This document shows positions 1 through 64,000 of a DNA stretch of 64,000 nt, piece after piece. Made by a program: the position numbers and the translations under genes. The notes under the pieces are model-generated. The model was not told where the DNA came from, made no database searches, and saw only the letters and a list, made by a program, of their open reading frames with translations. This DNA comes from an uncultured Planctomycetia bacterium (GTDB taxonomy: Bacteria; Omnitrophota; Gorgyraeia; Tantalellales; Tantalellaceae). The stretch spans positions 145,872-209,871 of the forward strand of contig CAYQUS010000002.1 in the NCBI GenBank assembly GCA_964421015.1. The letters are read 5' to 3'. How positions within the stretch are numbered: the stretch's first letter is position 1; each line of letters begins with the position of its first letter.

Positions 1-660
1 AGGAACAGGGACTGGTTCATACTCTCGAAAGGGCATGGTTGTCCGGCTCTCTACGCCATACTCGCGGACAAAGGGTTTTTCCCGGAGAAAGAGCTTATGA
101 CCTTGCGAAAAATGGGGAGCCGTTTGCAGGGGCATCCCCAGAGAGGTCTTCCGGGCGTAGAGATATCCAGCGGATCCCTGGGGCAGGGTCTTTCCGTGGC
201 AGTAGGTATAGCCATGGGAAACCGCATGGACAAGGTCGGGTCACGGGTTTACTGTATGATGGGCGACGGCGAGACCAACGAAGGGCAGATATGGGAAGCA
301 GCCATGACGGCGGCGCACTACAAGCTTAACGGTTTGTGCGGGATAATAGATTACAACAGGCTGCAGATAGACGGTTTTACATGCGAGGTCAAGCATCCGG
401 GCGAGATAAAGAAGAAATGGGAGGCCTTCGGCTGGTTCGTGATAGAGGTTGACGGGCACAGCATAGAAGAGCTGAAAAAAGCTTTTGATGAAGCGGCAAA
501 GATAAAGGACAGGCCGCAGGTCATAGTAGCGCATACAGTAAAGGGCAAGGGAGTTTCCTTCGTGGAGAACAAGGCGGAATGGCACGGGATAGCTCCTAAA
601 AAAGACGAACTTGAAAAAGGTCTTGCCGAACTGGCGGCCGCGGAAAAAAATATAGATTAG
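1..660 (+). CDS. transketolase, N-terminal (TPP-binding) subunit, 5' partial
   Basis: Frame 1 is open from base 1. Translation shows GDGE..NEG and HTVKGKG motifs typical of transketolase section 1. Ends TAG at 658-660. Confidence 0.8.
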   Translation, partial: RNRDWFILSKGHGCPALYAILADKGFFPEKELMTLRKMGSRLQGHPQRGLPGVEISSGSLGQGLSVAVGIAMGNRMDKVGSRVYCMMGDGETNEGQIWEAAMTAAHYKLNGLCGIIDYNRLQIDGFTCEVKHPGEIKKKWEAFGWFVIEVDGHSIEELKKAFDEAAKIKDRPQVIVAHTVKGKGVSFVENKAEWHGIAPKKDELEKGLAELAAAEKNID

Positions 661-680
661 GGCCTTTCTAAAAAGGGGAG

Positions 681-2324
681 ATGCAAATGTCCAGCACAAG
701 AAGAAGAATGATAATGTACCTCCAGGAATACAAGACGATCATCATCGTGGTCTTCGTCGTGATAATCCTCCTCATCCTTTCGGTCATAGGTCTTATGTCC
801 CTTGAGTCTTTTTACCGCAAGATGACACTGGCGACGATGCCGGTACAGTTCATAATGGCCGGTATTCATGCGGGGATATTCGTTTTCATGTACCTTACAT
901 TCATGCGAGGAGGATTCGCCAAGCTCGACAAGGCCCCAATAAAGGGAAGGGATGTTTCCATTACTTGGGACGATGTTATCGGAATGGACGACGCGAAAGA
1001 AGAAGCGAAAGAGGTAGTAAGGCTGATCACCGACAGAGCCGACGTCAAGAAAATGGGAGGAAGTGTCATAAAGGGCCTTCTTATGCTGGGGCCTCCGGGC
1101 TGCGGAAAAACATACATGGCCAAGGCCATAGCCACAGAGGCCAATATGCCCTTCATCTCCATGTCGGGAAGCGAATTCGTCGAGGTTTTTGTCGGGGTAG
1201 GAGCTTCTAGGGTAAGAAAACTTTTCAAAAAAGCCAGGTTTCTCGCGTATGGGTACGGCGGGTGCATAATATTCATCGACGAGATCGACGCCATAGGAAG
1301 ATCCAGGACTTTCAGTTTCATGGGGGGACAGGAGACCAACAGCACCCTTAATCAGGTGCTGGCGGAAATGGACGGTCTTAAGGGCAAAGAGGACAACATA
1401 GTTGTCATAGGAGCCAGCAACGCGCATGAACAGCATCTCGACCAGGCTCTTCTCCGGCCCGGCAGGTTCGACAGAAAGCTTATGGTCACGGCTCCGTCCC
1501 AGGAAGACAGGGAAAAACTTTTCAAGTTTTACCTCAGCAAGGTCAAGGCCAACCCCAGCCTGGACCTTGGCCGGCTCGCCAGAAGGGCCGTCGGAAAGAC
1601 CCCGGCGGACATAGCCAACATAGTGAAGGAAGCGGCTTTAATAGCCACAAGACATAAGAAGCCGATGATAGACCTCAAGGAGATAAGCGAAGCTTTTGAG
1701 CGAGTGGACCTGGGGATAAAATACAGACTGACGGTCACGCCGAAAGAGAAAGAAATGACCGCCTACCATGAGTCGGGGCATTTGATGATGACGTTCCTGA
1801 AGGCTCCGTCAAAAACGGTATTCAAGGCCAGCATAATACCCAGAAGAGGCAGCCTCGGAGTGGTGTGGAACCCCGAGAGGGAGGAAATACACTCTAAGAC
1901 CAGAGAGCATCTTCTTTCCGAGATAATGATATGTCTTGGGTCCTATGTGGCCGAGAAGATAGCGTTCGGAACAACAACTACGGGAGTTTCGGGCCCGGAC
2001 ACTGAAGAAGCTCCAAGATCTGATTTCGGGCAGGCCATGGCTTACGCGTATAACATGGCCTGGAGATATGGAATGGGCGAATCCGGGCTTTTGGGTAACT
2101 ATACCATAGTGCCAAAGGAACAGTTGTCGGAAGAATACCGGGTGAAGCTGAACAAAGACACCGAGGCAATAATAAACAGGTGTCTCCGGGAAACCGAGAC
2201 GACCTTAAATGACAATAAGCAAATTCTCGAAAGGTTCGCCAAGGAACTCCTGAAAAGAGAAGAGCTTGAGTACGACGAGATAATCGCGATATTCAAAGAG
2301 TACGGGATAGAGGAAGCGGCATAA
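681..2324 (+). CDS. FtsH-family AAA+ zinc metalloprotease (short form, no periplasmic domain)
   Basis: Two N-terminal TM segments; Walker A GPPGCGKT; Walker B IIFIDEIDA; SRH LLRPGRFDR; HESGH zinc motif. 547 aa. Confidence 0.8.
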   Translation: MQMSSTRRRMIMYLQEYKTIIIVVFVVIILLILSVIGLMSLESFYRKMTLATMPVQFIMAGIHAGIFVFMYLTFMRGGFAKLDKAPIKGRDVSITWDDVIGMDDAKEEAKEVVRLITDRADVKKMGGSVIKGLLMLGPPGCGKTYMAKAIATEANMPFISMSGSEFVEVFVGVGASRVRKLFKKARFLAYGYGGCIIFIDEIDAIGRSRTFSFMGGQETNSTLNQVLAEMDGLKGKEDNIVVIGASNAHEQHLDQALLRPGRFDRKLMVTAPSQEDREKLFKFYLSKVKANPSLDLGRLARRAVGKTPADIANIVKEAALIATRHKKPMIDLKEISEAFERVDLGIKYRLTVTPKEKEMTAYHESGHLMMTFLKAPSKTVFKASIIPRRGSLGVVWNPEREEIHSKTREHLLSEIMICLGSYVAEKIAFGTTTTGVSGPDTEEAPRSDFGQAMAYAYNMAWRYGMGESGLLGNYTIVPKEQLSEEYRVKLNKDTEAIINRCLRETETTLNDNKQILERFAKELLKREELEYDEIIAIFKEYGIEEAA

Positions 2325-2369
2325 GGCCCTCCTCGTGCGGCAGTTTACATTAGAACAGAAACGGCGTTT

Positions 2370-3380
2370 ATGAAAATACAAAGACAAATAACAGCCGCCG
2401 CGCTGACGTTAGCGGCGGCAGCTTATATTTTTTCCGCCGCGTCCTGCGCTCCGACTTACCCCAAGGAAAGTCTCCCGGAAGCCGTTAAAACCGTGTGCAA
2501 AGCCGAATATGGGATGGAAGTGGACGTAGTGGTCGAAGGGTCCACAATGGGTATATTCCATCCCATGGAAGGGCTTCTGGACACCAATATGGGAATAAGC
2601 AAGGATGCATGGGATAAGATAAGCAATCTGATACTGATAGCCTCGAGAGTGGTTTTGAGCACGGACGCGGATATAAAGTTCTATTGCGTCATAACGCAGG
2701 ACGCCAGGATGCCGGAGCTGCAGGTGGTTATCATAAAGTACGTGAACGACATCAAGCTGGGAATGTACCAGAACATTTCCCGGGGAGAAGCCTTTAAGCG
2801 AACGCTCTTCAGTATAAACCTTACCCCGCAGGCAAGAAAAGAAAGGTCGGTAGAGACCATTTTCAGCAGGATAGGCGTGGGTGACGAGGTAAAGGAAAAG
2901 GTTCTCGACGAGTTTTTCCGCAGCGCTCCTACCAAGCTCAGCGATATAGGGTACTGGAAAGGGCAGTTCTATCTCAAGGATGTAACTATGCCGGAATTTC
3001 TGGCGTCGCAGATAGCCAACAGGATAAAGATAGATTTCCGTTCCGAGAAACCTTTTATGAGCGACTACTCCTACAAGTCGGCCGAGGGGCTTTACGGTAC
3101 CGGCCTTGACGCGAAATATTTCCTGATAAATTTCAGAATAGACGAAGTCGGGTCCGATACCGGCGAACTTAAGACCCTGAAGATCAGGAAGCTCCTGGAA
3201 ATAACAAGCGAAGTGGTTTCCGGGTACAGATTCGAGGATTTCAATTTTGTCATAATGAACGATCAGGCGGAGGACGTAAGGCTTAGGGTTGAGAGAAAGG
3301 ACGTATACGGATACAACCCCAAAAGGACACCGCCGTACGATATTGTCCAGGCCCCAAAGGGATACTTCGGCGTTTATTGA
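2370..3380 (+). CDS. hypothetical lipoprotein
   Basis: Signal peptide with lipobox (..IFSAASC). No recognisable catalytic motif. Confidence 0.55.
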   Translation: MKIQRQITAAALTLAAAAYIFSAASCAPTYPKESLPEAVKTVCKAEYGMEVDVVVEGSTMGIFHPMEGLLDTNMGISKDAWDKISNLILIASRVVLSTDADIKFYCVITQDARMPELQVVIIKYVNDIKLGMYQNISRGEAFKRTLFSINLTPQARKERSVETIFSRIGVGDEVKEKVLDEFFRSAPTKLSDIGYWKGQFYLKDVTMPEFLASQIANRIKIDFRSEKPFMSDYSYKSAEGLYGTGLDAKYFLINFRIDEVGSDTGELKTLKIRKLLEITSEVVSGYRFEDFNFVIMNDQAEDVRLRVERKDVYGYNPKRTPPYDIVQAPKGYFGVY

Positions 3381-3415
3381 AAAATGAGGAATAGAAGCAT
3401 CTAAGGAGAAGTGTT

Positions 3416-4369
3416 ATGGGAATAGGTGATGTTAAAAAAGGCTCCACCAGGGACGGGTTCGGCAAGGCCCTTCTGGAATTGGGAGAGGAGAATAAGGACG
3501 TTGTCGTTCTGTCGGCTGACCTGACCGAGTCCGTCAGGGCACACTGGTTCAAGGAAAAATATCCGGAGAGGTTCGTAAGCCACGGGGTTTCGGAACAGGA
3601 CATGATAAGCGCGGCCGCGGGTATGGCCCTTACCGGGAAAATACCTTTCGCGTGTACCTTCGGGGCTTTCGCCTCCGGAAGAGCGTGGGACCAGGTCAGG
3701 GTTTCGGTAGCATATATGAACCTTAACGTCAATATCGCCGGCAGCCACGGAGGAATATCCGTAGGAGAAGACGGAGCCACACACCAGGCCATAGAGGAAA
3801 TAGCTCTTATGAGGATACTGCCCAATATGACAGTGGTTGTCCCGGCGGACATGAGAGAGGCTTTTGAGGCTACAAAAGAGGCCGTGAGAATACCCGGACC
3901 TGTGTACCTGAGGCTGGGGAGAGCCAATGCTCCCATTCTTGATGAAGTCGCTCCGTTCAAGATAGGAAAAGCCGACATAAAGAAAAAGGGATCGGATCTT
4001 ACCATAATAGCCTGCGGGCATCTTGTACATACGGCCCTTCTGGCCGCGGAGATCCTCTCGAAAAAGGGGATAAGCGCCGGAGTGATCAATCTGCATACGC
4101 CCAAGCCAATAGACAGACAGGCCATTATAGCCGCGGCAAGAGAGACCGGGGCCGTGCTAACCGTAGAGGAGCACACCATATACGGGGGCATGGGAAGCGC
4201 CGTAGCCGAGGTGTTGGTCCAGGAATGCCCCGTTCCGATGAGAATAATGGGAATAGCCGACAAATTCGGGGTAAGCGGGTCTCCTGCGGAGCTTTACGCG
4301 CATTTCTGCCTCACGGAGGATTGTGTGGTCAAGGAAGCGGAGAAACTGCTGACAAGAAAGAAAAAATAG
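3416..4369 (+). CDS. transketolase, C-terminal (pyrimidine-binding) subunit
   Basis: FVSHGVSEQDMISAAAGMALTG and downstream motifs typical of transketolase section 2. RBS GGAGAAG upstream. Confidence 0.85.
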   Translation: MGIGDVKKGSTRDGFGKALLELGEENKDVVVLSADLTESVRAHWFKEKYPERFVSHGVSEQDMISAAAGMALTGKIPFACTFGAFASGRAWDQVRVSVAYMNLNVNIAGSHGGISVGEDGATHQAIEEIALMRILPNMTVVVPADMREAFEATKEAVRIPGPVYLRLGRANAPILDEVAPFKIGKADIKKKGSDLTIIACGHLVHTALLAAEILSKKGISAGVINLHTPKPIDRQAIIAAARETGAVLTVEEHTIYGGMGSAVAEVLVQECPVPMRIMGIADKFGVSGSPAELYAHFCLTEDCVVKEAEKLLTRKKK

Positions 4370-4403
4370 ATAGAGGCATAACTTACAACAGGGTTTGAGC
4401 ATC

Positions 4404-5264
4404 ATGGAGATAACAGCGCCTGCCAAGATAAACCTGTTCCTCTCGGTATTCGGCAAAAGACAAGACGGATATCATGATATAGGAACACTTTTCGAAAGGA
4501 TATCCATATTCGACAGGGTTAAGGTCGATATCATCTCTTCTTCCACCAGCATAGAGGCCAGCGGAGCCGATATTCCCACCGACGAGACAAGCCTGCTGGG
4601 CAGGACCATAACTTCTTTCAGGGCGATCTCAGGCAAAAAGGAAAATTTCAGCGTACTTGTAGAAAAAAACATTCCCGTGGCAGCCGGAATGGGAGGGGGG
4701 TCGAGCGACGCCGCGGCTCTACTGAAAGGGCTTAACGCTCTTACCGGAAAACCCCTGTCTCCGGAGAAACTTGAGGGGATAGGGGCTCAGCTTGGAGCGG
4801 ACGTGCCGTTTTTTCTTAAAGATGTCTCTTTCGGCCTGGGTACCGAAAGAGGAGACGCGGTAAGGGAAGTAAAAACAGACCTGAAATTAAGCCATTTAAT
4901 AGTAAACCCGCCTCTTAAGGTGGAGACAAAATACGTGTATTCCGGCGTTTCCGGTTTCAACTTGACAAAGGATAAGGCATGGGCTACAATGTTGACCTTA
5001 TTTTTGGAAGAAAAGAACATAACCGGCTTGTCGGGGTATTTACGTAACGATTTACAACAAATAGTATTACGAGAATTCCCGCAGGTAGGCGAGGCTGTGT
5101 CGTTTTTAAAGCAACTGGGAGCGAAGGCCGCGCTTATGACAGGCAGCGGTCCCACTGTGTTCGGTGTCTTTGACGAAAAAGATATGGATCGCGCCGAAGA
5201 AAAGACCCGGAGCAGGTTCCCGATCGAGAAAGGGTGGCGGGTTTACGCGGCCAGAACATATTAG
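4404..5264 (+). CDS. ispE: 4-diphosphocytidyl-2-C-methyl-D-erythritol kinase
   Basis: N-terminus MEITAPAKINLFLSV.. and GHMP-kinase motif PVAAGMGGGSSDAAA. The ORF track begins at an upstream TTG; the ATG at 4404 is preferred. Confidence 0.85.
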   Translation: MEITAPAKINLFLSVFGKRQDGYHDIGTLFERISIFDRVKVDIISSSTSIEASGADIPTDETSLLGRTITSFRAISGKKENFSVLVEKNIPVAAGMGGGSSDAAALLKGLNALTGKPLSPEKLEGIGAQLGADVPFFLKDVSFGLGTERGDAVREVKTDLKLSHLIVNPPLKVETKYVYSGVSGFNLTKDKAWATMLTLFLEEKNITGLSGYLRNDLQQIVLREFPQVGEAVSFLKQLGAKAALMTGSGPTVFGVFDEKDMDRAEEKTRSRFPIEKGWRVYAARTY

Positions 5265-5311
5265 CGGCGGATGGTATCCGGGGAAGAAACAGAGAGAAAA
5301 GGAGTTTGAAG

Positions 5312-5854
5312 ATGAAGATCACGGAAGTCAGGATATTTCCGGCGGAAAGCAGGGACGGAAAACTGAAGGCGTTTGCCACGATGACATTCGATGATTGGTT
5401 CGTAGTAAGAAACGTCAAGATAATACAGGGTACCAGCGGTCTTTTCGTGGCCATGCCGTCAAGGAAGGTCATGGATACCTGCCCTAAATGCTCTTTTAAG
5501 AACGCCCGCGGAAGCAAATACTGCAATCAGTGCGGGAAAGAGCTTCCAAAAAAGACAGCTGTGCCCGAAGATGACAGCGACGAAAAACAGTCGGGGCATA
5601 TGGATATAGCTCATCCCGTGACCCCGGAATGCAGGATATACATACAGAAAGAGATACTCGAGACATACGAAAAAGAGCTCTCCGCGGGAAGGCTTCAGGG
5701 AGAGAATAAAGCGAAAGAGACGCCCCGGAAACAGGAAATCAAAAAAACCGCCAAACCGGCGGAAAAAAAGGCGGAAGAAAAGCCCGTCGAGAAGGAAGAA
5801 CCCCGGCCGAACATAAGTTTTGTCTCGGACAGGGAAAAAGACATAGAGCTTTAG
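5312..5854 (+). CDS. spoVG: SpoVG-family protein with C-terminal zinc-ribbon and K/E-rich extension
   Basis: MKITEVRIFP...KLKAFATMTFDDWFVVRNVKIIQGTSGLFVAMPSRK is the SpoVG core. It is followed by CPKC...CNQC and a lysine/glutamate-rich tail. RBS GGAG before the ATG at 5312. Confidence 0.75.
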   Translation: MKITEVRIFPAESRDGKLKAFATMTFDDWFVVRNVKIIQGTSGLFVAMPSRKVMDTCPKCSFKNARGSKYCNQCGKELPKKTAVPEDDSDEKQSGHMDIAHPVTPECRIYIQKEILETYEKELSAGRLQGENKAKETPRKQEIKKTAKPAEKKAEEKPVEKEEPRPNISFVSDREKDIEL

Positions 5855-5859
5855 ACGGT

Positions 5860-5933
5860 TGGCGGGTAGTGTAATGGTAGCACCGCAGCTTTTGGAGCTG
5901 CTTGTCAAGGTTCGAATCCTTGCCCGCCAGCCA
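5860..5933 (+). tRNA. tRNA-Gln (anticodon UUG)
   Basis: Cloverleaf: acceptor TGGCGGG/CCCGCCA with U1-A72, anticodon loop TTTTGGA, T-arm GGTTCGAATCC, CCA encoded. Confidence 0.75.
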
Positions 5934-6046
5934 GTTTTGCCGCAGGCAAAAAAGGCGAGCGGTGCGGATAAAGGTCGGGGAGAAATCCGGGCCGGACGGA
6001 CAGGCGAGATCAGGGGACAGCTTAAGAAATACAGCAAAGGTGAAAG

Positions 6047-7309
6047 ATGAAGAATGTTACGGCGGTAATACTTGCCGCGGGAATGGGCACAAGAATGAAG
6101 TCGGACGTACCTAAGGTCCTGCACAGGATCGGCTCTACGACCATGCTCGAGAGGATAATGTCCAACTTGCAGAGCTCGGGTATAGACGATATTCTGGCGG
6201 TCATAGGATACAAGGCCGAGATGATAGAGAGCCTTTTCATGGAACAGCTGCGCTTTGTAAGGCAGCCGGAACTTCTGGGAAGCGGAGACGCCCTGGCGCA
6301 TGCCGTGGATTTTATGACCGACAGGGAAAACACCGTTCTTGTTACATGCGGAGACACGCCTCTTATAACGGCCGAGACATACAAGAAAATGGTAAGGGCC
6401 CACTTTAAGGAAAAAGCCTCCTGCGTTCTTCTGACGGCCGAAGTGGAAAACCCCTCCTCGTACGGAAGAATAGTTAGGGACGCTCAAGGCAACGTAATGA
6501 GGATAGTCGAGGAAAAAGATCTTGAGGGCCCCGAGAAAAGAATAAAAGAGATAAATGTGGGGACTTACTGTTTCGTCAAGAGCGAGATAGTGAAGTACAT
6601 AAGGGAGATAGAGCTGAATGAAAAGAAAAAGGAGTTCTATCTTACGGATATAGTTGATATCCTGCGAAGGAAAGGAAAAAAAATAGTTTCGGTGAGCTGC
6701 GCGGAAGGCGAACATGTGGGTGTTAACAGCCGCAGGGACCTGGCAATGGTCAACTCGCTTATGTATCTTAGGAAAGCCGAGGAACTTATGGAAGAAGGGG
6801 TCACTATAGTGGATCCCGCGACCGCCTACATAGATTACTCGGCCTCTATAGGCAGAGACACTGTGATATTTCCGTGCACGGTGATAGAGGAAGACGTAAA
6901 AGTGGGCAAAGCTTGTAAAATAGGCCCTTTCGCCAGATTGAGGCCCGGGACCGTTCTTAAGGACAATACCGAGGCGGGAAATTTTGTGGAGATCTGCCGA
7001 ACACGGGTAGGAAAGAACACCAGGGTGAAACATCATACTTATCTCGGCGACGCCGTTGTCGGCGATAACGTGAACGTCGGAGCCGGCACCATAACAGCCA
7101 ATTACGACGGAAGGAATAAGAACAGGACCTCGATAGGGGACGGGGCTTTTTTGGGCGTGGGGTCTGTTCTGATAGCTCCCGTCAAGATAGGGGAGAAGGC
7201 TGTAGTGGGCGCGGGCAGTGTAGTGACAAGAAATAAGGACGTAGGCAAAGGAAAAACCGTAGCCGGTGTTCCGGCGAGGGAACTACCCAAAAAAAGGAAA
7301 AAGGCATGA
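6047..7309 (+). CDS. glmU: bifunctional UDP-GlcNAc pyrophosphorylase / GlcN-1-P acetyltransferase
   Basis: N-terminus AVILAAGMGTRMKS (nucleotidyltransferase) plus a C-terminal hexapeptide-repeat left-handed beta-helix. Confidence 0.9.
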   Translation: MKNVTAVILAAGMGTRMKSDVPKVLHRIGSTTMLERIMSNLQSSGIDDILAVIGYKAEMIESLFMEQLRFVRQPELLGSGDALAHAVDFMTDRENTVLVTCGDTPLITAETYKKMVRAHFKEKASCVLLTAEVENPSSYGRIVRDAQGNVMRIVEEKDLEGPEKRIKEINVGTYCFVKSEIVKYIREIELNEKKKEFYLTDIVDILRRKGKKIVSVSCAEGEHVGVNSRRDLAMVNSLMYLRKAEELMEEGVTIVDPATAYIDYSASIGRDTVIFPCTVIEEDVKVGKACKIGPFARLRPGTVLKDNTEAGNFVEICRTRVGKNTRVKHHTYLGDAVVGDNVNVGAGTITANYDGRNKNRTSIGDGAFLGVGSVLIAPVKIGEKAVVGAGSVVTRNKDVGKGKTVAGVPARELPKKRKKA

Positions 7310-8241
7310 ATTATCTCACTATCTTTTCCGGGAACGCCAATCCGGGGCTTACTGACGATATCTGCGCTGATCTGGGGATAGAAAAAGGTGAGTGCGAGGT
7401 ATCCCGGTTCAAGGACGGAGAGACAAAGGTGAAGATACCCCAGAACGTCAGGGGAAAAGATGTTTTTATAATCCAGCCGACATGCTGCCCCGCGAACGAG
7501 AACCTGATGGAGCTTCTCATAATGATAGACGCTGTCCAGAGGGCGTCGGCCAGGAGAATAACGGCCGTGCTTCCGTATTTCGGATACGCCAGGCAGGACA
7601 GAAAAGACCAGCCCAGAGTACCTATAACGGCAAAACTTGTGGCCAATCTTCTGGCCAGGGCCGGGGCTAACAGAGTTATAACCATAGATCTTCACGCCGG
7701 CCAGCTGCAGGGATTTTTCGATATACCGGTCGATCATCTTTATGCTGTAAGGGTGTTCCAGGAATATTTCAAGGATAAGGGGATAGATAATGTGACGGTG
7801 GTCTCGCCGGATGTCGGCGGCATTAAAATGGCCAGAGCCTACGCGAAGAGAATGAACGCCGGACTTGCCATAGTTGACAAAAGGCGCATTGACGACGAGA
7901 GCACCGAGGCGATGCACGTGATGGGAGACGTAAGCGGAAAGAACGTCATAATAGTGGACGATATAGTGGCGACCGCCGGGAGCCTGGCCGAGGCGGTATT
8001 GGCGCTTAAGAAAAAAGGGGCCAAAGACGTTTACGCGGCGATAACACATCCCGTTCTTTGCGGACCGGCCATAGAACGTCTTGCCATACCGGAGCTCAAA
8101 GAGCTTGTGGTCACCAACACGATACCGATACCAAAGGAGAAGAAGATACCCAAGATAAAACAGCTTTCAGTGGCTTCCTTATTAGGGGAAGCGATAAAGA
8201 GGATACATAACGAAGAGTCCATAAGCGCTCTTTTCGAGTGA
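7306..8241 (+). CDS. prs: ribose-phosphate pyrophosphokinase
   Basis: DLHAGQLQGFFDIPVDHLYA and PRPP-binding VIIVDDIVATAGS motifs. ATGA overlap with glmU. Confidence 0.9.
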   Translation: MNYLTIFSGNANPGLTDDICADLGIEKGECEVSRFKDGETKVKIPQNVRGKDVFIIQPTCCPANENLMELLIMIDAVQRASARRITAVLPYFGYARQDRKDQPRVPITAKLVANLLARAGANRVITIDLHAGQLQGFFDIPVDHLYAVRVFQEYFKDKGIDNVTVVSPDVGGIKMARAYAKRMNAGLAIVDKRRIDDESTEAMHVMGDVSGKNVIIVDDIVATAGSLAEAVLALKKKGAKDVYAAITHPVLCGPAIERLAIPELKELVVTNTIPIPKEKKIPKIKQLSVASLLGEAIKRIHNEESISALFE

Positions 8242-8294
8242 CGGCGTTTTGTTGTGAGCTCAGAGCGCAATAAAAAAGGAGAGGTGGAGAGAAA

Positions 8295-8969
8295 ATGGAG
8301 AAGATAAATCTTGAGGCGTTCGTAAGGCCGGAAACCGGCAAAAGCGCCGCCAAACATGTCCGCAAGGAGGATATGGTCCCGGCGGTGGTATACAAGAACG
8401 GAGAGAAAGGTATGAGCGTTAAGGTTGGGCGAAAAGACCTTCTCAAGGCCCTGCACACCGAGGCCGGGCTCAATGCCATAATAACTCTGGATATTTCCGA
8501 CGGGTCCAAGACGGATAGCAGGACAGTTATCGTCAAAGACACGCAGATAGACCCCCTTACCGATAAGCTGATACACGCGGATTTTCACGAAATATCGCTT
8601 AAGGAAAAGATAACGGTAAATGTTCCCGTAGCGGTAAAGGGTGAGGCCGTAGGTGTCACCGAGGAGAAAGGCGTTTTCACCCAGACCTTGTGGGAGCTTG
8701 AGATAGAGTGTTTACCCACGGAAATACCCGAAAAGATAGAGGTTAACGTGGAAGCGCTCCGTATAGGCGACGCCATCCATGTCAAGGAGCTGTCTGTTCC
8801 GGCGGGAATAACCCTGCTTGACGATCCTGACCAGGTAGTAGCTTCGGTCCATCATCAGGAGGTCGAGAAGGTCGAAGAACCTCTTGAGGAGGGAGCTGTC
8901 GAGCCCGAGGTCATAAAGAAGGGTAAAGAGGAGACCGGCGAAGAAGAGGAAGAAGCCCCCAAGGAGTAG
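8295..8969 (+). CDS. rplY: 50S ribosomal protein L25 / general stress protein Ctc
   Basis: N-terminus LEAFVRPETGKSAAKHVRKEDMVPAVVY with an acidic C-terminal tail. Confidence 0.85.
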   Translation: MEKINLEAFVRPETGKSAAKHVRKEDMVPAVVYKNGEKGMSVKVGRKDLLKALHTEAGLNAIITLDISDGSKTDSRTVIVKDTQIDPLTDKLIHADFHEISLKEKITVNVPVAVKGEAVGVTEEKGVFTQTLWELEIECLPTEIPEKIEVNVEALRIGDAIHVKELSVPAGITLLDDPDQVVASVHHQEVEKVEEPLEEGAVEPEVIKKGKEETGEEEEEAPKE

Positions 8970-9014
8970 AGGCTGCCCTCCGGTGGCAGACACGTAGAGA
9001 CGCCTCGCCATAAG

Positions 9015-9572
9015 ATGAAGATAATAGCAGGGCTGGGTAATCCCGGGTCGGGATACGAGAATACCAGGCACAACGCCGGGTTTATGGTGGTGGAAGCCGT
9101 AGCCCGGAAATACGGCATAGGGCTAAAGAAAAAAGCCTATGGGGGGCTTTACGGTTTTGGGAAGGTTTCCGGAAGAGAAACGATGCTCTTTGAACCGCAT
9201 ACTTTCATGAATTTGTCGGGAGAGGCTGTTAAAGCGGTATGCGCTTCTCACATGGAAGAAAAAGAGGACCTTCTTGTCGTAAGTGACGATGTGGCTTTGC
9301 CCCTGGGGGTCATAAGGCTCAGGGAAAAAGGGTCGAGCGGCGGGCACAACGGACTGGCATCCGTAATAGGTTGTATAGGCCAGGACTTTGCCAGGCTCAG
9401 AATAGGCGTCGGCTCAAAAGAGCCCGTCACCGATATGAAAGATTATGTGCTTGGGGCCTTCCGGAAAGAGGAAAGGCCTGTGCTTAAAGAAGTTATAGAA
9501 AAAGCTGTGCTGTGCGTGGAGCATTGGCTTGAGTTTGGCGCGAGCAAGGCCATGGCCGCCCATAACGGGTAA
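9015..9572 (+). CDS. pth: peptidyl-tRNA hydrolase
   Basis: MKIIAGLGNPGSGYENTRHNAGFMVV signature. Confidence 0.9.
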   Translation: MKIIAGLGNPGSGYENTRHNAGFMVVEAVARKYGIGLKKKAYGGLYGFGKVSGRETMLFEPHTFMNLSGEAVKAVCASHMEEKEDLLVVSDDVALPLGVIRLREKGSSGGHNGLASVIGCIGQDFARLRIGVGSKEPVTDMKDYVLGAFRKEERPVLKEVIEKAVLCVEHWLEFGASKAMAAHNG

Positions 9573-9666
9573 GATCTTCTGCGGATAGGCCGCGCCGGAA
9601 GCCGGTTAATTGTCTTGCGCCGCGATTTAATGTGTGTTATTATCTAACAACAATTTAAAGGAAACT

Positions 9667-9957
9667 ATGGAAAACACTAAAAAATACTCAGGATTATTCA
9701 TCATCGCTCCCGAAAAGGCGGACTCTATTGACGAGGTCAAGGCCGGGATAAGCTCCGCCATAGGAGAACATTCCGGAAAGATCGTCAGCGATACCCTGAT
9801 CGGGAAAAAGGCTCTTGCCTATCCTATAAAGAAACGCAAGGAAGCCGTGTATTACGAGGTGACTTTCACCGCCGTTCCCACGGATGTGCCGCGAATGATG
9901 AGACAATTCCGTATAAATACCGATATTCTCAGGACGCTCGTGGACGTCAAGGCTTAA
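9667..9957 (+). CDS. rpsF: 30S ribosomal protein S6
   Basis: S6 fold motifs (YSGLFIIAPEKAD...YYEVTF). RBS AAGGAA before the ATG at 9667; the ORF track starts at an upstream ATG. Confidence 0.8.
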   Translation: MENTKKYSGLFIIAPEKADSIDEVKAGISSAIGEHSGKIVSDTLIGKKALAYPIKKRKEAVYYEVTFTAVPTDVPRMMRQFRINTDILRTLVDVKA

Positions 9958-10034
9958 GGAGCTTAAACTGCGGCCCTGGGCCGAGAGTGGAGCTCTTTTT
10001 AGTTTGTCAGGGTTTTTACCGGGAGGGATAAGAT

Positions 10035-10490
10035 ATGGCTGCCAGCATGAACAAGGTGTTTCTTATGGGTAACCTTACCCGGGACCCGGAGCTGAGGTAC
10101 ATACCCAGCGGAACGGCGGTGGCTAACTTTTCTCTGGCCATAAACAGGCCGTACAAAGATGCCAGCGGCGAGAAAAAAGAAGAAGTTTCTTATGTCCGCG
10201 TGGAGGTCTGGGGAAAAATGGCCGAAGTTTGCGGGGAATACCTGTCAAAAGGCAGACCGGTACTTGTGGAAGGAAGGCTTAAATCCAGAAGCTGGGAGAC
10301 CCCGGACGGGCAAAAAAGGAATTCTCTGGATGTGGTGGCGACGAGCGTGCAGTTCCTGGGCTCAAAAAATGACAGACAGGAGGGGCGCCAGGGGAAAGGT
10401 TTCGGCGCCAGGGACGCTGACAGCGCGCAGGGAGTGGAATCCATAGACCTGGACGAACAGGGTAATACGGAAGAAGACGTTCCGTTCTGA
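10035..10490 (+). CDS. ssb: single-stranded DNA-binding protein
   Basis: OB-fold N-terminus NKVFLMGNLTRDPELRY, Gly/Gln-rich linker, acidic ..EEDVPF tail. Confidence 0.9.
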   Translation: MAASMNKVFLMGNLTRDPELRYIPSGTAVANFSLAINRPYKDASGEKKEEVSYVRVEVWGKMAEVCGEYLSKGRPVLVEGRLKSRSWETPDGQKRNSLDVVATSVQFLGSKNDRQEGRQGKGFGARDADSAQGVESIDLDEQGNTEEDVPF

Positions 10491-10518
10491 CAAAAAAAGC
10501 AAGAGGAGAAAACAAAGT

Positions 10519-10800
10519 ATGGCGAAAAAGAAAATAGAGAAAAAACCCCGCAAGATACTAAAAAAGAAACCCTGCAGGCTTTGCAAGGGCAAGGTTAAAG
10601 CGATAGATTACAGGGACGCGGAATACGTGAGCCACTTCATCTCGGACAGAGGAAAGATAATTTCCTCCAGGCTTTCGGGAAACTGTTCCAAGCACCAGCG
10701 CATGGTCGCCAACGCGGTAAAGAAAGCCAGGCTCGCGGCGATAATACCTTTCGTGCACATAACCGAAGGTTTGCAGAGAAAGAGAAGGAGACCTCAATGA
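10519..10800 (+). CDS. rpsR: 30S ribosomal protein S18
   Basis: CRLCKGK..IDYRDAEYVSHFISDRGKII..SRLSG signature. Confidence 0.9.
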   Translation: MAKKKIEKKPRKILKKKPCRLCKGKVKAIDYRDAEYVSHFISDRGKIISSRLSGNCSKHQRMVANAVKKARLAAIIPFVHITEGLQRKRRRPQ

Positions 10801-11240
10801 AAGTGATACTTATAAAGGACGTTGAAAAACTCGGGAAGATAGGGGACAGCGTTACCGTCAAGGACGGGTACGCCCGCAACTTCCTTTTTCCCCGCAAAGA
10901 AGCCATAGAAGCCACCGCCGGAGCGGTCAAGGTGCTGGAACAGAAAAAAGGACAGGCCCGGAGAAGGGAGCAGAAGCTCAAACAGGAAAGCGAAGTGTTG
11001 GCCGGGAGAATAGCTTCTGTTTCGTGCACCATACCAATGGAAGCCGGGGAAGAGGATAAGCTTTTCGGCGCCGTAACGGCCGAGATGATATCCACGGCCC
11101 TTGCCGCGGAAGGCATAGAGGTGGACAAGAGGAAAATAGTTCTGGAACAGCCCATAAAGACCATAGGCGTGCAAAATGTGGAGATAAGGCTGCATCCCGA
11201 GGTAAAGGCCGAAGTCAGAGTGTGGGTGATAAAGAAATAG
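10797..11240 (+). CDS. rplI: 50S ribosomal protein L9
   Basis: MKVILIKDVEKLGKIGD..VKDGYARNFLFP signature. Overlaps the rpsR stop. Confidence 0.9.
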   Translation: MKVILIKDVEKLGKIGDSVTVKDGYARNFLFPRKEAIEATAGAVKVLEQKKGQARRREQKLKQESEVLAGRIASVSCTIPMEAGEEDKLFGAVTAEMISTALAAEGIEVDKRKIVLEQPIKTIGVQNVEIRLHPEVKAEVRVWVIKK

Positions 11241-11265
11241 TATTTCTTCTGTCGGGAAATTTAAA

Positions 11266-12621
11266 ATGATCCCAAAAACGCTAATCGAGAAAATGCCGCC
11301 GCAGAATCTTGAGGCAGAGACCGCGGTACTGGGGTCCATGCTTCTTGACAGGGAGGCCATAGCGTCAGCGTTAGACCATCTTGACGAAAGTTCTTTCTAC
11401 ACCGAGGGCAACGGGAAGATCTTCCAGGCTATGCTGGCCCTGTACGACCAGGGTAAAGCCGTTGATATAGTTACCCTGACGGAAGAGCTTAAGAAACGAG
11501 GCAAGCTGGATGAGGTCGGCGGCGCTTCGCGGGTCATGGAAATAGCCTCAGCGGTCCCCACATCAGCCAACATCGAGCATTACGCCAGGATAGTCAAGGA
11601 AAAAGCCCTTTTAAGGACCCTCATAAACACGGCTACAAAGATAGCCTCGGAAAGTTACGATACCTCCGCCGACGTCGATGAACTTCTGGACAGGGCCGAG
11701 AAACTGATTTTCAATATTACCTCCGGCCACAAGAGCGGCGAACGCGTCTTTGAGATGAAGGACGTGGTCAAAGAAAGTATAGAGACCATCGACCGGCTTT
11801 ACCAGCGCAAGGAAAATGTCACAGGGATACCCACCGGGTTCCACGACATGGACATTAAAACAGCGGGGCTTCAGAAATCAGACCTTATAGTTCTTGCCGG
11901 CAGGCCCTCGATGGGAAAAAGCGCTCTTGCCATATCAATGATGGAATACGCCTCGGTCGTAAAAAAAGTGCCTTGCGCGTATTTCAGCCTTGAAATGTCC
12001 AAAGACCAGCTTGCCCAGAGGATGCTTTGCTCAATAGCGGGGGTGGACGCGCATAAGGTGAGGACAGGATTTTTTTCCCAGACAGACTGGCCGAAACTCA
12101 TCACGGCCGCCGGAAAACTTTCGGAATCCCCCATATACATTGACGATACTCCGGGCATATCGGCGCTTGAACTAAGGGCCAAGGCCAGACGACTTAAGTC
12201 AAAACACGATATACAGCTCATAATAATCGACTATCTCCAGCTCATGAGAGGCGCGGCTAAAACCGAGAACAGGCAGCAGGAAATATCGGAGATGTCACGC
12301 TCCATGAAAGCTCTGGCCAGAGAGCTGGATGTTCCTGTCATAGCTATAAGCCAGCTTTCCCGCGCTGTGGAACAGAGGTCGGACCACAGGCCTGTACTTT
12401 CCGACTTGAGGGAATCCGGAGCCATCGAGCAGGACGCGGATGTGGTAATGCTCATAATGAGAGAGGAATACTATACGCCGACTGAAGAGAACAAGGGTAT
12501 AGCCGAAGTAAACATAGCCAAACAGCGCCACGGGCCAATAGGGGTAGTGAAACTCGCGTTCCTTCCCGAGTTCACGCGGTTCAGCAACCTTGCCCGTAAC
12601 GAGGAAGAAGAGGGATTCTGA
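11266..12621 (+). CDS. dnaB: replicative DNA helicase
   Basis: DnaB N-terminal domain (AETAVLGSMLLD), Walker A GRPSMGKSA, Walker B IIIDYLQLM. Confidence 0.9.
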   Translation: MIPKTLIEKMPPQNLEAETAVLGSMLLDREAIASALDHLDESSFYTEGNGKIFQAMLALYDQGKAVDIVTLTEELKKRGKLDEVGGASRVMEIASAVPTSANIEHYARIVKEKALLRTLINTATKIASESYDTSADVDELLDRAEKLIFNITSGHKSGERVFEMKDVVKESIETIDRLYQRKENVTGIPTGFHDMDIKTAGLQKSDLIVLAGRPSMGKSALAISMMEYASVVKKVPCAYFSLEMSKDQLAQRMLCSIAGVDAHKVRTGFFSQTDWPKLITAAGKLSESPIYIDDTPGISALELRAKARRLKSKHDIQLIIIDYLQLMRGAAKTENRQQEISEMSRSMKALARELDVPVIAISQLSRAVEQRSDHRPVLSDLRESGAIEQDADVVMLIMREEYYTPTEENKGIAEVNIAKQRHGPIGVVKLAFLPEFTRFSNLARNEEEEGF

Positions 12622-14951
12622 TGAGAAAAAGTTTTTTATGTTTGATCGTGACGGTGATCTCGGCGATGCTGGCGTTTTCACCCTGCGCCTCGGCCCAGAA
12701 CGACGTTTCTTCGGGCAAAAGGATATTCGACATAGAGGTGAAAGGCAACGAGGCCATAAGCACGGCTACAATACTCAACAGGCTGAAGATAAAACCCGGT
12801 GACGAGATACAGGAAACGGCGCTCAACAACGAGATAAAACGCCTTTATGCCACAGGGTATTTCGCGGATGTTTTTGTGAAGGTGGACGAGCGCCCCGAGG
12901 GTTTTGTGGTCGTTTTCACCGTTGTTGAAAAACCCGTCATAAGGCAGATAGAGTTCCGGGGGAACACCAAGATACGCACCCAGCGCCTGGAGAAAAAAAT
13001 AAGCGTGAAAGCGGGCGATATCCTTGATTTCAATCTGGTTTCCGCCGATGTCGCGGCTATCAAGAACGCCTACATCGAGCAGGGGTACAGCGGGGTCGAT
13101 GTGGAATATAAGGTAGAACAGGACCCTGATACCGGCAAGGCGGTGCTGGTCTTTGACATAAGGGAAGGTCTGGCAAGAAAAATAAAGACCATTAAATTCG
13201 AGGGGAACGCCAACGTTCCTTCTTCTGAGCTGGAAAAATTCATGTCTACCAAGACCGCGTGGTGGTGGATAAGAAAAGGCGCTTTCGACGACGAGAAATT
13301 CCAGGCGGATATATCCAGGATAAAGAATTATTACAGGAGCAAGGGTTTTCTGGACGCCACCGTCACAAGCCGTATTGACTATTCCGAGGACGGCAACGAG
13401 ATGTATATCACCATCGTTGTCAAGGAAGGCAAGGAATACATGGTAGGGGATATGTCCATTAAAGGGGAGCTTGCCTTTCCCGAGGACGAGGTTTATTTCA
13501 GGACTAAAGTGCGGCCGGGAGACCCGTTCGACCTTGGGAAAATAAGGGAGGATGTGGAGAGCGTACGTACACTTTACTACGACCGCGGGTACATGAACGC
13601 GGAGATAGACCTTTCACAGAAATATAACGCAACAACGGACAGGATGGACCTGGTCTATAACATAACGGCGCACGACGTCGTGTACGTGGGAATGGTGAAC
13701 GTTGTCGGCAACACGACGACAAAGGACAAGGTAATAAGACGCGAAATGCGGCTTTATCCGGGGGAGAGATACGACGGGGAAAAGCTCAAGAAAAGCAAAG
13801 AGAGGATATACAACCTTGGATATTTCGAGGATGTTTTTTTCGATACCGTCCCGACTTCCCGCAAGGATGTTATGGACCTTAACGTTACCGTCAAAGAGAC
13901 AAAGACCGGAGAATTCTCCCTGGGAGGCGGGTACAGTTCGGTTGACGCCTTTATAGGTTTTGTGCAGCTCAGGCAGAGAAATTTCGACATCATGAATTTC
14001 CCCTCATTCACAGGAAGCGGCCAGGACCTCACGATAAGGGCAGAGCTCGGGAGCAACAGGACGAATTACATATTGAGCTGGACCGATCCGTGGATATTCG
14101 ATTTCCCGTACCTTTTCGGGTTCGATGTTTACCGAACCGAGCAGTTAAGGTCGGGAGATACGGGGTACGGGTATGACGAGACAAGGACCGGAGGAAGTTT
14201 GAGGCTCGGGAAAGAGCTGACCGACGAGCTTAACACGGGGCTCGTGTACAATCTTGAGGAGGTCAAGATATCCAACATCGCCGACGAAGCCACGGACGCT
14301 CTTCGAAGGGAAGTGGGCAGCAATTTCATAAGCCGTATAACATGGAACGTGAAATACGACGTCCGGGATAACAAGTTTTCCCCGACCAAGGGATTCGTAA
14401 CGGGAACTTCCATGGAAAACGCCGGAGGATTTGTCGGCGGGGACAAGGATTTTTACAAGTTCTACGGGTATCTGAACTACTACCACAGTATAATAGAGAA
14501 CGTTGTCCTCGAGCTCAAGGGAGCCGGAGGGATAGTCCAGAATTACGGCAAGTCCGATGAAGTGCCCATATACGAGAGGTATTTCGCGGGCGGAGCCAGG
14601 ACAATAAGAGGATATAAAGAAAGAGGAGTAGGCCCCAGGGACAGGGGAACCAACGCGGCGCTGGGAGGAGAGGCCATCCTGATAGGGAACGCCGAGGTAT
14701 CGTTCCCTGTTTTTAAGAACCTCGTCAAAGGGGCCGTGTTCTTCGATATAGGAAACGTCTGGGAGGAAGCCGACCTTAAAAATCTTACCGGGGCCAAAGA
14801 CGACGAAGGGTTCAAGGCCGGAGCGGGTATCGGCGTAAGGGTAAAGACGCCTATCGGGCCTGTTAAGCTGGATTGGGGTTATCCTCTTTCCGATAATTAT
14901 GACGACAAGAAAGAAGGTCAGTTCTATTTCAGCGTTACGCACGGATTCTAA
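12621..14951 (+). CDS. bamA: outer membrane protein assembly factor BamA
   Basis: Signal peptide, five POTRA-like repeats, C-terminal beta-barrel ending in an aromatic residue (..SVTHGF). Confidence 0.85.
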   Translation: MRKSFLCLIVTVISAMLAFSPCASAQNDVSSGKRIFDIEVKGNEAISTATILNRLKIKPGDEIQETALNNEIKRLYATGYFADVFVKVDERPEGFVVVFTVVEKPVIRQIEFRGNTKIRTQRLEKKISVKAGDILDFNLVSADVAAIKNAYIEQGYSGVDVEYKVEQDPDTGKAVLVFDIREGLARKIKTIKFEGNANVPSSELEKFMSTKTAWWWIRKGAFDDEKFQADISRIKNYYRSKGFLDATVTSRIDYSEDGNEMYITIVVKEGKEYMVGDMSIKGELAFPEDEVYFRTKVRPGDPFDLGKIREDVESVRTLYYDRGYMNAEIDLSQKYNATTDRMDLVYNITAHDVVYVGMVNVVGNTTTKDKVIRREMRLYPGERYDGEKLKKSKERIYNLGYFEDVFFDTVPTSRKDVMDLNVTVKETKTGEFSLGGGYSSVDAFIGFVQLRQRNFDIMNFPSFTGSGQDLTIRAELGSNRTNYILSWTDPWIFDFPYLFGFDVYRTEQLRSGDTGYGYDETRTGGSLRLGKELTDELNTGLVYNLEEVKISNIADEATDALRREVGSNFISRITWNVKYDVRDNKFSPTKGFVTGTSMENAGGFVGGDKDFYKFYGYLNYYHSIIENVVLELKGAGGIVQNYGKSDEVPIYERYFAGGARTIRGYKERGVGPRDRGTNAALGGEAILIGNAEVSFPVFKNLVKGAVFFDIGNVWEEADLKNLTGAKDDEGFKAGAGIGVRVKTPIGPVKLDWGYPLSDNYDDKKEGQFYFSVTHGF

Positions 14952-14979
14952 AACGGGTTTTATAAAAAGGAGAAATAGC

Positions 14980-15519
14980 ATGAAGAAGTTTGCGGCGGTA
15001 AGCGTGGCGGCGGCAGTAATTTTCTCGGCGTTCTTGACGATGGCGCCGGTGACGGTTTCGGCGAAAGAGATAAAAATAGGTTTCGTAGACCTAAAGAGAG
15101 CTTTCTACGAATACGAAAAGGCAAAGGCTATGGACAACGAGCTCAACGAGTTCGCCAGGGATTCCCAGACAAAAAGGGACACCATGGTCCAGAACATAAC
15201 TAAACTGAAGGATGAAGTAGAGCTTTTAAGCGCCGATGCCAGGCAGAAAAAGCAGAAAGAAATGGACGACAGGATAGGGGAACTTCAGGAATTCGACAGA
15301 GAAAGCAGGCAGATAATACTGGAAAGAAGGGATACGATCTTCAGGGAAGTGCTTGATGATATGCAGGAGGTCGTCGTCGAGAAAGGGAAGACCGGCGGAT
15401 ATGATTATATCCTTGATTCCCGGAACATAATGTATGCTGACGACATGTACGACCTTACTCAGGAAGTAGTAACTGAGCTTAACAGCCGGGCGGCTTCGGC
15501 TCCGGCGGAAAAGGAATAA
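14980..15519 (+). CDS. skp: OmpH/Skp periplasmic chaperone
   Basis: Signal peptide followed by a coiled-coil-rich ~150 aa. Sits directly after bamA. RBS AAGGAG. The ORF track start lies upstream, inside bamA. Confidence 0.75.
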   Translation: MKKFAAVSVAAAVIFSAFLTMAPVTVSAKEIKIGFVDLKRAFYEYEKAKAMDNELNEFARDSQTKRDTMVQNITKLKDEVELLSADARQKKQKEMDDRIGELQEFDRESRQIILERRDTIFREVLDDMQEVVVEKGKTGGYDYILDSRNIMYADDMYDLTQEVVTELNSRAASAPAEKE

Positions 15520-15547
15520 TAGAAGGTAAGAGCCGGGCCCGGAATAA

Positions 15548-16387
15548 ATGGAACAGCGGGAAAAGACAATAGGATCCGAGGTAACTCTTAAGGGGCGAGG
15601 GCTTCAGACAGGAAAATTCTCCTCCGTGACCTTAAGGCCCGCTCCCGCGGGATACGGGATAACTTTTGCCAGAAAAGACGCTGTTTTTCCCGGAGAAACA
15701 AGGCTTTCCGAAGGGCTCTTCTCTTCCAGCGCCAAGAGAAGAACAGAGATAGATCTCTCCGGGACAAAGCTCCAGACAGTCGAGCACTTTATGGCGGCTC
15801 TGTGGGCGCTGGGCATAGATAATCTTAAGGTAGAGGTAGATGGCCCGGAAATGCCGGCCATGGACGGAAGCGCTAAAGGGTTCCTTGACAACATAAGGCC
15901 GGCGGGTATCGAGGAGCAGGGGCCTTTGCGCAGGTTCATACGGATAAGAGAACCTTTAAGGGTCGAGGACGGGTCACGGGGCATAACCGTTCTCCCGGCG
16001 GATAAATTCTCGGTTTCTTACTCGATAGACTACCCGTCAAGCTGCATAAAGAAAGAGACTTTCAAGATAGACCTGGACGGGGAGAGTTTTGCCAGAGAGA
16101 TAGCGCCGGCCAGAACGTTCTGCATGAAAAGAGAGGCGTTATTTCTTTTTTTAAGCGGTCTTGGGAGGGGCGCTACTTTAGAAAATACTCTCGTTCTGGG
16201 AAAGAGGGGACCTTTTGGTACCTCGATGAGATTTCCCAATGAGCCGGTAAGACACAAGATACTGGACCTTGTAGGCGACCTTTATACGATAGGGCTTCCT
16301 ATACTGGGAGAGTTCGTTTGCGAAAGGTCCGGGCACGCTCTGAACGCCAAGGTCTTAAGGGAAATATACGAAAGATACGTGAGATAA
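15548..16387 (+). CDS. lpxC: UDP-3-O-acyl-N-acetylglucosamine deacetylase
   Basis: TIGSEVTLKGRGLQTGK...TVEHFMAALWALGIDN..HKILDLVGDL motifs. Confidence 0.85.
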   Translation: MEQREKTIGSEVTLKGRGLQTGKFSSVTLRPAPAGYGITFARKDAVFPGETRLSEGLFSSSAKRRTEIDLSGTKLQTVEHFMAALWALGIDNLKVEVDGPEMPAMDGSAKGFLDNIRPAGIEEQGPLRRFIRIREPLRVEDGSRGITVLPADKFSVSYSIDYPSSCIKKETFKIDLDGESFAREIAPARTFCMKREALFLFLSGLGRGATLENTLVLGKRGPFGTSMRFPNEPVRHKILDLVGDLYTIGLPILGEFVCERSGHALNAKVLREIYERYVR

Positions 16388-16426
16388 ACAGGCAGACGTT
16401 TTTAAAAGAGAGGAAGGTGGCTTAAA

Positions 16427-16885
16427 ATGGAAGGAAAGAAAATAGACGTAAAAGGCATAATGTCCAGGATACCCCACAGGTATCCTTTTCTCCTTGTGGA
16501 CAGGGTTTTGGACTACGAACCAGGCAAATGGATAAAAGCCCTGAAGAACGTCACCATAAACGAGCCTTTTTTCCAGGGGCACTTTCCCGGCGAGCCAATA
16601 ATGCCGGGAGTCCTTCAGATAGAGGCCATGGCCCAGACGGGGGGTATACTTTCTCTTATCGGGGAAGGGCTTAACGATAAGCTGGCTTTTTTTATGACGG
16701 TAAACAACGTTAAGTTCCGCAAACCCGTGGTTCCCGGAGACCAGCTTATTTTTGACGTGAACGTAGTCAAAATAGTACGGGGAAGCATCGTCCAGTGCCA
16801 CGGCGAGGCTACGGTGGAAGGCGCCAGGGTTTCCGAAGCCGACCTCATGTTCACTCTTGTGGACCGGGAAAAAAAGAATGCCTAG
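16427..16885 (+). CDS. fabZ: 3-hydroxyacyl-ACP dehydratase
   Basis: IPHRYPFLLVDRV...FFQGHFPGEPIMPGVLQIEAMAQ hot-dog fold. Confidence 0.9.
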   Translation: MEGKKIDVKGIMSRIPHRYPFLLVDRVLDYEPGKWIKALKNVTINEPFFQGHFPGEPIMPGVLQIEAMAQTGGILSLIGEGLNDKLAFFMTVNNVKFRKPVVPGDQLIFDVNVVKIVRGSIVQCHGEATVEGARVSEADLMFTLVDREKKNA

Positions 16886-17684
16886 GATAGGTATTGTCGC
16901 GGGAGCGGGGTCTTTACCTCTGGATTTCGTTTTGTCGGCCAGGGCAAAAGGGCGGGATGTTATTGTTTTCGCTCTCGAGGGAGCCGCTGACAGAAGGCTT
17001 GAAGAAGCGGTTAAAGGCAAGGTTTACTGGCTTAAGATAACACAGTACAAGAAACTGCTTTTCCTCCTTGTAATAAAAGGAGTGCGCGAACTTGTATTGC
17101 TGGGAAAGTTCGAGAAAAGCGCGCTTTATGAAAAGGGACGAACTCTTAAACAGTATTCCCGCAAACTCGGCCGCCTTCCCGACAGAAAAGATTACTCTAT
17201 ACTGAAGGAAATAACTCGAGTTCTGGCTTTCGTGGGGGTTAAAGTGACTGACGGACTGGAATATTTGTCGCATCTTGTGCCTACAGAGGGCGTTCTTACG
17301 GCTACCAGGCCCGACAAACGCGTCAGCGATGATATTTCTTTCGGGTACGACACCGCTAAAAAACTTGCGGGGATGGATATAGGCCAGACGGTGGTAATAA
17401 AAGACAGGTCCGTCGTGGCCGTCGAGGCCATGGAGGGGACCGACGCCGTAATTGACAGGGCGTTTTCCATAGCCGGCGCGGGATGCGTAATGGTGAAGGT
17501 TTCAAGGCCCGGGCAGGATATGAGGTGGGACGTCCCGGTGGTAGGACCGGAGACCATAAAAAAGCTCTCCGCCGGAAAGTTCAGCGCCCTCGCCGTTGAA
17601 AGCGGAAAAATGTTCGTTGTCGACAAGGAAGAAGTGATAAAGTTGGCCGACTCAGTCGGAATGACTGTACAGGTTCTTGTATAA
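16878..17684 (+). CDS. lpxI: UDP-2,3-diacylglucosamine hydrolase LpxI (DUF1009)
   Basis: N-terminus RIGIVAGAGSLPLDFV and overall LpxI-like architecture. Lies between fabZ and a convergent lpxB. Confidence 0.65.
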   Translation: MPRIGIVAGAGSLPLDFVLSARAKGRDVIVFALEGAADRRLEEAVKGKVYWLKITQYKKLLFLLVIKGVRELVLLGKFEKSALYEKGRTLKQYSRKLGRLPDRKDYSILKEITRVLAFVGVKVTDGLEYLSHLVPTEGVLTATRPDKRVSDDISFGYDTAKKLAGMDIGQTVVIKDRSVVAVEAMEGTDAVIDRAFSIAGAGCVMVKVSRPGQDMRWDVPVVGPETIKKLSAGKFSALAVESGKMFVVDKEEVIKLADSVGMTVQVLV

Positions 17685-18812
17685 TCCGGATATTTCTTCA
17701 GCCGCTCTTTCAGCGGCGCCTTTTTTCCCCAGAGACAGTCTTACTTTTTCCAGGTCTTCCTTCATTTTAAGCGCTCGGGCGGGAGTTTTGACTATGTCTA
17801 TGACCTCTTTTGAAAGGTTTTCGGGGGTAAGAGCGTCCTGCAGAAGCTCGGGGGCTATTTTTTTACCGGCGATGATATTGGCAAGCCCTAAAAAAGGAAC
17901 GCGGGAAAGAAGAAGATACAACAGGTAAGTCAACCTCGAAGCTTTGTAGACTATTACCATGGGTTTAACCATCATAGCTCCCTCCAGGGTCGCCGTCCCG
18001 GAAGTTATTATTGCTACGTCAGCTTCTTTCAGCGCCGCGCGGGTATCTCCCCGGAACCGCTCGGTTTCAAGGGCCGGATGCGAAGATAGCATATTATCGT
18101 AAAGAGCCCGGTCGATATTGGGACTTTCGGCCAGGGTGAAAACGGTTTTTCCCAGGGTTTCATTTATCCTGTCTGCCGCTTCCAGCATAACGGGAAGCAT
18201 GCTGTTTATCTCATGTTTTCTGGACCCCGGAAGAAGAGCCACTTTTACCGTGGAGGAAACCGTCCCGGACGGTTTTTCACGAGGATCTTCCGGAAAAGAA
18301 TCGGCAAGAGGATGCCCCGCGAAAAAAGAATCTATACCGTTATCCTTGAGAAGTTTGTCCTCGAAAGGGAAAAGCACAATAGCTTTGGTGACATACTTCT
18401 TCAGTTTCTTTATGCGGTTTTTTCCCCACGCCCAGACCTGGGGGATAATGTAGTAGACCACCGGTACCGAAACCGAATGAAGGTATCGCGCGACCCTGAG
18501 GTTAAACCCGGGATAGTCTATAAGGACGGCTAGCCGCGGTTCGCGTTCCCGTACCAGACGGGTTATCTGCCTGTAATGACGGAAGATGTCCGGCAGTTTG
18601 TGCAGGATTTCCACGGCGCCTACCATCGAAAGGTCCCTTATATGGCGAACTATCTCGACTCCCTCTTTCGACATAAGATCCCCGCCGAAACCCCAGAGGT
18701 GGACTCCCTTCAGGCGTTTCTTAAGTTCCCGGGCGAGCTCCGCCCCGCGGGCATCGCCCGAAGGTTCTCCCGCCAATATCATTATGCTGGGATTCTGCCC
18801 GCGATTTTCCAT
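17652..18812 (-). CDS. lpxB: lipid-A-disaccharide synthase
   Basis: N-terminus MILAGEPSGDARGAELARELK and GT-B fold motifs. Confidence 0.85.
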   Translation of the reverse strand: MENRGQNPSIMILAGEPSGDARGAELARELKKRLKGVHLWGFGGDLMSKEGVEIVRHIRDLSMVGAVEILHKLPDIFRHYRQITRLVREREPRLAVLIDYPGFNLRVARYLHSVSVPVVYYIIPQVWAWGKNRIKKLKKYVTKAIVLFPFEDKLLKDNGIDSFFAGHPLADSFPEDPREKPSGTVSSTVKVALLPGSRKHEINSMLPVMLEAADRINETLGKTVFTLAESPNIDRALYDNMLSSHPALETERFRGDTRAALKEADVAIITSGTATLEGAMMVKPMVIVYKASRLTYLLYLLLSRVPFLGLANIIAGKKIAPELLQDALTPENLSKEVIDIVKTPARALKMKEDLEKVRLSLGKKGAAERAAEEISGLYKNLYSHSD

Positions 18813-18844
18813 AAATAGTTAACGCCCTCCGGAGCGGCGTATCG

Positions 18845-19792
18845 TTAAAAGAGGGGACCTCGGCCGGACTTTATCTTTTCAAGTATGTCCAGCGCCACAA
18901 GAAGGGCCTGCTTGCCCTCCTGCCCGGAAACAAGGGGACGCTTTTCGTTCCTTACGCAGTCGATGAAGGACTTAAGTTCCACCTTTAAGGGTTCTTTTTT
19001 ACGGATAAGTATCTTTTTCTTCAGAAGTTTTCTGCCAGACCTCTGGAAAAGAAAAGCCTCCTGATGCATGTAATCCAGGAGGATGTAGGAGTCTTCCTGG
19101 AAGATGCGTATTTTTCGGGTTTCTTCTTTTGTAACTCTGCTGGCGGTTATGTCCGCTATGACGTCGTTCTGGAAAGTAAGGCGCACGTTCGCCAGGTCCT
19201 CATGGTCGGAGACGGTGCTTATGCCCACGGCTTCTATGTTCTTTACCTTGGACCGTACAAGCCCCAGAACTATGTCTATGTCGTGTATCATGAGGTCCAG
19301 CACCACTCCCACGTCCTTTATACGTCCTTTTTTCTTGACCGAACCGAGACGCTGGCATTCTATGAACCTGGGTTTCTGTATGTAGGGTTCTATGGCCCTC
19401 ACCGCGGAATTGAACCTCTCTATATGCCCTACCTGAATTATGACGCCTTTCTGCCGCGCAAGAGATATAAGCTCCTCGGCTTCCTCGAGGGTCTTTGTCA
19501 TGGGTTTTTCTATGAGGACGTGTTTCCCGGCCAGGATGGCGGACTTGGCGACGCTGTAATGCGCCACGGTAGGAACGACGATGCTCAGGGCGTCGACCTT
19601 TTCCAGAAGGTCGTTGTAATCCGAGAAAAACTCGGTGCCGTATTTTCTGGCGACCTCTCTTCCGGCTTTTTCGTTTACGTCGCAAACCCCGACAAAATCT
19701 ATTCCGGACTTTTTTTCGATAGTGGAATATACTTTGGAATGGAAGGTTCCCAGATGTCCCGTTCCCACAACCCCTACCCGGATTCTAGCCAT
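18845..19792 (-). CDS. Gfo/Idh/MocA-family NAD(P)-dependent oxidoreductase
   Basis: N-terminal Rossmann motif RVGVVGTGHLG and EKP motif. Co-transcribed downstream of lpxB. Confidence 0.7.
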   Translation of the reverse strand: MARIRVGVVGTGHLGTFHSKVYSTIEKKSGIDFVGVCDVNEKAGREVARKYGTEFFSDYNDLLEKVDALSIVVPTVAHYSVAKSAILAGKHVLIEKPMTKTLEEAEELISLARQKGVIIQVGHIERFNSAVRAIEPYIQKPRFIECQRLGSVKKKGRIKDVGVVLDLMIHDIDIVLGLVRSKVKNIEAVGISTVSDHEDLANVRLTFQNDVIADITASRVTKEETRKIRIFQEDSYILLDYMHQEAFLFQRSGRKLLKKKILIRKKEPLKVELKSFIDCVRNEKRPLVSGQEGKQALLVALDILEKIKSGRGPLF

Positions 19793-19951
19793 AACACCTC
19801 ATCTTTATTTTTTAAGAGCCGCTTTTCTGGAAATTATAACATCATTGGCAGGGCCAGGCAAGGGTTAGAGGCCCCAGGGCGAAAGGCGTCGACAATGCCG
19901 GAGGCATGTGATAGAATCGGGTCTGTTACCGAAAAACCGACAAAGGAAAAA

Positions 19952-21787
19952 ATGAAAACCTACTGGAGATTCGTAAAACTGCTGGCTCCCCACGGATGGG
20001 TGTTCTTCTCGGCCGTTGTTTTTATGGTGCTTTCTTCGGCATTCAGCGCCTCGCCGATAGCTCTTATAATACCCCTTGTGGACAAGGTGATAACGGGCAA
20101 GAATATAGCTCTGCCGCCGGGAGTGGCGCCGCCGGCGTTCATACAGCTCGGGATAGATAAAGTCAATGAACTTCCCAGGATACAGCTTCTCAATATCATG
20201 ACGGTCATAGTTGTCGTCATTTTTATCTGCAAGGGGCTGTTCGAGTATCTCAAGACGTATCTAATGAGCGACGTTAGCGAGAGGGTGATACGCGACGTCA
20301 AGAACGACATTTACCGCAAGCTCCAGGACCTTTCGATGGATTTTTTCAGCCATAACCCCACGGGCAAACTTATGTCCCGGATAACGCACGACGCCGCGGT
20401 CATAAGGGATTCCATAGGAAGCGGTGTCGCCGATACTTTTTCCCAGCCCATAGAGCTTTTCTTTTACATAGTGCTTCTTGTGGGGCTTAAGATGTACGGA
20501 GGGGTGCCGTGGAGTTTCATTCTTGTCAGCGTAGTGGTTTTTCCGCTAATACTTCTTCCCGTGGTGAGAATAGGGAAACGGCTCAGAAAAATAAGCCGCA
20601 CATCGCAGGAACAGGCCGGCGACATAAACAACATGCTCCTTGAGACCATCTCCGGGATAAAGCTCGTGAAATCTTTCGGGATGGAGGATTACGAATGCGA
20701 GAGTTTCAGGAAAAAGAACCAGGAATACTACGACCTCACAATAAAGTCCATAAAGAAGATGAAAATGGTAAGCCCGCTCACGGAAAGCATGATGGTGGTC
20801 TGTGTGGCGGCCATACTCTGGATAGCGGGAAGGAGCATGATATCGGGGGAGCTTTCTTTCGGCGTTTTCGCGGCGTTCCTCGCGGCCATATTCTCACTCA
20901 TGAAACCTTTCAAGAAACTGAGCAACGTCTACGGGATAAACCAGCAGGCGCTCGCGGCGGCGGACAGGATTTTTCAGTTGTACGACACACCCGTCAGCAT
21001 AAAGGAAAGGCCCGGCGCCAGGAAACTGGAAAAATTCACTGAAAGCATTTCGTTCGAGAAAGTGTGGTTCAAGTATGAAAAGGATTTTGTCCTTGAAGAC
21101 ATAAATCTCACGGTTAAAAAGGGAGAGATACTCGCTCTTGTGGGGCCCTCCGGAGGAGGGAAGAGCACGCTTGTAAACCTCATACCGCGGTTTTACGATC
21201 CTGTTTCCGGGTCGGTTCGGGTGGACGGACAGGATATAAGGGAGCTCGATATACGGTCTCTCAGGGACAAGATAGGTCTTGTAACACAGGAAACCCTGCT
21301 TTTTAACGACACCGTCCGGGCCAACATATGCTACGGCCATACCGATGTCGACGAAAAACAGCTCATAGCGGTATCGAAAGCGGCCAACGCGCATATGTTC
21401 ATAAAGGATTTTCCCCAGGGGTATGACACCGTTATAGGGGAAAGGGGCCTTAAAATATCCGGCGGGCAGAGGCAGAGAATAGCCATAGCTCGGGCTATAT
21501 ACAAGAATCCTCCTATACTTATTTTCGACGAGGCAACTTCCCAGCTCGATACCGAAAGCGAGAAGCTGGTACAGGAAGCCATAAATAACCTTGTAAAAGG
21601 CAGGACCGTCATAGTAATAGCGCACAGACTGAGCACGGTTAAACACGCCAACAAGATAGTGGTCATAAGCGGCGGTAAAATTTCCGATTCCGGGTCCCAT
21701 GAAGATCTTTTGAGGAAGAACCCCCTGTACAAGAAACTCTACACTATGCAGTTCGCCGAAGGGGAAGAAGCGGGGCTTGAGCCATAA
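19952..21787 (+). CDS. msbA: ABC transporter ATP-binding/permease, MsbA-like lipid A exporter
   Basis: Six-TM domain then NBD: Walker A GPSGGGKST, signature LSGGQRQR, Walker B ILIFDEATS. The ORF-track ORF is extended upstream by antisense read-through; the ATG at 19952 is preferred. Confidence 0.8.
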   Translation: MKTYWRFVKLLAPHGWVFFSAVVFMVLSSAFSASPIALIIPLVDKVITGKNIALPPGVAPPAFIQLGIDKVNELPRIQLLNIMTVIVVVIFICKGLFEYLKTYLMSDVSERVIRDVKNDIYRKLQDLSMDFFSHNPTGKLMSRITHDAAVIRDSIGSGVADTFSQPIELFFYIVLLVGLKMYGGVPWSFILVSVVVFPLILLPVVRIGKRLRKISRTSQEQAGDINNMLLETISGIKLVKSFGMEDYECESFRKKNQEYYDLTIKSIKKMKMVSPLTESMMVVCVAAILWIAGRSMISGELSFGVFAAFLAAIFSLMKPFKKLSNVYGINQQALAAADRIFQLYDTPVSIKERPGARKLEKFTESISFEKVWFKYEKDFVLEDINLTVKKGEILALVGPSGGGKSTLVNLIPRFYDPVSGSVRVDGQDIRELDIRSLRDKIGLVTQETLLFNDTVRANICYGHTDVDEKQLIAVSKAANAHMFIKDFPQGYDTVIGERGLKISGGQRQRIAIARAIYKNPPILIFDEATSQLDTESEKLVQEAINNLVKGRTVIVIAHRLSTVKHANKIVVISGGKISDSGSHEDLLRKNPLYKKLYTMQFAEGEEAGLEP

Positions 21788-21854
21788 ATTAGCGCTACAA
21801 AAACCTACCTATTGACCAGGGGGCGGTAAAACGCCCTTTTCTTCAGAAAAAACT

Positions 21855-21881
21855 TGCAATTACGGGCTTTTTATATATAAT
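21855..21881 (+). promoter_or_regulatory. sigma70-like promoter TTGCAA-16-TATAAT followed by a ~125-nt structured rpsB leader
   Basis: -35 at 21854-59, -10 at 21876-81. The leader contains a GCCTCCG-GGC-GGAGGT hairpin before the AGGAGG RBS. Confidence 0.45.
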
Positions 21882-22006
21882 ATTCGTTCAGTGTGTGTGT
21901 TTATTAACCCTAAAACGGCGCTTTTGGGCGGCGTGATGCCTCCGGGCGGAGGTAACAAATCGCGCTACTTTGACCCAGGTAAGCCGGCAGGAAAGAGGAG
22001 GAAACC

Positions 22007-22882
22007 GTGACAGTAGCTACACAGATGATCAAGGATCTTTTGGAGAACGGAGTTCATTTTGGGCATCAGACCAACAAATGGCATCCCAAAATGGGAAAGT
22101 TCATTTTCGGGGAAAAGAACGGTATATACATAATCGATCTTAAAAAGACCGAAGAAGCTCTCATAAAGGCAATGGCTTTCGCCAAGGCGGCCGCGGCTGA
22201 AGGCAAGACACTGCTTTTTGTAGGCACAAAGAAACAGGCCAAGGCCATAATAAGATCTCAGGCGCAGAGATGCGGCATGTTCTTCGTGGATGAAAGGTGG
22301 CTTGGGGGATGCCTGACGAATTTCGACACCATAAGAAAGAGCGTGGACAGGCTCAGGCAGATACAGGATACCAAGGCTACAGAGGCGTATAACTCATACG
22401 CAAAGAAGGAAAAGGCAAAGATAGACAGAGAGGAATACAAGCTTCTCAAGAACCTTGAGGGCATAAGAGAAATGACAAAACTTCCCGACGCTATGGTGGT
22501 TGTGGACGCGGAAATAGAGGACATCGCTATAAAAGAGGCCAGAAAAATAGGGATACCGGTCATAGCGCTTATTGACACTAACTGCGATCCGGCCTGCGTC
22601 GATTATCCGGTCCCGGGGAACGATGACGCCATAAGGTCCATCGAATATGTGGTGTCGAGAATAGCCGACGCCGTAGCCGAAGGCGTCAAGGAATCGGTTT
22701 CGGGAAAGAAGGTCAAGGACCTGAGGGAAGTTTCCGCTAAGAGCCAGGCCCAGACGGGAGCGGCGGCGGATACGGAAAGGACAAAGGCGCCTCTTCATCA
22801 GGCTCCTGAGAAAAAAGAGATAGAGGAAGAGGAAGCCTCTTCCGAGGAACCGGCGGAAGGCGACATCAAGCTGGACATTTAA
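22007..22882 (+). CDS. rpsB: 30S ribosomal protein S2
   Basis: [19 protein letters not shown] signature. GTG start with an AGGAGG RBS. Acidic C-terminal tail. Confidence 0.9.
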
Positions 22883-22936
22883 GGCGCGGGATGTACCGTC
22901 GCTTAAACACGGAATATAAATAATCGGGAGAATACG

Positions 22937-24266
<1,330 letters not shown>

Positions 24267-24289
24267 ACCCGTAAGGGAAGAGGTGAGCC

Positions 24290-24856
24290 ATGTATAAGAA
24301 TGAGCTTGATAAGTTGACCAAAGAAAGCGAGAACAAGATGCTGGCCGCGCTCGATGCGGTCAAAAAACAGTTCGCCACGATAAGGACCGGAAGAGCGCAT
24401 CCCGGGCTTGTGGAAGGGCTTAAGGTGGATTACTACGGGACCAAAACCCCGCTTAAGCAGGTGGCAAGCGTGACTGCCCCCGAACCCAGAATGATAGTGA
24501 TACAGCCCTGGGACAAGGGAGCCATGGGAGCTATAGAAAAGGCCATACAGACCTCGGAACTGGGGATAACACCCACGAACGACGGCAAGTTCATACGGCT
24601 GGCCATGCCGCAGCTTACGCATGAAAGGCGCGACGAACTGGCTAAAGTGCTGCATAAGATGTCGGAAGAAGGCAGGATCTCCATAAGGAACACCCGGCAC
24701 CAGGCCAACGAAGAAGCCGTAAAGCTGGAGAAGGACAAGGTTTTTACCGAGGACGACAAGTTCACGGCCAAGGATAAAATACAGAAACTTACGGACGATT
24801 ACATAAAGAAGATAGATTCCGCTCTGGCGGAAAAAGAAAAAGAAATAGCGGGGTAA
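24290..24856 (+). CDS. frr: ribosome recycling factor
   Basis: RTGRAHPGLVEGLKVDYYG signature. Confidence 0.9.
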   Translation: MYKNELDKLTKESENKMLAALDAVKKQFATIRTGRAHPGLVEGLKVDYYGTKTPLKQVASVTAPEPRMIVIQPWDKGAMGAIEKAIQTSELGITPTNDGKFIRLAMPQLTHERRDELAKVLHKMSEEGRISIRNTRHQANEEAVKLEKDKVFTEDDKFTAKDKIQKLTDDYIKKIDSALAEKEKEIAG

Positions 24857-24872
24857 AACCCCGAAAGTTACC

Positions 24873-24948
24873 GGGCCGCTAGCTCATCCGGTAGAGCAAC
24901 GCCCTTTTAAGGCGTGGGTGGTTGGTTCGAGTCCAACGCGGCTCACCA
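24873..24948 (+). tRNA. tRNA-Lys (anticodon UUU)
   Basis: Cloverleaf: GGGCCGC acceptor, anticodon loop CTTTTAA, T-arm GGTTCGAGTCC, CCA encoded. Confidence 0.8.
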
Positions 24949-24958
24949 GTTATAAAAA

Positions 24959-24990
24959 ACCCGAAGGGAAACCTTCGGGTTTTTATTTTT
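24959..24990 (+). terminator. rho-independent terminator after tRNA-Lys
   Basis: CCCGAAGG-GAAA-CCTTCGGG stem followed by TTTTTATTTTTT. Confidence 0.7.
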
Positions 24991-25011
24991 TAAGCGTTGA
25001 ACTCGAACCAA

Positions 25012-25044
25012 TAAAGGGGGAGATATAGAGGGGGAAAAGGATTT
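25012..25044. repeat. perfect 14-bp-arm palindrome ATAGAGGGGGAAAA-GGA-TTTTCCCCCTCTAT
   Basis: Visible directly between two ~38-bp direct repeats (24978-25015 and 25091-25130), downstream of tRNA-Lys. Confidence 0.8.
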
Positions 25045-25202
25045 TCCCCCTCTATGGTTTACACATCCATGCGGAAGGAGGGGGAACAGCGAGTTCGGGT
25101 TTTTATCTTTTTAAGCGTTGAACTCGAAGCTATTAACGAACGTATAAGATTGACAGCCAGGCAGGCGGAGGTTTATGATCAAAGTATAAAAGGAGGTTAC
25201 GT

Positions 25203-25535
25203 ATGTCCATAATAAAAGAGTTCAAGGAATTTGCCGTTAAAGGCAACGCGATAGATATGGCTGTAGGTCTTGTTATAGGGGCGGGGTTCGGGAAGATAGT
25301 AAATTCGCTGGTTAACGATATAATCATGCCGCCGGTGGGACTTCTTCTGGGAGGAGTGGATTTCAAGGATCTGAGCCTTACGCTTAAGGCGGCGACACTT
25401 ACAGATCCGGCGGTAACTCTTAATTACGGCCAGTTCATAAATAACCTGATAGATTTTCTTATAGTGGCGTTCGCTATTTTTATGGTGGTAAAGGGCATAA
25501 ACACCCTCAAGAAGAGCGCTCCTAAACAAAACTAA
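25203..25535 (+). CDS. mscL: large-conductance mechanosensitive channel
   Basis: [28 protein letters not shown] signature. 110 aa. AGGAGG RBS. Confidence 0.9.
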
Positions 25536-25559
25536 TTTTTTGAGGATCACCTATAGTAA

Positions 25560-25600
25560 AAGGGAAAGGACGGCCTCTATGGGCCGCCCTTTCCCTTTTT
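25560..25600 (+). terminator. rho-independent terminator after mscL
   Basis: AAGGGAAAGGACGGCC / GGCCGCCCTTTCCCTT hairpin followed by a T run. Confidence 0.7.
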
Positions 25601-25673
25601 GGCTTAATTTCCCAAAAACAAAATACAAGCTAAAGATCCATGGTACAATAATACCGTAAGAGGATGGGATGGA

Positions 25674-26003
25674 ATGAAAAAGGCAAAAACCGATAATATT
25701 TTCAATAAACTTCCTTCCGCGAAGAAAGGAGAGGTTTTTGAAAAAATGATCTCCCGCAAGGGGGTTAAGATAGAGCGAATAACATCACTCGGACAGGTTA
25801 CCCCTCCCGGCAGGTGGATGAAGTCGCGGCGGAACGAATGGGTGATACTTCTTAAGGGGAAAGCGAAACTCCGGTTCCGTGGTACCGGCCAGATACTGGA
25901 AATGAAGCCAGGGAACCATGTATTTATACCGGCGGGGACGTCTCACAGGGTAGAGTGGACGGCGCCGAGCGAAAAAAGTGTATGGGTGGCGGTGTTGTTC
26001 TGA
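25674..26003 (+). CDS. cupin-domain protein
   Basis: Small beta-barrel-type sequence with a ..GNHVFIPAGTSHRVE motif. Confidence 0.55.
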   Translation: MKKAKTDNIFNKLPSAKKGEVFEKMISRKGVKIERITSLGQVTPPGRWMKSRRNEWVILLKGKAKLRFRGTGQILEMKPGNHVFIPAGTSHRVEWTAPSEKSVWVAVLF

Positions 26004-26038
26004 CACGGCCCAATAAAAGCATGATAAGGGTGTAAGAG

Positions 26039-27070
26039 ATGAGAAGCCACGCGAGGGCGGCGATATTTGCGGCTGGTCTTATATGGGCGTACATTATTGG
26101 AGGGATGCTTATGTCTTCTGAAGCGAATGAGAGGGAAAAGATCTCCATATACAACGCCGGGACAGGAGAAACGGAAGAAGTGGAGATAACGGCCCGGACT
26201 GAAAAGGAATGGCAGGATATTCTTACGCCGGAGCAGTTCAGGATAATGCGGCAAAAGGGAACGGAAACGCCTTCTACAGGTAAGCATGAGGCTGGCAACG
26301 AGCCGGGCATATATAAGTGCGCGGCTTGCGGAACGGATCTTTTTTATTCTTCCGCTAAGTTTGAATCCGGAAGCGGGTGGCCGAGTTTCATGGAACCTGT
26401 TTCTTCCTGTAACGTGAGGGAAGAAACAGACAAAAGTCACGGTATGGTAAGGCAGGAAACGCTCTGCGCCAGATGCGGGTCGCATCTGGGGCATGTTTTT
26501 CCCGACGGGCCTCAGCCGAAAGGAACGCGTTACTGCATAAATTCGGCGGCGTTGAATTTTGTTCCATCGGGGGAGCAGCCTGAGAACACTGAACGTGCTG
26601 TTTTCGCGGCAGGATGTTTCTGGGGGGTTGAAGAGGCTTTCCGGAACGTAAAAGGAGTTTTGCGCACGACCGCGGGATACACCGGGGGGACAAGGGAAAA
26701 TCCTTCGTACGAAGATGTATGTTCAGGGGAAACCGGACATGCCGAGGCGGTAGAGGTAATATACGACCCGTCGGCGGTGACCTATGAGAGGCTGCTTGAT
26801 ATTTTCTGGGAGATACACGATCCGACAACACTAAACAGGCAGGGCCCGGATACCGGGACGCAGTACAGATCGGCTTTGTTCTATACCGACGAAAAACAGA
26901 AAAGTTACGCGGAAAGTTCCAAGAGAAAAATTAACGGAAGCGGCAGATACAAAAACCCGGTTGTGACAGAGATCTCCCCTCTCGATAAATTTTATCCCGC
27001 GGAAGAGTATCATCAGAAATACATTATGAAGAGCGGAAAGGGCTGCGCGGTAAAGCCTGGACATAAATAA
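26039..27070 (+). CDS. msrAB: bifunctional methionine sulfoxide reductase MsrB-MsrA (membrane/secreted)
   Basis: N-terminal hydrophobic segment. MsrB CxxC...CxxC zinc motifs with RYCINS. Then MsrA GCFWG active site. Confidence 0.85.
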   Translation: MRSHARAAIFAAGLIWAYIIGGMLMSSEANEREKISIYNAGTGETEEVEITARTEKEWQDILTPEQFRIMRQKGTETPSTGKHEAGNEPGIYKCAACGTDLFYSSAKFESGSGWPSFMEPVSSCNVREETDKSHGMVRQETLCARCGSHLGHVFPDGPQPKGTRYCINSAALNFVPSGEQPENTERAVFAAGCFWGVEEAFRNVKGVLRTTAGYTGGTRENPSYEDVCSGETGHAEAVEVIYDPSAVTYERLLDIFWEIHDPTTLNRQGPDTGTQYRSALFYTDEKQKSYAESSKRKINGSGRYKNPVVTEISPLDKFYPAEEYHQKYIMKSGKGCAVKPGHK

Positions 27071-27098
27071 AGAAGAGAAAAGAGGCGAGTTTGGGGAT

Positions 27099-27455
27099 AT
27101 GTTCACCAGAATAGCAGGCATAATAGTGATGCTTTTCGGGCTCAGCGGGGTAATAAACCCCCTGTGGTTCAAGAACAGGGTTGTCCGGAAGATAAACTTC
27201 AGGATAAGGTTCGTTGTGTACGCGTTCGTTCTTGTTTTCGCCGTTTTAATACTTGCCCACGCCGCCAGGGCCGAAGGGCTTGCCGCGAAAGTTGCCGCCA
27301 TGGCGGGGCTTGTTATTACGATAAAAATCATTATGCTTATAACAACGAAAAGCGGAGAGAAGATCTCCGCGATGCTCGAGGGGAAAGCCCTGAATTTTTT
27401 CAGGATATGGGCCGGTGTGTTTCTGGCGATGGGAATGATGCTGTTTTTTTCGTGA
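27099..27455 (+). CDS. hypothetical small membrane protein
   Basis: Three to four predicted TM helices; no motif recognised. Not a confident gene call. Confidence 0.4.
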   Translation: MFTRIAGIIVMLFGLSGVINPLWFKNRVVRKINFRIRFVVYAFVLVFAVLILAHAARAEGLAAKVAAMAGLVITIKIIMLITTKSGEKISAMLEGKALNFFRIWAGVFLAMGMMLFFS

Positions 27456-27478
27456 CTTTACCCGGGAGAAAAGGCTTT

Positions 27479-28798
27479 ATGAAAAAAAAGAAACTTTATT
27501 TCGTCCTGGCGGTTTGTCTGGCGCTGGCCGCGGGAGGGGCGGCTGTATATATCGCTCTTAAACCAGAACCGAACCCGGCGATACTGAAGAACAGTGTCAT
27601 TATGCGCAAAGGGCCTCTGGCGTACATGGAGGTGCGGCATATAGTACTTAAAGGCTCCAACAAGGAAATAGGACAGGCTATCGCCGATATAGCAAGAAGG
27701 GATTACAGGGTAGAACTTGTGAAATACGCCTCGCCGGTATATGCCAGGGCCCGGTACACTTATATGAGGAATAACTATCCCGCGCTTCTTGAGCGCATGA
27801 AAGGGGTTGCCGAAAGTTTCGGGATAAAGCTTGAAGACACCGATATGGACACAAGCTCCTTGTATTATTCCATCAATCCTCCGGAGTGTTCGTCGGTCTT
27901 CTTTCCGGCGGATGTCTCGGAAAGCGGAGGCAGTTTTTACGTATGTAACAGGGACTATTATCCGGGAAGCGTATCCGAGGCGATGGGGTTAAAAAGGAAA
28001 AACGGAGAAGAAGACATGTTCTCCCGCGCCGCGGTGATAGAGTTATATCCGGACGAAGGATACCCGTCTATCGGGATAGCGGCCGTCGATCTTATGAATA
28101 TGCGCGTTGACGCGGTCAATTCTATGGGGCTGGGAGTAGCTCTATTTAAGGATGCCGCGGCGGGCGACCAAAATACTGCCGGGGACATTTCAAGGCAGTC
28201 CGGGCTCAGCATTTATCAGGCGGTCCAGATAATAATGGATACTTGTTCTACGGCGGATGAGGCGAAAGAGGTCATATTGAGCAATAAAATAACAATGTCT
28301 CCCGTTACGGCGAGGCTTATGGTAATGGATAGTTCGGGCAGGTCCTTTCTGTATGAAAGATCCCCCAAAGACCACGAGGACAGGTTTACTGACTGGCAGG
28401 GAGAGCCCGTTGTAGTGACTAACCATTCGGCGTACGAGTACCCTTCTTCAGACACTTTCCCCGATGACGAGAGGGACGGGCATGGCAGTTTTAAACGGTA
28501 CCGAACTCTTGAGAAATACGTAAAGTCGCGCGCGGGAAAGTTTTCAGAAAGTGACGGGACTGAGGCCATGGAGCTCGTGTATGAACGCGGAGGAGATGCG
28601 TCGGGAAAGGATAGAGTTTCCGCTGTCAGGACTTTGTACACCGCGCTTGTCAATATGGAAGAGCGGTCCATAAAGGTAAAGTTCTACGCCCGTGACGGTA
28701 AAAAGGACAGGGGAACGGGGCTTGCCGAACTTGTTTTTTCCAAGCCTTTTGAGTTCAAGATAGAAGTTCCGGAGGATACGGTCTCCGGGCAAAAATAA
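27479..28798 (+). CDS. membrane-anchored Ntn-hydrolase-like protein (possibly peptidase C45 / acyl-CoA:6-APA acyltransferase family)
   Basis: N-terminal TM anchor (MKKKKLYFVLAVCLALAAGG). A G..E.G N-terminal motif. An internal Cys-Ser-Ser (PPECSS) sits where an autoproteolytic Gly-Cys nucleophile would be. Family assignment is tentative. The ORF-track start is upstream and overlaps the previous ORF; ATG 27479 is preferred. Confidence 0.4.
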   Translation: MKKKKLYFVLAVCLALAAGGAAVYIALKPEPNPAILKNSVIMRKGPLAYMEVRHIVLKGSNKEIGQAIADIARRDYRVELVKYASPVYARARYTYMRNNYPALLERMKGVAESFGIKLEDTDMDTSSLYYSINPPECSSVFFPADVSESGGSFYVCNRDYYPGSVSEAMGLKRKNGEEDMFSRAAVIELYPDEGYPSIGIAAVDLMNMRVDAVNSMGLGVALFKDAAAGDQNTAGDISRQSGLSIYQAVQIIMDTCSTADEAKEVILSNKITMSPVTARLMVMDSSGRSFLYERSPKDHEDRFTDWQGEPVVVTNHSAYEYPSSDTFPDDERDGHGSFKRYRTLEKYVKSRAGKFSESDGTEAMELVYERGGDASGKDRVSAVRTLYTALVNMEERSIKVKFYARDGKKDRGTGLAELVFSKPFEFKIEVPEDTVSGQK

Positions 28799-28831
28799 AA
28801 GTATCAACAAAAGAAAGGAAAAGTGGTAGAT

Positions 28832-29893
28832 ATGAAAAAGGAGTCTTTTGAGTTTTTCAAGAAACTTGCCGATGCCGTCAGCCCTTCGGGATTTGAGGAA
28901 GAGGCGGTAAAGATCTGGTCCGAAAGAGCCCGTGGTATTTCGGACAAGGTGGAAAGCGACGTTATGGGCAACTCTATAGCCACGCTTAACGGTGGAGGGA
29001 GCCCTAAGGTGATGGTGTCGGGGCATATAGACGAGATAGGGTTCATGGTGCAGTACATAAGCGATGAAGGGTACATATATTTTTCCACAATAGGCGGTAT
29101 AGACAGGCACGTTCTTCCTGGGCAGAGAGTTTGGATAAAGACCGGAAAGGGCATAGTTCTGGGAGTAATAGGAAAGAAACCCATACACCTTTTGGAAGAC
29201 GCCGAAAGGAGCAAAGTAGCAAAGCTTGAAGAGCTCTGGATAGATATAGGAGCGAAGGACGGGAAAGACGCTAAAAGCAAAGTGGAAATAGGAGATCCGG
29301 TGGTCTGCGCGGTAGGGCTTGAGCTTTTGAACAGCGACATAGCAGTCGGCCGCGGTTTTGACGATAAGGCGGGGGCTTTTGTGGTCAATGAAACCCTGAG
29401 CCTTCTTTCGGGAAAGAAACTTAAAGCCGCTTTTTACGGTGTAGCTTCGGTGCAGGAAGAGATAGGGCTAAGAGGTGCCAAGACGGCGGCTTATGGCATC
29501 TCTCCCGATATAGGTATAGCGATAGACGTTACTTTCGCCACGGATTTTCCGTCTATGGACAAAAGAAAATCCGGGAATGTGAAAATAGGTTCAGGGCCAG
29601 TAATAGCCAAGGGGCCTAATATCAACCCCAAAGTTTTTCATCTTTTAGTGGAAACGGCGAAAAAAGAGAAAATACCCTACCAGATAGAAGGCGTATCCCG
29701 GGCTACCGGAACAGACGCTAATGTTATACAGCTTACCAAAGCCGGTGTGGCTGCAGGGCTTATAAGCATTCCTTTAAGATATATGCATACACAGGTAGAA
29801 CTTGCCAGCCTGAAAGATCTGGAAAACACGGCAAAACTCCTAAGCGCGTTCGTAATGAAGCTGGACAAGGGCATAGACCTGATCCCCCGCTAA
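28832..29893 (+). CDS. M42-family aminopeptidase (FrvX/glutamyl aminopeptidase-like)
   Basis: HIDEIGFMV, GRGFDDKAG and metal-ligand motifs typical of M42 peptidases. Confidence 0.8.
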   Translation: MKKESFEFFKKLADAVSPSGFEEEAVKIWSERARGISDKVESDVMGNSIATLNGGGSPKVMVSGHIDEIGFMVQYISDEGYIYFSTIGGIDRHVLPGQRVWIKTGKGIVLGVIGKKPIHLLEDAERSKVAKLEELWIDIGAKDGKDAKSKVEIGDPVVCAVGLELLNSDIAVGRGFDDKAGAFVVNETLSLLSGKKLKAAFYGVASVQEEIGLRGAKTAAYGISPDIGIAIDVTFATDFPSMDKRKSGNVKIGSGPVIAKGPNINPKVFHLLVETAKKEKIPYQIEGVSRATGTDANVIQLTKAGVAAGLISIPLRYMHTQVELASLKDLENTAKLLSAFVMKLDKGIDLIPR

Positions 29894-29908
29894 AAACCAC
29901 CTTTCGTA

Positions 29909-29949
29909 CACATTAGTGCCAGGCACCATAGGTGCCTGGCACCAATGTG
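29909..29949. repeat. 41-bp near-perfect palindrome made of two 13-bp GGTGCCWGGCACC palindromes
   Basis: CACATTAGTGCCAGGCACC-AT-AGGTGCCTGGCACCAATGTG. Lies immediately upstream of the hydrolase promoter. Confidence 0.85.
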
Positions 29950-29956
29950 ACGGCAT

Positions 29957-29985
29957 TTGTTATTCACTCCCTGCAAGTGTATACT
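29957..29985 (+). promoter_or_regulatory. sigma70-like promoter (TTGTTA-17-TATACT) giving a leaderless or near-leaderless hydrolase mRNA
   Basis: -35 at 29957-62, -10 at 29980-85. The ATG follows 8 nt after the -10 with no SD. Confidence 0.45.
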
Positions 29986-29993
29986 TTACCCGT

Positions 29994-30827
29994 ATGACAG
30001 GCCTTAAATATAAAAAGTGGACAGTGGAAAGTCCCCGCGGGGCCTTAGTGCTTGTGCACGGTATGGGCGCTGGAACGGAGAGATGGGAAAGCCTTGCCGA
30101 ATACTTTCTTTCGAAAAATATCTCCTCATATGCTCTTTCTCTCCGTGGGTTCGACGGAACCGAAGGCGAGAAGGGGTATGTCGACAGTTTCCAGACGTAC
30201 CATTCCGACATAAAAAAACTTTATGAACTCGCCCGAAGAGAAGTTCCCACAGGTAAGATCTTTCTTCTAGGCGAAAGCATGGGGGCTTTAATAGCCTTTG
30301 ACCATGCCGCGCAAGGCGAGGGGCTTTTTGATGGATATATCCTTATTTCCCCGGCTTTCGGGAGCCGGCTTAAGTTCAATCCGCACGTGTATCTCTTTAT
30401 TCTTCTCTCGATGCTGTTCTTCCCTCGAAAACAGTTCAAAATGCCGTTTAATTCCAGGATGTGCACGAGTGACAGAGGAGAGATAGAGAAAATAGAAAAA
30501 GATCCGGCGGAACACCGGTATGCTACAGGTAGCCTTCTCCGGGAAATACTCAAAAAACAGGTGATGGCAAAAAAACTGGCTAAAAAAATAACTTCGCCGG
30601 TACTTTTTCTTTTATCCGAGGAAGACGAGTTAGCGGACCCCGCGCGGAGTGAGAAGGTTTTTGAAGTTTTAGGACACATTGGTGCCAGGCACCACAGGTG
30701 CCAGGCACCAAACAACAACCTTAAGAAGTATCCTGGGATGAAGCATGCGCTGTCTGTAGAGGCGGGGCGCGAGAGGGTTTTTGAGGATATTTATGAGTGG
30801 GGACAGAAGTTAGAAGGGAGAAAGTAG
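29994..30827 (+). CDS. alpha/beta-hydrolase (lysophospholipase/monoacylglycerol lipase-like)
   Basis: HGMGAGTERW and GESMGALIAF (GxSxG) motifs. The C-terminal region carries an in-frame palindromic repeat insertion encoding HIGARHHRCQAPNN. Confidence 0.75.
   Translation: MTGLKYKKWTVESPRGALVLVHGMGAGTERWESLAEYFLSKNISSYALSLRGFDGTEGEKGYVDSFQTYHSDIKKLYELARREVPTGKIFLLGESMGALIAFDHAAQGEGLFDGYILISPAFGSRLKFNPHVYLFILLSMLFFPRKQFKMPFNSRMCTSDRGEIEKIEKDPAEHRYATGSLLREILKKQVMAKKLAKKITSPVLFLLSEEDELADPARSEKVFEVLGHIGARHHRCQAPNNNLKKYPGMKHALSVEAGRERVFEDIYEWGQKLEGRK
30675..30709. repeat. second pair of GGTGCCAGGCACC 13-bp palindromes, inside the 3' end of the hydrolase CDS
   Basis: CACATTGGTGCCAGGCACC-ACA-GGTGCCAGGCACC, read in-frame as GARHHRCQAP. 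Confidence 0.85.
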
Positions 30828-30925
30828 AAAGGAGAAAGAGGAAAGGAGAAATGGGAAAGAGGAGAAAGGGGAAAGTGATAGGTTAAGGTTGAGGTTCAGG
30901 TTGAGAGAGAGGGGGAGTAGAGGGA
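30811..30925 (+). repeat. purine-rich (GGAGAAAGG)n + (AGGTTG)n intergenic repeat module, copy A
   Basis: AGAAGGGAGAAAGTAGAAAGGAGAAAGAGGAAAGGAGAAATGGGAAAGAGGAGAAAGGGGAAAGTGATAGGTTAAGGTTGAGGTTCAGGTTGAG. Its first ~17 nt lie inside the hydrolase CDS (stop at 30825-27). Confidence 0.8.
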
Positions 30926-30928
30926 ACC

Positions 30929-31049
30929 GTCATTCTGAGCCGTAGGCGAAGAATCTAGATCCTTCGGTCGCGTTGCTCCCTCAGGATGACAAGAGAAAGG
31001 GGACTCTCTCAGGATGACAAGTGAAAGGGGGCTCCCCCAGGATGACAAA
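30929..31049 (+). repeat. GTCATTCTGAGC...CTCAGGATGAC hairpin module followed by three tandem CAGGATGACAA units
   Basis: Inverted repeat GTCATTCTGAG / CTCAGGATGAC (30929-30990). CAGGATGACAA recurs at 30982, 31010 and 31038. Confidence 0.75.
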
Positions 31050-31134
31050 TAGGGTTGTCGCAATAACGCCGAACGCTATAACGCAATAACGAATAAGTAT
31101 CGAGAATCGAATATCGTGATGTCGAGGGAGGAGT

Positions 31135-32613
31135 ATGAAGTATATACTTGCGATAGATCAGGGGACTACGGGGTCTCGGGCAGTGATTTACGACAGAAAG
31201 GGGTTTGAGGTTGCCAGTCATTACAACGAATTTAAGCAGTATTTTCCCCATCCTGGGTGGGTAGAGCATGACGCGGATGAAATATGGGAGAGTGTTAATA
31301 AAAGTATACAGAAAGTCCTGTCAAAGATCCCCTCTGAAAATATAGAAGCGATAGGAATAACCAATCAGCGAGAGACGGTGGTTCTTTGGGATAGGGCTAC
31401 GGGAAAACCGGTGACCAAGGCTATAGTCTGGCAGTGCAGAAGAACAGCCGATAGATGCGAAAAGATAAAGCGAAATAAAAAACTCCGGGAAATAATATTC
31501 CAAAAAACAGGACTTCCCGTAGACGCATATTTTTCGGCGAGCAAAATAGAGTGGCTTTTGAGAAGCCATCCTAATATAAGGAAAAAAGCCGATAGAGGCG
31601 ATATTGTTTTCGGCACGATGGATTCGTGGCTTCTCTGGAAACTTACAGGGGGAAAGGCTCATGCCACGGACCACACGAACGCTTCAAGGACAATGCTTTT
31701 TAATATAAACACTAAAAAGTGGGACAAAGAGCTTCTTCGTGTTTTTAATGTTCCGGAAGCGATGACGCCCGAAGTAAAGAAATCGTCGGGTGTTTTTGGT
31801 TACACTGAAAAAATAGGCTGGCTAAAAGCGGGGATCCCTATCTCCGGGATCGCTGGAGACCAGCAGGCGGCGCTTTTCGGCCAGGCATGTTTTAATAAAG
31901 GAGACATAAAGAACACTTACGGCACGGGATGTTTTATGCTTCTTAATTCCGGAAAGAAAAAACCTAAAGGTAAAAACGGGCTAATAATTACTTTGGGATG
32001 CGGAAAAACCGGGGAACCGGTTTATGTTCTTGAGGGGGCTATTTTCATAGCGGGAGCGGCGATACAATGGCTTAGGGATTATCTTGGCATATTGTCATCC
32101 TCGGCTGAGTCGAGAGAAATGGCCGAAAAAGTTAAAGATAACGGAGGGGTGTATTTTGTGCCGGCTCTTGTGGGGCTTGGAGCCCCGCACTGGAAAAGCG
32201 ACGCAAGAGGTCTTATAACCGGAATAACACGCGGAACAAAAAGAGAGCATATAGTCAGAGCCGCTATAGAGGCGATGTGCTATCAGACAAAAGACGTTCT
32301 TGATGTAATGAAAAAAGAGGCCGGCGTGAATGTAAAGTCTTTAAAAATAGACGGCGGCGCGGCGAAGAATGATTTTTTGTGCGCTTTTCAATCTGATATA
32401 CTCGGGATGGATGTTGTGAGGCCCAGAGTTACGGAAACAACTTCTTTAGGAGCGGCGTATTTGGCGGGGCTCGGGACAGGGTACTGGAAAAATACCGGGG
32501 AGATAAGAAAGTGTTGGAAAGCCGATAAGGTGTTCCAGCCGGCCATGAAGCCGGCGAAACGCGAAGCGCTTATCGATGGATGGGAAAAGGCGGTGGCGAG
32601 GGCCGTGTTGTAG
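31135..32613 (+). CDS. glpK: glycerol kinase
   Basis: ILAIDQGTTGSRAVIYD...; FGGY-family motifs throughout. Confidence 0.9.
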   Translation: MKYILAIDQGTTGSRAVIYDRKGFEVASHYNEFKQYFPHPGWVEHDADEIWESVNKSIQKVLSKIPSENIEAIGITNQRETVVLWDRATGKPVTKAIVWQCRRTADRCEKIKRNKKLREIIFQKTGLPVDAYFSASKIEWLLRSHPNIRKKADRGDIVFGTMDSWLLWKLTGGKAHATDHTNASRTMLFNINTKKWDKELLRVFNVPEAMTPEVKKSSGVFGYTEKIGWLKAGIPISGIAGDQQAALFGQACFNKGDIKNTYGTGCFMLLNSGKKKPKGKNGLIITLGCGKTGEPVYVLEGAIFIAGAAIQWLRDYLGILSSSAESREMAEKVKDNGGVYFVPALVGLGAPHWKSDARGLITGITRGTKREHIVRAAIEAMCYQTKDVLDVMKKEAGVNVKSLKIDGGAAKNDFLCAFQSDILGMDVVRPRVTETTSLGAAYLAGLGTGYWKNTGEIRKCWKADKVFQPAMKPAKREALIDGWEKAVARAVL

Positions 32614-32689
32614 AGAGAAGTAGAAAGAGGGAAGGAGAAAGTGGAAAAGGATAGGTTTAGGCCCAGGTTCAGGTTGAGCCGAAGGGGTG
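32614..32689 (+). repeat. purine-rich + AGGTTSAG repeat module, copy B (after glpK)
   Basis: AGAGAAGTAGAAAGAGGGAAGGAGAAAGTGGAAAAGGATAGGTTTAGGCCCAGGTTCAGGTTGAGCC. Confidence 0.75.
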
Positions 32690-32710
32690 GCAACTAGGGC
32701 GTAGGTAAGG

Positions 32711-32851
32711 CAGCAGATTTCCGATATTTCCGGAAGGGCGTTGGTCGACCGAGCGGGCACGGATTCCGAGGGAGAGCGAGGGAGAGCATCGAGCGAGATT
32801 TCCACGCCGGGGAAATCGAGCGTCCCTGAAGGGAATGTCGGAAATCTGCTG
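32711..32851 (-). repeat. solo MITE-like copy of the 55-kb repeat unit, bounded by 18-bp terminal inverted repeats
   Basis: CAGCAGATTTCCGATATT ... AATGTCGGAAATCTGCTG. The interior aligns in reverse orientation to 55090-55235 (GAGCGGGCACGGAT..GGAGAGCGAGGGAGA..CGAGCGAGATTT..GAAAATCGAGCGTCCCTGAAGGGAAT). Confidence 0.8.
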
Positions 32852-32876
32852 ACAGACGCACATTATCGCTAAACTA

Positions 32877-34322
32877 ATGATGAGACAGGAAAACATGAAA
32901 TATGACGTTGTGATAATAGGCGCGGGGGTTACGGGATGCGCGATAGCTCGGGAGCTTTCCAAATACGAGCTCTCTATAGCTGTTCTTGAAAAAGAAGAAG
33001 AGCCGGCTTTCGGAGTTTCGAAATCCAATAGCGGGATAATACATCCCGGCACGCAGAATTCTCCGGATTCCCTGAAAGGGAAGCTTTGCGTAAGAGGTAA
33101 TATTTTGACGCGCAAGATGTCTCGCGACCTGGGAGTTGAGGTAAAAGAAGTAGGGGAGCTGATTGTCGCTTTTGGGGAAGATGAGATGAAAGAGCTTAAG
33201 AGAATAAAGACTGATGCCGAAAAGCTTCGTGTTCCGGGGCTCAGGATAGTCGGGAAAGCCTGGCTTAAAAAAAGAGAACCGAACCTTAGCGCGGAGATAG
33301 TCGCGGCGCTCTATTCCCCGACAGCATGCATAATAAGCCCTTACCGGTGGGCATACGCCTTGGCTGAAAACGCTGTTCGTAACGGCGCAGAAATGCGCTT
33401 AAACACTGAAGTCACGGGAATAAAGAAAGAAAGAGCCGGCGGAGTTTTCGTGATATCCTCAGGTTCCGGCATTTTTGAGGCCAGATACGTCATTAACGCA
33501 GCCGGGCTTTTTGCCGACAAAGTTTCCGCTATGGCCGGAGTGGATAGTTTTAAGATAACGCCCAGAAAAGGCGAAGAATTCCTTCTTGATAAAAAAAGAG
33601 AATATATCACGAGACATCTTATTTTCCCTCTCCCGTCAGAAAAGTCAAAGGGGGTTCTTGTAATAAAAACTTCCGACGGAAATCCCATGATAGGGCCTAC
33701 CGCCGAAGATACAGATGACAAGAACGATCTAACTACGACAAGCGAAGGTCTTGAAAAGGTGGTCGCCTCCGTGCAGAAAATGGTGCCGGCAATAGACCCT
33801 GCCGACATAATAGCTTATTTCGCGGGACTCAGGCCTGTTGCCGGAAAGGATTTTATAATTAGGCATGAGGAAAAACTTCCGGGGTTTGTAAATGTAGCGG
33901 GGATACAGTCGCCGGGGCTTACGGCATCTCCGGCAATAGCTGAAATGGTGCGGGATATCCTTAAAGCGAACGGACTTCTTTTAAAGAAAAAGAAAAACTT
34001 TCATTCGAAACGAAAAAGAACTAAACATCTATTTGATATGGCCATAAAGAACATAAAGAAAGCTGTAAAAGAAGACCCGGATTACGGGGACATAGTCTGC
34101 CGGTGCGAGACTGTATCTAAAAAGGAGATAGTGGATGCTATTGCCAGGGGAGCCAGGACGCTTGACGGCATAAAGTTCCGAACTCGCGCTCAGGCAGGCA
34201 GATGCCACGGAAGTTTTTGTACGGCCCGGATACTACGCATTCTGGCGGAGGAGCGCAATGTGCCGTTTAAGGAAATAACTAAGCGGGGGAAAGGGTCGGA
34301 GGTTGTGAAGGGGGAGAAATAG
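32877..34322 (+). CDS. glpA: FAD-dependent glycerol-3-phosphate dehydrogenase/oxidase-like subunit with C-terminal BFD-like [2Fe-2S] domain
   Basis: VVIIGAGVTGCAIAREL dinucleotide fold. C-terminal CRCE..C..C BFD-like motif. Start could alternatively be the ATG at 32895. Confidence 0.75.
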   Translation: MMRQENMKYDVVIIGAGVTGCAIARELSKYELSIAVLEKEEEPAFGVSKSNSGIIHPGTQNSPDSLKGKLCVRGNILTRKMSRDLGVEVKEVGELIVAFGEDEMKELKRIKTDAEKLRVPGLRIVGKAWLKKREPNLSAEIVAALYSPTACIISPYRWAYALAENAVRNGAEMRLNTEVTGIKKERAGGVFVISSGSGIFEARYVINAAGLFADKVSAMAGVDSFKITPRKGEEFLLDKKREYITRHLIFPLPSEKSKGVLVIKTSDGNPMIGPTAEDTDDKNDLTTTSEGLEKVVASVQKMVPAIDPADIIAYFAGLRPVAGKDFIIRHEEKLPGFVNVAGIQSPGLTASPAIAEMVRDILKANGLLLKKKKNFHSKRKRTKHLFDMAIKNIKKAVKEDPDYGDIVCRCETVSKKEIVDAIARGARTLDGIKFRTRAQAGRCHGSFCTARILRILAEERNVPFKEITKRGKGSEVVKGEK

Positions 34323-34510
34323 AAAGAAAAGAGAAGATAGAAGATAGAAAGGAGAAAGAGGAAAGGAGAAAGGGGAAAGAGGAGAAAGGAAAAGGAGAAG
34401 TGAGAAAGCGATAGGTTAAGGTTGAGGTTTAGGTTGAGGTGTTGGGACGTCATTCTGAGCCAAAGGCGAAGAATCTAGATCCTTCGTTCGCTTTGCTCAC
34501 TCAGGATGAC
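34323..34510 (+). repeat. purine-rich + (AGGTTG)n module plus GTCATTCTGAG hairpin module, copy C (after glpA-like)
   Basis: ..GGAGAAAGAGGAAAGGAGAAAGGGGAAAGAGGAGAAAGG..GATAGGTTAAGGTTGAGGTTTAGGTTGAGG.. then CGTCATTCTGAGCCAAAGGCGAAGAATCTAGATCCTTCG..CTCACTCAGGATGACAG. Confidence 0.8.
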
Positions 34511-34588
34511 AGAGAGGGGTTCAACCGGGATTATAGTGCGTTGTTTTTTGGTGCCAGGCGCCGAAGAGAGCAGATATCTTGGAGAAAA

Positions 34589-35560
34589 ATGGAAAAGCGT
34601 GATCTTGTCATAGTTGGAGGCGGACCGGCGGGGATGGCCGCGGCGCTAGCGGCCCAGGAAGCCGGAGTAAGGGATATCCTTCTTCTTGAAAGGGACAGGT
34701 TCCTTGGAGGCATACTGAACCAGTGCGTTCATACCGGGTTCGGGGTGGAATATTTCAAGGAGATACTGACCGGACCTCAATATGCCGAGAGGTTTGAGAA
34801 TATGGCGCGAGGCGCGAAAGGCATCGAAATAGCTTTAAGGTCTTTTGTGATAAAGCTGACCAAAGACAAAAAAATAACCGCGATCTCGCCCGGTAACGTG
34901 AGGGAGATCAGAGCCGGAGCGGTGATAATGGCCACTGGATGCCGAGAAAGAACAAGAGAGATGATACATGTTCCGGGTACGCGTCCGGCGGGCGTGTTTT
35001 CAGCGGGGCTCGCGCAGAAACTGATAAATATCGAAGGACTTCTCCCCGGGAGAGAAGTCGTGATAATAGGGTCCGGGGATATCGGGCTTATTATGGCGAG
35101 GCGATTCACTCTTGAAGGCTCAAGGGTGAAGGCCATAATAGAGATAAATTCTAAAGTCACCGGTCTTACGCGTAATGTTGCCCAGTGCGCCGAAGATTTT
35201 GATATCCCTATTTTTCTTGAACATAAAGTTACGGAAATAATAGGGAAAAACCGTGTTGAGGCTGTACGGGCCGCGAAAGTCGATGCTTCGGGTAAAAGCC
35301 TGCCGGGAACAGAAATGGAATGGGCCTGCGACACGGCGCTTTTTTCCGTGGGGCTTATCCCGGAGAACGAACTTATAGAGATGGCCGGTGTAAAGATAGA
35401 TAAAAAAACAAATACGCCCGTGTCCAGCGAGATCAACAGGACCTCTATCCCCGGCATATTCGTATGCGGCAATTCTTACAAGATATATGACATCGTGGAT
35501 GACGTAACTAAAGACGCCGAGATAGCGGGACGCCAGGCGGCGGAATATTTACGGAGATAG
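34589..35560 (+). CDS. NAD(P)/FAD-dependent pyridine nucleotide-disulfide oxidoreductase (glpB-like partner)
   Basis: LVIVGGGPAGMAAAL and a second Rossmann motif VVIIGSGDIG. GGAG RBS before the ATG at 34589. The ORF-track start lies upstream in the repeat region. Confidence 0.7.
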   Translation: MEKRDLVIVGGGPAGMAAALAAQEAGVRDILLLERDRFLGGILNQCVHTGFGVEYFKEILTGPQYAERFENMARGAKGIEIALRSFVIKLTKDKKITAISPGNVREIRAGAVIMATGCRERTREMIHVPGTRPAGVFSAGLAQKLINIEGLLPGREVVIIGSGDIGLIMARRFTLEGSRVKAIIEINSKVTGLTRNVAQCAEDFDIPIFLEHKVTEIIGKNRVEAVRAAKVDASGKSLPGTEMEWACDTALFSVGLIPENELIEMAGVKIDKKTNTPVSSEINRTSIPGIFVCGNSYKIYDIVDDVTKDAEIAGRQAAEYLRR

Positions 35561-35565
35561 TAATT

Positions 35566-35720
35566 TTATCAGCCGCGAGAAAGGCGTGTGTTGCGCGCTT
35601 CGCTATCAGCCTATTGAATTTTATCATTCAGGCGGGGCATATCGGGGAAGTGTAAATTATTTTTATCCTTTGGCGGCTGATAGCTCCAGTGCTCACACAC
35701 GCCTTTCTTCGGCTGATAAA
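35566..35720 (+). repeat. structured element with nested inverted repeats between the glpB-like gene and the DUF1667 gene
   Basis: ATCAGCCGCGAGAAAGGCGTGTG ... CACACACGCCTTTCTTCGGCTGAT outer arms. GCTATCAGCC ... GGCTGATAGC inner arms. Confidence 0.7.
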
Positions 35721-35744
35721 AATGAGATGTCTAACGGAGAAAAA

Positions 35745-36122
35745 ATGAAAAAGACCGTAACATGTATAGAATGCCCGGTAGGGTGCCGTTTGGAAGCTGA
35801 AATTGACGCCTCCGGGACAATAAAAGTCCTGGGTAATAAGTGCGCCAAGGGCTATGCTTACGCTGTTAAAGAGCTGACAAGCCCGGAAAGGTTCCTGACA
35901 TCTACTGTGAAGGCCGAAGGTCTTGAGGTGAAAAGGGTTCCGGTCCGGACAGACAGCCCCGTTCCCAAGGGTCGGATAAAAGATGTTATGGATGTTTTAG
36001 AGAAGACGGTCATAGTCAGTTCAATAGAAGAAGGGGATATAGTCGCGGAGAACGTTCTTGGCCTTGGGGCCAATATTATCGCAACAAGAAGTTATAAAAA
36101 ACCTGCGCCGGGGAGCCGGTGA
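35745..36122 (+). CDS. DUF1667-domain protein (third subunit of the glycerol-3-P dehydrogenase-like cluster)
   Basis: CIECPVGCRLE Cys cluster and DUF1667-like sequence. GGAG RBS before the ATG at 35745. Confidence 0.65.
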   Translation: MKKTVTCIECPVGCRLEAEIDASGTIKVLGNKCAKGYAYAVKELTSPERFLTSTVKAEGLEVKRVPVRTDSPVPKGRIKDVMDVLEKTVIVSSIEEGDIVAENVLGLGANIIATRSYKKPAPGSR

Positions 36123-36150
36123 CAGGTGATAGGGGCATCGAAGTTCTGGC

Positions 36151-36180
36151 TTGCAAGTGGCCGCGCGGGGAATGTATAAT
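36151..36180 (+). promoter_or_regulatory. sigma70-like promoter TTGCAA-18-TATAAT
   Basis: -35 at 36151-56, -10 at 36175-80, upstream of the lipoprotein gene. Confidence 0.45.
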
Positions 36181-36234
36181 GACAATCATGCCGTGGGGGA
36201 CGGTTTTATTAATAAGGTTACCTAAGGAGGAGAG

Positions 36235-36600
36235 ATGAAAAAGGTTATGGGAATAGCGGCGGCATTCGCCGCGGCAAGCGTTTTGATAGCCGGATGCGGA
36301 AGCACGGCCAGCGAGACTAAACCTGTCGCGCAGGTCCAGAGCGAGGCTAAGACCATGTCGGCGGCCCAGCTTGAGAAGATGGTGAACACCTACAAAGCCG
36401 CGATAGAGGCTAAACAGGTCCAGGTAAAGGCTCTTCAGGAGAAAATAAAGACAATACCCGTAACCCAGCTTTTGGGAGACGAAGCCAGGGCCATAAAGGA
36501 TGATGTGACCAAACTGGCCGGTTCGGTGCAGGCTCTTACCGAGAGAATGAACGTTTATCTCAAGGAGCTTCAGGCCAAACAGGTTACAGTAAAACAATAA
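36235..36600 (+). CDS. hypothetical coiled-coil lipoprotein
   Basis: Lipobox ..LIAGCGS then Ala/Gln/Lys-rich helical sequence. AGGAGG RBS. Confidence 0.55.
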   Translation: MKKVMGIAAAFAAASVLIAGCGSTASETKPVAQVQSEAKTMSAAQLEKMVNTYKAAIEAKQVQVKALQEKIKTIPVTQLLGDEARAIKDDVTKLAGSVQALTERMNVYLKELQAKQVTVKQ

Positions 36601-36672
36601 GCCTAACAGGTCTTAAGGATCGAAGTGCCCCGGGTCAGAAGCCCGGGGCACTTCTCGAGTAAGGGGATGATA

Positions 36673-37164
36673 ATGAAAGAAAAATACACCGCAAAAGATA
36701 TCATAGAAATGGCCGCCAAAGCCAAGGAAAGAGGAGCGGAGCTTTACCTTGCGCTAGCCCGTAACAGCGAGAATTTTCACGTGGGGCAGTTTTTTACGGA
36801 ACTGGCCAAGGACGAGCACCGGCATAAAATGGAGATAGAGAAATTCCTGTCCCGCCTCAGCCCGGCGGAAAGGGAAGAGGCGTATCCCGGTGAGCGATCC
36901 ATGTATCTTAAAGCTCTTGTGGACGAGAACACTTTCAAATGCGGGGCTGTATGCAAGAAGGCCCTTGAGAAGACCATAAGCGAGGAAGAGGCGCTTGCGG
37001 CCGGGATAACTTTCGAGAAGGATTTCATGCTGTTCCTGCACGATCTTAAGAGGAACGTTTCGTCTGACGCGCAGGAGCTGGTGGAGAAGCTTATCGAGGA
37101 AGAGATAGCGCATATACAGAGAATGTTCCACTTAAGCGAAAAGGCTAAAAAGGGCAGGGGCTGA
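36673..37164 (+). CDS. ferritin-like / rubrerythrin-like domain protein
   Basis: Paired E..H motifs (EHRHKME, EEEIAHIQ) typical of ferritin-like diiron four-helix bundles. Confidence 0.5.
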   Translation: MKEKYTAKDIIEMAAKAKERGAELYLALARNSENFHVGQFFTELAKDEHRHKMEIEKFLSRLSPAEREEAYPGERSMYLKALVDENTFKCGAVCKKALEKTISEEEALAAGITFEKDFMLFLHDLKRNVSSDAQELVEKLIEEEIAHIQRMFHLSEKAKKGRG

Positions 37165-37827
37165 TCAAAATGCGGCCTCGACCGTCTTTATAACGGAATT
37201 GACGACAAAGACTTTTTCGGCCGACATGACATCGTCGAGGTAAAGCACGCGCTCTTTGAGGGGTATTTCCTTAGACGAGAGAAGATATTCGCGGTAAGTT
37301 CCCGGAAGAACTCCGGAAGAGAGAGGCGGCGTAAAGAATGCGCCTCCTTTTTCTATTATTATGTTTGTTATCGCGCCTTCAGTGACCTCGCCTTCTGTGT
37401 TCATAAAAAGTGTTTCGAAAAACCCCTCTTTACGGCACAGGGAAAGTTCGCTGTCGTAAAGGTCACGTCGAGTGGTTTTGTGAGACAGAAACACGTCTGA
37501 ACTTTGCGTCCTTTTTTCGGAAAATCTCACACGAACGGGCTGGATCGGATCGCAAGTGATCTCGGAAGAAGTTATGGATACCGAACCTGAGGCGCCAAGA
37601 AGAAGCCTGACCCTGTATTTTTTCTCAGGGCAAAAACCTTCCGCCGCGATATTCAGGTCCTTTATAACGGAAGCGGGGTCGGCAGTGAAAGAAAAATACT
37701 CGGCGCTTTTTTCAAGCCGGGCCATATGACGCCCTATAAGAAAAAATCCTCCGTTTTCCCATAGAAGGGTTTCTATAAGTGAAAGATCTTTCCCGGAGAG
37801 ACTTCCCGGGGTCTTTTTTTTCGTCAT
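37165..37827 (-). CDS. class IV aminotransferase-fold protein (aminodeoxychorismate lyase-like)
   Basis: EGEVTEGAITNIII..GGAFFTP...GVLPGTYRE motifs of fold-type IV PLP enzymes. Confidence 0.6.
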   Translation of the reverse strand: MTKKKTPGSLSGKDLSLIETLLWENGGFFLIGRHMARLEKSAEYFSFTADPASVIKDLNIAAEGFCPEKKYRVRLLLGASGSVSITSSEITCDPIQPVRVRFSEKRTQSSDVFLSHKTTRRDLYDSELSLCRKEGFFETLFMNTEGEVTEGAITNIIIEKGGAFFTPPLSSGVLPGTYREYLLSSKEIPLKERVLYLDDVMSAEKVFVVNSVIKTVEAAF

Positions 37828-38861
37828 TGTTTTCCGAGTATTTCCGCTATGTCCTGTATGAGCTTTTCCGTGGCGGCCCAGCCCAGACAGGGGTCGGTTA
37901 TGGATTTACCGAAAACGCCGTCGCCGATCTTCTGGCACCCTTCCTCGATATAGCTTTCGACCATGAGTCCCTTTATCATTTTCCCGAGAAGAGGAGACCT
38001 TCTCCGGCTGTGCAGTATCTCCATGGCTATGCGGGGCTGTTCGGAGAACTTTTTGTTGGAGTTGGCGTGGTTCGTGTCCACTATTATCGCCGGGTTCTTA
38101 AGGCCCGTTTCCTCGTACATTTCCGACAGGGTCACGAGTTCCTCGTAATGGTAGTTGGGTATGCTCCTGCCGTAATGGTCGGTGGCTCCGCGAATAACGG
38201 CGTGACAGAGCGGATTGCCTGATGTTTTGACGGCCCAGCGGTTGTAAGAGAAGACATGGGGAAGCTGAGCGGCCTGTATTGAATTGAACATGACCGTAAG
38301 GTTGCCGCTCGTGGGGTTTTTCATCCCGGCAGGGATGTCCAGGCCGCTTATCGTAAGCCGGTGCTGCTGGTTCTCCACGCTTCTTGCTCCTATCGCCACG
38401 TAACTCAAAAGGTCGGCAAGATAAGGATAGTTTTCCGGATAAAGCATTTCATCCGCGGCCGGAAGCCCCGTTTCCCGGAGGGACCTTATGTGTAGACGCC
38501 TTATAGCCTCAAGGCCCTTTACCATATCGGGTTCTTCCGCGGGATTAGGCTGATGGGCCATGCCCTTGTACCCGGATCCTGTTGTGCGGGGCTTATTCGT
38601 ATATATTCTCGGGATTATGAGAACTTTATCTTTTACCTTGTCCTGCAGTTTTCTGAGGCGCAGATTATAGTCGCATACCGAGTCCTCGTTGTCCGCGGAA
38701 CACGGCCCTACTATAAGAACGAACTTTTCGGTATTGCCTTCAAAAACGTCCCGTATCTGCCTGTCCCTGGCGGCTTTAAGTTTCTTTAGGTCTTCGCTTA
38801 CGGGAATATCCTTAAGGATGGTCTCGGGAGCGGGTATTTCCTGTATGTATTTGAAACTCAT
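37824..38861 (-). CDS. aroG: 3-deoxy-7-phosphoheptulonate (DAHP) synthase, class I-alpha
   Basis: LIVGPCS, KPRTTGSGYKGM, GARSVENQQHR and HANSNK motifs match the AroG/F/H family. Confidence 0.85.
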   Translation of the reverse strand: MSFKYIQEIPAPETILKDIPVSEDLKKLKAARDRQIRDVFEGNTEKFVLIVGPCSADNEDSVCDYNLRLRKLQDKVKDKVLIIPRIYTNKPRTTGSGYKGMAHQPNPAEEPDMVKGLEAIRRLHIRSLRETGLPAADEMLYPENYPYLADLLSYVAIGARSVENQQHRLTISGLDIPAGMKNPTSGNLTVMFNSIQAAQLPHVFSYNRWAVKTSGNPLCHAVIRGATDHYGRSIPNYHYEELVTLSEMYEETGLKNPAIIVDTNHANSNKKFSEQPRIAMEILHSRRRSPLLGKMIKGLMVESYIEEGCQKIGDGVFGKSITDPCLGWAATEKLIQDIAEILGKQ

Positions 38862-38879
38862 CTTTTCCTCCGATAAGTT

Positions 38880-39827
38880 TTAGTTTAAAAGCGTCTGATC
38901 TTGCTGTTCCACTCTTTCGGCGCGGTCTGTCCAAACAGTATTTTCTTTTGTGATGCATTTTGCCGGAGAGCTAGCGCTTCCCGGCTCATACCGCCCACCC
39001 ATAGGGTCGCTTGGTATGGATTTCAGATAGCGCGGGACCAGGTCGTTCCAGGTAGGCACTGCTGAATAGGAGGCTCCTGTGTCCATGGCCCAGGCGGCCG
39101 TTGCCGCGTCTATTTGTTTTAAATTCGCTCTGCGGTAGTTTTCCGTGGCAACCGCTTTGGCCTTTATGAAATTAGGGATGGCAACAGCGGCGAGCAAACC
39201 AAAAACCGGCAGCGCACACAGTAAGACTATAGCTACTGTAGCCGCCGCAGATTGTGCCTGGGGTCGGTCTTTGTAAGGCAAAATCTCGGGACGGTCTTTA
39301 AGGGTCCTTTTTATTAAACTTTCAAGATAAGAAAGAGCCACAAAGCTCAAAAGGATACTTACGGTACTATCTATCCTGCCCAGCAAGGAGGAGGACAAAA
39401 GAAATAATCCCGGCACCCATGTTATGATTTTTTTGCCTGAGGTCCTCTGGTTTATAAAACGAATTATCTCCCCGGGCCACTTGAACATCCAGTAAAAACT
39501 GTATATGGGTATAAACCCAAAACCTACGGCTCTTGCCGGAGAGATAGGGTAATGGTTGTCCGTAACCTTCAGGAGGATCTTATGTATCTTGTACACACAG
39601 ACGCACCACCAGACAAGGGATCCGAGAATAACAAGGAGAACGATAGGAAGCAGTATGAACGGGACCGACTCTGCAGCAAATCCCGGGATCAGCGGAATTC
39701 TCGCGATCAAAAAGAACAGCGCGGCAAAAATGTACCCTGCCCATATTTTGGGGAACTTAATGTCGCCAAGTGACAGGGGTCTGGGCGCTGCATCTGAGAG
39801 ATCACGGCGAGGGTTACCGTTTTCCAT
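38880..39827 (-). CDS. hypothetical polytopic membrane protein with an embedded type IV pilin-like segment
   Basis: Multiple TM helices. Internal LLAAVAIPNFIKAKAVATE.. resembles a prepilin N-terminal helix. Confidence 0.5.
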   Translation of the reverse strand: MENGNPRRDLSDAAPRPLSLGDIKFPKIWAGYIFAALFFLIARIPLIPGFAAESVPFILLPIVLLVILGSLVWWCVCVYKIHKILLKVTDNHYPISPARAVGFGFIPIYSFYWMFKWPGEIIRFINQRTSGKKIITWVPGLFLLSSSLLGRIDSTVSILLSFVALSYLESLIKRTLKDRPEILPYKDRPQAQSAAATVAIVLLCALPVFGLLAAVAIPNFIKAKAVATENYRRANLKQIDAATAAWAMDTGASYSAVPTWNDLVPRYLKSIPSDPMGGRYEPGSASSPAKCITKENTVWTDRAERVEQQDQTLLN

Positions 39828-40042
39828 TTATTCCACTCCATGGTTGCCGGGGCCTGTTAAGGCACACGGTAAAGGGTTTCTTATTACCAGTATAAAGGAA
39901 CTGTCGTTCCTGGAACGGAACGAATACGTATACGAATATTAACATAAGAGATAGAATAATACAATTCACTTTGTGGGGGATGTTTTAAACGCGCGGATAT
40001 TACCGCAAAAACCGGCCCGAGCGGAAGTTAGGTCTCAAAAAG

Positions 40043-40071
40043 TTGACAAACGCCCGGGAAAAGGTATAATC
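40043..40071 (+). promoter_or_regulatory. consensus sigma70 promoter TTGACA-16-TATAAT for the ilv leader
   Basis: -35 at 40043-48, -10 at 40065-70. Confidence 0.6.
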
Positions 40072-40098
40072 ACAAAATAACTTGAAGAAATAAAAACA

Positions 40099-40197
40099 AT
40101 GGAAAAACAGAGATCTTCTTATATTTCCGGAACTGAAAACGGGACGACCGCGGTAGCGGTCTTAGCGGATGTAGTCTGCCCGTTTTTTGCCGGATAG
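40099..40197 (+). CDS. putative ilv leader peptide 1 (32 aa, Thr/Ala/Val-rich)
   Basis: MEKQRSSYISGTENGTTAVAVLADVVCPFFAG. Followed by an intrinsic terminator. Confidence 0.4.
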   Translation: MEKQRSSYISGTENGTTAVAVLADVVCPFFAG

Positions 40198-40224
40198 AGG
40201 ATAGCTGTAAAATAGATTTTAAAA

Positions 40225-40260
40225 GGCCCCTTCCGGAAAAACCGGGAGGGGCTTTTTTGT
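40225..40260 (+). terminator. attenuator terminator 1
   Basis: GGCCCCTTCCGG-AAAAA-CCGGGAGGGGC followed by TTTTTTG. Confidence 0.6.
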
Positions 40261-40287
40261 TTCAGGCGGCTTGGGGGCAAAAGTAAT

Positions 40288-40359
40288 ATGAAAAAAGAGC
40301 AGATGCAAAATACGGTAAAGGTAACGGTAGTAGAAGGGGGTGTAAAACCGCCTCCGTAG
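40288..40359 (+). CDS. putative ilv leader peptide 2 (23 aa, Val/Thr-rich)
   Basis: MKKEQMQNTVKVTVVEGGVKPPP. GGGGG SD upstream; followed by a second intrinsic terminator. Confidence 0.4.
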   Translation: MKKEQMQNTVKVTVVEGGVKPPP

Positions 40360-40385
40360 GGGTATGTCCACTCAGGATATTTTTG

Positions 40386-40422
40386 GGCCCCTGCCGGAGA
40401 CGGATCTGGCAGGGGCTTTTTT
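40386..40422 (+). terminator. attenuator terminator 2
   Basis: GGGCCCCTGCCGG...CTGGCAGGGGC followed by TTTTTTG. Immediately upstream of the ilvB RBS. Confidence 0.6.
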
Positions 40423-40446
40423 GTTTGAATAAATTAAGGAGGAAAC

Positions 40447-42120
40447 ATGAAATATTCAGGAGCTGAAATAACAATAAAATTGCTGGAAGAAGAGGGGATA
40501 AGTATCATCCCGGGGATCCCGGGCGGGGCGAATCTTCCCCTTTACAGCGCGCTGGCTAAAAGCGGGATAAGGCACATACTCGCGCGGCACGAACAGGGCG
40601 CGGGTTTTATAGCCCAGGGAATGGCAAGGTCTACGGGAAGACCCGCGGTTTGTTTCGCGACAAGCGGCCCCGGAGCGACCAACCTTCTTACGGCCATAGC
40701 CGACGCCAAGATGGATTCGGTGCCGCTAATCGCCATAACAGGCCAGGTTTCGTCGGGCCTTATCGGGACAGACGCTTTTCAGGAGGTTGATACGTACGGG
40801 ATGAGCATTCCCGTCACAAAACATAATTTTCTGATACGTTCGGCCGGTGAGCTGGAAAGGGTTATTCCCGAGGCGTTCAGGATAGCCTCGGAAGGAAGGC
40901 CCGGGCCTGTACTGATAGACATGCCTAAAGACGTGCAGCTCGAAAAAGTCGAGGCGGGGGACCTTAAAAAAAGGGCCGTTCCCGAAGAAAAACAGTCCGG
41001 TATGGATACCGAGGCTATTAAACGGGCAGCGCGGATGATAAACGGGTCAGCAAAACCGGTCATTTACGCCGGCGGAGGCATAATAGCTTCGGGAGCTGGA
41101 GACGTTCTAAGACGGTTATCCCGCAGGAATTCCATACCCGTGGCCTCGACATTAATGGGGCTTGGATGTATCAGTTCAAGCGAGGAAATGTTCCTGGGCA
41201 TGTTCGGTATGCACGGTTCAGCGCACGCGAACAGCCTGATGCACGAAGCCGATCTTGTCCTGGTTTTCGGCGCGAGGTTCGACGACCGCGCTACCGGGAA
41301 TCCCGGACTTTTCTGCCCCGGCGCGAGAATAATACATATCGACATAGACGGGGCGGAAATAAACAAGATAAAAAAAGCCGACATAGCTTTCCGGGGCGAT
41401 ATCCGGTTGGCCATAGAAGCTCTTCTTCCTCTCATCGAGGACAACGATAGAAGGGATTGGAAAAAAACCGTCCTGGAAAGGAAAAGGAAGTTATCTTGCG
41501 CCGGGAGGGGAGGAAAGATAGAGGAGCTGATAAAAAAAATAGCTCTTTTCGCCGGAGAAGACGCCATAATAACCACTGACGTGGGACAGCATCAGATGTG
41601 GGTGGCCCAGTACTACCCGTTTTCCGGGCCCAGGACTTTTCTTACTTCCGGAGGCCTGGGAACAATGGGGTTCGGGTTACCCGCGGCGATCGGGGCGGGT
41701 CTTGCAAACCCGGGCAAAAAGATAATCTGTTTTACCGGGGACGGGTCGTTTCTTATGAACATGCAGGAAATGTCCCTTCTTTCGGAACTGGGGCTGGACA
41801 TAAAAATAGTTCTGCTTAACAACAGGCGTCTTGGGATGGTGCGCCAGCAGCAGGAATATTTTTACGGAGGCGAATATATAGCCTCAAGCCTTAACTGTCG
41901 TACGGATTTCGCGAGGATAGCCGAAGCTTTCGGCATAGAGGGAAAGGAGCTTAAAAACTCCGCGGACCGCCTCGGCGAAATGGAGAAGGTCATTAAAGAA
42001 ACAGGTCCCGCGCTGATAAATATACCGGTGGATCCTTGGGAAAATGTTACCCCGACGGTTATTCCGGGCAGGTCCAACAATGAAATGATAGGAGGAGAAG
42101 GCCATGAAAGAGGGTTCTAA
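40447..42120 (+). CDS. ilvB: acetolactate synthase large subunit
   Basis: TPP-enzyme motifs (GDGSFLMN..N) and overall AHAS architecture. Confidence 0.9.
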   Translation: MKYSGAEITIKLLEEEGISIIPGIPGGANLPLYSALAKSGIRHILARHEQGAGFIAQGMARSTGRPAVCFATSGPGATNLLTAIADAKMDSVPLIAITGQVSSGLIGTDAFQEVDTYGMSIPVTKHNFLIRSAGELERVIPEAFRIASEGRPGPVLIDMPKDVQLEKVEAGDLKKRAVPEEKQSGMDTEAIKRAARMINGSAKPVIYAGGGIIASGAGDVLRRLSRRNSIPVASTLMGLGCISSSEEMFLGMFGMHGSAHANSLMHEADLVLVFGARFDDRATGNPGLFCPGARIIHIDIDGAEINKIKKADIAFRGDIRLAIEALLPLIEDNDRRDWKKTVLERKRKLSCAGRGGKIEELIKKIALFAGEDAIITTDVGQHQMWVAQYYPFSGPRTFLTSGGLGTMGFGLPAAIGAGLANPGKKIICFTGDGSFLMNMQEMSLLSELGLDIKIVLLNNRRLGMVRQQQEYFYGGEYIASSLNCRTDFARIAEAFGIEGKELKNSADRLGEMEKVIKETGPALINIPVDPWENVTPTVIPGRSNNEMIGGEGHERGF

Positions 42121-42403
42121 GACCATAATCGAGATAATAGTGAACAATCATCCGGGCGTGATGTCCCATATAACGGGGCTTTTCGCGAGGAGGGCTTACA
42201 ATCTTGAGGGGATACTGTGCGGCGAAATAGAGGACGGGTCCCGGAGCAGGATGTATCTTCTGGTGGATGAGGACGAGAGGCTGGAACAGATAATAAAACA
42301 GATAGAAAAACTTTATGACGTTATTACAGTTAATGCAAGGGGTGACAGGGACCATACCATATTCAAAAAACTGGATAAGGCTATGGAGATTTTTGGGGGA
42401 TAG
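42104..42403 (+). CDS. ilvN: acetolactate synthase small (ACT-domain) subunit, short form
   Basis: ACT-domain sequence IIEIIVNNHPGVMSHITGLFARRAYNLEGI. 99 aa. Overlaps the end of ilvB. Confidence 0.75.
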   Translation: MKEGSKTIIEIIVNNHPGVMSHITGLFARRAYNLEGILCGEIEDGSRSRMYLLVDEDERLEQIIKQIEKLYDVITVNARGDRDHTIFKKLDKAMEIFGG

Positions 42404-42488
42404 ATTTGGCTAACCGTAAACTGAAGTACTCAAGGTAGAACTTTTTCAAAGTCCTACCTTGAGGCCAAATCTATGGCGTGCCAGAGAG
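42395..42488. repeat. 94-bp direct repeat copy 1 (copy 2 at 42602-42695), containing a long hairpin and the 3'-terminal 15 nt of tRNA-Arg
   Basis: GGGGGATAGATTTGGCTAACCGTAAACTGAAGTACTCAAGGTAGAACTTTTTCAAAGTCCTACCTTGAGGCCAAATCTATGGCGTGCCAGAGAG occurs twice, 207 bp apart. Confidence 0.85.
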
Positions 42489-42680
42489 ATTGTTTCGGGC
42501 TATGATCCTCCTCTTCGGCGGATCATTTGTGGCGGTGTTGTTGGTGGCCGGCATCACCGATCCACCCTTGATTTACTCGCTTTGCTCGTAAATCAAACCA
42601 GGGGGGATAGATTTGGCTAACCGTAAACTGAAGTACTCAAGGTAGAACTTTTTCAAAGTCCTACCTTGAGGCCAAATCTA

Positions 42681-42759
42681 TGGCGTGCCAGAGAGGATTC
42701 GAACCTCCAACCAACGGCTTCGTAGGCCGCTACTCTATCCAGTTGAGCTACTGGCACGC
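42681..42759 (-). tRNA. tRNA-Arg (anticodon ACG)
   Basis: The reverse complement folds into a cloverleaf: acceptor GCGTGCC, anticodon loop CTACGAA, T-arm GGTTCGAATCC, CCA encoded. Confidence 0.8.
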
Positions 42760-42819
42760 GGTAAAAGCGGTCGCGCTTAAACATTGTAACATAGAGGCTC
42801 GATTAGTCAATCCTGGCTG

Positions 42820-42880
42820 TTGAGGGGAAGACCGGTAAAAAATAAGGAGAAAGGTAGAATAGGGAGGGAGGAAATGACAG
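42820..42880 (+). repeat. purine-rich + AGGTTAAAGTTGAG module, copy D
   Basis: AATAAGGAGAAAGGTAGAATAGGGAGGGAGGAAATGACAGGTTAAAGTTGAGCC. Confidence 0.65.
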
Positions 42881-42916
42881 GTTAAAGTTGAGCCGACCGG
42901 CCGGGCATTGTATAAT
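42881..42916 (+). promoter_or_regulatory. sigma70-like promoter TTGAGC-17-TATAAT for tadA
   Basis: The -35 is contributed by the AGGTTRAG repeat module. -10 at 42911-16. Confidence 0.4.
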
Positions 42917-42933
42917 GAAAAAAAGGAGAAACG

Positions 42934-43389
42934 GTGAAACTGCGCGAAATTTATATGGGGCAGGCTTTAAGAGAAGCTGTTAAGGCCTATGAGGCGGACG
43001 AGGTCCCGGTCGGGGCCGTTATAGTTCACGAAGGCGAAATTATCGCAAGGGCGCATAATCAGATAAAGCTGCTTAAGGACCCTACGGCTCATGCCGAGAT
43101 GATAGCGATAACCCAGGCGGCGGCTTATCTTTCAAATGAACGGCTTACCGGCTGTGAACTTTACGTTACTCTAGAGCCCTGCTCTATGTGTGTGGGAGCG
43201 GCTGTTCTGGGGCGTTTAAGCAGTATAGTTTTCGGGGCTTCGGATCCTAAAACCGGCGCGTGCGGAAGTGTGGTGGACCTGGCCAAACCGGGTCTATTTA
43301 ACCACAATATTGAGATATCGGGCGGAGTAATGGAAAATGAGTGCCGGGTTCTTTTGCAAAAATTCTTCGCGGGAAAAAGGGGGAAGTAG
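42934..43389 (+). CDS. tadA: tRNA-specific adenosine deaminase
   Basis: HAEMIAI and PCSMCVGA zinc-binding CDA motifs. 151 aa. GTG start. Confidence 0.85.
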   Translation: MKLREIYMGQALREAVKAYEADEVPVGAVIVHEGEIIARAHNQIKLLKDPTAHAEMIAITQAAAYLSNERLTGCELYVTLEPCSMCVGAAVLGRLSSIVFGASDPKTGACGSVVDLAKPGLFNHNIEISGGVMENECRVLLQKFFAGKRGK

Positions 43390-43432
43390 GAAGCAGTAAG
43401 GAGGAAGGGTCAGGTTAAGGTTGAGTATACCA
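43390..43432 (+). repeat. short purine-rich + AGGTTAAGGTTGAG module, copy E (after tadA)
   Basis: GGAAGCAGTAAGGAGGAAGGGTCAGGTTAAGGTTGAGT. Confidence 0.6.
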
Positions 43433-44287
43433 TCTTCTTATGACGAAGATCTTCCCGTAAGAGCTGTTCCAGCGGTTAGCCGGCGACCTTTCTTTCATTA
43501 TTGAGTTAAGACGTGTTACAAGGTCTGACACTATGACCCCCTCGGGGTGAGTGCTTTCAATGGTTTTGCCGGGACCAAGAACAATAACCACATGCCCTTG
43601 CCAGACTATAAGGTCGAGAGGTTTGACCTTCCGAGATATCTCTTCCGCGGACAAGCCTTCAATATTCACTCCATTCCCGAAAGATAGAAGGTCCGAGGTG
43701 TTCCTGGGTGTGCATCCTTCTGAAGCCTCGTAAATAAGGCCGGAACAATCGACGCCCTCAAGGCTCCAGAGCGAAAGTTCTTTCTCGCCGAGCTTACCGG
43801 CGGGCGGGAAATATTCCGTCATTTGTTTTATTCCTGAATGGAAGTTTCCGCCCCACATGTAGCTTTGGCCTTTCATCGAGAGCATCGAGGAAATTATCTG
43901 TTTTTCGCTCGGCAGTTTTTTCGGTCTTGCCGCGGGTTTATTCTCTGAAAAACTTACAAAACGGCTGTCTATGAAAAGCGGCCGCGAAGAGGTATATTCC
44001 GCGGTTATCACCTCAAGAACCCTGTGAGAATTTTTCGGGAAGCTTCTGATTATCTCGAAAACCGTTCCCGGGAAAGCTATAAATTCCATCTCTCTTATGA
44101 GTCCTTTTGAGTCTACTTTTACCGATAAACGATCCCTCCCGCCGAAAACGTTTTCCATGTCCGGAGAATTAAGAACGGGGCAAGGGATAACGGCGGAGCA
44201 GTATTTTTCTTCCTGAGGGAAAGAGCTTTCCGCCGGGGCAAGAAAAAGAGAGGCCACTAAAGTTGCCGATAGAACGAATCTTCTCAT
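43415..44287 (-). CDS. NlpC/P60-family cell-wall hydrolase (secreted)
   Basis: Signal peptide. Catalytic Cys in GVDCSGLIYEA and a downstream His in QGHVVIV. Confidence 0.7.
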   Translation of the reverse strand: MRRFVLSATLVASLFLAPAESSFPQEEKYCSAVIPCPVLNSPDMENVFGGRDRLSVKVDSKGLIREMEFIAFPGTVFEIIRSFPKNSHRVLEVITAEYTSSRPLFIDSRFVSFSENKPAARPKKLPSEKQIISSMLSMKGQSYMWGGNFHSGIKQMTEYFPPAGKLGEKELSLWSLEGVDCSGLIYEASEGCTPRNTSDLLSFGNGVNIEGLSAEEISRKVKPLDLIVWQGHVVIVLGPGKTIESTHPEGVIVSDLVTRLNSIMKERSPANRWNSSYGKIFVIRRWYTQP

Positions 44288-44320
44288 TTGGCGTCCTTTC
44301 GCGACGGATGGCGCGGGGTT

Positions 44321-46450
44321 TTATTTTCTGTAAGCTTCCAGCCTTTTTGTTATCTCTCCCGGCAGTTCGAATCCTTTATCCCGAGCAAGATCGGAATATC
44401 GAAGAGCGCTCTCGTACCGGCCTTCCAGATAGTGGAGAATGGCCATGTTTATGTAAGCATTCCCGAATCCCGGATCTTTTTCCACGGTGATACCGTAATA
44501 TTTGAGCGCGAGGGCGGTGTCTCCCGACAGGGAAAGAAGCCTGGCCAGGTTGAAATAGGCCCCCGCGAAATCGGGGTCTATGGATATAGCCTTACGGTAC
44601 ATCAGCATGGCCTCGTCGTTTCTCCCCGATATCGAGTGAAGGTTGCCTATATTGTTGCATGCCACGGCGTCGAGCGGGTCCTGGGCCAGGGCCTTTTCGA
44701 ACCAGAACAGGGCCTCGCTGAACTCGCCGTTCGCGGCGTAAACATTTCCGATACCGGTAATGGCCGGGCCGTAGTCGGGGTTTCTCTTAAGCGCCTCGCC
44801 GAAAATTTCCAGAGCCTCCTTTTTTCTGCCGGTGCTTCCGTAAAGGGCCCCAAGCCCGCAGTACGCTTCGAGGATATCAGGATTTTTTTCTATGGATCTA
44901 AGGTAAAGTTTTTCAGCGTTCCGGGTTCTGCCCATCTTAACGTATTCCCCGGCCAGGTTGTGCAGGGCTTTGGCGTAACCGGGGTCTATTCCGAGAGCTT
45001 TTTCATACATGAGGGCGGCTTCCTCTGTTCTTCCGGAACGGGAATAGATGTTCCCGAGATTGTTATAAGCCTCCTTGTGAGGCCGCGCCTCTAATGCCCG
45101 GATATAAAGCTTTTCGGCTTCCTTTTGCTGCCCGGTCTTCTCGTATATCCTTCCTAGGTTATTGAGGGCCCGGAAGCTGGACGGGTTGTAATTTAATGTT
45201 CTTTCATAAAAAACGGTATCGTTGGACCAGTAATGGTTTTGTCTTACGGTCACAAGGAAATAGAACCCGGAAAGGCAGACAATACCTGCCACCGATAAAA
45301 GCCGTGACCTTTTAGACGAATAGGCCGCGCGGAAAAGCCATCCAGCCGCCAGAAAAAACCCTATGGAGGGGAGATAAAGATAATGGTCCGCCATGTAAAA
45401 TGCCACGGGATACAGGTTGAGTTCCGGCAGAAGAGTTATGAAAAACCAGAACACAGAGAAGAAAACGATACCACCGCTCTTTCTCTTTTTGATGGCGACG
45501 AAAACAAGAAAGATCGTCAAAAGAGCTCCCGTTATGACCATTTTGTCGGCAAACCGGAAAATAACGCTGTCATGTCCCATGTTAAGCCCCGAAGGGGCAA
45601 GAAGCGTCAGTAAGTACCCGGTTATAGCCCTGAAGGCTCCCGGGAGGCGAAGCAGGATCCCGTCTGGGGACATTCCGTAGAATTCCGGCGCCGGGAGAAC
45701 AGTGAGACGTAAAGCCGCATAACCCGCGGCCGGAAGCATGGCAAGAATCAGGGGGAGCGGTTTAACGGGTTTCCGGAAGCACACGTGATAAAGAACCGCC
45801 AGCAGCGGAAAGATAAGGCCGTTCTCTTTTGAGAAAAGGGCCAGAAGGTAAACTGCCGGGAAAATGATAAAAAAATAAGCCCGCGAACTCTCCTGCAGTT
45901 TTACATAAAAAATGAACGAAAGAATGATAAATAGTCCCGAGAGACAGTCGCCCGTTCCCGAAATATAAGCCACGCTTTCGGCGTGAACGGGATGAAGCGA
46001 AAAAAGAGCGGCCGAGAAAAGAGCCAGGAGCCTGTCCCCGAAAAGGGTAGTTATCATCCAGTATACCGATACTGACATGAGCGAGTGGAGAAGCATGTTC
46101 GCAACATGGTAATAGCGAGCGTCCAGTTGCCGGAAATTATAAATGACAGCGTAAGCGGCCATTTGCAGAGGCCTGTAATATGTGAAGTCGGAGCCGCTGC
46201 CGGCGCCTATTGTGGAAAAGAAAAGTTTGGGTATTGACGAGAAGTCCCTTATGAGGGGATTTTCCGCTATGAGAATGTGGTCGTCGAGGATAAAAGACCC
46301 GCCAAAAGAATTAAAGTAAACCGATAGGGACAAAACAAGAAGGGTTATCACGGACAGCGCGTGGAAAAGCGCCCCCGTGTGCCGAAATGATAAATTTATG
46401 CCGGGTTTCACGTAATTGTCCGCGGCAAGATCCTTGTTTTGGGCAGGCAT
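44321..46450 (-). CDS. polytopic membrane protein with C-terminal TPR repeats (TMTC/PMT-like O-mannosyltransferase architecture)
   Basis: About 11 TM helices followed by at least 8 TPR repeats (..AYNNLGNIY..A...YEKAL..). Confidence 0.75.
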   Translation of the reverse strand: MPAQNKDLAADNYVKPGINLSFRHTGALFHALSVITLLVLSLSVYFNSFGGSFILDDHILIAENPLIRDFSSIPKLFFSTIGAGSGSDFTYYRPLQMAAYAVIYNFRQLDARYYHVANMLLHSLMSVSVYWMITTLFGDRLLALFSAALFSLHPVHAESVAYISGTGDCLSGLFIILSFIFYVKLQESSRAYFFIIFPAVYLLALFSKENGLIFPLLAVLYHVCFRKPVKPLPLILAMLPAAGYAALRLTVLPAPEFYGMSPDGILLRLPGAFRAITGYLLTLLAPSGLNMGHDSVIFRFADKMVITGALLTIFLVFVAIKKRKSGGIVFFSVFWFFITLLPELNLYPVAFYMADHYLYLPSIGFFLAAGWLFRAAYSSKRSRLLSVAGIVCLSGFYFLVTVRQNHYWSNDTVFYERTLNYNPSSFRALNNLGRIYEKTGQQKEAEKLYIRALEARPHKEAYNNLGNIYSRSGRTEEAALMYEKALGIDPGYAKALHNLAGEYVKMGRTRNAEKLYLRSIEKNPDILEAYCGLGALYGSTGRKKEALEIFGEALKRNPDYGPAITGIGNVYAANGEFSEALFWFEKALAQDPLDAVACNNIGNLHSISGRNDEAMLMYRKAISIDPDFAGAYFNLARLLSLSGDTALALKYYGITVEKDPGFGNAYINMAILHYLEGRYESALRYSDLARDKGFELPGEITKRLEAYRK

Positions 46451-46525
46451 TAAGCGTCCTTTTTTACGGGTATTCTACCATCGGGATATTTACCGTTCCA
46501 GGCCTTTTATCGCGGTTCATGCGAA

Positions 46526-46553
46526 TTGACAAACGTGATGACGCATGTATAAT
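46526..46553 (+). promoter_or_regulatory. consensus sigma70 promoter TTGACA-16-TATAAT for the rnf operon
   Basis: -35 at 46526-31, -10 at 46548-53. Confidence 0.55.
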
Positions 46554-46591
46554 GTAGTCTCATTTAGTCGCGTACGGAAACAGGAGCAAAA

Positions 46592-47929
46592 ATGTCTAAA
46601 ATCCTCACTTTTAGGGGCGGGATACATCCCGGCTGCCGTAAGGATATGAGCCTGGGGGAAGCTTTGCGTGAAGTTCCGCTTCCCAAAGTAGCCGTTGTGC
46701 CGCTTTCCCAGCATATAGGCGCTCCCAACCTTCCTTTGGTAAAGAAGGGGGATACTGTCGCGGAGGGCGACGTTATAGGCAGAAGCGAAAGCTTCGTTTC
46801 CGCCGCGGTCCATTCCCCGGTTTCGGGGAAAGTTGCCGATATAAAAAAAGCCCCTCATCCCTCGCTGGGGCAGGCAATGTCAGTTTTTATAGAAAGGGAC
46901 GATTTGTCCGGGAAAAAGGAATATTCCGTTAAGAACGACATCGAAAGACTTTCTCCGGCGGACATAATAGAGAAAATAAAGCTTGCCGGAGTTGTAGGCA
47001 TGGGTGGTGCCGCGTTCCCGACCCACGTTAAATTAAGCGTGCCGGCGGGAAAGAATATAGACACCCTTATAGTCAACGGAGCGGAATGCGAACCTTATCT
47101 CACCTGCGATCAGGCGCTTATGTCGTTAAAGACAAAAGAAATAATAGCGGGAATAGCCCTGGTACAGAAGGTGCTTCGGCCCGTGCGGACTTTCATTGCG
47201 TTGGAAGACAACAAGAAGGAAGCCGCTTTCGCTTTTGAAAAGGCTGTTAAGGCCCAGAGTAGGATATTGTCAGGAGAGGTTTCGGTGGTTCTTCTGAAGA
47301 CAAAGTATCCCCAGGGAGGGGAAAAACAGCTGATAAAGGCCATAACTTCGAGAGAGGTTCCGCCGGGCAAGCTGCCGCTTGATATAGGATGCATGGTGCA
47401 GAACGCCGGCACTATGAACGCGGTGTACGAGGCCGCGGCCATGGATAAACCTCTAATTGAAAGGCTGGTCACGGTATCGGGGGACTGCGTGGCCAAACCC
47501 GGGAATTATCTGGCGCGAGTGGGGACTACGGTGGAAGAACTTGTCTCCATGTGCGCAATAGAGATAAAAACAGAACCCTTTAAGGTTATATTCGGCGGGC
47601 CGATGATGGGGGTATCTCAAACCGGGATGTTATCTCCCGTGCTTAAAAATACTTCAGGTATTCTTTTTCTGTCCCGCAAGGCCGCCGGGCACCATACAGA
47701 GCAGAATTGTATAAGATGCGCTAAATGCGTTGATGTTTGTCCCATGCGCCTTGCCCCCACGGACATAATGAGGAACGTCAAGAAGGAGAACTGGGCGGCG
47801 CTTTCGGAATTTTATGTATCAGATTGTATGGAATGCGGCGCCTGCGCATACATATGCCCGTCAAGAATACCCCTTGTCCATTATATAAAGGAAGGCAAGG
47901 CCGTTATAGCGAGGATGAAAAGGCCATGA
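46592..47929 (+). CDS. rnfC: Rnf electron-transport complex subunit C
   Basis: Two 4Fe-4S ferredoxin motifs (CIRCAKCVDVCP, CMECGACAYICP) and a GxGxxG NADH-binding region. Confidence 0.85.
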   Translation: MSKILTFRGGIHPGCRKDMSLGEALREVPLPKVAVVPLSQHIGAPNLPLVKKGDTVAEGDVIGRSESFVSAAVHSPVSGKVADIKKAPHPSLGQAMSVFIERDDLSGKKEYSVKNDIERLSPADIIEKIKLAGVVGMGGAAFPTHVKLSVPAGKNIDTLIVNGAECEPYLTCDQALMSLKTKEIIAGIALVQKVLRPVRTFIALEDNKKEAAFAFEKAVKAQSRILSGEVSVVLLKTKYPQGGEKQLIKAITSREVPPGKLPLDIGCMVQNAGTMNAVYEAAAMDKPLIERLVTVSGDCVAKPGNYLARVGTTVEELVSMCAIEIKTEPFKVIFGGPMMGVSQTGMLSPVLKNTSGILFLSRKAAGHHTEQNCIRCAKCVDVCPMRLAPTDIMRNVKKENWAALSEFYVSDCMECGACAYICPSRIPLVHYIKEGKAVIARMKRP

Positions 47930-48876
47930 AAAAACTCAACATCAGCGTTTCCCCGCATATATCCTCTCCGATCGGTACCGCAGACATAATGAAAGATGTT
48001 ATTAAAGCCCTTATCCCGGCGCTTGCCGCGGGCATATATTTTTTCAGGGCCAGCGCCGCGGGCATAATAGTTTCTTCGGTGGCGGGATGTCTGTTCACCG
48101 AGATAGTCCTGGCCAAACTCAGAAAACGTCCCCTTGAGATCTCTAACTACAGCTCTACCGTTACAGGGCTTCTTCTTGCCATGGTGCTTCCTCCGGGGCT
48201 CCCGCTTTGGATGGCTTTTCTGGGAGGAGCGTTCGCTATAAGCCTGGGCAAGGATATTTTCGGGGGGTTGGGAGGGAATATATTCAATCCGGCTCTTTTG
48301 GCGAGGGCGTTCCTTATGGCCGCGTTCCCGGTGGCGCTTACAACGTGGAATCAGCCCATCACTCTGGACGCCGTTACAACCGCTACTCCGCTGGGTCTGG
48401 CGAAATTCGAGCATTACGCTACACCTATGCCGCTTCTTTTTTTCGGGAACGTCCCGGGTTGCGTGGGGGAAACTTCGGCTTTGGCTCTTCTTGCGGGGAT
48501 AGCGTATTTGCTGTACAGAAAGGTCATAGATTACCGTATACCGGCTGCTTATGTGGGAACAGTGGTCTTGTTCGCCGGCGTAACACGTCTTATAGCGCCG
48601 GGGACATACATGGGGCCGGTTTTTCATGTTTTTGCTGGAGGGCTGATACTGGGAGCGGGGTTCATGGCGACCGACCCGGTCACATCCCCCGTGACCGCTC
48701 TCGGCAGATGGGTTTTCGGTATAGGCTGCGGGCTTATAACAATGACGATAAGGCTTTGGGGAGGGCTTCCTGAGGGCGTAATGTATTCAATACTCCTGAT
48801 GAACGCCTGCACTCCTCTTATCAACAGAGCGACCCGTCCGAGACGTTTCGGTGTATGCGGAGGTGCGAAGCAGTGA
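47926..48876 (+). CDS. rnfD: Rnf complex subunit D
   Basis: NqrB/RnfD-like polytopic membrane protein with a FMN-attachment region. ATGA overlap with rnfC. Confidence 0.8.
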   Translation: MKKLNISVSPHISSPIGTADIMKDVIKALIPALAAGIYFFRASAAGIIVSSVAGCLFTEIVLAKLRKRPLEISNYSSTVTGLLLAMVLPPGLPLWMAFLGGAFAISLGKDIFGGLGGNIFNPALLARAFLMAAFPVALTTWNQPITLDAVTTATPLGLAKFEHYATPMPLLFFGNVPGCVGETSALALLAGIAYLLYRKVIDYRIPAAYVGTVVLFAGVTRLIAPGTYMGPVFHVFAGGLILGAGFMATDPVTSPVTALGRWVFGIGCGLITMTIRLWGGLPEGVMYSILLMNACTPLINRATRPRRFGVCGGAKQ

Positions 48877-49445
48877 TCAGAAAAATAACCGAAAGCGACG
48901 TTTTTAAAATGGTCACAGCTCTTTCCGTGGTGGGGATAATATCCGCGGTATCGCTGGTCTTTGTTTATAGTTATTCCATGCCCAGGATAATAGAGAATAC
49001 GAACAAGGCCACGCAGAACGGTATAAAAAACATATTCCCCCAGGCCGATAAAATAGAAAAAACGTCCATGGAAGGCGTTTTTAAGGTAAGTTCCAGGGAC
49101 GGAGAGGTGCTTGGATACGCTTTTACGGCCGCGGGCAACGGATACCAGGGAACAATACAGATGATAGCCGGCGTTGACGGTGGAATAACCCGGATGATCG
49201 GGATGGAAGTACTTGAGTCTCAGGAAACTCCCGGACTTGGAGCCGAAATAGCGGGAGATTTCAGAAAACAGTTTTCGGGTCTTTCAGTCGGGAGCCCCAT
49301 AGAGTACGTTAAGAACAAGAAACCCGAAAAGCCCGGCCAGATAGAGGCCATAACCGGGGCAACTATCTCTTCCAGGGCGGTTGTTAACACGCTTAACGCC
49401 CGCATACAAGAGATCAGGGAAGGCATAAAGGGCGGAGGAAAATGA
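48855..49445 (+). CDS. rnfG: Rnf complex subunit G
   Basis: N-terminal TM helix plus FMN-binding domain (..TGATISSRAV). Confidence 0.8.
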   Translation: MRRCEAVIRKITESDVFKMVTALSVVGIISAVSLVFVYSYSMPRIIENTNKATQNGIKNIFPQADKIEKTSMEGVFKVSSRDGEVLGYAFTAAGNGYQGTIQMIAGVDGGITRMIGMEVLESQETPGLGAEIAGDFRKQFSGLSVGSPIEYVKNKKPEKPGQIEAITGATISSRAVVNTLNARIQEIREGIKGGGK

Positions 49446-50053
49446 AAAAAGATTTTCTGAAAGGGCTTTGGAAAGAGAATCCCATTTTCGTACAGGTCCT
49501 CGGGACATGTCCCACCCTGGCAGTAACTACAAAAGCAGTGTTCGGTCTTTCCATGGGGATAGCCACAACGTTCGTTCTGATCTCATCAAGCTTAGTTGTA
49601 TCTCTCATAAGGAAAGTCGTTCCGCCGCAGGTGAGAATACCCATGTTTACCGTTATAATAGCCACTTTTGTCACCGCCGCCGATTATTTCCTTAAGGCCA
49701 ATTTTTATGAGATAAGCAAGGCCCTGGGGCCGTATGTTCCTCTTATAGTAGTGAACTGCATAATACTCGGCAGAGCCGAAGCTTTTGCTTCCAAGAACGG
49801 GCCGGTAAGGTCGGTGCTGGACGCTCTCGGAATGGGGCTAGGGTTTACCTCGGCGCTACTGGTCCTGGGCAGCTGCCGTGAGATACTCGGTTCCGGGGCT
49901 ATTTTCGGATTGAGGGTTATGCCGCAGGGGTTCACCAACTGGATAGTGATGATACTTCCCGCGGGAGCGTTCATTACTTTCGGACTTCTGGTAGGGGTTT
50001 TTAACACGGTTGACGGAATGATCAAGAAGAGGGAAGAGGTTAAGGTTAAGTAG
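49442..50053 (+). CDS. rnfE: Rnf complex subunit E
   Basis: RnfA/RnfE-family 6-TM protein (NPIFVQVLGTCP). Position is after rnfG. Confidence 0.8.
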   Translation: MKKDFLKGLWKENPIFVQVLGTCPTLAVTTKAVFGLSMGIATTFVLISSSLVVSLIRKVVPPQVRIPMFTVIIATFVTAADYFLKANFYEISKALGPYVPLIVVNCIILGRAEAFASKNGPVRSVLDALGMGLGFTSALLVLGSCREILGSGAIFGLRVMPQGFTNWIVMILPAGAFITFGLLVGVFNTVDGMIKKREEVKVK

Positions 50054-50174
50054 GAAGAGAGGAGAAATAAGTAGTAAGTAGTAAGGAATAAGGAGTAAGG
50101 AGTAAGGAGAAAAGAGAAAAGAAGGTTGAGGCAGTGAGGGGATCAAGGTTCAGGTTGAGGTTTAGAGGGGAGCG
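50054..50174 (+). repeat. purine-rich (AGTAAGGAG)n + AGGTTCAGGTTGAGGTT module, copy F, inside the rnf operon between rnfE and rnfA
   Basis: GGAAGAGAGGAGAAATAAGTAGTAAGTAGTAAGGAATAAGGAGTAAGGAGTAAGGAGAAAAGAGAAAAGAAGGTTGAGG..GATCAAGGTTCAGGTTGAGGTTTAGAGGGGAGCG directly before the rnfA ATG. Confidence 0.8.
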
Positions 50175-50762
50175 ATGAATATAGAACATCTCATACTCAT
50201 TTTTGTGGCGGCGAGCGTAACCAATAACTTCGTTCTCACGTATTTTCTCGGGATATGTCCTTTTATAGGAGTTTCCAACAAGATAGAGAGCGCCGTGGGG
50301 CTTGGAACAGCCACGACTTTTGTAATGACGATGGCCGCTGCCTTTACGTGGCTTATCTACCATTACATACTTGTTCCTTATGAACTGGTCTTTCTGCAGT
50401 ACGCCACGTTCATAATAGTCATAGCGAGTTTTGTCCAGTTCGTGGAGATGGTCATAAGAAAGATCTCTCCGGCATTACATAAGGCGCTGGGTATATTTCT
50501 GCCGCTGATAACGACCAATTGCGCCATACTCGGACTTACGCTTTTTATGGTCCTGCGCGATTACGCGTTCCTGGAATCGGTTATTTTCGGTCTGGGAGCC
50601 GGGGTTGGGTTCACCCTCGCTCTGGTGCTGATGGCCGGAATAAGGGAGGAGCTTGAATTCACGGATATTCCCCCAGCCTTAAAAGGAACAGGAATAACGC
50701 TGATACTCGCGGGGATGCTCGCTCTGGCTTTCATGGGTTTCGGCGGACTTATAAGCGGGTAA
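50175..50762 (+). CDS. rnfA: Rnf complex subunit A
   Basis: RnfA/NqrE family (NNFVLTYFLGICPFIGVS). Confidence 0.8.
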   Translation: MNIEHLILIFVAASVTNNFVLTYFLGICPFIGVSNKIESAVGLGTATTFVMTMAAAFTWLIYHYILVPYELVFLQYATFIIVIASFVQFVEMVIRKISPALHKALGIFLPLITTNCAILGLTLFMVLRDYAFLESVIFGLGAGVGFTLALVLMAGIREELEFTDIPPALKGTGITLILAGMLALAFMGFGGLISG

Positions 50763-50796
50763 AACCAGAGCTCACAGCGACAGAAAAGAGAAAAAT

Positions 50797-51603
50797 ATGG
50801 AAAATTTAGTAGTAACGTCGGTAATAAGCATGGTTTTTCTGGCGGTTTTTTTCGCCGTGGTGCTGGCTTTTGCCGATAAGAAATTCAAGGTCCAGGAAGA
50901 TCCCCGCGTGGTAGGCGTATACGGTTTTTTGCCTCACGTTAACTGCGGGGCATGCGGGTATTTAAGCTGCCACGATTTCGCCGAACGCATAATAAAAGAA
51001 GGAGAGAGCCCTCTTAAGTGCAGAGTGCTCGGAGAAGAAGCAAGAGAAGGTCTTTTGAATTATCTGGGGCATGATTCCGGCGAGACTTTTCCGCATGTGC
51101 CTCTTGTAAGGTGTTCCGCAAGATGCGCTAATAAGCCCTCTTCCGCGGAATACCTGGGTATACGCACCTGCCGCGGCGCGGCGGTATCTTTCTCGGGAGG
51201 GATGGAATGCGAGTACGGTTGCATGGGGTTCGGGGATTGTGTTAAAGCCTGTCCTTTCGGAGCGCTTGAGATAGTCGACGGGCTTCCCGAAGTCGATCAG
51301 GCGAAATGCACCGGGTGCGGCAAATGCGCCTCGGCCTGTCCCAAGGGGATAATAACAATAGCGGAAAAAAGGAACGAAAAGGTCTTTTATGTGGCCTGTT
51401 CCACTCATGACGGGGCTTTGAGAGTGCGAAAAATATGCGCCGTTGGCTGTATAGCTTGCGGCATCTGCGAAAAGATCTCCAAAGAGGGGTTTTTCTCGGT
51501 TAAAGACAACCTTTCGAGAGAGGATCTTTCTAAACAGGCCAGGCAGGAAGAAGTAGCCGCGGTGGCCGCGAAGTGCCCCACTAAGGTAATAAAAACCGCG
51601 TAA
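50797..51603 (+). CDS. rnfB: Rnf complex subunit B
   Basis: N-terminal TM anchor, a CxxC...C cluster and two 4Fe-4S ferredoxin motifs. Confidence 0.8.
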   Translation: MENLVVTSVISMVFLAVFFAVVLAFADKKFKVQEDPRVVGVYGFLPHVNCGACGYLSCHDFAERIIKEGESPLKCRVLGEEAREGLLNYLGHDSGETFPHVPLVRCSARCANKPSSAEYLGIRTCRGAAVSFSGGMECEYGCMGFGDCVKACPFGALEIVDGLPEVDQAKCTGCGKCASACPKGIITIAEKRNEKVFYVACSTHDGALRVRKICAVGCIACGICEKISKEGFFSVKDNLSREDLSKQARQEEVAAVAAKCPTKVIKTA

Positions 51604-51613
51604 CGGAGAAAGC

Positions 51614-52228
51614 ATGCCAGAGAAAATAAAAATAGCCGTGCTGGTTTCGGGTAACGGCAGCAATCTCCAGGCGATAATAGACGCCCAGGCAAATGGCGAC
51701 CTGGGGCCTGCCGAGATCGGGATAGTCATAAGCGATAAACCGGAAGCGTTGGCTCTCGAGAGAGCCGCCAAGGCCGGGATAAAGTCCGTGGTCGTCGAGA
51801 AGACCAAAGAGCTTTCCAGGGAAGAGTATGACGAGAAGCTTGCCGTTATCCTGAGAGAAGAGGAGATAAACCTTATTGTGCTGGCCGGGTTCATGAGGGT
51901 GCTAGGGGAAAAGTTTGTCGGCGCGTTCAAATGGAAGATAATCAACATCCATCCCGCGCTTCTCCCGGCTTTCAAGGGAACCCATGGCATAGCCGACGCG
52001 TTCCTCTACGGGGTAAAGGTAACGGGCGTGACGGTGCACTTTGTGGACGAAGGGGTTGATTCCGGACCCATAATAGCGCAGAGGGCGGTAAAAATAGAGG
52101 ACACTGATACGCTTGGGTCCCTTGAGGAAAGGATGCATCACCGGGAACACGAGCTTTATCCGGAAGTGATACGCCTTTTCGCCGAAGGCAGGATAAAACT
52201 GGAAGGAAGAAAAGTAAAGATAGTCTAA
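51614..52228 (+). CDS. purN: phosphoribosylglycinamide formyltransferase
   Basis: IAVLVSGNGSNLQAI and NIHPALLPAFKG motifs. Confidence 0.9.
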   Translation: MPEKIKIAVLVSGNGSNLQAIIDAQANGDLGPAEIGIVISDKPEALALERAAKAGIKSVVVEKTKELSREEYDEKLAVILREEEINLIVLAGFMRVLGEKFVGAFKWKIINIHPALLPAFKGTHGIADAFLYGVKVTGVTVHFVDEGVDSGPIIAQRAVKIEDTDTLGSLEERMHHREHELYPEVIRLFAEGRIKLEGRKVKIV

Positions 52229-52233
52229 AATAA

Positions 52234-53792
<1,559 letters not shown>

Positions 53793-53817
53793 TTTTTGTC
53801 CGCTTTCAGGAAAGGTC

Positions 53818-54738
53818 CTATCTAGGGTAGATCTTAAGCCCGGATGTGGCTCCGCGAGAAGAACAGACCATGGCGGCAAGCCGGGAAGCGAACGCCAGAT
53901 TAAGAGTCATTTCGTTCCAGAAAGCCTCTTTCCCTTCAAGACAATATCTTAAGATGAGACCCGCGGTGAAAGCGTCACCTGCCCCTATGGTGTCCACAAC
54001 ATCTACTTTTACCGCCGGGAATTTAAGAATGTCGCGGCCGTCCCAGTAGAGGGAGCCGTCCTCTCCCATTGTCAGGATGGTTTTTCCGGGAAGTTTCCTG
54101 AGAGCGGAAGGCAAAGTCTTTTTCCCCGTTATTCCCATAGCATCGGAAGCGCTCAGCTTTATCACGTCGGCCAGTTCAAAAAACTTTTCCACGCGCCGGC
54201 GCGCCGTGCGTTTGTCTTTAATTCGGGATTCTCTCCAGTTGGGGTCGTATGTAGCGAACATACGTTTTTCCTTCGCCGCTTCCATCATCTCAAGAGCGCT
54301 TTCGAAAGTGAAATCGGAGTAGGAGAAAGATGACCCGGTATGAAAAACCCCGTTTTCCGAAAACGACGAAAGAAGCGTCTTAGAGGGCGACAGCGCTATT
54401 TCCGGTCCGGTATCTCTGTAGAAAGCGTAGGAGGAATCGCCCTTACTGTCTATGCGGGCTATGGCAAGAGCTGTTTTGAGCCGGTCGTCCCTTTTGATAT
54501 GTCTTGTGGATATTTTCTCTTTGCGCATAACATCGACCAAGCTGTCCGAAAGAAAATCAGAGGCAAGGCGGGAAACGACCGACACATCCAGGCCCAGGCG
54601 GGCCAGCATGATGGAAACATTGAATACCGATCCTCCCGGACAGGCTTCCATTGAGTAGCCGCCTTCGGAGTTCGGCCTTGTGATAACAAGGTCATACGCT
54701 ATGTTCCCGCAGCAGAATACGCGTTTTTTGCGTGCCAT
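53818..54738 (-). CDS. PfkB-family carbohydrate kinase
   Basis: N-terminus FCCGNIAYDLV and C-terminus DVVDTIGAGDAFTAG, the anion-hole GAGD motif. Confidence 0.75.
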   Translation of the reverse strand: MARKKRVFCCGNIAYDLVITRPNSEGGYSMEACPGGSVFNVSIMLARLGLDVSVVSRLASDFLSDSLVDVMRKEKISTRHIKRDDRLKTALAIARIDSKGDSSYAFYRDTGPEIALSPSKTLLSSFSENGVFHTGSSFSYSDFTFESALEMMEAAKEKRMFATYDPNWRESRIKDKRTARRRVEKFFELADVIKLSASDAMGITGKKTLPSALRKLPGKTILTMGEDGSLYWDGRDILKFPAVKVDVVDTIGAGDAFTAGLILRYCLEGKEAFWNEMTLNLAFASRLAAMVCSSRGATSGLKIYPR

Positions 54739-54867
54739 GACAGATAATGATATCATCACTTTGCCGGTTTTACAACTTTTCCATTCGTTTTTGGTTTTCT
54801 CCGCCAGTTTGCCCTTGCGCGAGTGAATGGTATCTGATATAATTACGCCTCGGTACCTGAAAATTGA

Positions 54868-54942
54868 CGCGGGGTGGAGCAGAGGTAGCTCGTGAGGCTC
54901 ATAACCTCAAGGTCGAGGGTTCGATTCCCTCCCCCGCAACCA
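54868..54942 (+). tRNA. initiator tRNA-Met (anticodon CAU)
   Basis: Starts CGCGGGG with C1:A72 mismatch. Near-identical to the E. coli tRNA-fMet acceptor, D and T arms. Anticodon loop CTCATAA. CCA encoded. Confidence 0.8.
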
Positions 54943-55027
54943 ATATAAATATAGCGGAGATGGTCATTTACGACTGTCTCCGTTTCTTTTTTGGTTCCGA
55001 GTATAGATGTGTCCGCGCACCTGTTTC

Positions 55028-55583
55028 TCTTGTCATTCTGAGAATCTATAACTTTCGGTTTCCGCGGCTGAAGTACCGATGTGGCTGTCAAATGCCCGAT
55101 ATTCCCTTCAGGGACGCTCGATTTTCCCGGCGAGAAAATCTCGCTCGGAGGTCTCCCTCGCTCTCCCTTAGGGCTTTTGCCCTAGGGATCCGTGCCCGCT
55201 CGGGAGACCAACGCCCTTCCGGGAACACCGGGCATTTGCCTGAAAAAGACGCCTTTTTCACGGCCGAGGTGGCTTGTCATTCTGAGAATCTATAACTTTC
55301 GGTTTCCGCGGCTGAAGTACCGATGTGGCTGTCAAATGCCCGATATTCCCTTCAGGGACGCTCGATTTTCCCGGCGAGAAAATCTCGCTCGGAGGTCTCC
55401 CTCGCTCTCCCTTAGGGCTTTTGCCCTAGGGATCCGTGCCCGCTCGGGAGACCAACGCCCTTCCGGGAACATCGGGCATTTGCCCGAAGAAGACGCCTTT
55501 TTCACAGCCGAGGTGTCTTGTCATTCTGAGAATCTATAACTTTCGGTTTCCGCGGCTGAAGTTCCGAGGCGGCTGTCAAATGC
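55028..55583 (+). repeat. tandem array of about 2.3 copies of a ~245-bp structured repeat unit
   Basis: Units at 55028-55272, 55273-55516 and a partial one at 55517-55583 are near-identical. Each contains the GTCATTCTGAGAATCTA module and a TIR-like pair CAAATGCCCGATATTCC / GGAACACCGGGCATTTG. Confidence 0.85.
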
Positions 55584-55702
55584 ACTCAACCCGAACCTGC
55601 TTTTTGGCGACCTTCTAATTGACACCGCATACACAGGTATGATATAAAAAAGGTTCCCGGAGGGGTTCCCGCCGGAAAAACTATTAAACCGAGGTGCGGC
55701 AA

Positions 55703-56995
55703 ATGATAAAAAGATATTCAAGGCCCGAAATGGCCCGTATCTGGGATGAGAAAAACCGGTTCCAGAAGATGCTCGACGTTGAAATACTGGCATGCGAAGC
55801 CTTTGCCGAACTTAATATAATACCCGCCTCTGCCGCAAAGACGATAAAGGAAAAAGCGGCTTTCAGCGTAGATCGGATCAACGAGATAGAGCGCGTGACC
55901 AATCACGATGTTGTGGCCTTCATAAAAAGCGTTTCCGAGAACGTGGGCGAAGACGCCAGGTATTTTCATTACGGCCTTACTTCGAGCGATGTTCTGGATA
56001 CGGCGCTTTCCATACAGATGGTCGAGGCCGCCGATATACTGATAAGGGATATTGAGGAGCTCATAAATGCCCTTAAGAACAAGGCCATCGAGCACAAAAA
56101 AACCCCGATGATGGGCAGGTCTCACGGTGTTCACGCCGAACCCATATCTTTCGGCCTTAAGATGGCTCTTTATTACAGGGAAATGCAGCGCAATCTCGAG
56201 AGGATGAAGTCGGCCAGGAAAACCGTAGCTGTGGGAAAGATCTCAGGTTCGGTGGGAACTTTCGCTAATGTAGACCCCGGGGTGGAAGAGTACGTGTGCC
56301 GTAAGCTCGGGTTTGAATGCGCCGGCGTGGCCAATCAGGTTATACAGAGAGACAGGCACGCATATTATCTCAACGTTATAGCCATAACGGGGGCTACTCT
56401 TGAGAAGATAGCTCTCGAGATAAGGGGGCTTCAGAAAACAGAGATAGACGAAGTACAGGAATTTTTCGGCAAAGGGCAGACGGGGTCTTCGAGCATGCCC
56501 CACAAGAAAAACCCCATAATATGCGAAAGGATCACGGGGCTTGCCCGTATACTCAGAGCCAACGCCATGGCCGCCATAGAGAACGTGGCCTTGTGGCATG
56601 AAAGGGACATTTCGCACTCCTCGGTGGAACGGGTTATCCTCCCGGATTCCACTATACTTCTCGATTACATGCTGGACAAGGCGAAGGCGCTTATAACCGA
56701 CCTTGTTGTGAACAAGGACAAGATGCTTTCCAACATGGACGCGTCGAGAGGGCTTGTGTACTCTCAGCACATCATGCTTGAACTTATTAAAAAGGGAGCT
56801 ACCAGGCTCGAGGCCTACGACATCATACAGGCCGCCGCGCTGGATTGCCATTCGCGCGGGAAAACCTTCAAAGAGCTTGTGATGAAAGACGCCGGCGTGA
56901 AAAAATATCTCAGCGATAAGGAAATAGAGAACTGTTTCAGTCTGGATTATCATTTGCGTAACGTTGATCGGATATTCAAGAACATAGGACTTTGA
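55703..56995 (+). CDS. purB: adenylosuccinate lyase
   Basis: YSRPEMARIW N-terminus and fumarase/ASL-family signature SSMPHKKNP. GAGGTG RBS before the ATG at 55703. Confidence 0.9.
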   Translation: MIKRYSRPEMARIWDEKNRFQKMLDVEILACEAFAELNIIPASAAKTIKEKAAFSVDRINEIERVTNHDVVAFIKSVSENVGEDARYFHYGLTSSDVLDTALSIQMVEAADILIRDIEELINALKNKAIEHKKTPMMGRSHGVHAEPISFGLKMALYYREMQRNLERMKSARKTVAVGKISGSVGTFANVDPGVEEYVCRKLGFECAGVANQVIQRDRHAYYLNVIAITGATLEKIALEIRGLQKTEIDEVQEFFGKGQTGSSSMPHKKNPIICERITGLARILRANAMAAIENVALWHERDISHSSVERVILPDSTILLDYMLDKAKALITDLVVNKDKMLSNMDASRGLVYSQHIMLELIKKGATRLEAYDIIQAAALDCHSRGKTFKELVMKDAGVKKYLSDKEIENCFSLDYHLRNVDRIFKNIGL

Positions 56996-57006
56996 CGGGG
57001 AAAAAT

Positions 57007-58014
57007 ATGAGCGCAGCTAAAATGACCTACAAGAAAGCCGGAGTGGATATACACAGGGCCGACAGGCTGATAAAAGGTATGGCAAAGCTTATCGACACGA
57101 CGCGGGTCAAGGGAAGCATGGATTCCGTGGGAGGGTTCGGCGGGTTTTTTGACCTTGCCGCTTCCGGGGCGAAAGACCCGCTTCTTGTGGCTTCAACGGA
57201 CGGCGTGGGAACCAAGCTCAAGATAGCGGAGATAGCCGACAGGCATGATACAATAGGCATAGATCTTGTGGCCATGTGCGTTAACGACGTTCTTTGCTGC
57301 GGCGCCAGGCCCGTGTTCTTTCTGGATTATTTCGCCTGCGGCCGTCTTGAGGACAGGATATGGAACGATGTCTTAAAAGGGATAGTTGAAGGATGCCGAC
57401 AGGCTGAATGCGCGCTTCTGGGAGGAGAAACGGCGGAGATGCCGGGATTGTACAAAAAAGGCGAATATGACCTGGCCGGATTCTCTGTAGGTACGGTATC
57501 CCGCGCGAAGGTAATAGACGGAAAGAGCATAAGGCCCGGCGACGTTATTCTGGGTATCGCTTCAAGCGGGCTGCATTCCAACGGGTATTCGATGGTGCGG
57601 AAAGTTTTCAGTAAAAAAGAGATAAAAACCAGGTGGAAGGCGCTGCTTGCCCCCACGACCATATATGTAAAACCGTTCCTCGCCGTGCACGCCAAGGTCA
57701 AGATAAAAGGCGCGGCCAATATAACAGGCGGAGGGCTTTACGAGAATATACCCAGGGTTCTTCCAAAGGGGCTTAAAGCCGTAATACGTTCCGGAAGCTG
57801 GAAGGTGCCGGCCGTTTTCAGGGAAATAGCGGAAAGAAGCCAGGCCGGAAAGAGAGAGATGCACACCACATTCAATATGGGTGTTGGGATGACGCTTATT
57901 CTTTCTAAACCCGACGCGGTAAAGGCCGGAAAGATCCTGAAAGAAAAGTTCGGAATAAAGAGCAGTGTGATAGGCGACATAGTAAAAGGGCAGAGAGAAG
58001 TGGAGATAATATAG
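57007..58014 (+). CDS. purM: phosphoribosylformylglycinamidine cyclo-ligase (AIR synthetase)
   Basis: TYKKAGVDI..GGFGGFFDL motifs. Confidence 0.9.
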   Translation: MSAAKMTYKKAGVDIHRADRLIKGMAKLIDTTRVKGSMDSVGGFGGFFDLAASGAKDPLLVASTDGVGTKLKIAEIADRHDTIGIDLVAMCVNDVLCCGARPVFFLDYFACGRLEDRIWNDVLKGIVEGCRQAECALLGGETAEMPGLYKKGEYDLAGFSVGTVSRAKVIDGKSIRPGDVILGIASSGLHSNGYSMVRKVFSKKEIKTRWKALLAPTTIYVKPFLAVHAKVKIKGAANITGGGLYENIPRVLPKGLKAVIRSGSWKVPAVFREIAERSQAGKREMHTTFNMGVGMTLILSKPDAVKAGKILKEKFGIKSSVIGDIVKGQREVEII

Positions 58015-58034
58015 AACGCATGGGGGAGAGATAA

Positions 58035-59315
58035 ATGAATGTGCTTGTTATAGGTTCCGGTGGAAGAGAACACGCTTTGTGCTGGAAACTCCGGCAAAGC
58101 CCTAAGGTAGGGGATCTTTACTGCGCTCCCGGCAACGGAGGCACAGGGTTTCACGCCGCTAATGTCGATATAGACATCACAAGGCATAAAAAAGTGGTGG
58201 CCTTCTGCAAACGCAACGGGATAGATCTTGTTGTCGTGGGCCCCGAGGCTCCTCTTGCCGTGGGTATAGCGGACGACCTCAGGAAAGCCGGTGTGGCCGT
58301 TTTCGGGCCGTCTTATGCGGCCGCCAGGCTGGAGTCAAGCAAGATCTTCGCCAAAGAGATGATGGGCGGGTACAACATACCTACAGCCGGGTTCAGGGTT
58401 TTCGACAATTTCAAGAAAGCCAAGGAATACATAGACACCTGCGAGGAACCGCTTGTCGTAAAAGCCTACGGGCTAGCCGCCGGCAAGGGAGTCGTGGTGG
58501 CCAATACGAGAAAAGAGGCCGTTGACGCCGCGGAAAGAATGCTTATAAAAAAAGAGTTCAACTCCGCGGGGCAGAGGATAATAGTAGAGGAATATCTTTC
58601 CGGCAGGGAAGCATCCATAATGGTCATAACCGACGGCGAAACGATAGTTCCGCTTGCGTCGAGCCAGGACCATAAAAGAGCCTACGACGGAGACTCCGGC
58701 CCCAATACCGGAGGAATGGGAGCCTTTTCACCGACTCCAGTGATCGGCAAGAGCGAGTACGAAGAGATAATGGAGAAGATCATAAAACCTACGATCCAGG
58801 GCCTTAAGAGGGAGAGGATAGATTACAGGGGAGTGCTTTACGCGGGGATAATGATGACATCTTCCGGGCCCAAGGTGCTGGAATACAACGTCCGTTTCGG
58901 GGACCCCGAGACGCAGGTTATCCTGCCCCGTATAAAATCTGATTTCGCCGAACTTCTCATGAACACCGCTACCGGCAATCTAGCCGGCACGGAGATAGAA
59001 TGGGAAGATTCGGAGTGTGTCTGCGTGGTCATAGCCGCCGAAGGATACCCCGGGGAATATGAAAAAGGCAGAGAAGTCTCGGGGATAATAGAGGCTATGG
59101 AGACCCAGGCCATAATTTTCCACGCTGGCACGAAATACGACGGCGACAGGCTGGTCACCTCGGGGGGACGTGTCATGAACGTGGTCGGTAAAGGTCCGGA
59201 CATACGGCAGGCCACAGAAAGAGCTTACCGCGGAGCCTCAAGGATATGTTTCGAGGGGGCGTGGTACCGGAACGATATAGGAGAAAGAGAACCCAGCGAA
59301 GTAAGGAATTTTTAG
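58035..59315 (+). CDS. purD: phosphoribosylamine--glycine ligase
   Basis: [16 protein letters not shown]-terminus and ATP-grasp motifs. Confidence 0.9.
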
Positions 59316-59327
59316 GGGGTCTATCTA

Positions 59328-59830
59328 TGGCAAAAAAACCTCTGGTTAGCGTGATAATGGGCAGCGATTCCGACATGCCGGTCATGAAAGAGGCCGTCGA
59401 GGTTCTTGAGAGATTCGGCATACCATGCGAGGTCAAAATACTCTCGGCGCACCGCTGTCCCGACAAGACAGCTCTTTTCGCAAAATCCGCCAGGAAAAAA
59501 GGGATAATGGTGGTTATAGCCGCCGCCGGCGGGGCGGCTCATCTGGCCGGGGTAGTCGCGGCGCATACCACGCTTCCGGTCATAGGCGTACCAATGAGCT
59601 CACAGCTCGACGGGCTGGATTCCCTGCTTTCCACGGTTCAGATGCCCTCGGGTATACCTGTCGCCACCGTGGCCATTGGCAAGGCAGGCGCGGTTAACGC
59701 CGCCGTACTGGCCGCCCAGATCCTGGGCGTCACTTCTTCCGCTATCGCTAAAAAACTCGACGGATATAAAAAAGAGCTCGTCAGGAAAGTGGAAGAGAAG
59801 AACCGCGGTCTGGCTTCCGGCAAAAAATGA
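59328..59830 (+). CDS. purE: N5-carboxyaminoimidazole ribonucleotide mutase
   Basis: [14 protein letters not shown] and [14 protein letters not shown] motifs. The ORF-track start is upstream, inside purD. Confidence 0.9.
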
Positions 59831-60288
59831 AGAATATCCGGAAAATACTTTTTGTTTGTACCGGTAACAGCTGTCGAAGCATAATGGCGGAGGCTTACCT
59901 GGATAAACTTGCCGCGGAACAGGGGGCGGCGATAGAAGTGGAATCCGCGGGAACACTCGGTATGGAGGGGTCAAGCCCGTCCAGGGAAGTGATAACTCTC
60001 TTGGGAAAAGAGGGGATAGATCCCTCGGGATACATGTCTAAAAGCCTGACCAAAGAAATGGTGGACTGGGCGGATATAATACTCGTCATGGCTCCGGAAC
60101 ATAAGCTCGCGGTTCTCGGTCTTTCCCCTGGATCGGAGAGCAAGGTCAGGTATCTCGGCGAGTTCGATCCTGACAGGAGCGAGATGATGATCCCCGACCC
60201 CATAGGAAGGCCTATGGCCTTTTACATGTCTTCGTTCAACGTTATAAAACGATCAGTGAAGGAGCTTTTGAGATGGCTGGAAAAATAG
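59827..60288 (+). CDS. low-molecular-weight protein-tyrosine phosphatase / ArsC-like
   Basis: Active-site P-loop [17 protein letters not shown]. Confidence 0.8.
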
Positions 60289-60737
60289 CGATAGGGTCAG
60301 ACCACGGGGGGTTCGCGCTTAAAGAGTTTCTGTCGGGGAAACTTAAAGAATGGGGCTACAAGGTATACGACGCGGGCACTGATTCTCCCGAACCCTGCGA
60401 TTATCCCGTCACAGGGTTCAAATGCGCCTCCAGGGTATCGGAGAAAAAAGAACCGAGGGGCATACTTATCTGCCGGACGGGAGTCGGCATGGCGGTTATA
60501 GCCAATAAACTCCCCGGAGTAAGGGCCGGGGTCTGCGGCAAAGTTTCGGAAGCCGTTTCTGCCAGGGAACACAACGACATAAACCTGCTGGTGCTTGCGG
60601 CCGACAGGATATCTAGAGACGACGCGGAGGCGACGGTAAAAGCGTGGCTCGAGACCCCGGCGCTCAAGGGCCGGCACGCCAAAAGAGTGCGGCTCATCAA
60701 GGAGTATGAGAAGAAAGTGTTCAGGGGGAAGAAATAA
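60273..60737 (+). CDS. rpiB: ribose-5-phosphate isomerase B
   Basis: [15 protein letters not shown] and RpiB/LacAB-family sequence. Confidence 0.85.
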   Translation: MAGKIAIGSDHGGFALKEFLSGKLKEWGYKVYDAGTDSPEPCDYPVTGFKCASRVSEKKEPRGILICRTGVGMAVIANKLPGVRAGVCGKVSEAVSAREHNDINLLVLAADRISRDDAEATVKAWLETPALKGRHAKRVRLIKEYEKKVFRGKK

Positions 60738-60860
60738 GGAGAAAGGAGTAAGGAGAAAGGAGTAAGGAGTAAGAGGAAAAGAAGGGTAAGACAGTGAAAC
60801 TGCCTAGTCGAACTGTCCCCGGCAATAGGGAGGGGACTAAGGTTGAGGTTAAGGGGAAGG
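60738..60860 (+). repeat. purine-rich (AGGAGTAAGGAG)n + AAGGTTGAGGTTAAGG module, copy G, between rpiB and glyA
   Basis: AAGGAGAAAGGAGTAAGGAGAAAGGAGTAAGGAGTAAGAGGAAAAGAAGGGTAAG...GGACTAAGGTTGAGGTTAAGGGGAAGGAG directly before the glyA ATG. Confidence 0.8.
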
Positions 60861-60867
60861 AGACCAT

Positions 60868-62136
60868 ATGAAAAATCTGTACAAGGCGGACCCGGAGATA
60901 TTTTCGGCTATCCTTGAGGAAACAAAAAGAGAAGAACACGGGATAGAACTTATAGCGAGCGAAAATTTTGTTTCCCGCGCGGTGATGGAAGCCGTTTCTT
61001 CGGCGATGACCAACAAATATGCCGAGGGATACCCCAAAGCCCGGTATTACGGCGGCTGCGAATGCGTCGATACCGCCGAAGAGATAGCTATACAAAGGGC
61101 TAAACAGCTTTTCGGCGCCGAACATGTCAACGTGCAGGCGCATTCAGGGTCACAGGCCAACATGGCCGTATATTTCACGGCTGTAAAGCCAGGGGACACG
61201 GTTCTTGCCATGGATCTTGCCTGCGGAGGGCACCTCACGCACGGGCATCCCAAGAATTTTTCAGGGATGTTCTACAATATGGTCTTTTACGGCGTTTCCC
61301 CCGAGACCGAGAAACTGGATTTCGGTGAAATAAGGAAAAAGGCTCTTGAAACTAAACCAAAAATGATAATTGCCGGGGCTTCGGCGTATCCCAGAACCAT
61401 AGACTTCGTAAAATTCAGGGAAATATGCGACGAAGTCGGAGCGGTCCTCATGGTAGATATGGCCCACATAGCCGGGCTTGTCGCCGCTGGGGAACACCCG
61501 AGTCCTGTGGGGGTCTCAGAGTTCGTTACGTCGACCACTCATAAGACGTTGAGAGGCCCCAGGTCGGGTATAGTTATGTGCCGCGGAGAATTCGCCAAGA
61601 AAATAGATTCCTCTGTGTTCCCGGGCATACAGGGGGGCCCCCTGATGCACATAATAGCGGCAAAGGCCGTTGCGTTCAAAGAGGCTCTTAAACCCGAGTT
61701 CAAGGTCTATCAGGGAAAGATCAAGACCAACGCCAGAAAGCTTTCGGAAGAACTTTCCTCAAGAGGTTTCAGGATAGTTTCCGGCGGGACCGACAATCAC
61801 CTTATGCTGGTCGATCTTTCCAACAAGGGGGTCACTGGAAAAGAAGCCACCGTATGCCTCGACAAAGCCGGGATAACCGTCAATAAGAACCTTATACCTT
61901 TCGACCAGAAGAGCCCGTTCGTAACTAGCGGCATAAGACTTGGAACCCCGGCAGTTACAACGCGCGGCATGGGAGAAAGAGAGATGGCCAGGATAGCCGA
62001 GCTTATAGACAGGGCCATAGCCGCAAGGGACGACGAGGCAAAGTTGAGCGCGATAAGGAAAGACGTCAAGGAAATGCTCCGGGATTTCCCGCTTTACGCT
62101 GATTGGATAAAAGAAATGGAGAACATAAAAGGGTAG
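60868..62136 (+). CDS. glyA: serine hydroxymethyltransferase
   Basis: LIASENFVS and the PLP-lysine motif [10 protein letters not shown]. Confidence 0.95.
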
Positions 62137-62144
62137 GATAGGGT

Positions 62145-62639
62145 ATGGCAGGCAAAAGAAAAAAAGCTGAAAAAACCGGTGTTCCCGCCAAGGCCAAAAG
62201 GCCCAGCTGGGACGAGTATTTTCTCAGTATAGCCCATCTTGTGGCCACAAGGTCCACTTGTCTCAGGAGGCAGGTTGGAGCGGTTGTGGTAAAGAATAAA
62301 CAGATACTGGCCACGGGGTATAACGGCGCGCCCATGGGAGTTAAACATTGCGACGAGGTAGGTTGCCTAAGGGAAAAACTGAAGGTTCCCTCGGGAGAGA
62401 GGCATGAGCTTTGCAGGGCCCTGCACGCCGAACAGAACGCGTTTCTTCAGGCGGCCAGGCACGGCGTTAATCTTGACGGAGCCACGCTTTATGTTACCGT
62501 TCAGCCTTGCGCCATATGCGCTAAAATGATAATCAACGCCGGCATAAGAAAAATAGTCATAGACGGGAATTATCCCGATGAGTTCGCGGTTGGGTTCCTG
62601 AGGGAGTCCGGTGTCGAGATGACGGTGATGAAACGATGA
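62145..62639 (+). CDS. dCMP/cytidine deaminase-family zinc enzyme (ComEB-like)
   Basis: HAEQNA and PCAICAKMI zinc-ligand motifs. Confidence 0.8.
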
Positions 62640-63085
62640 AATGTCCCTTTTGCGGCAACATAGACGACAAAGTTATAGATTCCAGGATGCAGGCGGAGGG
62701 CCTCAGCATAAGGCGCCGGCGAGAATGCCTGAAATGCGGGAAAAGATTCACTACCTACGAGTACGTTGAGAACGCTCCCATGATGGTGGTAAAAAGGGAC
62801 GGCACTAGAAAACGTTTCGACAGGGAGAAGATAAAAGAAGGCATAATGAAGGCCTGCGAAAAACGGCCGGTGAGCATGGACAGGATAGAAGATATAGTTG
62901 AAGAGATCACCAAAGAGGTCCACAGAAAAGCGGAAAGAGAAGTAAAGACCACCATTATAGGAAAAATGGTAATGGACCGTTTGTATGAGCTCGACGAAGT
63001 GGCTTATGTGCGGTTCGCCTCGGTATACAGAAGGTTCAAGGACGTCTCTCACTTCAAGAAAGAGCTGGAAAAATTCCTCGGATAG
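62636..63085 (+). CDS. nrdR: transcriptional repressor NrdR
   Basis: MKCPFCG...[12 protein letters not shown] zinc ribbon plus ATP-cone. Confidence 0.9.
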
Positions 63086-63094
63086 AACCCCTTG

Positions 63095-64000
63095 TTACAT
63101 TTCCTCTATGGGCCTGTAAGTCTCCACGTCGGCTGAGTGCGCGTTAAGCCAATCGGTAACCGCGGTAGCCTGCTTGGAGGCGGTTATGCTTTTTTTGAGA
63201 GTTTCCCTGAGTTCCTCGGTAAGCTCCGAGGAAGGAGCCTTGTAGAGCTCGTCCACGCGCGTAAGAAGTATTCCCCTGTGGGTTATGAACGGGGGGATGT
63301 ATTTTTCTCCGCCCGAAGAGAACGCCGCTGACACCAGCTCTTTGGCCGGTGTTATGTCGTCGATCTTGCTTTCCGAGTTTATCTGCGCCGTCTTTTTGAC
63401 CGCCGCTCCGGCCTTCTCAGCCGCTTCCTCGAAAGTCAACTCGCCTTTGGATATCCCCTGGAAAAGTTCGTCAGCGAAGGTCTTGGCGGACTCTACGCTT
63501 TTTACGTTCCTGAGAGCCAGCGTTATCTCGGTTTTTACTTTATCGAAGGGAAGAAGCTGGGGAGTTTCCGTGCCGAAGCGCTTTATTATGAAAGCCGAGC
63601 CTTTATCCGGGGCGGAAAAAACCGGGAAACTTACTTCTCCGTCCTTGAGGGCGAAAGCTGTCTGATTGAAGTTCTCGGACCAGGACATTCCGGAGAGCTT
63701 TTCATCCTGGGCGAAAAGCTCGGTTTTACCGTATTTGTAACCCAGTTCGCCTGACCTTTTTTCGAAAGAAGCGTTCTCACGGGCGAGTTCCACCGCCAGG
63801 TTTTCAAGCGTCTTAGCCAGTTCGTTCTTCTCATCGGCGCTGGAATAAGGGATCTCAATGTATTCTACGGCCGCTTTTTCTTTAGAAAAAAGCCGGTCCT
63901 TGTTCCGGTCGTACGCCGCCAGGACCTCTTCTTCCGTGACCTCTACCTGCTCGAAATAGTTGTCCTTATCCACAAGAAAGTAGGAAAGAACGGCCTTGTC
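63095..64000 (-). CDS. periplasmic chaperone / PPIase-family (PpiD/SurA-like) protein, partial
   Basis: Minus-strand ORF runs open to the window edge. Sequence resembles the PpiD/SurA chaperone region. The N-terminus lies beyond 64000. Confidence 0.5.
   Translation of the reverse strand, partial: DKAVLSYFLVDKDNYFEQVEVTEEEVLAAYDRNKDRLFSKEKAAVEYIEIPYSSADEKNELAKTLENLAVELARENASFEKRSGELGYKYGKTELFAQDEKLSGMSWSENFNQTAFALKDGEVSFPVFSAPDKGSAFIIKRFGTETPQLLPFDKVKTEITLALRNVKSVESAKTFADELFQGISKGELTFEEAAEKAGAAVKKTAQINSESKIDDITPAKELVSAAFSSGGEKYIPPFITHRGILLTRVDELYKAPSSELTEELRETLKKSITASKQATAVTDWLNAHSADVETYRPIEEM

What the first reader, a model, noticed from the sequence alone, without database searches (positions are those of the whole stretch)
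29909..30709. Paired 13-bp GGTGCCWGGCACC palindromes bracket an alpha/beta-hydrolase gene and are inserted in-frame into its 3' end
Two copies of a perfect 13-bp palindrome form a 41-bp super-palindrome at 29909-29949. This lies just upstream of a TTGTTA-17-TATACT promoter, and the ATG follows with no SD. Two more copies lie 760 bp downstream at 30675-30709. There they are translated in-frame as HIGARHHRCQAPNN, replacing the usual short loop before the conserved C-terminal His region of lysophospholipase-like hydrolases. Symmetric sites on both sides of one gene resemble an operator pair for a dimeric repressor that could loop the DNA. An alternative is a short palindromic mobile element that has landed twice, once in-frame and tolerated. 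Both readings are unusual.
Basis: seen in the sequence. Interest (0 to 1): 0.5.

Follow-up and report, generated by a model that had tools for sequence, protein, structure and literature searches.

The report
REP-type mobile palindrome inside hydrolase gene
The paired palindromes are two copies of a small hairpin-forming repeat (REP/REPIN type) of the kind spread by a dedicated single-strand DNA transposase; one copy sits between genes and the other landed in-frame in a lipase-like gene, where it is tolerated as a floppy 12-residue surface loop.

Summary
The exact 13-mer occurs 3 times in 64 kb against 0 expected.

The in-gene copy is a true 36-nt in-frame insertion encoding HIGARHHRCQAP. Distant orthologues and a solved monoglyceride lipase lack it. 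It maps to the only low-confidence loop of an otherwise confident model.

The operator/looping reading is not supported.
- A relative with the same promoter lacks the upstream site.
- The spacing to the promoter differs between relatives.
- No regulator gene lies within 5 kb.
- The same palindrome sits beside unrelated genes elsewhere.

In other lineages from at least four phyla, the core GTGCCWGGCAC flanks genes for REP-associated tyrosine transposases (RAYT). In 9 of 10 RAYT loci the motif lies within 400 nt. One of these RAYTs passes NCBI's equivalog cut-off and is flanked by the same CACATT-extended version found here.

A second in-frame case exists in a Caldisericota radical-SAM gene next to a RAYT gene.

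No RAYT lies in this window, and genome-wide copy number could not be measured.

Intragenic REPs are already documented, so this is a new member of a known kind. Interest is moderate.

The parts
29909..29949 (.). Extragenic REPIN-like doublet. Two inverted 19-nt REP units (CACATT + GGTGCCWGGCACC) are separated by ATA. It starts 15 nt after the stop codon of the M42 peptidase gene and ends 7 nt before the -35 hexamer of the hydrolase promoter.
   Evidence: Sequence. The 13-mers lie at 29915-29927 (1 mismatch) and 29931-29943. It forms a 19-bp hairpin as ssDNA, -22 to -23.7 kcal/mol, z = -8.3 and -10.7. Orthologous copies exist in L001 and L003, and L003 carries a compensatory double change that keeps a perfect 20-bp stem.
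30675..30711 (+). Intragenic REPIN-like doublet. The 36 nt at 30675-30710 are 12 in-frame codons (HIGARHHRCQAP) inserted in the hydrolase gene.
   Evidence: Sequence. Distant orthologues lack it and so does PDB 6EIC. AlphaFold2 gives pLDDT below 50 only at residues 229-236. It has no stop codon in any of the six frames.
29994..30827 (+). Host gene: a monoacylglycerol-lipase-like alpha/beta hydrolase of 277 aa, with the conserved residues Ser95, Asp211 and His251 (presumed catalytic triad) retained.
   Evidence: Pfam Hydrolase_4, E = 1.4e-45. S95, D211 and H251 are invariant in alignment A1. The best solved relatives are monoglyceride lipases, E = 1e-19. Model pLDDT is 90.3.
29957..29985 (+). 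Promoter-like site TTGTTA-17-TATACT of the hydrolase gene. The ATG lies 8 nt after the -10 hexamer, so the mRNA is probably leaderless.
   Evidence: Found. The sequence GTGTATACTTTACCC is conserved directly before the ATG in L003 and L006.
34550..34562 (.). Degenerate single 13-mer (GGTGCCAGGCGCC) upstream of the Pyr_redox_2 gene. It is probably the decayed remnant of the doublet that L003 carries at the orthologous position.
   Evidence: The L003 doublet lies at 8758-8804.
28823..29893 (+). Upstream M42 aminopeptidase gene. The extragenic doublet lies in its 3' flank.
   Evidence: Pfam Peptidase_M42, E = 2.2e-92. ORF coordinates.

Best explanation
Both sites are copies of a REP/REPIN-type miniature element.

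Anatomy:
- The unit is about 19 nt: CACATT followed by the palindrome GGTGCCWGGCACC.
- Two units in inverted orientation with a 3-nt spacer give a 41-nt element.
- As single-stranded DNA or RNA it folds into a hairpin of about 19 bp.

How such elements spread: a single-copy HUH/Y1 transposase (RAYT) recognises the hairpin in single-stranded DNA and cuts and rejoins it. This step is inferred from established knowledge of RAYT and IS200/IS605 enzymes.

The extragenic copy lies in the usual REP position, just downstream of a gene (M42 peptidase).

The in-gene copy:
- It inserted into the hydrolase coding sequence as exactly 12 codons.
- It has no stop codon in any frame.
- It falls in the loop between the last helix before strand beta8 and the His-bearing strand. 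It therefore became a disordered surface loop and was retained.
- The insertion is old, because relatives with 75-77% identical protein share it.
- The site is a hot spot, because relatives carry nested or different palindromic insertions there.

Shown here: the sequence and its significance, the insertion status, the loop location, and the RAYT association of this motif in other lineages.

Inferred: that a RAYT of this organism moved these copies, and that the bracketing of one gene reflects local clustering rather than function.
For: 1. Insertion status.
- The segment is absent from 16 orthologues at or below 69% identity and present in variable form in four close relatives.
- PDB 6EIC shows a 10-residue gap at this place.

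2. Loop location.
- The AlphaFold2 model has mean pLDDT 90.3.
- Only residues 229-236 fall below 50. They lie between helix 216-228 and strand 242-246.

3. RAYT link.
- The ORF in L142 matches Pfam Y1_Tnp, E = 3.8e-15.
- It scores 90.9 bits against NCBIfam REP_Tyr_transpos (equivalog), above the cut-off of 80.
- It is flanked by CCCACTTTGGTGCCAGGTACC and CCCACTTTGGTGCCTGGCACCAATGTGGG.
- A profile of 123 RAYT homologues finds RAYT ORFs in 10 fetched loci. Nine of them have GTGCCWGGCAC (up to 1 mismatch) within 400 nt, mostly on both sides.
- Named hosts are Gammaproteobacteria (L020), Phycisphaerales (L030), Thermoleophilia (L050) and Caldisericota (L183, L184).

4. REPIN behaviour.
- L003 keeps a perfect 20-bp stem through a compensatory change, GGTGACAGGCACC / GGTGCCTGTCACC.
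- L133 has a compensated A-T pair.
- L143 has a singlet where L177 has a doublet, with the same right flank.

5. Gain and loss.
- L006 lacks the upstream copy and has a different palindrome at the in-gene site.
- L001 has a 66-nt nested insertion between the two 13-mers.
- L003 and L006 share a further 69-nt insertion.

6. Second in-frame case.
- A radical-SAM gene next to a RAYT gene carries RSVTLVPGTSVTL.
- Orthologues with 88% and 81% identity (P0189, P0190) lack it; L183, which encodes P0189, is 91% identical at DNA level to L174 and has a 36-nt indel there.

7. Precedent.
- Intragenic REPs and the RAYT-REP linkage are described in PMC3733652, PMC3116915 and PMC5581495.
Against: - No RAYT gene lies in the 64-kb window.
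- Copy number in this genome is unknown. The window holds only two doublets and one remnant, all inside one glycerol/lipid gene cluster.
- In relative L003 all five doublets also lie in that cluster and none lies in the preceding 4.4 kb.
- The classical GTAG tag of REPs is absent. The flanks read CGTA, CGTC or TGTA.
- In the in-gene copy both centres are A, so the long hairpin has a central mismatch.
- The in-gene copy is better conserved than the rest of the gene. Nucleotide identity is 0.92 and 0.97 against 0.75 and 0.77. Third positions match at 10/12 and 11/12 against 53-56%, Fisher p = 0.03 and 0.01. A purely neutral passenger does not predict this.
Confidence: 0.8

Rival explanations
1. 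Operator sites for a dimeric regulator of the glycerol/lipid cluster. Sites upstream of and inside the hydrolase gene would cooperate by DNA looping. From memory, this resembles E. coli GlpR, which has operators inside glpD.
For: - The sites have perfect dyad symmetry.
- Every copy in the window (29909, 30675, 34550) lies in the cluster hydrolase - glpK - DAO/BFD - Pyr_redox_2 - DUF1667.
- All five doublets in L003 lie in the same cluster.
- The in-gene copy is conserved above the synonymous background.
Against: - L006 has the same promoter but no upstream palindrome.
- The distance from the palindrome to the -10 hexamer is 30 nt in the window and 45 nt in L003.
- Spacers between the two 13-mers vary: 3, 12, 21 and 69 nt.
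- No transcription-factor gene lies within about 5 kb.
- The same CACATT-extended palindrome lies beside NadC-like, CDF-transporter and radical-SAM genes.
- It also flanks RAYT genes in several phyla.
Confidence: 0.06
2. An exapted REP with an RNA- or DNA-level role. The upstream hairpin would act as a 3' end stabiliser or terminator for the M42 peptidase transcript. The in-gene hairpin would modulate translation or mRNA decay of the hydrolase. This would add to a REP origin, not replace it.
For: - The hairpin starts 15 nt after the M42 stop codon.
- The L001 version is followed by TTTTTGTT.
- Nucleotide conservation of the in-gene copy exceeds that of the rest of the gene.
- REPs are mostly found downstream of ORFs and are thought to be transcribed (PMC3733652).
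Against: - No T-run follows the hairpin in the window, and the terminator scan found none there.
- L006 lacks the upstream copy.
- The excess conservation rests on only 12 codons. It could also come from gene conversion or from re-insertion at a hot spot.
Confidence: 0.12
3. A chance palindrome, or an assembly or sequencing artefact.
For: None found.
Against: - The shuffle expectation is 0.
- The same elements appear at orthologous positions in independent assemblies from different samples: L001/L002, L003/L004/L005, and P0001.
Confidence: 0.01

Closest known systems
REP / REPIN elements mobilised by RAYT transposases (Bertels & Rainey 2011, PMC3116915; Bertels et al. 2017, PMC5581495)
   Same: - It is a short palindromic unit.
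- It forms doublets of two inverted units that fold into one long hairpin.
- Most copies lie just downstream of genes.
- The same motif flanks single Y1_Tnp/RAYT genes.
- Compensatory changes keep the long stem intact.
   Different: - It has no GTAG tag.
- The core is a perfect 13-nt palindrome with a single central W.
- The core is nearly identical in lineages of very different phyla and G+C content (0.37-0.72), whereas classical REP sequences are lineage-specific.
- No RAYT lies in the window, and copy number in this genome is unknown.
Intragenic REPs and Rickettsia palindromic elements (RPE) (Di Nocera et al. 2013, PMC3733652)
   Same: - It is a palindromic repeat inserted in-frame in a protein-coding gene.
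- It is translated as an extra peptide segment and does not destroy the protein.
- Insertions recur at about the same site in related genes.
   Different: - The sequence family and the hosts differ (Omnitrophota, Caldisericota).
- The hosts here are an alpha/beta hydrolase and a radical-SAM enzyme, not the replication and repair genes stressed in that paper.
- That paper says CGTC-type REPs, which include RPE-4 and RPE-6, lack a dedicated transposase. This motif is RAYT-flanked.
CGTC-tagged REP superfamily (PMC3733652)
   Same: Some copies carry CGTC or TGTC directly before the stem. Examples are the bottom strand of the window's upstream copy (CCGTCACATTGG), L174, and the high-GC family with GTGTCACATTGG.
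   Different: - The tag is inconsistent: CGTA, TGTA, AAAC and CTT also occur.
- The stem is longer than the 8-9 bp described for that superfamily.
- The loop does not match the described 4-5 nt.
- There is no CCA tail.
GlpR-type operator arrays with intragenic operators (E. coli glpD; recalled from memory, not checked here)
   Same: Dyad-symmetric sites lie upstream of and inside a gene of a glycerol-metabolism cluster.
   Different: No conserved position, no regulator gene nearby, variable spacing, and the motif also occurs outside glp clusters and around transposase genes.

Membership tests
REP/REPIN-RAYT system | Short (about 20-40 nt) palindromic unit able to form a stem-loop | tested here: met
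   The unit is 19 nt and the doublet 41 nt. ssDNA folding gives -16 to -24 kcal/mol, with z between -5.8 and -10.7.
REP/REPIN-RAYT system | Two REP units in inverted orientation with a short spacer, folding as one long hairpin (REPIN) | tested here: met
   The upstream copy has centres A and T inverted, a 3-nt spacer and a 19-bp stem with one mismatch. L003 and L133 have perfect stems through compensatory changes. The in-gene copy has A at both centres, so it carries one central mismatch.
REP/REPIN-RAYT system | The same repeat flanks a single-copy RAYT (Y1/HUH transposase) gene | tested here: inconclusive
   This is met in other lineages. Nine of 10 RAYT loci have the core within 400 nt. L142 passes NCBIfam NF047646 and carries the CACATT-extended form. 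No RAYT lies in the window, and the rest of this genome could not be read.
REP/REPIN-RAYT system | Many copies per genome, mostly extragenic | not testable with these tools
   Only 64 kb of the genome is available, holding 2 doublets and 1 remnant. Relative L003 has 5 doublets in 9.5 kb. Caldisericota L184 has 7 singlets in 17.5 kb.
REP/REPIN-RAYT system | Conserved unpaired GTAG tetranucleotide at one end (classical groups) | tested here: not met
   The flanks read CGTA, CGTC, TGTA or GTGTC, and no GTAG is seen. The tag defines the classical groups only, not every RAYT-associated repeat (PMC3733652 describes RAYTs flanked by other inverted repeats).
Intragenic REP / RPE-like in-frame insertion | Repeat lies inside an ORF in-frame, is absent from orthologues, and the host protein's essential residues are intact | tested here: met
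   Supported by alignment A1, the codon alignment, the gap against 6EIC, invariant S95/D211/H251 and the disordered loop in the model.
Transcription-factor operator pair | Conserved presence and position relative to the promoter in orthologous loci | tested here: not met
   L006 has the same promoter without the site. In L003 the site lies 15 nt further from the -10 hexamer.
Transcription-factor operator pair | Sites restricted to a coherent regulon, with a cognate regulator gene | tested here: not met
   No regulator gene lies within about 5 kb. The motif lies beside unrelated genes and RAYT genes in other lineages. Within this window and L003 it is confined to the glp cluster, so this lineage itself remains untested genome-wide.
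Intrinsic terminator | G+C-rich hairpin directly followed by a T-run | tested here: not met
   No terminator-like site was called at 29909-29960. Only the L001 copy is followed by TTTTTGTT.
MITE (TIR element with target-site duplication) | Terminal inverted repeats plus a direct target duplication | tested here: inconclusive
   No duplication is visible at either window copy. The filled versus empty comparison of L174 and L183 shows a 36-nt indel with GTGTGAC remaining at the empty site, and the boundaries are ambiguous.

The most novel reading that the evidence does not exclude
GGTGCCWGGCACC may be the conserved recognition hairpin of one widespread RAYT clade. If so, it would define a third, pan-bacterial REP superfamily beside the GTAG and CGTC ones. 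It is seen here in Omnitrophota, Caldisericota, Actinomycetota, Planctomycetota, Pseudomonadota and probably more.

Because the core has no stop codon in any of the six frames, it could be captured repeatedly as coding loops, appearing as peptides such as VPGT, GARH/GAWH and CQAP/CLAP. In-gene copies would then be kept at the nucleotide level by selection or by gene conversion, rather than drifting as neutral passengers.
Probability: 0.3. Interest if true: 0.55.

Novelty: new member of a known kind. Interest (0 to 1): 0.38.

Why it matters
- It extends REP/RAYT biology to poorly known phyla (Omnitrophota, Caldisericota).
- It gives a clean example of a mobile hairpin becoming part of an enzyme's sequence. 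The example includes a dated series of gain, nesting and replacement at one loop across relatives.
- Such elements create false N-terminal extensions. Examples are the 'MPGT...' start of the 303-aa ORF at 29916 and of P0002, and the glpK start called at 5605 in L003.
- They also create spurious variable segments in protein alignments.
- The near-identity of the core across phyla, if confirmed, would point to a conserved transposase-hairpin recognition code worth testing.

Tried and rejected
- An exact look-up of the window's glycerol kinase found nothing on record, so the source contig could not be extended.
It gave a cross-phylum sample but no census, and no Omnitrophota genome among the 80 rows shown.
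- Two RAYT homologues on long contigs (P0067, P0075) came back without DNA.
- Rfam at gathering thresholds found only four tRNAs, so the hairpins match no curated RNA family.
- Full-text searches for the motif strings found no bacterial paper.
- The intrinsic-terminator reading is rejected for the window copy.
- Membership in the CGTC-tagged superfamily was considered and left inconclusive.
- Several low-GC loci (L127, L132/L165, L166) have the 25-mer 60-130 nt downstream of ORFs that look like IS4-type transposases. I did not establish whether the palindrome is the end of the insertion sequence or its target.
- A conserved one-sided flank (C..CTTTTGTA before CACATT) might be a target site. 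It is not conserved at the in-gene copy of L003, so I did not build on it.

Full report
**1. Observation**

The sequence is as described, with one correction.
- At 29909-29949 the window reads CACATTAGTGCCAGGCACC-ATA-GGTGCCTGGCACCAATGTG.
- At 30675-30711 it reads CACATTGGTGCCAGGCACC-ACA-GGTGCCAGGCACCAA.
- The first 13-mer has one mismatch (AGTGCC...), so the 41-nt super-palindrome carries one A.C mismatch.

The motif is far beyond chance.
- The exact 13-mer occurs 3 times against 0.00 expected.
- With up to 2 mismatches there are 6 sites against 0.79 expected. These include a degenerate singlet at 34550-34562 upstream of a Pyr_redox_2 gene.

The two full copies share more than the 13-mers. The CACATT flank and the 3-nt spacer are common to both, so they are copies of one element of about 37-41 nt.

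As single-stranded DNA both fold into long hairpins, with z-scores from -5.8 to -10.7.

The promoter-like site TTGTTA-17-TATACT lies at 29957-29985. The ATG at 29994 follows 8 nt after the -10 hexamer, so the mRNA is probably leaderless. The -10 region and its distance to the ATG are conserved in relatives.

**2. The host gene and the insertion**

The ORF 29994-30827 is a 277-aa alpha/beta hydrolase.
- It matches Pfam Hydrolase_4 at E = 1.4e-45.
- Its closest solved relatives are monoglyceride lipases.

Sixteen orthologues at 42-69% identity have a short loop where the window protein has GHIGARHHRCQAPNN. Ser95, Asp211 and His251 are invariant across the alignment. M. tuberculosis MGL (6EIC) aligns with a 10-residue gap at exactly this place.

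The AlphaFold2 model is confident overall, with mean pLDDT 90.3. Residues 229-236 are the only stretch below 50, and they lie between helix 216-228 and strand 242-246, which leads to the conserved His.

The 36 nt at 30675-30710 are therefore a genuine in-frame insertion that forms a disordered loop. The in-gene copy is open in all six reading frames.

**3. Relatives show a dynamic hot spot**

The lineage is Candidatus Omnitrophota. HPN73569.1 falls in the 90% cluster of P0001, which is 99% identical to the window protein.

DNA of three relatives was compared by codon alignment.

| Locus | Protein identity to window | Upstream doublet | State of the in-gene site |
|---|---|---|---|
| L001 | 77% | present | same doublet, plus a 66-nt nested insertion between the two 13-mers that contains another palindrome (GGTTCCTG-GTA-CAGGAACC) |
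| L003 | 75% | present | same doublet, plus a further 69-nt insertion just upstream of it |
| L006 | 73% | absent, although the promoter is the same | shares the 69-nt insertion; in place of the doublet it has GGGGACATGTACC-TTC-GGTACATGTCCCC |

The distribution of these insertions does not follow the similarity of the N-termini. The window and L006 share MTGLKYK, while L001 and L003 share MT.TIKFRKW. This points to repeated gain and loss.

L003 also carries doublets in every intergenic gap of the cluster: before the hydrolase, glpK, the DAO/BFD gene and the next gene. Their spacers are 3, 12 and 21 nt.

In L003 the upstream copy reads GGTGACAGGCACC...GGTGCCTGTCACC. Neither 13-mer is a palindrome any more, yet the 20-bp long stem is perfect. 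So it is the long hairpin that is maintained, not the individual 13-mers.

**4. What the palindrome is**

*Metagenome scan.* A scan for CACATTRGTGCCWGGCACC returned 54 loci.
- Several look like the window's lineage, with G+C of 0.46-0.52 and, in L148, the same AGGTTGAGGTT tracts.
- These carry the singlet or the doublet beside unrelated genes, including NadC-like, CDF-transporter and other genes.
- L143 has a singlet where L177 has a doublet, with the same right flank.

*A RAYT flanked by the motif.* L142 holds an ORF flanked on both sides by the motif.
- The ORF matches Pfam Y1_Tnp at E = 3.8e-15.
- It scores 90.9 bits against NCBIfam REP-associated tyrosine transposase (equivalog), above the cut-off of 80.
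- Its downstream repeat is CCCACTTTGGTGCCTGGCACCAATGTGGG, nearly the window's element.

- The core is invariant.
- The flanks are lineage-specific and usually extend the palindrome.

*RAYT census.* A profile built from 123 RAYT homologues was searched against all fetched DNA.
- It found RAYT-like ORFs in 10 loci.
- Nine of these have the core within 400 nt, mostly on both sides.
- Examples are L050 (Thermoleophilia, with a doublet on each side), L020 (Gammaproteobacteria), L030 (Phycisphaerales), L182, L183 and L184.
- The window has none.

A repeat that flanks a single RAYT gene is the hallmark of REP/REPIN-RAYT systems (PMC3116915, PMC5581495).

**5. A second in-frame case**

In Caldisericota loci (L174, L183, L184) a 289-aa RAYT gene lies directly upstream of a radical-SAM gene.
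- One REP overlaps the RAYT C-terminus (...YFTLVPGTSVK*).
- Another lies in-frame inside the radical-SAM gene (RSVTLVPGTSVTL).
- That segment is absent from orthologues with 88% and 81% identity (P0189, P0190).
- At DNA level it is a 36-nt indel.
- L184 has seven such palindromes in 17.5 kb.

In-frame capture of this REP type is therefore recurrent.

**6. Why the operator reading fails**

- Presence is not conserved, because L006 lacks the upstream site.
- Position is not conserved, with 30 nt against 45 nt to the -10 hexamer.
- Spacers vary from 3 to 69 nt.
- No regulator gene lies within about 5 kb.
- The motif is found beside unrelated genes and around transposase genes.

One point remains in its favour. 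In the window and in L003 every copy lies in the glycerol/lipid cluster. With only 64 kb and 9.5 kb of sequence this cannot be separated from the local clustering typical of REPs. I give this reading about 6%.

**7. Unresolved points**

The in-gene copy is more conserved than the rest of the gene.

| Comparison | Nucleotide identity, in-gene copy | Nucleotide identity, rest of gene | Third positions same, in-gene copy | Third positions same, rest of gene | Fisher p |
|---|---|---|---|---|---|
| Window vs L003 | 0.92 | 0.75 | 10/12 | 53% | 0.03 |
| Window vs L001 | 0.97 | 0.77 | 11/12 | 56% | 0.01 |

This may reflect a functional hairpin, gene conversion among REP copies, or re-insertion at a hot spot. 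The sample is only 12 codons.

Three further gaps remain.
- The classical GTAG tag is absent.
- Some copies carry CGTC or TGTC before the stem, which recalls the CGTC superfamily of Di Nocera et al. However, stem length, loop and tail do not fit that family.
- Whether this organism has a RAYT, and how many copies its genome holds, could not be tested.

**8. Comparison with what is known, and verdict**

Intragenic, translated REPs are documented, including the Rickettsia palindromic elements (PMC3733652). So are REPIN doublets and their RAYT transposases.

The finding is therefore a new member of a known kind, in little-studied phyla. It has an unusually well-resolved history at one protein loop.

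The most novel reading still open is that this core marks a pan-bacterial REP superfamily tied to one RAYT clade. Full-text searches for the motif found no bacterial description.

Interest is 0.38.

Noticed in passing
window 30802-30914, 32612-32687, 34322-34447, 42834-42894, 43378-43427, 50026-50174, 60715-60797: Many intergenic gaps begin, right after the stop codon, with a purine-only tract of (AGGAGAAAG)-like repeats. A hexamer-periodic tract (AGGTTNAGGTTNAGG) follows. The same mosaic occurs in relatives L003 and L148. No Rfam family matches.
   Followed up: partly
window 30928-30991 and 34448-34511; also 30975-31045: A 64-nt palindromic repeat begins with CGTC (CGTCATTCTGAGCC...CTCAGGATGACA) and occurs in two copies 92% identical. 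Three further tandem copies of the ...CAGGATGACA arm follow. It may be a CGTC-tagged REP of the kind described in PMC3733652.
   Followed up: no
window 55029-55583 and 32713-32848: A 244-nt unit is repeated in tandem about 2.3 times (98-100% identical), close downstream of tRNA-Met (54868-54942). An inverted partial copy, 83-88% complementary, lies between glpK and the DAO gene.
   Followed up: no
window 42395-42488 and 42602-42695: Two identical 94-nt copies lie 207 nt apart. Each contains its own 35-nt hairpin. The second copy overlaps the end of tRNA-Arg (42681-42757, minus strand), which may be an integration scar.
   Followed up: no
window 1-64000: The plus strand has a strong and nearly uniform purine excess (GC skew about +0.1 to +0.24, AT skew mostly +0.1 to +0.25). 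Most long ORFs are on the plus strand.
   Followed up: no
window 29957-29996; L003 4490-4520; L006 395-420: The hydrolase promoter's -10 region (GTGTATACTTTACCC) is conserved and ends 6-8 nt before the ATG in three lineages. This implies a leaderless mRNA.
   Followed up: partly
genome-scan loci L007-L126: Pairs of GTGCCWGGCAC are common in very different phyla, including Chloroflexota, Actinomycetota, Planctomycetota, Bacillaceae, Gammaproteobacteria and Acidobacteriota. Their flanks are lineage-specific, for example ACGTGCCAGGCACTTCnnAAGTGCCTGGCACGT in Chloroflexota.
   Followed up: partly
L127 3489-3507, L132 2363-2381, L165 4455-4473, L166 140-158, L176 6121-6139: In low-GC contigs (some from gut or rumen samples) the 25-mer CACATTGGTGCCWGGCACCAATG lies 60-130 nt beyond the 3' end of ORFs that look like IS4-type transposases. 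It is often preceded by TGAC..TAAGTTGAC. It may be the end of an insertion sequence or its preferred target.
   Followed up: no
L128, L134, L136, L146, L153, L155, L157, L162 (metagenome Ga0265798): A high-GC organism (0.63-0.70) carries many copies of a 55-nt palindrome built on the same 25-mer: CGGCCGAGCCCGTGTCACATTGGTGCCWGGCACCAATGTGACACGGGCTCGGCCG.
   Followed up: no
window 29916-29993; L001 992-1039; L003 5605-5662: Gene callers and ORF lists start ORFs inside the palindrome, at GTG CCA GGC ACC read as 'MPGT'. This gives false N-terminal extensions of the hydrolase (303-aa ORF, and P0002) and of glpK in L003.
   Followed up: yes
L181 2189-2199 and 2930-2960; L003 5187-5200; L006 1087-1100 and 1160-1190: Related palindromes have A/T in place of G/C at the third and ninth positions of the 11-mer core (GTACCWGGTAC, GTACCSGGTAC). 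They flank another RAYT homologue (L181, 61% identical to the L142 protein) and appear in the extra insertions in the hydrolase of L003 and L006. This suggests sister REP families.
   Followed up: partly

Follow-up and report, generated by a model that had tools for sequence, protein, structure and literature searches.

Composite repeats at gene ends

The 64-kb stretch of DNA analyzed here (the window) contains a genuine interspersed family of composite elements, which is not a product of chance low complexity. The DNA comes from a Candidatus Omnitrophota bacterium. With modest confidence, we regard this family as a mosaic repeat that is specific to one lineage of this phylum and expanded there recently, probably a passive passenger of mRNA whose orientation has been filtered. 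An earlier note on this DNA had described a composite at positions 30811, 32614, 34323, 42820, 43390, 50054, and 60738, and all seven loci indeed contained the described parts, far above chance: a C-poor purine tract of 7-nt Shine–Dalgarno (SD)-like units and, after it, an (AGGTTN)n..GAG module, on the + strand. With up to two mismatches allowed, AGGTTNAGGTTGAG matched 15 times against 1.46 expected, a count reached in none of 100 shuffles, and 14 of the 15 matches were on the + strand within the named loci. Similarly, the SD-like 14-mer RRAGGAGWAAGGAG matched 28 times where 7.1 matches were expected; every match was on the + strand, and 23 fell within the loci. Purine runs (at least 27 of 30 bases) occurred only on the + strand of the window, and the longest (39–112 nt) were the seven loci themselves. 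Tandem Repeats Finder assigned a period of 7 to the purine tracts, with heptamer arrays of 4–9 copies at six loci, and a period of 6 or 12 to the AGGTT module. Each copy had a C content of 1–9%, 4–16 SD cores, and 1–7 stop codons in each of the three frames. The loci were 80–85% identical to one another and shared non-repetitive junctions, which defined two subfamilies, A and B, each with common junctions of its own and with the heptamer units AGAAAGG and TAAGGAG, respectively.

The elements had been thought to lie right after stop codons, but the copies that follow a protein gene actually began 10–25 nt before the upstream stop, so that the last codons and the stop lie inside the purine tract. 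TAG was the stop codon of five of the six upstream genes, compared with 11 of the 37 other + genes. All seven composites were co-directional with an adjacent gene, and in four of them no co-directional start directly followed the element.

Individual copies and associated modules

Three copies occurred in the glp region. The subfamily A element at 30805–30905 (+ strand; 1% C, 11 SD cores, stops in three frames) begins with an AGAAAGG tract over the last codons and TAG (30825–30827) of an alpha/beta hydrolase gene and continues with the junction GAAAGTGAT and an AGGTT module (30880–30905). A short form of subfamily A (32609–32678, + strand), 80% identical to 30860–30914, spans the glpK stop TAG (32611–32613), and its AGGTT module (32653–32678) contains one degenerate unit (GGCCC). 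The longest subfamily A copy (34304–34438, + strand) spans the TAG (34320–34322) of a DAO/BFD glpA-like gene, has its AGGTT module at 34413–34438, and is approximately 85% identical to the 30811 copy over approximately 190 nt, including the 3′ hairpin. Two further short forms flank tadA. The one at 42837–42892 (+ strand) lies between a minus-strand tRNA-Arg and tadA, with no stop codon preceding it, and the other (43371–43425, + strand) spans the tadA stop TAG (43387–43389). The complement of the AGGTT module of the latter (43412–43425) encodes the last codons and TAA (43415–43417) of a convergent NlpC/P60 gene, and this copy was identical in strain L250.

Subfamily B occupies two operon spacers. 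The element between rnfE and rnfA (50026–50167, + strand) consists of a coding AGGTT array (50037–50050), a TAG (50051–50053), TAAGGAG/TAAGTAG heptamers, the junction GAAAAGAAGGTTGAGGCAGTGA, and an AGGTT module (50146–50165) that leads directly into the rnfA ribosome-binding site (RBS). The rpiB–glyA element (60722–60860, + strand), with 81% identity to 50069–50137, comprises a TAA (60735–60737), TAAGGAG/AAAGGAG heptamers, the junction GAAAAGAAGGGTAAGACAGTGA, a 45-nt unique insert, and an AGGTT module (60840–60853), directly followed by the glyA RBS. The gene names given earlier agreed with Pfam. The observation that the element often runs into the next RBS was borne out at rnfA and glyA and, as RBS/promoter, at tadA, but not at the glpB-like gene, whose likely ATG (34589) lies approximately 150 nt beyond the element, with a 64-nt hairpin repeat in between. 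At tadA, the hexamer TTGAGC (42888–42893) at the module end of the 42820 copy resembles a −35 element, and TTGAGC-17-TATAAT (42888–42916) matches the promoter pattern, consistent with the proposal that the module supplies the −35 of a predicted tadA promoter.

Both subfamily B elements contain a mini-ORF with a GTG start on the + strand. The first (50134–50178, 14 codons), which stays open in strain L250, ends in a TGA that overlaps the rnfA ATG as ATGA; the second (60794–60871, 25 codons) starts at a conserved CAGTGA junction and overlaps the glyA ATG in the same manner. Such coupled ORFs were present in only two of the seven copies and in neither of the related composites L205 and L224, and coupling was rejected as a general rule. 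Moreover, they are weak evidence, because 51% of + genes carry an A after the start codon.

Other modules accompany the composites. A 64-nt hairpin (GTCATTCTGAGCC...CTCAGGATGAC; 30928–30991, + strand; −24.1 kcal/mol) lies 3′ of the AGGTT module, its right arm partly triplicated at 30976–31048, and a second copy, 92% identical to the first, occurs at 34448–34511 (+ strand; −25.8 kcal/mol). The module has 11-bp inverted ends and no evident target-site duplication. A 98.4% identical copy was found in the relatives L251/L252, again following an AGGTT array and in a genome with 79% identical RpiB; this suggests that the hairpin is mobile, which we count in favor of the mosaic-repeat explanation. 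A long-hairpin module of approximately 140 nt (32711–32851, + strand; −70.5 kcal/mol, z = −5.7) lies 3′ of the 32614 element, and inverted copies of it build a tandem array at 55029–55583. Next to an inverted 244-bp tandem repeat, an eighth AGGTT module (GCAGGTTCGGGTTGAG, 55585–55603), which lacks a purine tract, lies on the minus strand between two + genes.

RNA structure and tests against known families

The elements are unstructured as RNA, the 30805 element having a minimum free energy of −1.1 kcal/mol over 121 nt. A G-quadruplex was rejected, as the G4 option of ViennaRNA added nothing and the native tracts folded worse than composition-matched shuffles. The AGGTT array was likewise rejected as a hairpin or terminator in the window, where it has no inverted partner on the + strand, and no terminator-like site was found in the rnfE–rnfA or rpiB–glyA spacers. 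At the gathering score, Rfam identified only tRNAs in the window; at E ≤ 1, no model covered the elements in 30700–34700 and 49900–61000, whereas the 42820 and 43390 copies were covered by the gathering-score scan only. No known RNA family, including the CsrB/RsmY type, was found in these scans, in agreement with the view that this family is distinct from those described, and literature searches by sequence strings and by topic returned no relevant match for the composite. For the purine/AGGTT part, no terminal inverted repeats, target-site duplication, or transposase were found in the window or in comparisons of filled and empty sites. In these comparisons, the whole spacer and the last codons were replaced, rather than cleanly interrupted by an insertion with duplication.

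Variation among strains and relatives

The elements differed even between near-identical strains. Strain L250 (99.4% identical) has a 14-nt, two-heptamer deletion in the rnfE–rnfA element. In strain L001 (99.2% identical), the rpiB–glyA element carries six clustered substitutions, and three successive GGAG cores have become GTAG, which reduces the GGAG cores from five to two and means that the SD content is not conserved; the altered units resemble the rnfE-type copy.

At the same junctions, relatives whose flanking proteins are 76–90% identical had either 30–38-nt spacers or unrelated fillers, supporting the statement that the element interrupts rnfE–rnfA and rpiB–glyA. Specifically, the rpiB–glyA spacer of L251, L253, and L255 (RpiB 76–79% identical) is 30–31 nt long, with a single SD and no element. 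At rnfE–rnfA, relatives with 85–86% identical RnfE have spacers of 34–70 nt with different fillers, and in L242–L247 the element is absent or different; other heptamer arrays occupy this site in L245–L247 (CGCTAGG/CTATACG) and near L242 (GTATTGA), and a relative with a 90% identical protein has an AGGTT array with a different palindrome. In L246, the hydrolase and glpK genes overlap, and the glpK–glpA gap is 1 nt. The purine-tract element was not found in approximately 49 kb of relatives' DNA. In the syntenic comparison that the earlier note had proposed as a check, close relatives run the same operons without the element. Because they do so, tolerated repetitive DNA is more likely than a required regulatory device. 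The argument from strand bias and SD content to an RNA-level function is not supported, given the element's absence from these junctions, the variation in heptamer number and SD cores among near-identical strains, and the four copies that no co-directional start directly follows.

Related arrays in other genomes

Composites of a purine tract and AGGTTR units were also detected in other Omnitrophota DNA, Syntrophaceae, a contig from Bacteroidota, and several unassigned metagenome contigs. The external composites L147, L156, L198, L222, L123, L060, and L064 likewise start at, or close to, the stop codon of an ORF that runs in the same direction. Among the matches listed, AGGTTR arrays were frequent in intergenic DNA across many phyla and had no orientation preference there; half of those listed in the AGGTTN x3 scan of genome contigs lay in coding sequence, chiefly as antisense P[EKQ] repeats, and the window's own genome was not represented among them. 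Many of the matches listed in the composite-pattern scan of metagenome contigs were coding E/K/V-rich stretches. An nhmmer search with a 34-nt core profile gave one match, the profile being too insensitive. In other genomes, the AGGTT array does serve as the 5′ arm of hairpins rich in G·U pairs, as in L070.

Orientation of the elements

The statement that the element is always found on the upstream gene's coding strand held for six of the seven loci; the 42820 copy, 3′ of the minus-strand tRNA-Arg, shares its direction with the downstream tadA alone. Uniform orientation likewise held for the seven composites, but not for the eighth AGGTT module. Nearly all genes in the window are on the + strand, which is also the GC-skew-positive strand, and the orientation bias rests on few independent events. 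Furthermore, the coding strand is G-/A-rich and presumably the leading strand, so that transcription-linked and replication-linked orientation are inseparable in the window.

Selection on what can be carried in an mRNA would be a better explanation of the one-sided orientation than required ribosome standby. In the observed orientation, an element would yield unstructured, nearly C-free RNA with a ribosome stop in every frame and SD motifs on offer, so that the downstream cistron would still be translated. The inverted element would instead bring into operons an extended, unstructured, CU-rich stretch that resembles an anti-SD sequence and would load Rho well. The elements may therefore be passive in mRNA, with their orientation acting as a survival filter. 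The earlier note's expectation of no strand bias in a selfish repeat is a weak premise.

Possible origin and alternative explanations

In the explanation that we favor, each copy is a mosaic with a fixed module order: a tract of SD-like heptamers (AGAAAGG or TAAGGAG) that contains no C, a short junction of specific sequence, the (AGGTTN)n..GAG array, and often a palindromic hairpin. These mosaics were copied and pasted between gene ends, either by recombination or gene conversion or by some form of transposition, and the incoming copies took the place of the upstream gene's last codons, stop, and spacer. Heptamer tracts then gain and lose units by slippage, as a variable-number tandem repeat (VNTR), and the clustered substitutions in L001 probably reflect conversion between copies. 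Side effects, such as the −35 hexamer of tadA and possibly the coupled mini-ORFs before rnfA and glyA, would be exaptations and not the reason for the family. Two observations weigh against the passive-repeat view: the two ATGA mini-ORFs would fit a designed coupling device, and the recurrence of composites at stop codons in unrelated contigs could reflect repeated selection for function.

These observations would suit an adaptive RNA element along the lines proposed in the earlier note, in which the C-free multi-SD tract would act as a ribosome standby or re-initiation platform, or as a 5′-stabilizer, that boosts or uncouples the downstream cistron, while the short ORF of subfamily B delivers ribosomes via ATGA. 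The 4–16 SD cores per copy, the stops in all frames, the unstructured RNA, the three copies that reach the next RBS or promoter (rnfA, glyA, and tadA), the similar composites at stop codons of unrelated contigs, and the mini-ORFs, whose arrangement recurs in MIRUs (PMC12548453), are all consistent with such a role. Nevertheless, we consider it unlikely: relatives' operons function with 30–38-nt spacers and one SD, SD cores and heptamer numbers change between close strains, the 30811, 32614, and 34323 copies lie 150–250 nt from the next start with stable hairpins between, the 43390 copy faces a convergent gene, the mini-ORFs are absent from L205 and L224, and ATGA is expected at about half of starts. 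A similar composite also occurs in a Bacteroidota contig, and SD-led initiation is generally unimportant in Bacteroidota. A broader version, which we judge improbable, treats the Omnitrophota family as one amplified form of a recurrent cross-phylum class of intercistronic RNA spacers, gained repeatedly at stops: an unstructured, Rho-proof landing pad that would end upstream translation in every frame and hand ribosomes to the next cistron, and thus a general device for putting spacers into operons without polarity.

Local microsatellite growth, i.e., slipped-strand duplication of a stop/SD junction (TAA+GGAG to TAAGGAG) in tight operons without dispersal, would account for the unit TAAGGAG as stop plus SD, for unit numbers differing between strains, for the different heptamer arrays of relatives at rnfE–rnfA, and for the recurrence of composites in unrelated contigs. 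However, the loci share the non-repetitive junctions GAAAGYGATAGGTT (subfamily A) and GAAAAGAAGGKTRAGRCAGTGA (subfamily B), two of them are approximately 85% identical over approximately 190 nt including the 64-nt hairpin, no stop codon precedes the 42820 copy, and subfamilies cutting across loci are already hinted at by the A/B split. Slippage accounts for the growth of the tract, but not for the family, and as a full explanation it is similarly improbable. We give still less weight to a target for a trans-acting factor, whether GGA-rich RNA titrating a CsrA-/Hfq-like protein or a small RNA, or a 6-nt/12-nt AGGTTR array bound by a DNA-binding protein. The many GGA/ARN-type motifs, their regular 6/12-nt period, and the frequency of AGGTTR arrays in the intergenic matches listed from many phyla would suit such a target; the number, spacing, and sequence of the motifs are not conserved between strains, relatives lack the element, no CsrB-type or other Rfam model matched, the intergenic arrays among the matches listed elsewhere had no orientation preference, and no candidate partner was identified. 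Finally, translation of the elements as low-complexity C-terminal tails, and likewise read-through or recoding of the stop codon, can practically be dismissed. Each tract starts with 4–8 codons that genuinely encode the C-terminus of the upstream protein, and the RnfE tail EEVKVK is encoded by an AGGTT array, but the 1–7 stops per frame in every copy refute translation of the bulk of the element, a possibility that the earlier note had named as refuting its own view. In addition, ordinary genes of the window use TAA, TAG, and TGA as stops, and a period of 7 nt cannot be reconciled with any reading frame.

Resemblance to described repeats

In its behavior, the composite is closest to MIRU, BOX, BIME, and STRR. 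MIRUs are interspersed inside operons, co-transcribed, and co-oriented with the coupled gene; their ends overlap the stop and start codons of the neighboring genes, a −4 overlap couples an internal ORF to the next start, their copy number differs among strains (MIRU-VNTR typing), and homologous sites in relatives are empty (PMC12548453; PMC3184786). Likewise, the composite is intercistronic and co-oriented at rnfE–rnfA, rpiB–glyA, and three glp junctions, overlaps the upstream stop, carries ATGA-coupled mini-ORFs in two of seven copies, varies in unit number (the L250 two-heptamer indel), and has empty 30–31-nt sites in L251, L253, and L255. However, MIRU units are 40–100 bp, GC-rich, and contain internal inverted repeats, whereas the composite units are 6–7 nt, C-free, and unstructured; MIRUs also belong to another phylum and have no sequence similarity to the composite, in which the coupled ORF is not general.

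BIMEs (mosaics of REP in enterobacteria) and BOX elements (pneumococci) are similarly assembled from few modules in a fixed order with a variable number of middle modules, and are transcribed at gene ends and inside operons, as is the order of purine tract, junction, AGGTT array, and hairpin comparable here. Their defining modules are palindromic and stably folded, whereas the purine tract and AGGTT module do not fold; the 21–65-bp imperfect palindrome of REP/BIME has a counterpart only in the neighboring hairpin modules. Unlike MITEs, the composite lacks terminal inverted repeats and target-site duplication. STRRs of heterocystous cyanobacteria are tandem heptanucleotide arrays dispersed over many intergenic regions, and the tandem heptamers between genes described here are alike in kind, not by homology: STRRs have other unit sequences, occur in another phylum, and are not described as composites with hexamer arrays or as overlapping stops. 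Stab-SD or 5′ SD-like stabilizers and ribosome standby sites place an SD-like sequence, which can bind 30S, in unstructured untranslated mRNA. They resemble the composite only in a possible mode of action, being single, conserved, experimentally defined sites, whereas the composite forms variable arrays absent from relatives.

If the mosaic-repeat explanation is correct, the family is a previously undescribed one, from a candidate phylum that has received little study, and its members remodel the 3′ ends of genes, supply stops, and stretch operon spacers while leaving the operon intact. If the adaptive reading were true instead, the element would be a naturally occurring, portable spacer between cistrons that sustains translation, of relevance to translational coupling and synthetic operon design. 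The heptamer tracts differ between near-identical strains and could therefore serve as strain markers in metagenomes.

Occurrence and anatomy of the repeat family

At all seven loci named in the earlier note, which are those at 30811, 32614, and 34323 in the glp cluster, 42820 and 43390 on either side of tadA, 50054 between rnfE and rnfA, and 60738 between rpiB and glyA, reading of the sequence confirmed a purine-rich tract of Shine–Dalgarno (SD)-like units followed by AGGTTN hexamers closing in GAG (the AGGTT module). The AGGTTNAGGTTGAG module, with up to two mismatches, occurred 15 times in the window (1.46 expected), 14 of them on the + strand within the loci, and an SD-like 14-mer occurred 28 times (7.1 expected), always on the + strand. 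Within the window, 30-nt stretches containing 27 or more purines were likewise confined to the + strand, and the longest purine runs (39–112 nt) were the seven loci themselves. Tandem Repeats Finder gave a period of 7 for the purine tracts (AGAAAGG and TAAGGAG) and of 6 or 12 for the AGGTT module. Pfam identified the neighboring genes as alpha/beta hydrolase, glpK, DAO/BFD glpA-like, Pyr_redox, tadA, convergent NlpC/P60, rnfE, rnfA, rpiB, and purB genes, and the identity of glyA was confirmed separately. The elements matched no Rfam family, and a literature search found no paper describing them. The repeat family is real and undescribed, and its earlier description was largely right. Positions 1–30000 of the window contained no copies, all eight lying at 30.8–60.9 kb; three occupy consecutive spacers of the glp cluster, a clustering that suggests local spread.

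The copies form two subfamilies. In subfamily A (30811, 32614, and 34323), the heptamers are of the AGAAAGG type and the junction is GAAAGYGATAGGTT; its copies at 30811 and 34323 are ~85% identical over ~190 aligned nt, including a 64-nt hairpin 3' of the module. Subfamily B (50054 and 60738), whose two copies are 81% identical over 69 nt, combines TAAGGAG-type heptamers with the junction GAAAAGAAGGKTRAGRCAGTGA. The copies at 42820 and 43390 are short forms, and the eighth AGGTT module, at 55585–55603, is inverted and has no purine tract. Because non-repetitive junctions are common to the loci, the loci must be copies of each other and not separate outgrowths of low-complexity sequence.

The elements contain 1–9% C and 4–16 SD cores, each reading frame having one to seven stops. 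Their RNA has essentially no structure (−1.1 kcal/mol over the 121 nt of 30805–30925 and −7.9 kcal/mol over the 146 nt of 50045–50190), and no G-quadruplex was predicted in them. In four of eight cases, a structured module lies 3' of the AGGTT array, either the 64-nt hairpin (30928–30991 and 34448–34511; GTCATTCTGAGCC...CTCAGGATGAC, with 11-bp inverted ends and −24 to −26 kcal/mol) or a long hairpin of ~140 nt in the glpK–glpA spacer (32711–32851; −70.5 kcal/mol, z = −5.7). The tandem array at 55029–55583 (244 bp × 2.3), located between tRNA-Met and purB, is built from the 140-nt hairpin in inverted copies, to which a GTCATTCTGAGAATC segment is joined.

Gene ends and starts at the loci

The elements had been placed right after stop codons; they in fact begin 5' of the upstream stop, which falls inside the tract together with the last 4–8 codons. 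At 43390, the complement of the AGGTT module forms the end and TAA of the convergent gene. TAG is the stop of five of the six genes upstream of elements, compared with 11 of 37 other + genes. The supposed rule that an element always lies on the coding strand of its upstream gene fails at 42820, where the copy follows a minus-strand tRNA. Nor does an element run into the ribosome-binding site of the glpB-like gene: since in the long ORF the Pfam domain begins only at residue 55, the start is most likely ATG 34589, ~150 nt separating the element from that site. The tadA promoter proposed to draw its −35 box from the repeat is a good pattern match (TTGAGC-17-TATAAT, 42888–42916, 10 of 12 positions).

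Comparison with a second strain and with relatives

A second strain was represented by two Logan contigs from run SRR27544757, L001 and L250, which share 99.2% and 99.4% identity with the window, respectively. The rnfE–rnfA element of L250 is 14 nt shorter, exactly two heptamers, and its copies at 42820 and 43390 do not differ from those of the window. The rpiB–glyA element of L001 is unchanged in length and carries six substitutions in 23 nt, by which three successive GGAG became GTAG and the GGAG cores fell from five to two, so that the tract resembles the rnfE-type copy. Just upstream, the 3' coding end of rpiB (60599–60680) has 30 further mismatches to L001 in 82 nt, a cluster that is likely to be a recombination tract.

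Nearly all source-named homologues of RnfE and RpiB belonged to Candidatus Omnitrophota. In three Omnitrophota contigs (RpiB 76–79% identical), the rpiB–glyA spacer is 30–31 nt long, contains one GGGAG, and lacks the element. No purine-tract element was found in ~49 kb from RpiB relatives, which contained a single AGGTT array, with GTATTGA heptamers and a 64-nt hairpin copy after it. The hairpin in the RpiB relative L251 (3682–3743) is 98.4% identical to the window copy, the RpiB of that relative being 79% identical, a contrast pointing to a small palindromic element that is mobile or was recently exchanged; judged from these sequences, at least the hairpin module appears to move or be exchanged between genomes. 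In relatives with 85–86% identical RnfE, the rnfE–rnfA spacer is 34–70 nt and is filled by a GTGCCTGGCAC palindrome or CGCTAGG/CTATACG heptamers, and in a 90% RnfE relative, an AGGTT array spans the stop and is followed by the GTGCCTGGCAC palindrome and then GTATTGA heptamers. In the RnfE relative L246, the hydrolase gene and glpK overlap and the glpK–glpA gap is 1 nt, compared with gaps of 307 and 263 nt, respectively, in the window. The strain and relative comparisons together indicate that the elements are recent, lineage-specific gains with quick turnover, and do not support the RNA-level function proposed for them earlier. A GTCATTCTGAAC motif likewise lies 3' of an AGGTT array in the unrelated metagenome contig L219.

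Origin and possible role

The best-supported reading is that of a mosaic interspersed repeat whose copies would have spread by copy-and-paste onto gene ends and would afterwards have been altered by slippage and probably by conversion between copies. We propose that the one-way orientation of all composites reflects a survival filter: a sense copy would end translation in any frame, offer SD motifs, and present little C for Rho loading, and an antisense copy would introduce into operons a long tract that is CU-rich and anti-SD-like. Because the + strand of the window is both the coding and the G/A-rich strand (GC skew of ~+0.14), transcription and replication are inseparable there as causes of the orientation.

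An adaptive standby or re-initiation element keeps some weight, given the high SD density, the unstructured RNA, and two mini-ORFs (50134–50178 and 60794–60871) that end in ATGA overlapping the starts of rnfA and glyA, respectively. However, 51% of the + genes in the window have an A right after the start codon anyway, related composites have no mini-ORF, and there is no start immediately downstream of four copies; moreover, relatives dispense with the element and SD cores have been lost between strains. Among known families, the heptamer arrays recall the cyanobacterial STRR, which are also heptamer arrays, and the modular build is like that of BIME and BOX, although the two core modules here are not palindromic. 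Closest in behavior to the interspersed repeat is MIRU, which is intercistronic, co-oriented with the coupled gene, overlaps the flanking codons, varies in unit number among strains, and has empty sites in relatives (PMC3184786, PMC12548453); it is described with a −4 coupling (PMC12548453), the same as the ATGA overlap of the mini-ORFs. The window elements nevertheless differ from the MIRU unit as defined (40–100 bp with an internal ORF).

Occurrence beyond the lineage

Among the matches listed, (AGGTTN)3 arrays were common in public genomes, and half were coding, mostly antisense, with NAACCT read as P[EKQ] repeats. Orientation showed no preference among the 66 intergenic matches listed: 22 were antisense and 15 sense to both neighbors, with 10 lying in gaps between convergent genes and 5 between divergent ones. 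Intergenic (AGGTTR)n arrays were frequent, among the matches listed, in many phyla, among them Bacteroidota, Desulfobacterota-type 'Deltaproteobacteria', Nitrospirota, Kiritimatiellia, and Omnitrophota (loci L002–L121, e.g., L070 2293–2360, L006, L007, and L003; and L153, L222, and L237). They often pair with a YTYARCCT-type arm in a G·U-rich, strand-specific hairpin followed by a T run, as in the Omnitrophota contig L070, where the array is the 5' arm; such hairpins resemble terminators assembled from hexamer repeats. Scanning for the complete composite gave many coding matches among those listed, together with clearly non-coding composites whose start lies at, or close to, the stop codon of an ORF in the same direction (contigs L147, L156, L198, L222, L123, L205, and L240). 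Contig L060 carries a GGAGGTA/GGAGATA heptamer tract with AGGTTAAGGTTGAGGTTAAGG, and its neighboring MocR gene is closest to Chitinophagaceae proteins, indicating that it is genuinely from Bacteroidota. The recurrence of the composite outside the lineage may reflect horizontal spread, shared mutational bias, or repeated selection; of all the observations, this cross-phylum recurrence at stop codons most merits further study.

Other repeats in the window and in relatives

A 94-nt sequence is repeated perfectly in direct orientation (42395–42488 and 42602–42695), with 207 nt between the two start positions. The 3' end of tRNA-Arg (42681–42757, minus strand) makes up the final 15 nt of the second copy, and the pair resembles an attachment site at a tRNA end that was duplicated and left behind by a small integrated element. 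A palindromic repeat, GTGCCAGGCACC...GGTGCCTGGCAC (29902–29949 and 30668–30711), brackets the hydrolase gene, one of its copies lying within the 3' part of the coding sequence; in the RnfE relatives L242–L244 this repeat occupies the rnfE–rnfA spacer, and the L244 copy codes for the C-terminus and stop of RnfE. Other 7–8-nt tandem arrays also act as spacer fillers in the lineage (window 31059–31096; L245 9471–9506; L242 1688–1707; L251 3590–3620), with units CGCAATAA, CTATACG/CGCTAGG, and GTATTGA; because each unit contains a stop triplet, these arrays put stops in all three frames.

What the first reader, a model, noticed from the sequence alone, without database searches (positions are those of the whole stretch)
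40043..40446. Two tandem leader-peptide attenuators in series upstream of ilvBN
Downstream of a consensus TTGACA-16-TATAAT promoter there are two consecutive short ORFs, and each is followed by a strong GC-rich hairpin plus a T run. The first is 32 aa with a TTAVAVLADVV core. The second is 23 aa with a TVKVTVVEGGV core. The second terminator ends 24 nt before the ilvB start codon. Val-, Thr- and Ala-rich leader peptides coupled to terminators are the established logic of ilv attenuation. Two complete leader/terminator units in series is uncommon. It would give multiplicative, or amino-acid-specific two-step, control of acetolactate synthase.
Basis: partly seen in the sequence, partly recalled or inferred. 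Interest (0 to 1): 0.6.

Follow-up and report, generated by a model that had tools for sequence, protein, structure and literature searches.

The report
Two valine attenuators before ilvBN
The acetolactate synthase operon (ilvBN) of this uncultured Omnitrophota bacterium sits behind two complete valine-sensing leader-peptide/terminator switches in a row, and relatives keep the same layout, so it probably gives a squared on/off response instead of the single switch known from E. coli.

Summary
There is a 12/12 consensus promoter at 40043-40070. A 32-aa Val-rich ORF is followed by a strong terminator (T1, 40221-40258). A 23-aa Val-rich ORF is followed by a second terminator (T2, 40385-40422). 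Then come the ribosome-binding site and ilvB (40447), followed by a short ilvN.

The layout is not a quirk of one genome:
- Every member found of the IlvB clade at 67-71% identity has the same homologous two-unit leader. This clade is mostly Ca. Scalindua MAGs and spans five diverged lineages.
- Omnitrophota MAGs at about 60% IlvB identity have position-for-position related units.
- One Spirochaetota MAG and one unassigned contig also carry two units.

Both terminators show compensatory base changes. GTN (valine) triplets are strongly in frame in both ORFs. In most sequences the best partner of each terminator's 5' arm overlaps the leader's stop codon, as in a classical attenuator. The antiterminators themselves rest on conserved complementarity only, not on covariation.

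Both leaders are rich mainly in Val (Val plus Leu in distant relatives). The evidence therefore favours two same-signal checkpoints in series, not amino-acid-specific steps.

No Rfam or Pfam leader family matches, and I found no report of tandem ilv leader attenuators. I rate it a new variant of a known mechanism. It has not been tested experimentally.

The parts
40043..40070 (+). Sigma-70-type promoter, TTGACA (40043-40048), 16-nt spacer, TATAAT (40065-40070)
   Evidence: 12/12 consensus match. TTGACA is invariant and the -10 hexamer nearly invariant at the same place in all 11 aligned relatives. No other promoter-like site lies between it and ilvB.
40099..40197 (+). Leader ORF 1 (32 aa). Val codons at 40153, 40159, 40171 and 40174; Thr and Ala codons lie between them. 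Stop codon UAG at 40195-40197.
   Evidence: The ORF is kept at 32-35 codons with an in-frame Val run in all relatives. GTN triplets by frame: 69 in frame versus 7 and 10 out of frame. In the 99%-identical strain variant L081, two substitutions both create Val codons, giving TTAVAVVVDVV.
40186..40201 (+). Candidate antiterminator-1 5' strand (UUUGCCGGAUAGAGGA), overlapping the leader-1 stop codon
   Evidence: It is the second-best partner of the T1 5' arm in the window (-11.0 kcal/mol). The homologous CACCGGAUAAAGGGUA is the best partner in 6 of 10 sequences. 91.7% of cells are paired, against 24-71% in slid registers, but there is no covariation. This part is inferred.
40221..40258 (+). Terminator 1: 5' arm 40221-40236, loop 40237-40241, 3' arm 40242-40257, T-run 40253-40258
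   Evidence: It is conserved in all relatives. 97.3% of cells are paired, 2 pairs changed on both sides, and the covariation score was reached by only 6 of 500 shuffles.
40264..40279 (+). Window-specific alternative partner of the T2 5' arm (AGGCGGCUUGGGGGCA). It contains the G-run that may serve as the ribosome-binding site of leader 2.
   Evidence: Duplex of -19.9 kcal/mol with the T2 5' arm, slightly better than the conserved stop-codon segment at -18.4. It appears in masked folds. It is not conserved as a strong partner in most relatives. Its role is unknown.
40288..40359 (+). Leader ORF 2 (23 aa). Five Val codons, all GUA (40315, 40321, 40327, 40330, 40342). It ends Pro-Pro-Pro-UAG (stop at 40357-40359).
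   Evidence: GUA is the least used Val codon in 35 long ORFs of the window (20%). The ORF is kept at 22-25 codons in relatives, always ending PP-stop. GTN triplets by frame: 55 in frame versus 16 and 5.
40335..40353 (+). Conserved hairpin inside leader 2 (codons E-G-G-V-K-P-P), directly 5' of the antiterminator strand
   Evidence: Predicted by RNAalifold with UA/CG/UG, GU/AU/GC and UG/UA/CG variation. It is helix 1: 94.4% paired, 2 pairs changed on both sides. Its function (pause site or ribosome-opened element) is inferred.
40349..40364 (+). Antiterminator-2 5' strand (CGCCUCCGUAGGGGUA), overlapping the leader-2 stop codon. The core GUAGGGGU is at 40356-40363.
   Evidence: CCTCCGTAGGGG is invariant in all 11 sequences. 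It is the best partner of the T2 5' arm in 8 of 10 sequences and a near tie in the window. 92.9% of cells are paired, against 35-59% when slid, and covariation is not significant at 62/500. In the Scalindua-type relatives the pairing is lost or much reduced when a ribosome is placed on the stop codon. In the window the T2 arm then stays paired to 40264-40279.
40385..40422 (+). Terminator 2: stem 40385-40418, T-run 40417-40422
   Evidence: 14 pairs, 9 G-C. Compensatory changes in relatives, for example G:C to A:U and C:G to U:A in L166.
40436..40449 (+). ilvB ribosome-binding site AAGGAGG (40436-40442) and start codon (40447-40449)
   Evidence: AAGGAG is invariant in relatives.
40447..42120 (+). 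ilvB, acetolactate synthase large subunit (557 aa)
   Evidence: TIGR00118 at 653 bits, above its cut-off; best model NF006016. 52% identical to E. coli IlvB of AHAS I.
42104..42403 (+). ilvN, short ACT-domain regulatory subunit (99 aa), overlapping the end of ilvB
   Evidence: PF22629; best model NF006036, the 102-residue small-subunit model. 57% identical to E. coli IlvN.

Best explanation
This is a two-stage, ribosome-mediated transcription attenuator controlling an AHAS I-type ilvBN operon. AHAS is acetohydroxy-acid (acetolactate) synthase.

A strong, probably constitutive promoter starts a roughly 370-nt leader transcript that holds two autonomous units. Each unit has a short ORF rich in valine codons, an intrinsic terminator 25-30 nt downstream, and an antiterminator strand that overlaps the ORF's own stop codon and can pair with the terminator's 5' arm.

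When Val-tRNA is plentiful, the ribosome runs to the stop codon. There it sits on the antiterminator strand, so the terminator hairpin forms and RNA polymerase stops. In leader 2 release may be slowed by the Pro-Pro-stop ending. When Val-tRNA is scarce, the ribosome stalls on the Val codons upstream. The stop-codon segment stays free and pairs with the terminator's 5' arm as it emerges, and polymerase reads through.

A transcript must pass both checkpoints (T1 near 40258, T2 near 40422) to reach ilvB. Read-through is therefore roughly the product of the two probabilities. This lowers the basal leak and squares the induction ratio for one signal.

Shown: the elements themselves, their conservation, the covariation in the terminators and in the hairpin inside leader 2, and the in-frame Val codons. 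Inferred: the antiterminator pairings, the role of ribosome position, the multiplicative outcome, and any role for Pro-Pro-stop.
For: Anatomy.

Conservation of promoter, both ORFs, both terminators and the ribosome-binding site:
- In 5 diverged lineages with IlvB 68-84% identical to one another and leader DNA 53-84% identical.
- In Omnitrophota L174/L091 and L177 at about 60% IlvB identity. The unit-1 profile hits their first unit (E 9e-13 and 3e-11). The unit-2 profile hits the second unit of L177 over nearly its full length (E 4e-11).
- Two units are also present in L175, L095 and L008.

Coding signal: GTN triplets in frame 69:7:10 and 55:16:5, with synonymous variation. The strain variant gained two Val codons.

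Terminators: 95-97% of cells paired, with compensatory changes beyond nearly all shuffles.

Antiterminators:
- The invariant block CCTCCGTAGGGG spans the leader-2 stop codon.
- The best partner of the terminator 5' arm overlaps the stop codon in 8/10 sequences (unit 2) and 6/10 (unit 1). The other two-unit loci show a similar pattern.
- In the Scalindua-type relatives, masked folding shows the unit-2 pairing present with no ribosome or a Val-stalled ribosome, and lost or much reduced with a ribosome on the stop codon.

Downstream genes are AHAS I-like. In E. coli their homologues are controlled by a Val/Leu leader peptide, ivbL (annotated; mechanism from established knowledge).

No room or signal for a second promoter lies between T1 and leader 2.
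Against: - There is no experimental evidence of translation of either ORF or of termination at either site.
- The antiterminator helices show no significant covariation (62/500 for unit 2, none for unit 1). They rest on conserved complementarity only.
- In the window, unit 1 holds three CCGG-centred palindromic segments (about 40125-40134, 40188-40197, and T1). Any two of them can pair. Masked MFE folds do not give a clean stalled-equals-read-through, stop-equals-termination picture. The top-scoring partner of the T1 arm lies in the Val-codon region.
- In the window, the T2 arm also has a non-conserved upstream partner of equal strength at 40264-40279.
- The ribosome-binding sites of the window's two leader ORFs are weak or distant: GAAGAAA about 12 nt upstream, and GGGGG 11 nt upstream.
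- In L087 T1 carries a mismatch, and in L167 the unit-1 antiterminator is weak.
- The multiplicative behaviour is a deduction, not a measurement.
Confidence: 0.75

Rival explanations
1. Only the ilvB-proximal unit (leader 2 plus T2) is a working attenuator. Unit 1 would be a decaying duplicate or an independent small transcript (a small RNA or small protein with its own terminator) that happens to share the promoter.
For: - Unit 2 has the stronger and better conserved antiterminator and an invariant block.
- The unit-1 antiterminator is weak (-7 to -12 kcal/mol) and shows no covariation.
- The in-silico logic of unit 1 in the window is ambiguous.
- T1 has a mismatch in L087.
- Single units are the commoner state in other lineages: 43 loci with one unit against 12 with two.
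Against: - Unit 1 is conserved as an ORF with in-frame Val codons and a strong terminator across IlvB divergence down to about 60% identity. That is not expected for a relic.
- T1 is as strong as T2 (-28.0 against -27.8 kcal/mol in the window). It lies between the only promoter and ilvB, so it must be passed whatever else unit 1 does.
- The strain variant gained Val codons in leader 1.
- Two units recur in several lineages.
Confidence: 0.1
2. The two units sense different amino acids, for example Thr/Ala/Val in leader 1 and Val in leader 2. The operon would then integrate two signals, as in the Salmonella mgtCBR leader.
For: - In the window, leader 1 has 3 Thr, 4 Ala, 4 Val and 1 Leu in its core, while leader 2 has 5 Val and 2 Thr.
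- A TT or xT pair precedes the Val run of leader 1 in many relatives.
- In some distant relatives the first unit is more Leu-rich than the second (L091, L008).
Against: - Ala codons are not conserved. In relatives leader 1 is the more Val-rich of the two, for example VTTVVEVVVVESV with 8 Val.
- The L081 variant replaces Leu and Ala with Val.
- There is no consistent division of amino acids between the units across lineages.
- Thr or Ala limitation has no obvious link to acetolactate synthase (established pathway knowledge).
Confidence: 0.1
3. The structured leader RNA is a riboswitch, a T-box or a protein-binding element rather than a ribosome-sensed leader, and the short ORFs are incidental.
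For: - Unit 1 of the window folds into a compact multi-stem structure with z = -6.4.
- The same gene is controlled by T-box leaders in Syntrophomonadaceae and Anaerovirgula, so RNA-sensor control of ilvB exists.
Against: - No Rfam family reaches threshold. The weak hits are driven by the terminator hairpins.
- The inner stems of unit 1 are not conserved between the window and the Scalindua group.
- The ORFs, their lengths and the in-frame Val codons are conserved.
Confidence: 0.03

Closest known systems
E. coli ilvBN attenuator (leader peptide IvbL, 32 aa, MTTSMLNAKLLPTAPSAAVVVVRVVVVVGNAP)
   Same: - The same operon type. IlvB is 52% and IlvN 57% identical, and the regulatory subunit is short.
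- A Val-rich leader ORF of the same size is followed by a G+C-rich intrinsic terminator shortly before ilvB.
- The leader ends ...Pro-UAG-GG, with the stop codon just upstream of the terminator, much like the window's leader 2.
- The ribosome-stalling logic is the same (established knowledge).
   Different: - E. coli has one leader and one terminator; here there are two complete units in series.
- No sequence homology can be shown beyond the terminator hairpin, and the Pfam scan returned no family for either leader peptide.
- E. coli ivbL carries Val and Leu codons; the window's leaders are essentially Val only.
- E. coli ilvBN is also under cAMP-CRP control (from my own knowledge). Here the promoter is a perfect consensus.
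Tandem attenuators of the Salmonella mgtCBR leader (short ORFs mgtM and mgtP; Lee & Groisman 2012, PMC3641672)
   Same: Two short translated ORFs in one leader RNA. Each governs formation of alternative stem-loops and so controls transcription into the coding region. Their effects combine.
   Different: - The mgtCBR units answer different signals, ATP and proline-charged tRNA. [quoted passage not shown]
- Here both units appear to read the same signal (Val).
- Each unit here has its own canonical intrinsic terminator.
- The operon here is an amino-acid biosynthetic one.
Tandem T-box leaders and tandem riboswitches of the same ligand
   Same: Two complete sensor-plus-terminator units of the same specificity lie in series ahead of one operon. 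This is generally interpreted as giving a steeper, more switch-like response with lower leak (from my own knowledge; tandem riboswitches are surveyed in PMC12452182, listed).
   Different: Those sensors are RNA aptamers or tRNA-binding RNAs. Here the sensor is a translating ribosome on a leader ORF. No T-box or riboswitch model matches.
E. coli trp operon attenuator (trpL), the textbook three-hairpin model
   Same: Leader ORF with regulatory codons, competition between terminator and antiterminator, and a stop codon placed so that a terminating ribosome blocks the antiterminator.
   Different: - In the Scalindua-type unit 1, the protector strand lies 5' of the start codon (CGGUGAAAAA pairing with UUUUCACCG) rather than inside the ORF.
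- Unit 2 appears to lack a protector. Its coding-region hairpin lies next to the antiterminator strand rather than overlapping it, so without translation it is predicted to read through.
- There are two units rather than one.

Membership tests
Ribosome-mediated (leader-peptide) transcription attenuators of amino-acid operons | A short ORF with start codon and ribosome-binding site lies in the 5' leader of the operon | tested here: met
   ORFs at 40099-40197 and 40288-40359. The ATG columns are invariant, and the ORFs are kept at 32-35 and 22-25 codons in all relatives. Ribosome-binding sites are weak in the window and clear in relatives (GGUGA, AAGGAG). Translation itself was not shown.
Ribosome-mediated (leader-peptide) transcription attenuators of amino-acid operons | A run of codons for the amino acid made by the pathway | tested here: met
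   4 and 5 Val codons in the window, and 4-8 in relatives. Only 6 of 190 short ORFs in the window are as Val-rich. GTN triplets are strongly in frame.
Ribosome-mediated (leader-peptide) transcription attenuators of amino-acid operons | An intrinsic terminator lies between the leader ORF and the first structural gene | tested here: met
   T1 and T2 are each G+C-rich stems of 12-16 bp followed by six T. Covariation supports both.
Ribosome-mediated (leader-peptide) transcription attenuators of amino-acid operons | A mutually exclusive antiterminator whose formation depends on where the ribosome stands | tested here: inconclusive
   Conserved complementarity exists between the stop-codon segment and the terminator 5' arm: 92-93% paired, and the best partner in 8/10 and 6/10 sequences. 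Covariation is not significant. Unit 1 of the window is ambiguous in masked folds.
Ribosome-mediated (leader-peptide) transcription attenuators of amino-acid operons | Premature termination relieved by shortage of the charged tRNA | not testable with these tools
   This needs transcript 3'-end mapping or reporter assays under valine limitation.
E. coli-type IvbL / ilvBN leader (by homology) | Sequence homology of the leader peptide or leader RNA | tested here: not met
   The Pfam scan returned no family for either of the window's leader peptides. nhmmer profiles of either unit match the E. coli region only over the terminator hairpin. No Rfam leader family matches.
E. coli-type IvbL / ilvBN leader (by homology) | Controls an AHAS I-type ilvB plus a short ilvN | tested here: met
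   IlvB is 52% and IlvN 57% identical to E. coli AHAS I. The best NCBIfam models are NF006016 and NF006036, just under their equivalog cut-offs, while TIGR00118 and TIGR00119 are above theirs.
Tandem attenuators of the mgtCBR type | Two leader ORFs in one leader RNA, each part of its own attenuator | tested here: met
   Each ORF has its own terminator and candidate antiterminator.
Tandem attenuators of the mgtCBR type | The two units respond to different signals | tested here: not met
   Both leaders are Val-dominated in the window and in relatives. This rests on codon content only; the response was not measured.
T-box leaders | Match to the T-box covariance model (specifier loop, T-box sequence) | tested here: not met
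   No hit in the window at gathering threshold or at E up to 10. The model does find T-boxes upstream of ilvB in L003, L005 and L009.

The most novel reading that the evidence does not exclude
The two-unit leader would be an old, conserved regulatory cascade in Omnitrophota and Ca. Scalindua. It would be the first natural case of two same-signal leader-peptide attenuators in series on an amino-acid biosynthetic operon.

In this reading the two units are not redundant. Unit 1 carries a protector helix, so it terminates when nothing is translated. Unit 2 has none, so it terminates only when a ribosome actually reaches its Pro-Pro-stop. Together with a consensus constitutive promoter they would form a protein-free circuit with a squared dynamic range. 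That circuit could tell valine starvation apart from a general failure of translation.
Probability: 0.25. Interest if true: 0.7.

Novelty: new variant of a known kind. Interest (0 to 1): 0.55.

Why it matters
Leader-peptide attenuation is a textbook mechanism, and it has been described as one unit per operon. The one well-studied tandem case, mgtCBR, combines two different signals, and its authors called it singular.

A conserved natural design with two same-signal units in series would be the ribosome-sensed counterpart of tandem riboswitches and tandem T-boxes. It offers a simple way to test whether serial attenuators give multiplicative, sharper control. The promoter is a perfect sigma-70 consensus and the terminators are canonical, so the 420-bp element could be moved into E. 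coli as it stands.

The finding also extends classical attenuation to uncultured phyla, Omnitrophota and the anammox Planctomycetota. It suggests that these organisms regulate a key branched-chain amino-acid enzyme without protein regulators.

For annotation, it identifies a family of four small features that gene callers currently miss: two leader ORFs and two terminators.

Tried and rejected
- **Rfam.** The scan of the whole window at gathering thresholds found only four tRNAs. The leader at E up to 10 gave only weak hits driven by the terminators (trpB motif 33 bits against a 59-bit threshold, Thr_leader 18 against 55). I rejected all of them.
- **Pfam and NCBIfam on the leader peptides.** No credible hit. 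Only two sub-threshold chance matches (E about 0.2) to one Scalindua leader.
- **Second promoter.** I looked for one between T1 and leader 2. The scan found none, and the roughly 30-nt gap leaves no room. A poor TTGCCG-15-TAAAAT inside leader 1 is not conserved and would only feed T1.
- **Minus-strand ORFs across the region** (53, 50 and 70 aa). Nothing supports them.
- **Horizontal transfer of the cassette.** I considered transfer from Scalindua because IlvB is 71% identical to Scalindua and about 60% to other Omnitrophota. No compositional anomaly was seen. Other Omnitrophota also carry related two-unit leaders. The question is left open.
- **Homology to E. coli ivbL by nhmmer.** Only the terminator aligned.
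- **MAFFT alignment of whole units for pair counting.** It misaligned the window and L167 in the T2 arm. I replaced it with motif-anchored, loop-less concatenations A4 and A5. These are edited sequences, used only for counting pairs.
- **Thermodynamic folds with a ribosome mask.** Clear for unit 2 of the Scalindua group, but noisy for the window's unit 1 and unit 2. I do not rely on them for the window.
- **Literature.** Searches for tandem, double or two attenuators or leader peptides upstream of ilv genes found nothing relevant apart from mgtCBR and erm-type translational attenuators. The library does not include most subscription journals, so an earlier description cannot be excluded.
Full report
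**1. What is in the sequence**

The window comes from a Candidatus Omnitrophota metagenome-assembled genome (MAG). The IlvB protein is 100% identical to one from GCA_035399965.1.

- A 12/12 consensus promoter, TTGACA-16-TATAAT, at 40043-40070.
- A 32-codon ORF at 40099-40197.
- A hairpin with arms 40221-40236 and 40242-40257, followed by six T. This is T1.
- A 23-codon ORF at 40288-40359.
- A hairpin at 40385-40418, followed by TTTTGTTT. This is T2.
- AAGGAGG, then the ilvB ATG at 40447, 24 nt after the T-run of T2.
- A 99-codon ilvN that overlaps the end of ilvB.

The consensus scan missed T1 only because its flanking A-tract pairs with part of the T-run. RNAfold predicts a 16-bp stem for it, and the two terminator duplexes are equally strong at -28.0 and -27.8 kcal/mol.

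The leader folds much better than shuffled sequence, with z = -6.4 for unit 1 and -7.2 for the whole leader.

Val-rich short ORFs are rare. Only 6 of 190 short ATG ORFs in the window have at least 4 Val in 11 residues, and two of those are these neighbours.

GUA is the least used Val codon in the window's long ORFs (20%). Leader 2 uses it for all five of its Val codons.

**2. Known families do not match**

No Rfam family reaches threshold in the window. The leader gave only sub-threshold hits that align to the terminator hairpins. The window's two leader peptides match nothing in Pfam or NCBIfam.

The operon itself is AHAS I-like (acetohydroxy-acid synthase I):
- The best NCBIfam models are NF006016 and NF006036, the latter being the 102-residue small-subunit model.
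- IlvB is 52% and IlvN 57% identical to E. coli IlvB and IlvN.

E. coli ilvBN is preceded by a single annotated leader peptide gene, ivbL (32 aa), and one terminator.

**3. Comparative evidence**

This is the main result.

*Same species.* Contigs from other samples are almost identical. One 99% variant (L081) carries three changes in leader 1. Two of them turn Leu and Ala codons into Val codons, giving TTAVAVVVDVV.

*The closest IlvB clade.* These proteins are 67-71% identical to the window's IlvB. Most come from Ca. Scalindua or Brocadiales MAGs, and one from a MAG labelled Patescibacteria. Every member I could fetch has the same series:
- TTGACA-N16-TATAAT.
- A 32-35-codon Val-rich ORF, for example MERMRLYNAANENVTTVVEVVVVESVWRFFTG.
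- A terminator.
- A 22-25-codon Val-rich ORF that always ends Pro-Pro-stop, for example MDLINLHNVVVFVVEGSVLLPP.
- A second terminator, then AAGGAG, ilvB and a short ilvN.

These sequences represent five diverged lineages, with IlvB 68-84% identical between them. Their leader DNA is only 53-59% identical to the window's.

*More distant relatives.*
- Omnitrophota MAGs at about 60% IlvB identity (L091=L174, L177, L175) also have two leader/terminator units.
- Profile searches pair unit 1 with their first unit (E 9e-13 and 3e-11).
- They pair unit 2 with their second unit (E 4e-11 over nearly the full profile in L177).
- The two-unit leader is therefore old, not a recent duplication in one genome.
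- Two units also occur in L095 (unassigned) and in a Spirochaetota MAG, L008.

*Census.* I scanned 153 ilvB loci that had enough upstream DNA. An automatic scan found no unit in 98, one unit in 43 and two units in 12. L087 and L095 add two more by eye.

*Other control modes for the same gene.*
- Single Val/Leu leaders occur in Spirochaetia, Leptospira, Bacteroidales and a gammaproteobacterium.
- The unit-1 profile hits some of these single leaders: the gammaproteobacterium L016 and the Leptospirales L011.
- Syntrophomonadaceae and Anaerovirgula use a T-box instead.

**4. Are the ORFs read as protein?**

Over ten sequences (nine relatives plus the window), GTN triplets fall in the ORF frame 69 times against 7 and 10 for leader 1. 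For leader 2 the counts are 55 against 16 and 5. The third base varies.

Near the end of leader 1 the reading frame shifts in L167 and L170 while the nucleotides stay the same (…RFFTG* becomes …RFSPDVR*). So the 3' part of that ORF is conserved as RNA, and the Val run is conserved as codons.

**5. RNA structures**

I used motif-anchored alignments with the loops removed (A4 and A5).

| Structure | Cells paired | Covariation evidence |
|---|---|---|
| T2 plus the hairpin inside leader 2 | 94.9% | 5 pairs changed on both sides; score reached by 1 of 500 shuffles |
| T1 | 97.3% | score reached by 6 of 500 shuffles |
| Antiterminator 2 | 92.9% (35-59% in slid registers) | not significant, 62 of 500 |
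| Antiterminator 1 | 91.7% | none |

RNAalifold independently finds the hairpin inside leader 2.

For the antiterminators, the segment most complementary to each terminator's 5' arm overlaps the leader's stop codon:
- Unit 2: CCUCCGUAGGGGU is invariant in all 11 sequences. It is the best partner in 8 of 10 sequences, at -12 to -19 kcal/mol.
- Unit 1: (C)ACCGGAUAAAGGGUA is the best partner in 6 of 10, at about -12 kcal/mol.

The antiterminators are therefore plausible and well placed, but not proven.

Folding with a 28-nt ribosome footprint masked gives a clear result for unit 2 of the Scalindua-type sequences. The antiterminator is present with no ribosome or with a ribosome stalled on Val codons. 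It is lost or much reduced with a ribosome on the stop codon.

In unit 1 of the Scalindua group, a 5' segment just upstream of the AUG (CGGUGAAAAA) pairs with UUUUCACCG at the end of the ORF. That is a protector-type helix, and it would also hide the ribosome-binding site.

The window is less tidy in two ways:
- Unit 1 has three CCGG-centred palindromes that can pair in several combinations.
- The T2 arm has an extra upstream partner of equal strength at 40264-40279.

**6. Mechanism**

The best-supported model is two classical ribosome-mediated attenuators in series behind a strong promoter.
- With ample Val-tRNA, the ribosome reaches the stop codon and covers the antiterminator strand. The terminator then forms.
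- With scarce Val-tRNA, the ribosome stalls upstream. The antiterminator forms first, and polymerase reads on.
- Both T1 and T2 must be passed, so read-through multiplies.

Both leaders are Val-dominated. Distant relatives have Val plus Leu, with no consistent split between the units. The window's Ala and Thr codons are not conserved. I therefore favour same-signal multiplicative control over amino-acid-specific steps.

The invariant Pro-Pro-stop of leader 2 might slow peptide release and hold the ribosome on the antiterminator strand. The same nucleotides are also constrained by pairing, so this stays a conjecture.

**7. Comparison with what is known, and novelty**

The element works like the E. 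coli ivbL-ilvBN attenuator, but homology to it cannot be shown.

The only tandem leader-ORF attenuator I found in the literature is Salmonella mgtCBR. Its two units read different signals, and its authors call it a singular example.

Tandem same-ligand riboswitches and tandem T-boxes are the closest functional analogues.

Searches for tandem ilv leader attenuators returned nothing. The library does not include most subscription journals.

My verdict is a new variant of a known kind. It is real, conserved, mechanistically ordinary in its parts and unusual in its arrangement.

**8. Limits**

All evidence is computational. The sequences are related, so counts across them are not independent. The antiterminator pairings and the multiplicative behaviour are inferences. 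A taxonomic label on a MAG can be wrong.

Noticed in passing
window 42395-42488 and 42602-42695: A perfect 94-nt direct repeat lies just downstream of ilvN. The second copy includes the last 15 nt of the tRNA-Arg(ACG) gene (42681-42757, minus strand) and a 35-nt hairpin. The first copy carries the same 15 nt without the rest of the tRNA. It looks like an att-site-type duplication at a tRNA 3' end enclosing only 113 nt, or an assembly artefact.
   Followed up: partly
window 40447-42403 compared with L001, L002, L087-L090, L166-L172: The window's IlvB is closer to Ca. Scalindua (Planctomycetota) proteins, at 68-71%, than to those of other Omnitrophota, at about 58-60%. The whole promoter-leader-ilvBN cassette is shared, while the flanking genes differ between genomes. 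This may reflect horizontal transfer of the cassette, or mis-binning. No GC anomaly was seen around it.
   Followed up: partly
L008 2560-2925; L095 2097-2465; L175 1151-1470; L177 857-1175; L091/L174: Other ilvBN loci also carry two Val/Leu leader ORFs, each with its own terminator. They come from a Spirochaetota MAG, three Omnitrophota MAGs and one unassigned contig. In L095 both units resemble each other and both profiles, which suggests a tandem duplication.
   Followed up: partly
L003 2694-2945, L005 2707-2960, L009 2649-2897: In Syntrophomonadaceae and Anaerovirgula, the orthologous AHAS I-type ilvB is preceded by a T-box leader instead of a leader peptide. This is a clear case of the sensor being exchanged in front of the same gene.
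   Followed up: no
leader ORFs in L010, L011, L019, L021, L104, L176, L091, L177 and unit 1 of the Scalindua group: Many ilvB leader peptides from different phyla end in ...R-F-(S/T/M)-(P/L/G). The underlying RNA motif is GGUUUUCACCG, which can pair with CGGUGAA just upstream of the leader start codon. This points to a widespread, undescribed ilvB-leader RNA family.
   Followed up: partly
window 40351-40359 and all homologous leader-2 ORFs: Leader 2 always ends Pro-Pro-stop (CCU CCG UAG, invariant). The E. coli ivbL leader also ends Pro-UAG-GG. Slow peptide release after proline could be part of the mechanism.
   Followed up: no
L171 129-1559 (minus strand): In one Scalindua MAG a 476-aa ketol-acid reductoisomerase gene (ilvC-like) lies upstream of the ilvBN leader on the opposite strand. 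In the window that position is occupied by a 315-aa predicted membrane protein, a DAHP synthase and a class IV aminotransferase-fold protein.
   Followed up: no
L013 5606-5817: A cobalamin riboswitch (107 bits) lies downstream of ilvBN in a Bacteroidales MAG. It is unrelated to the finding.
   Followed up: no
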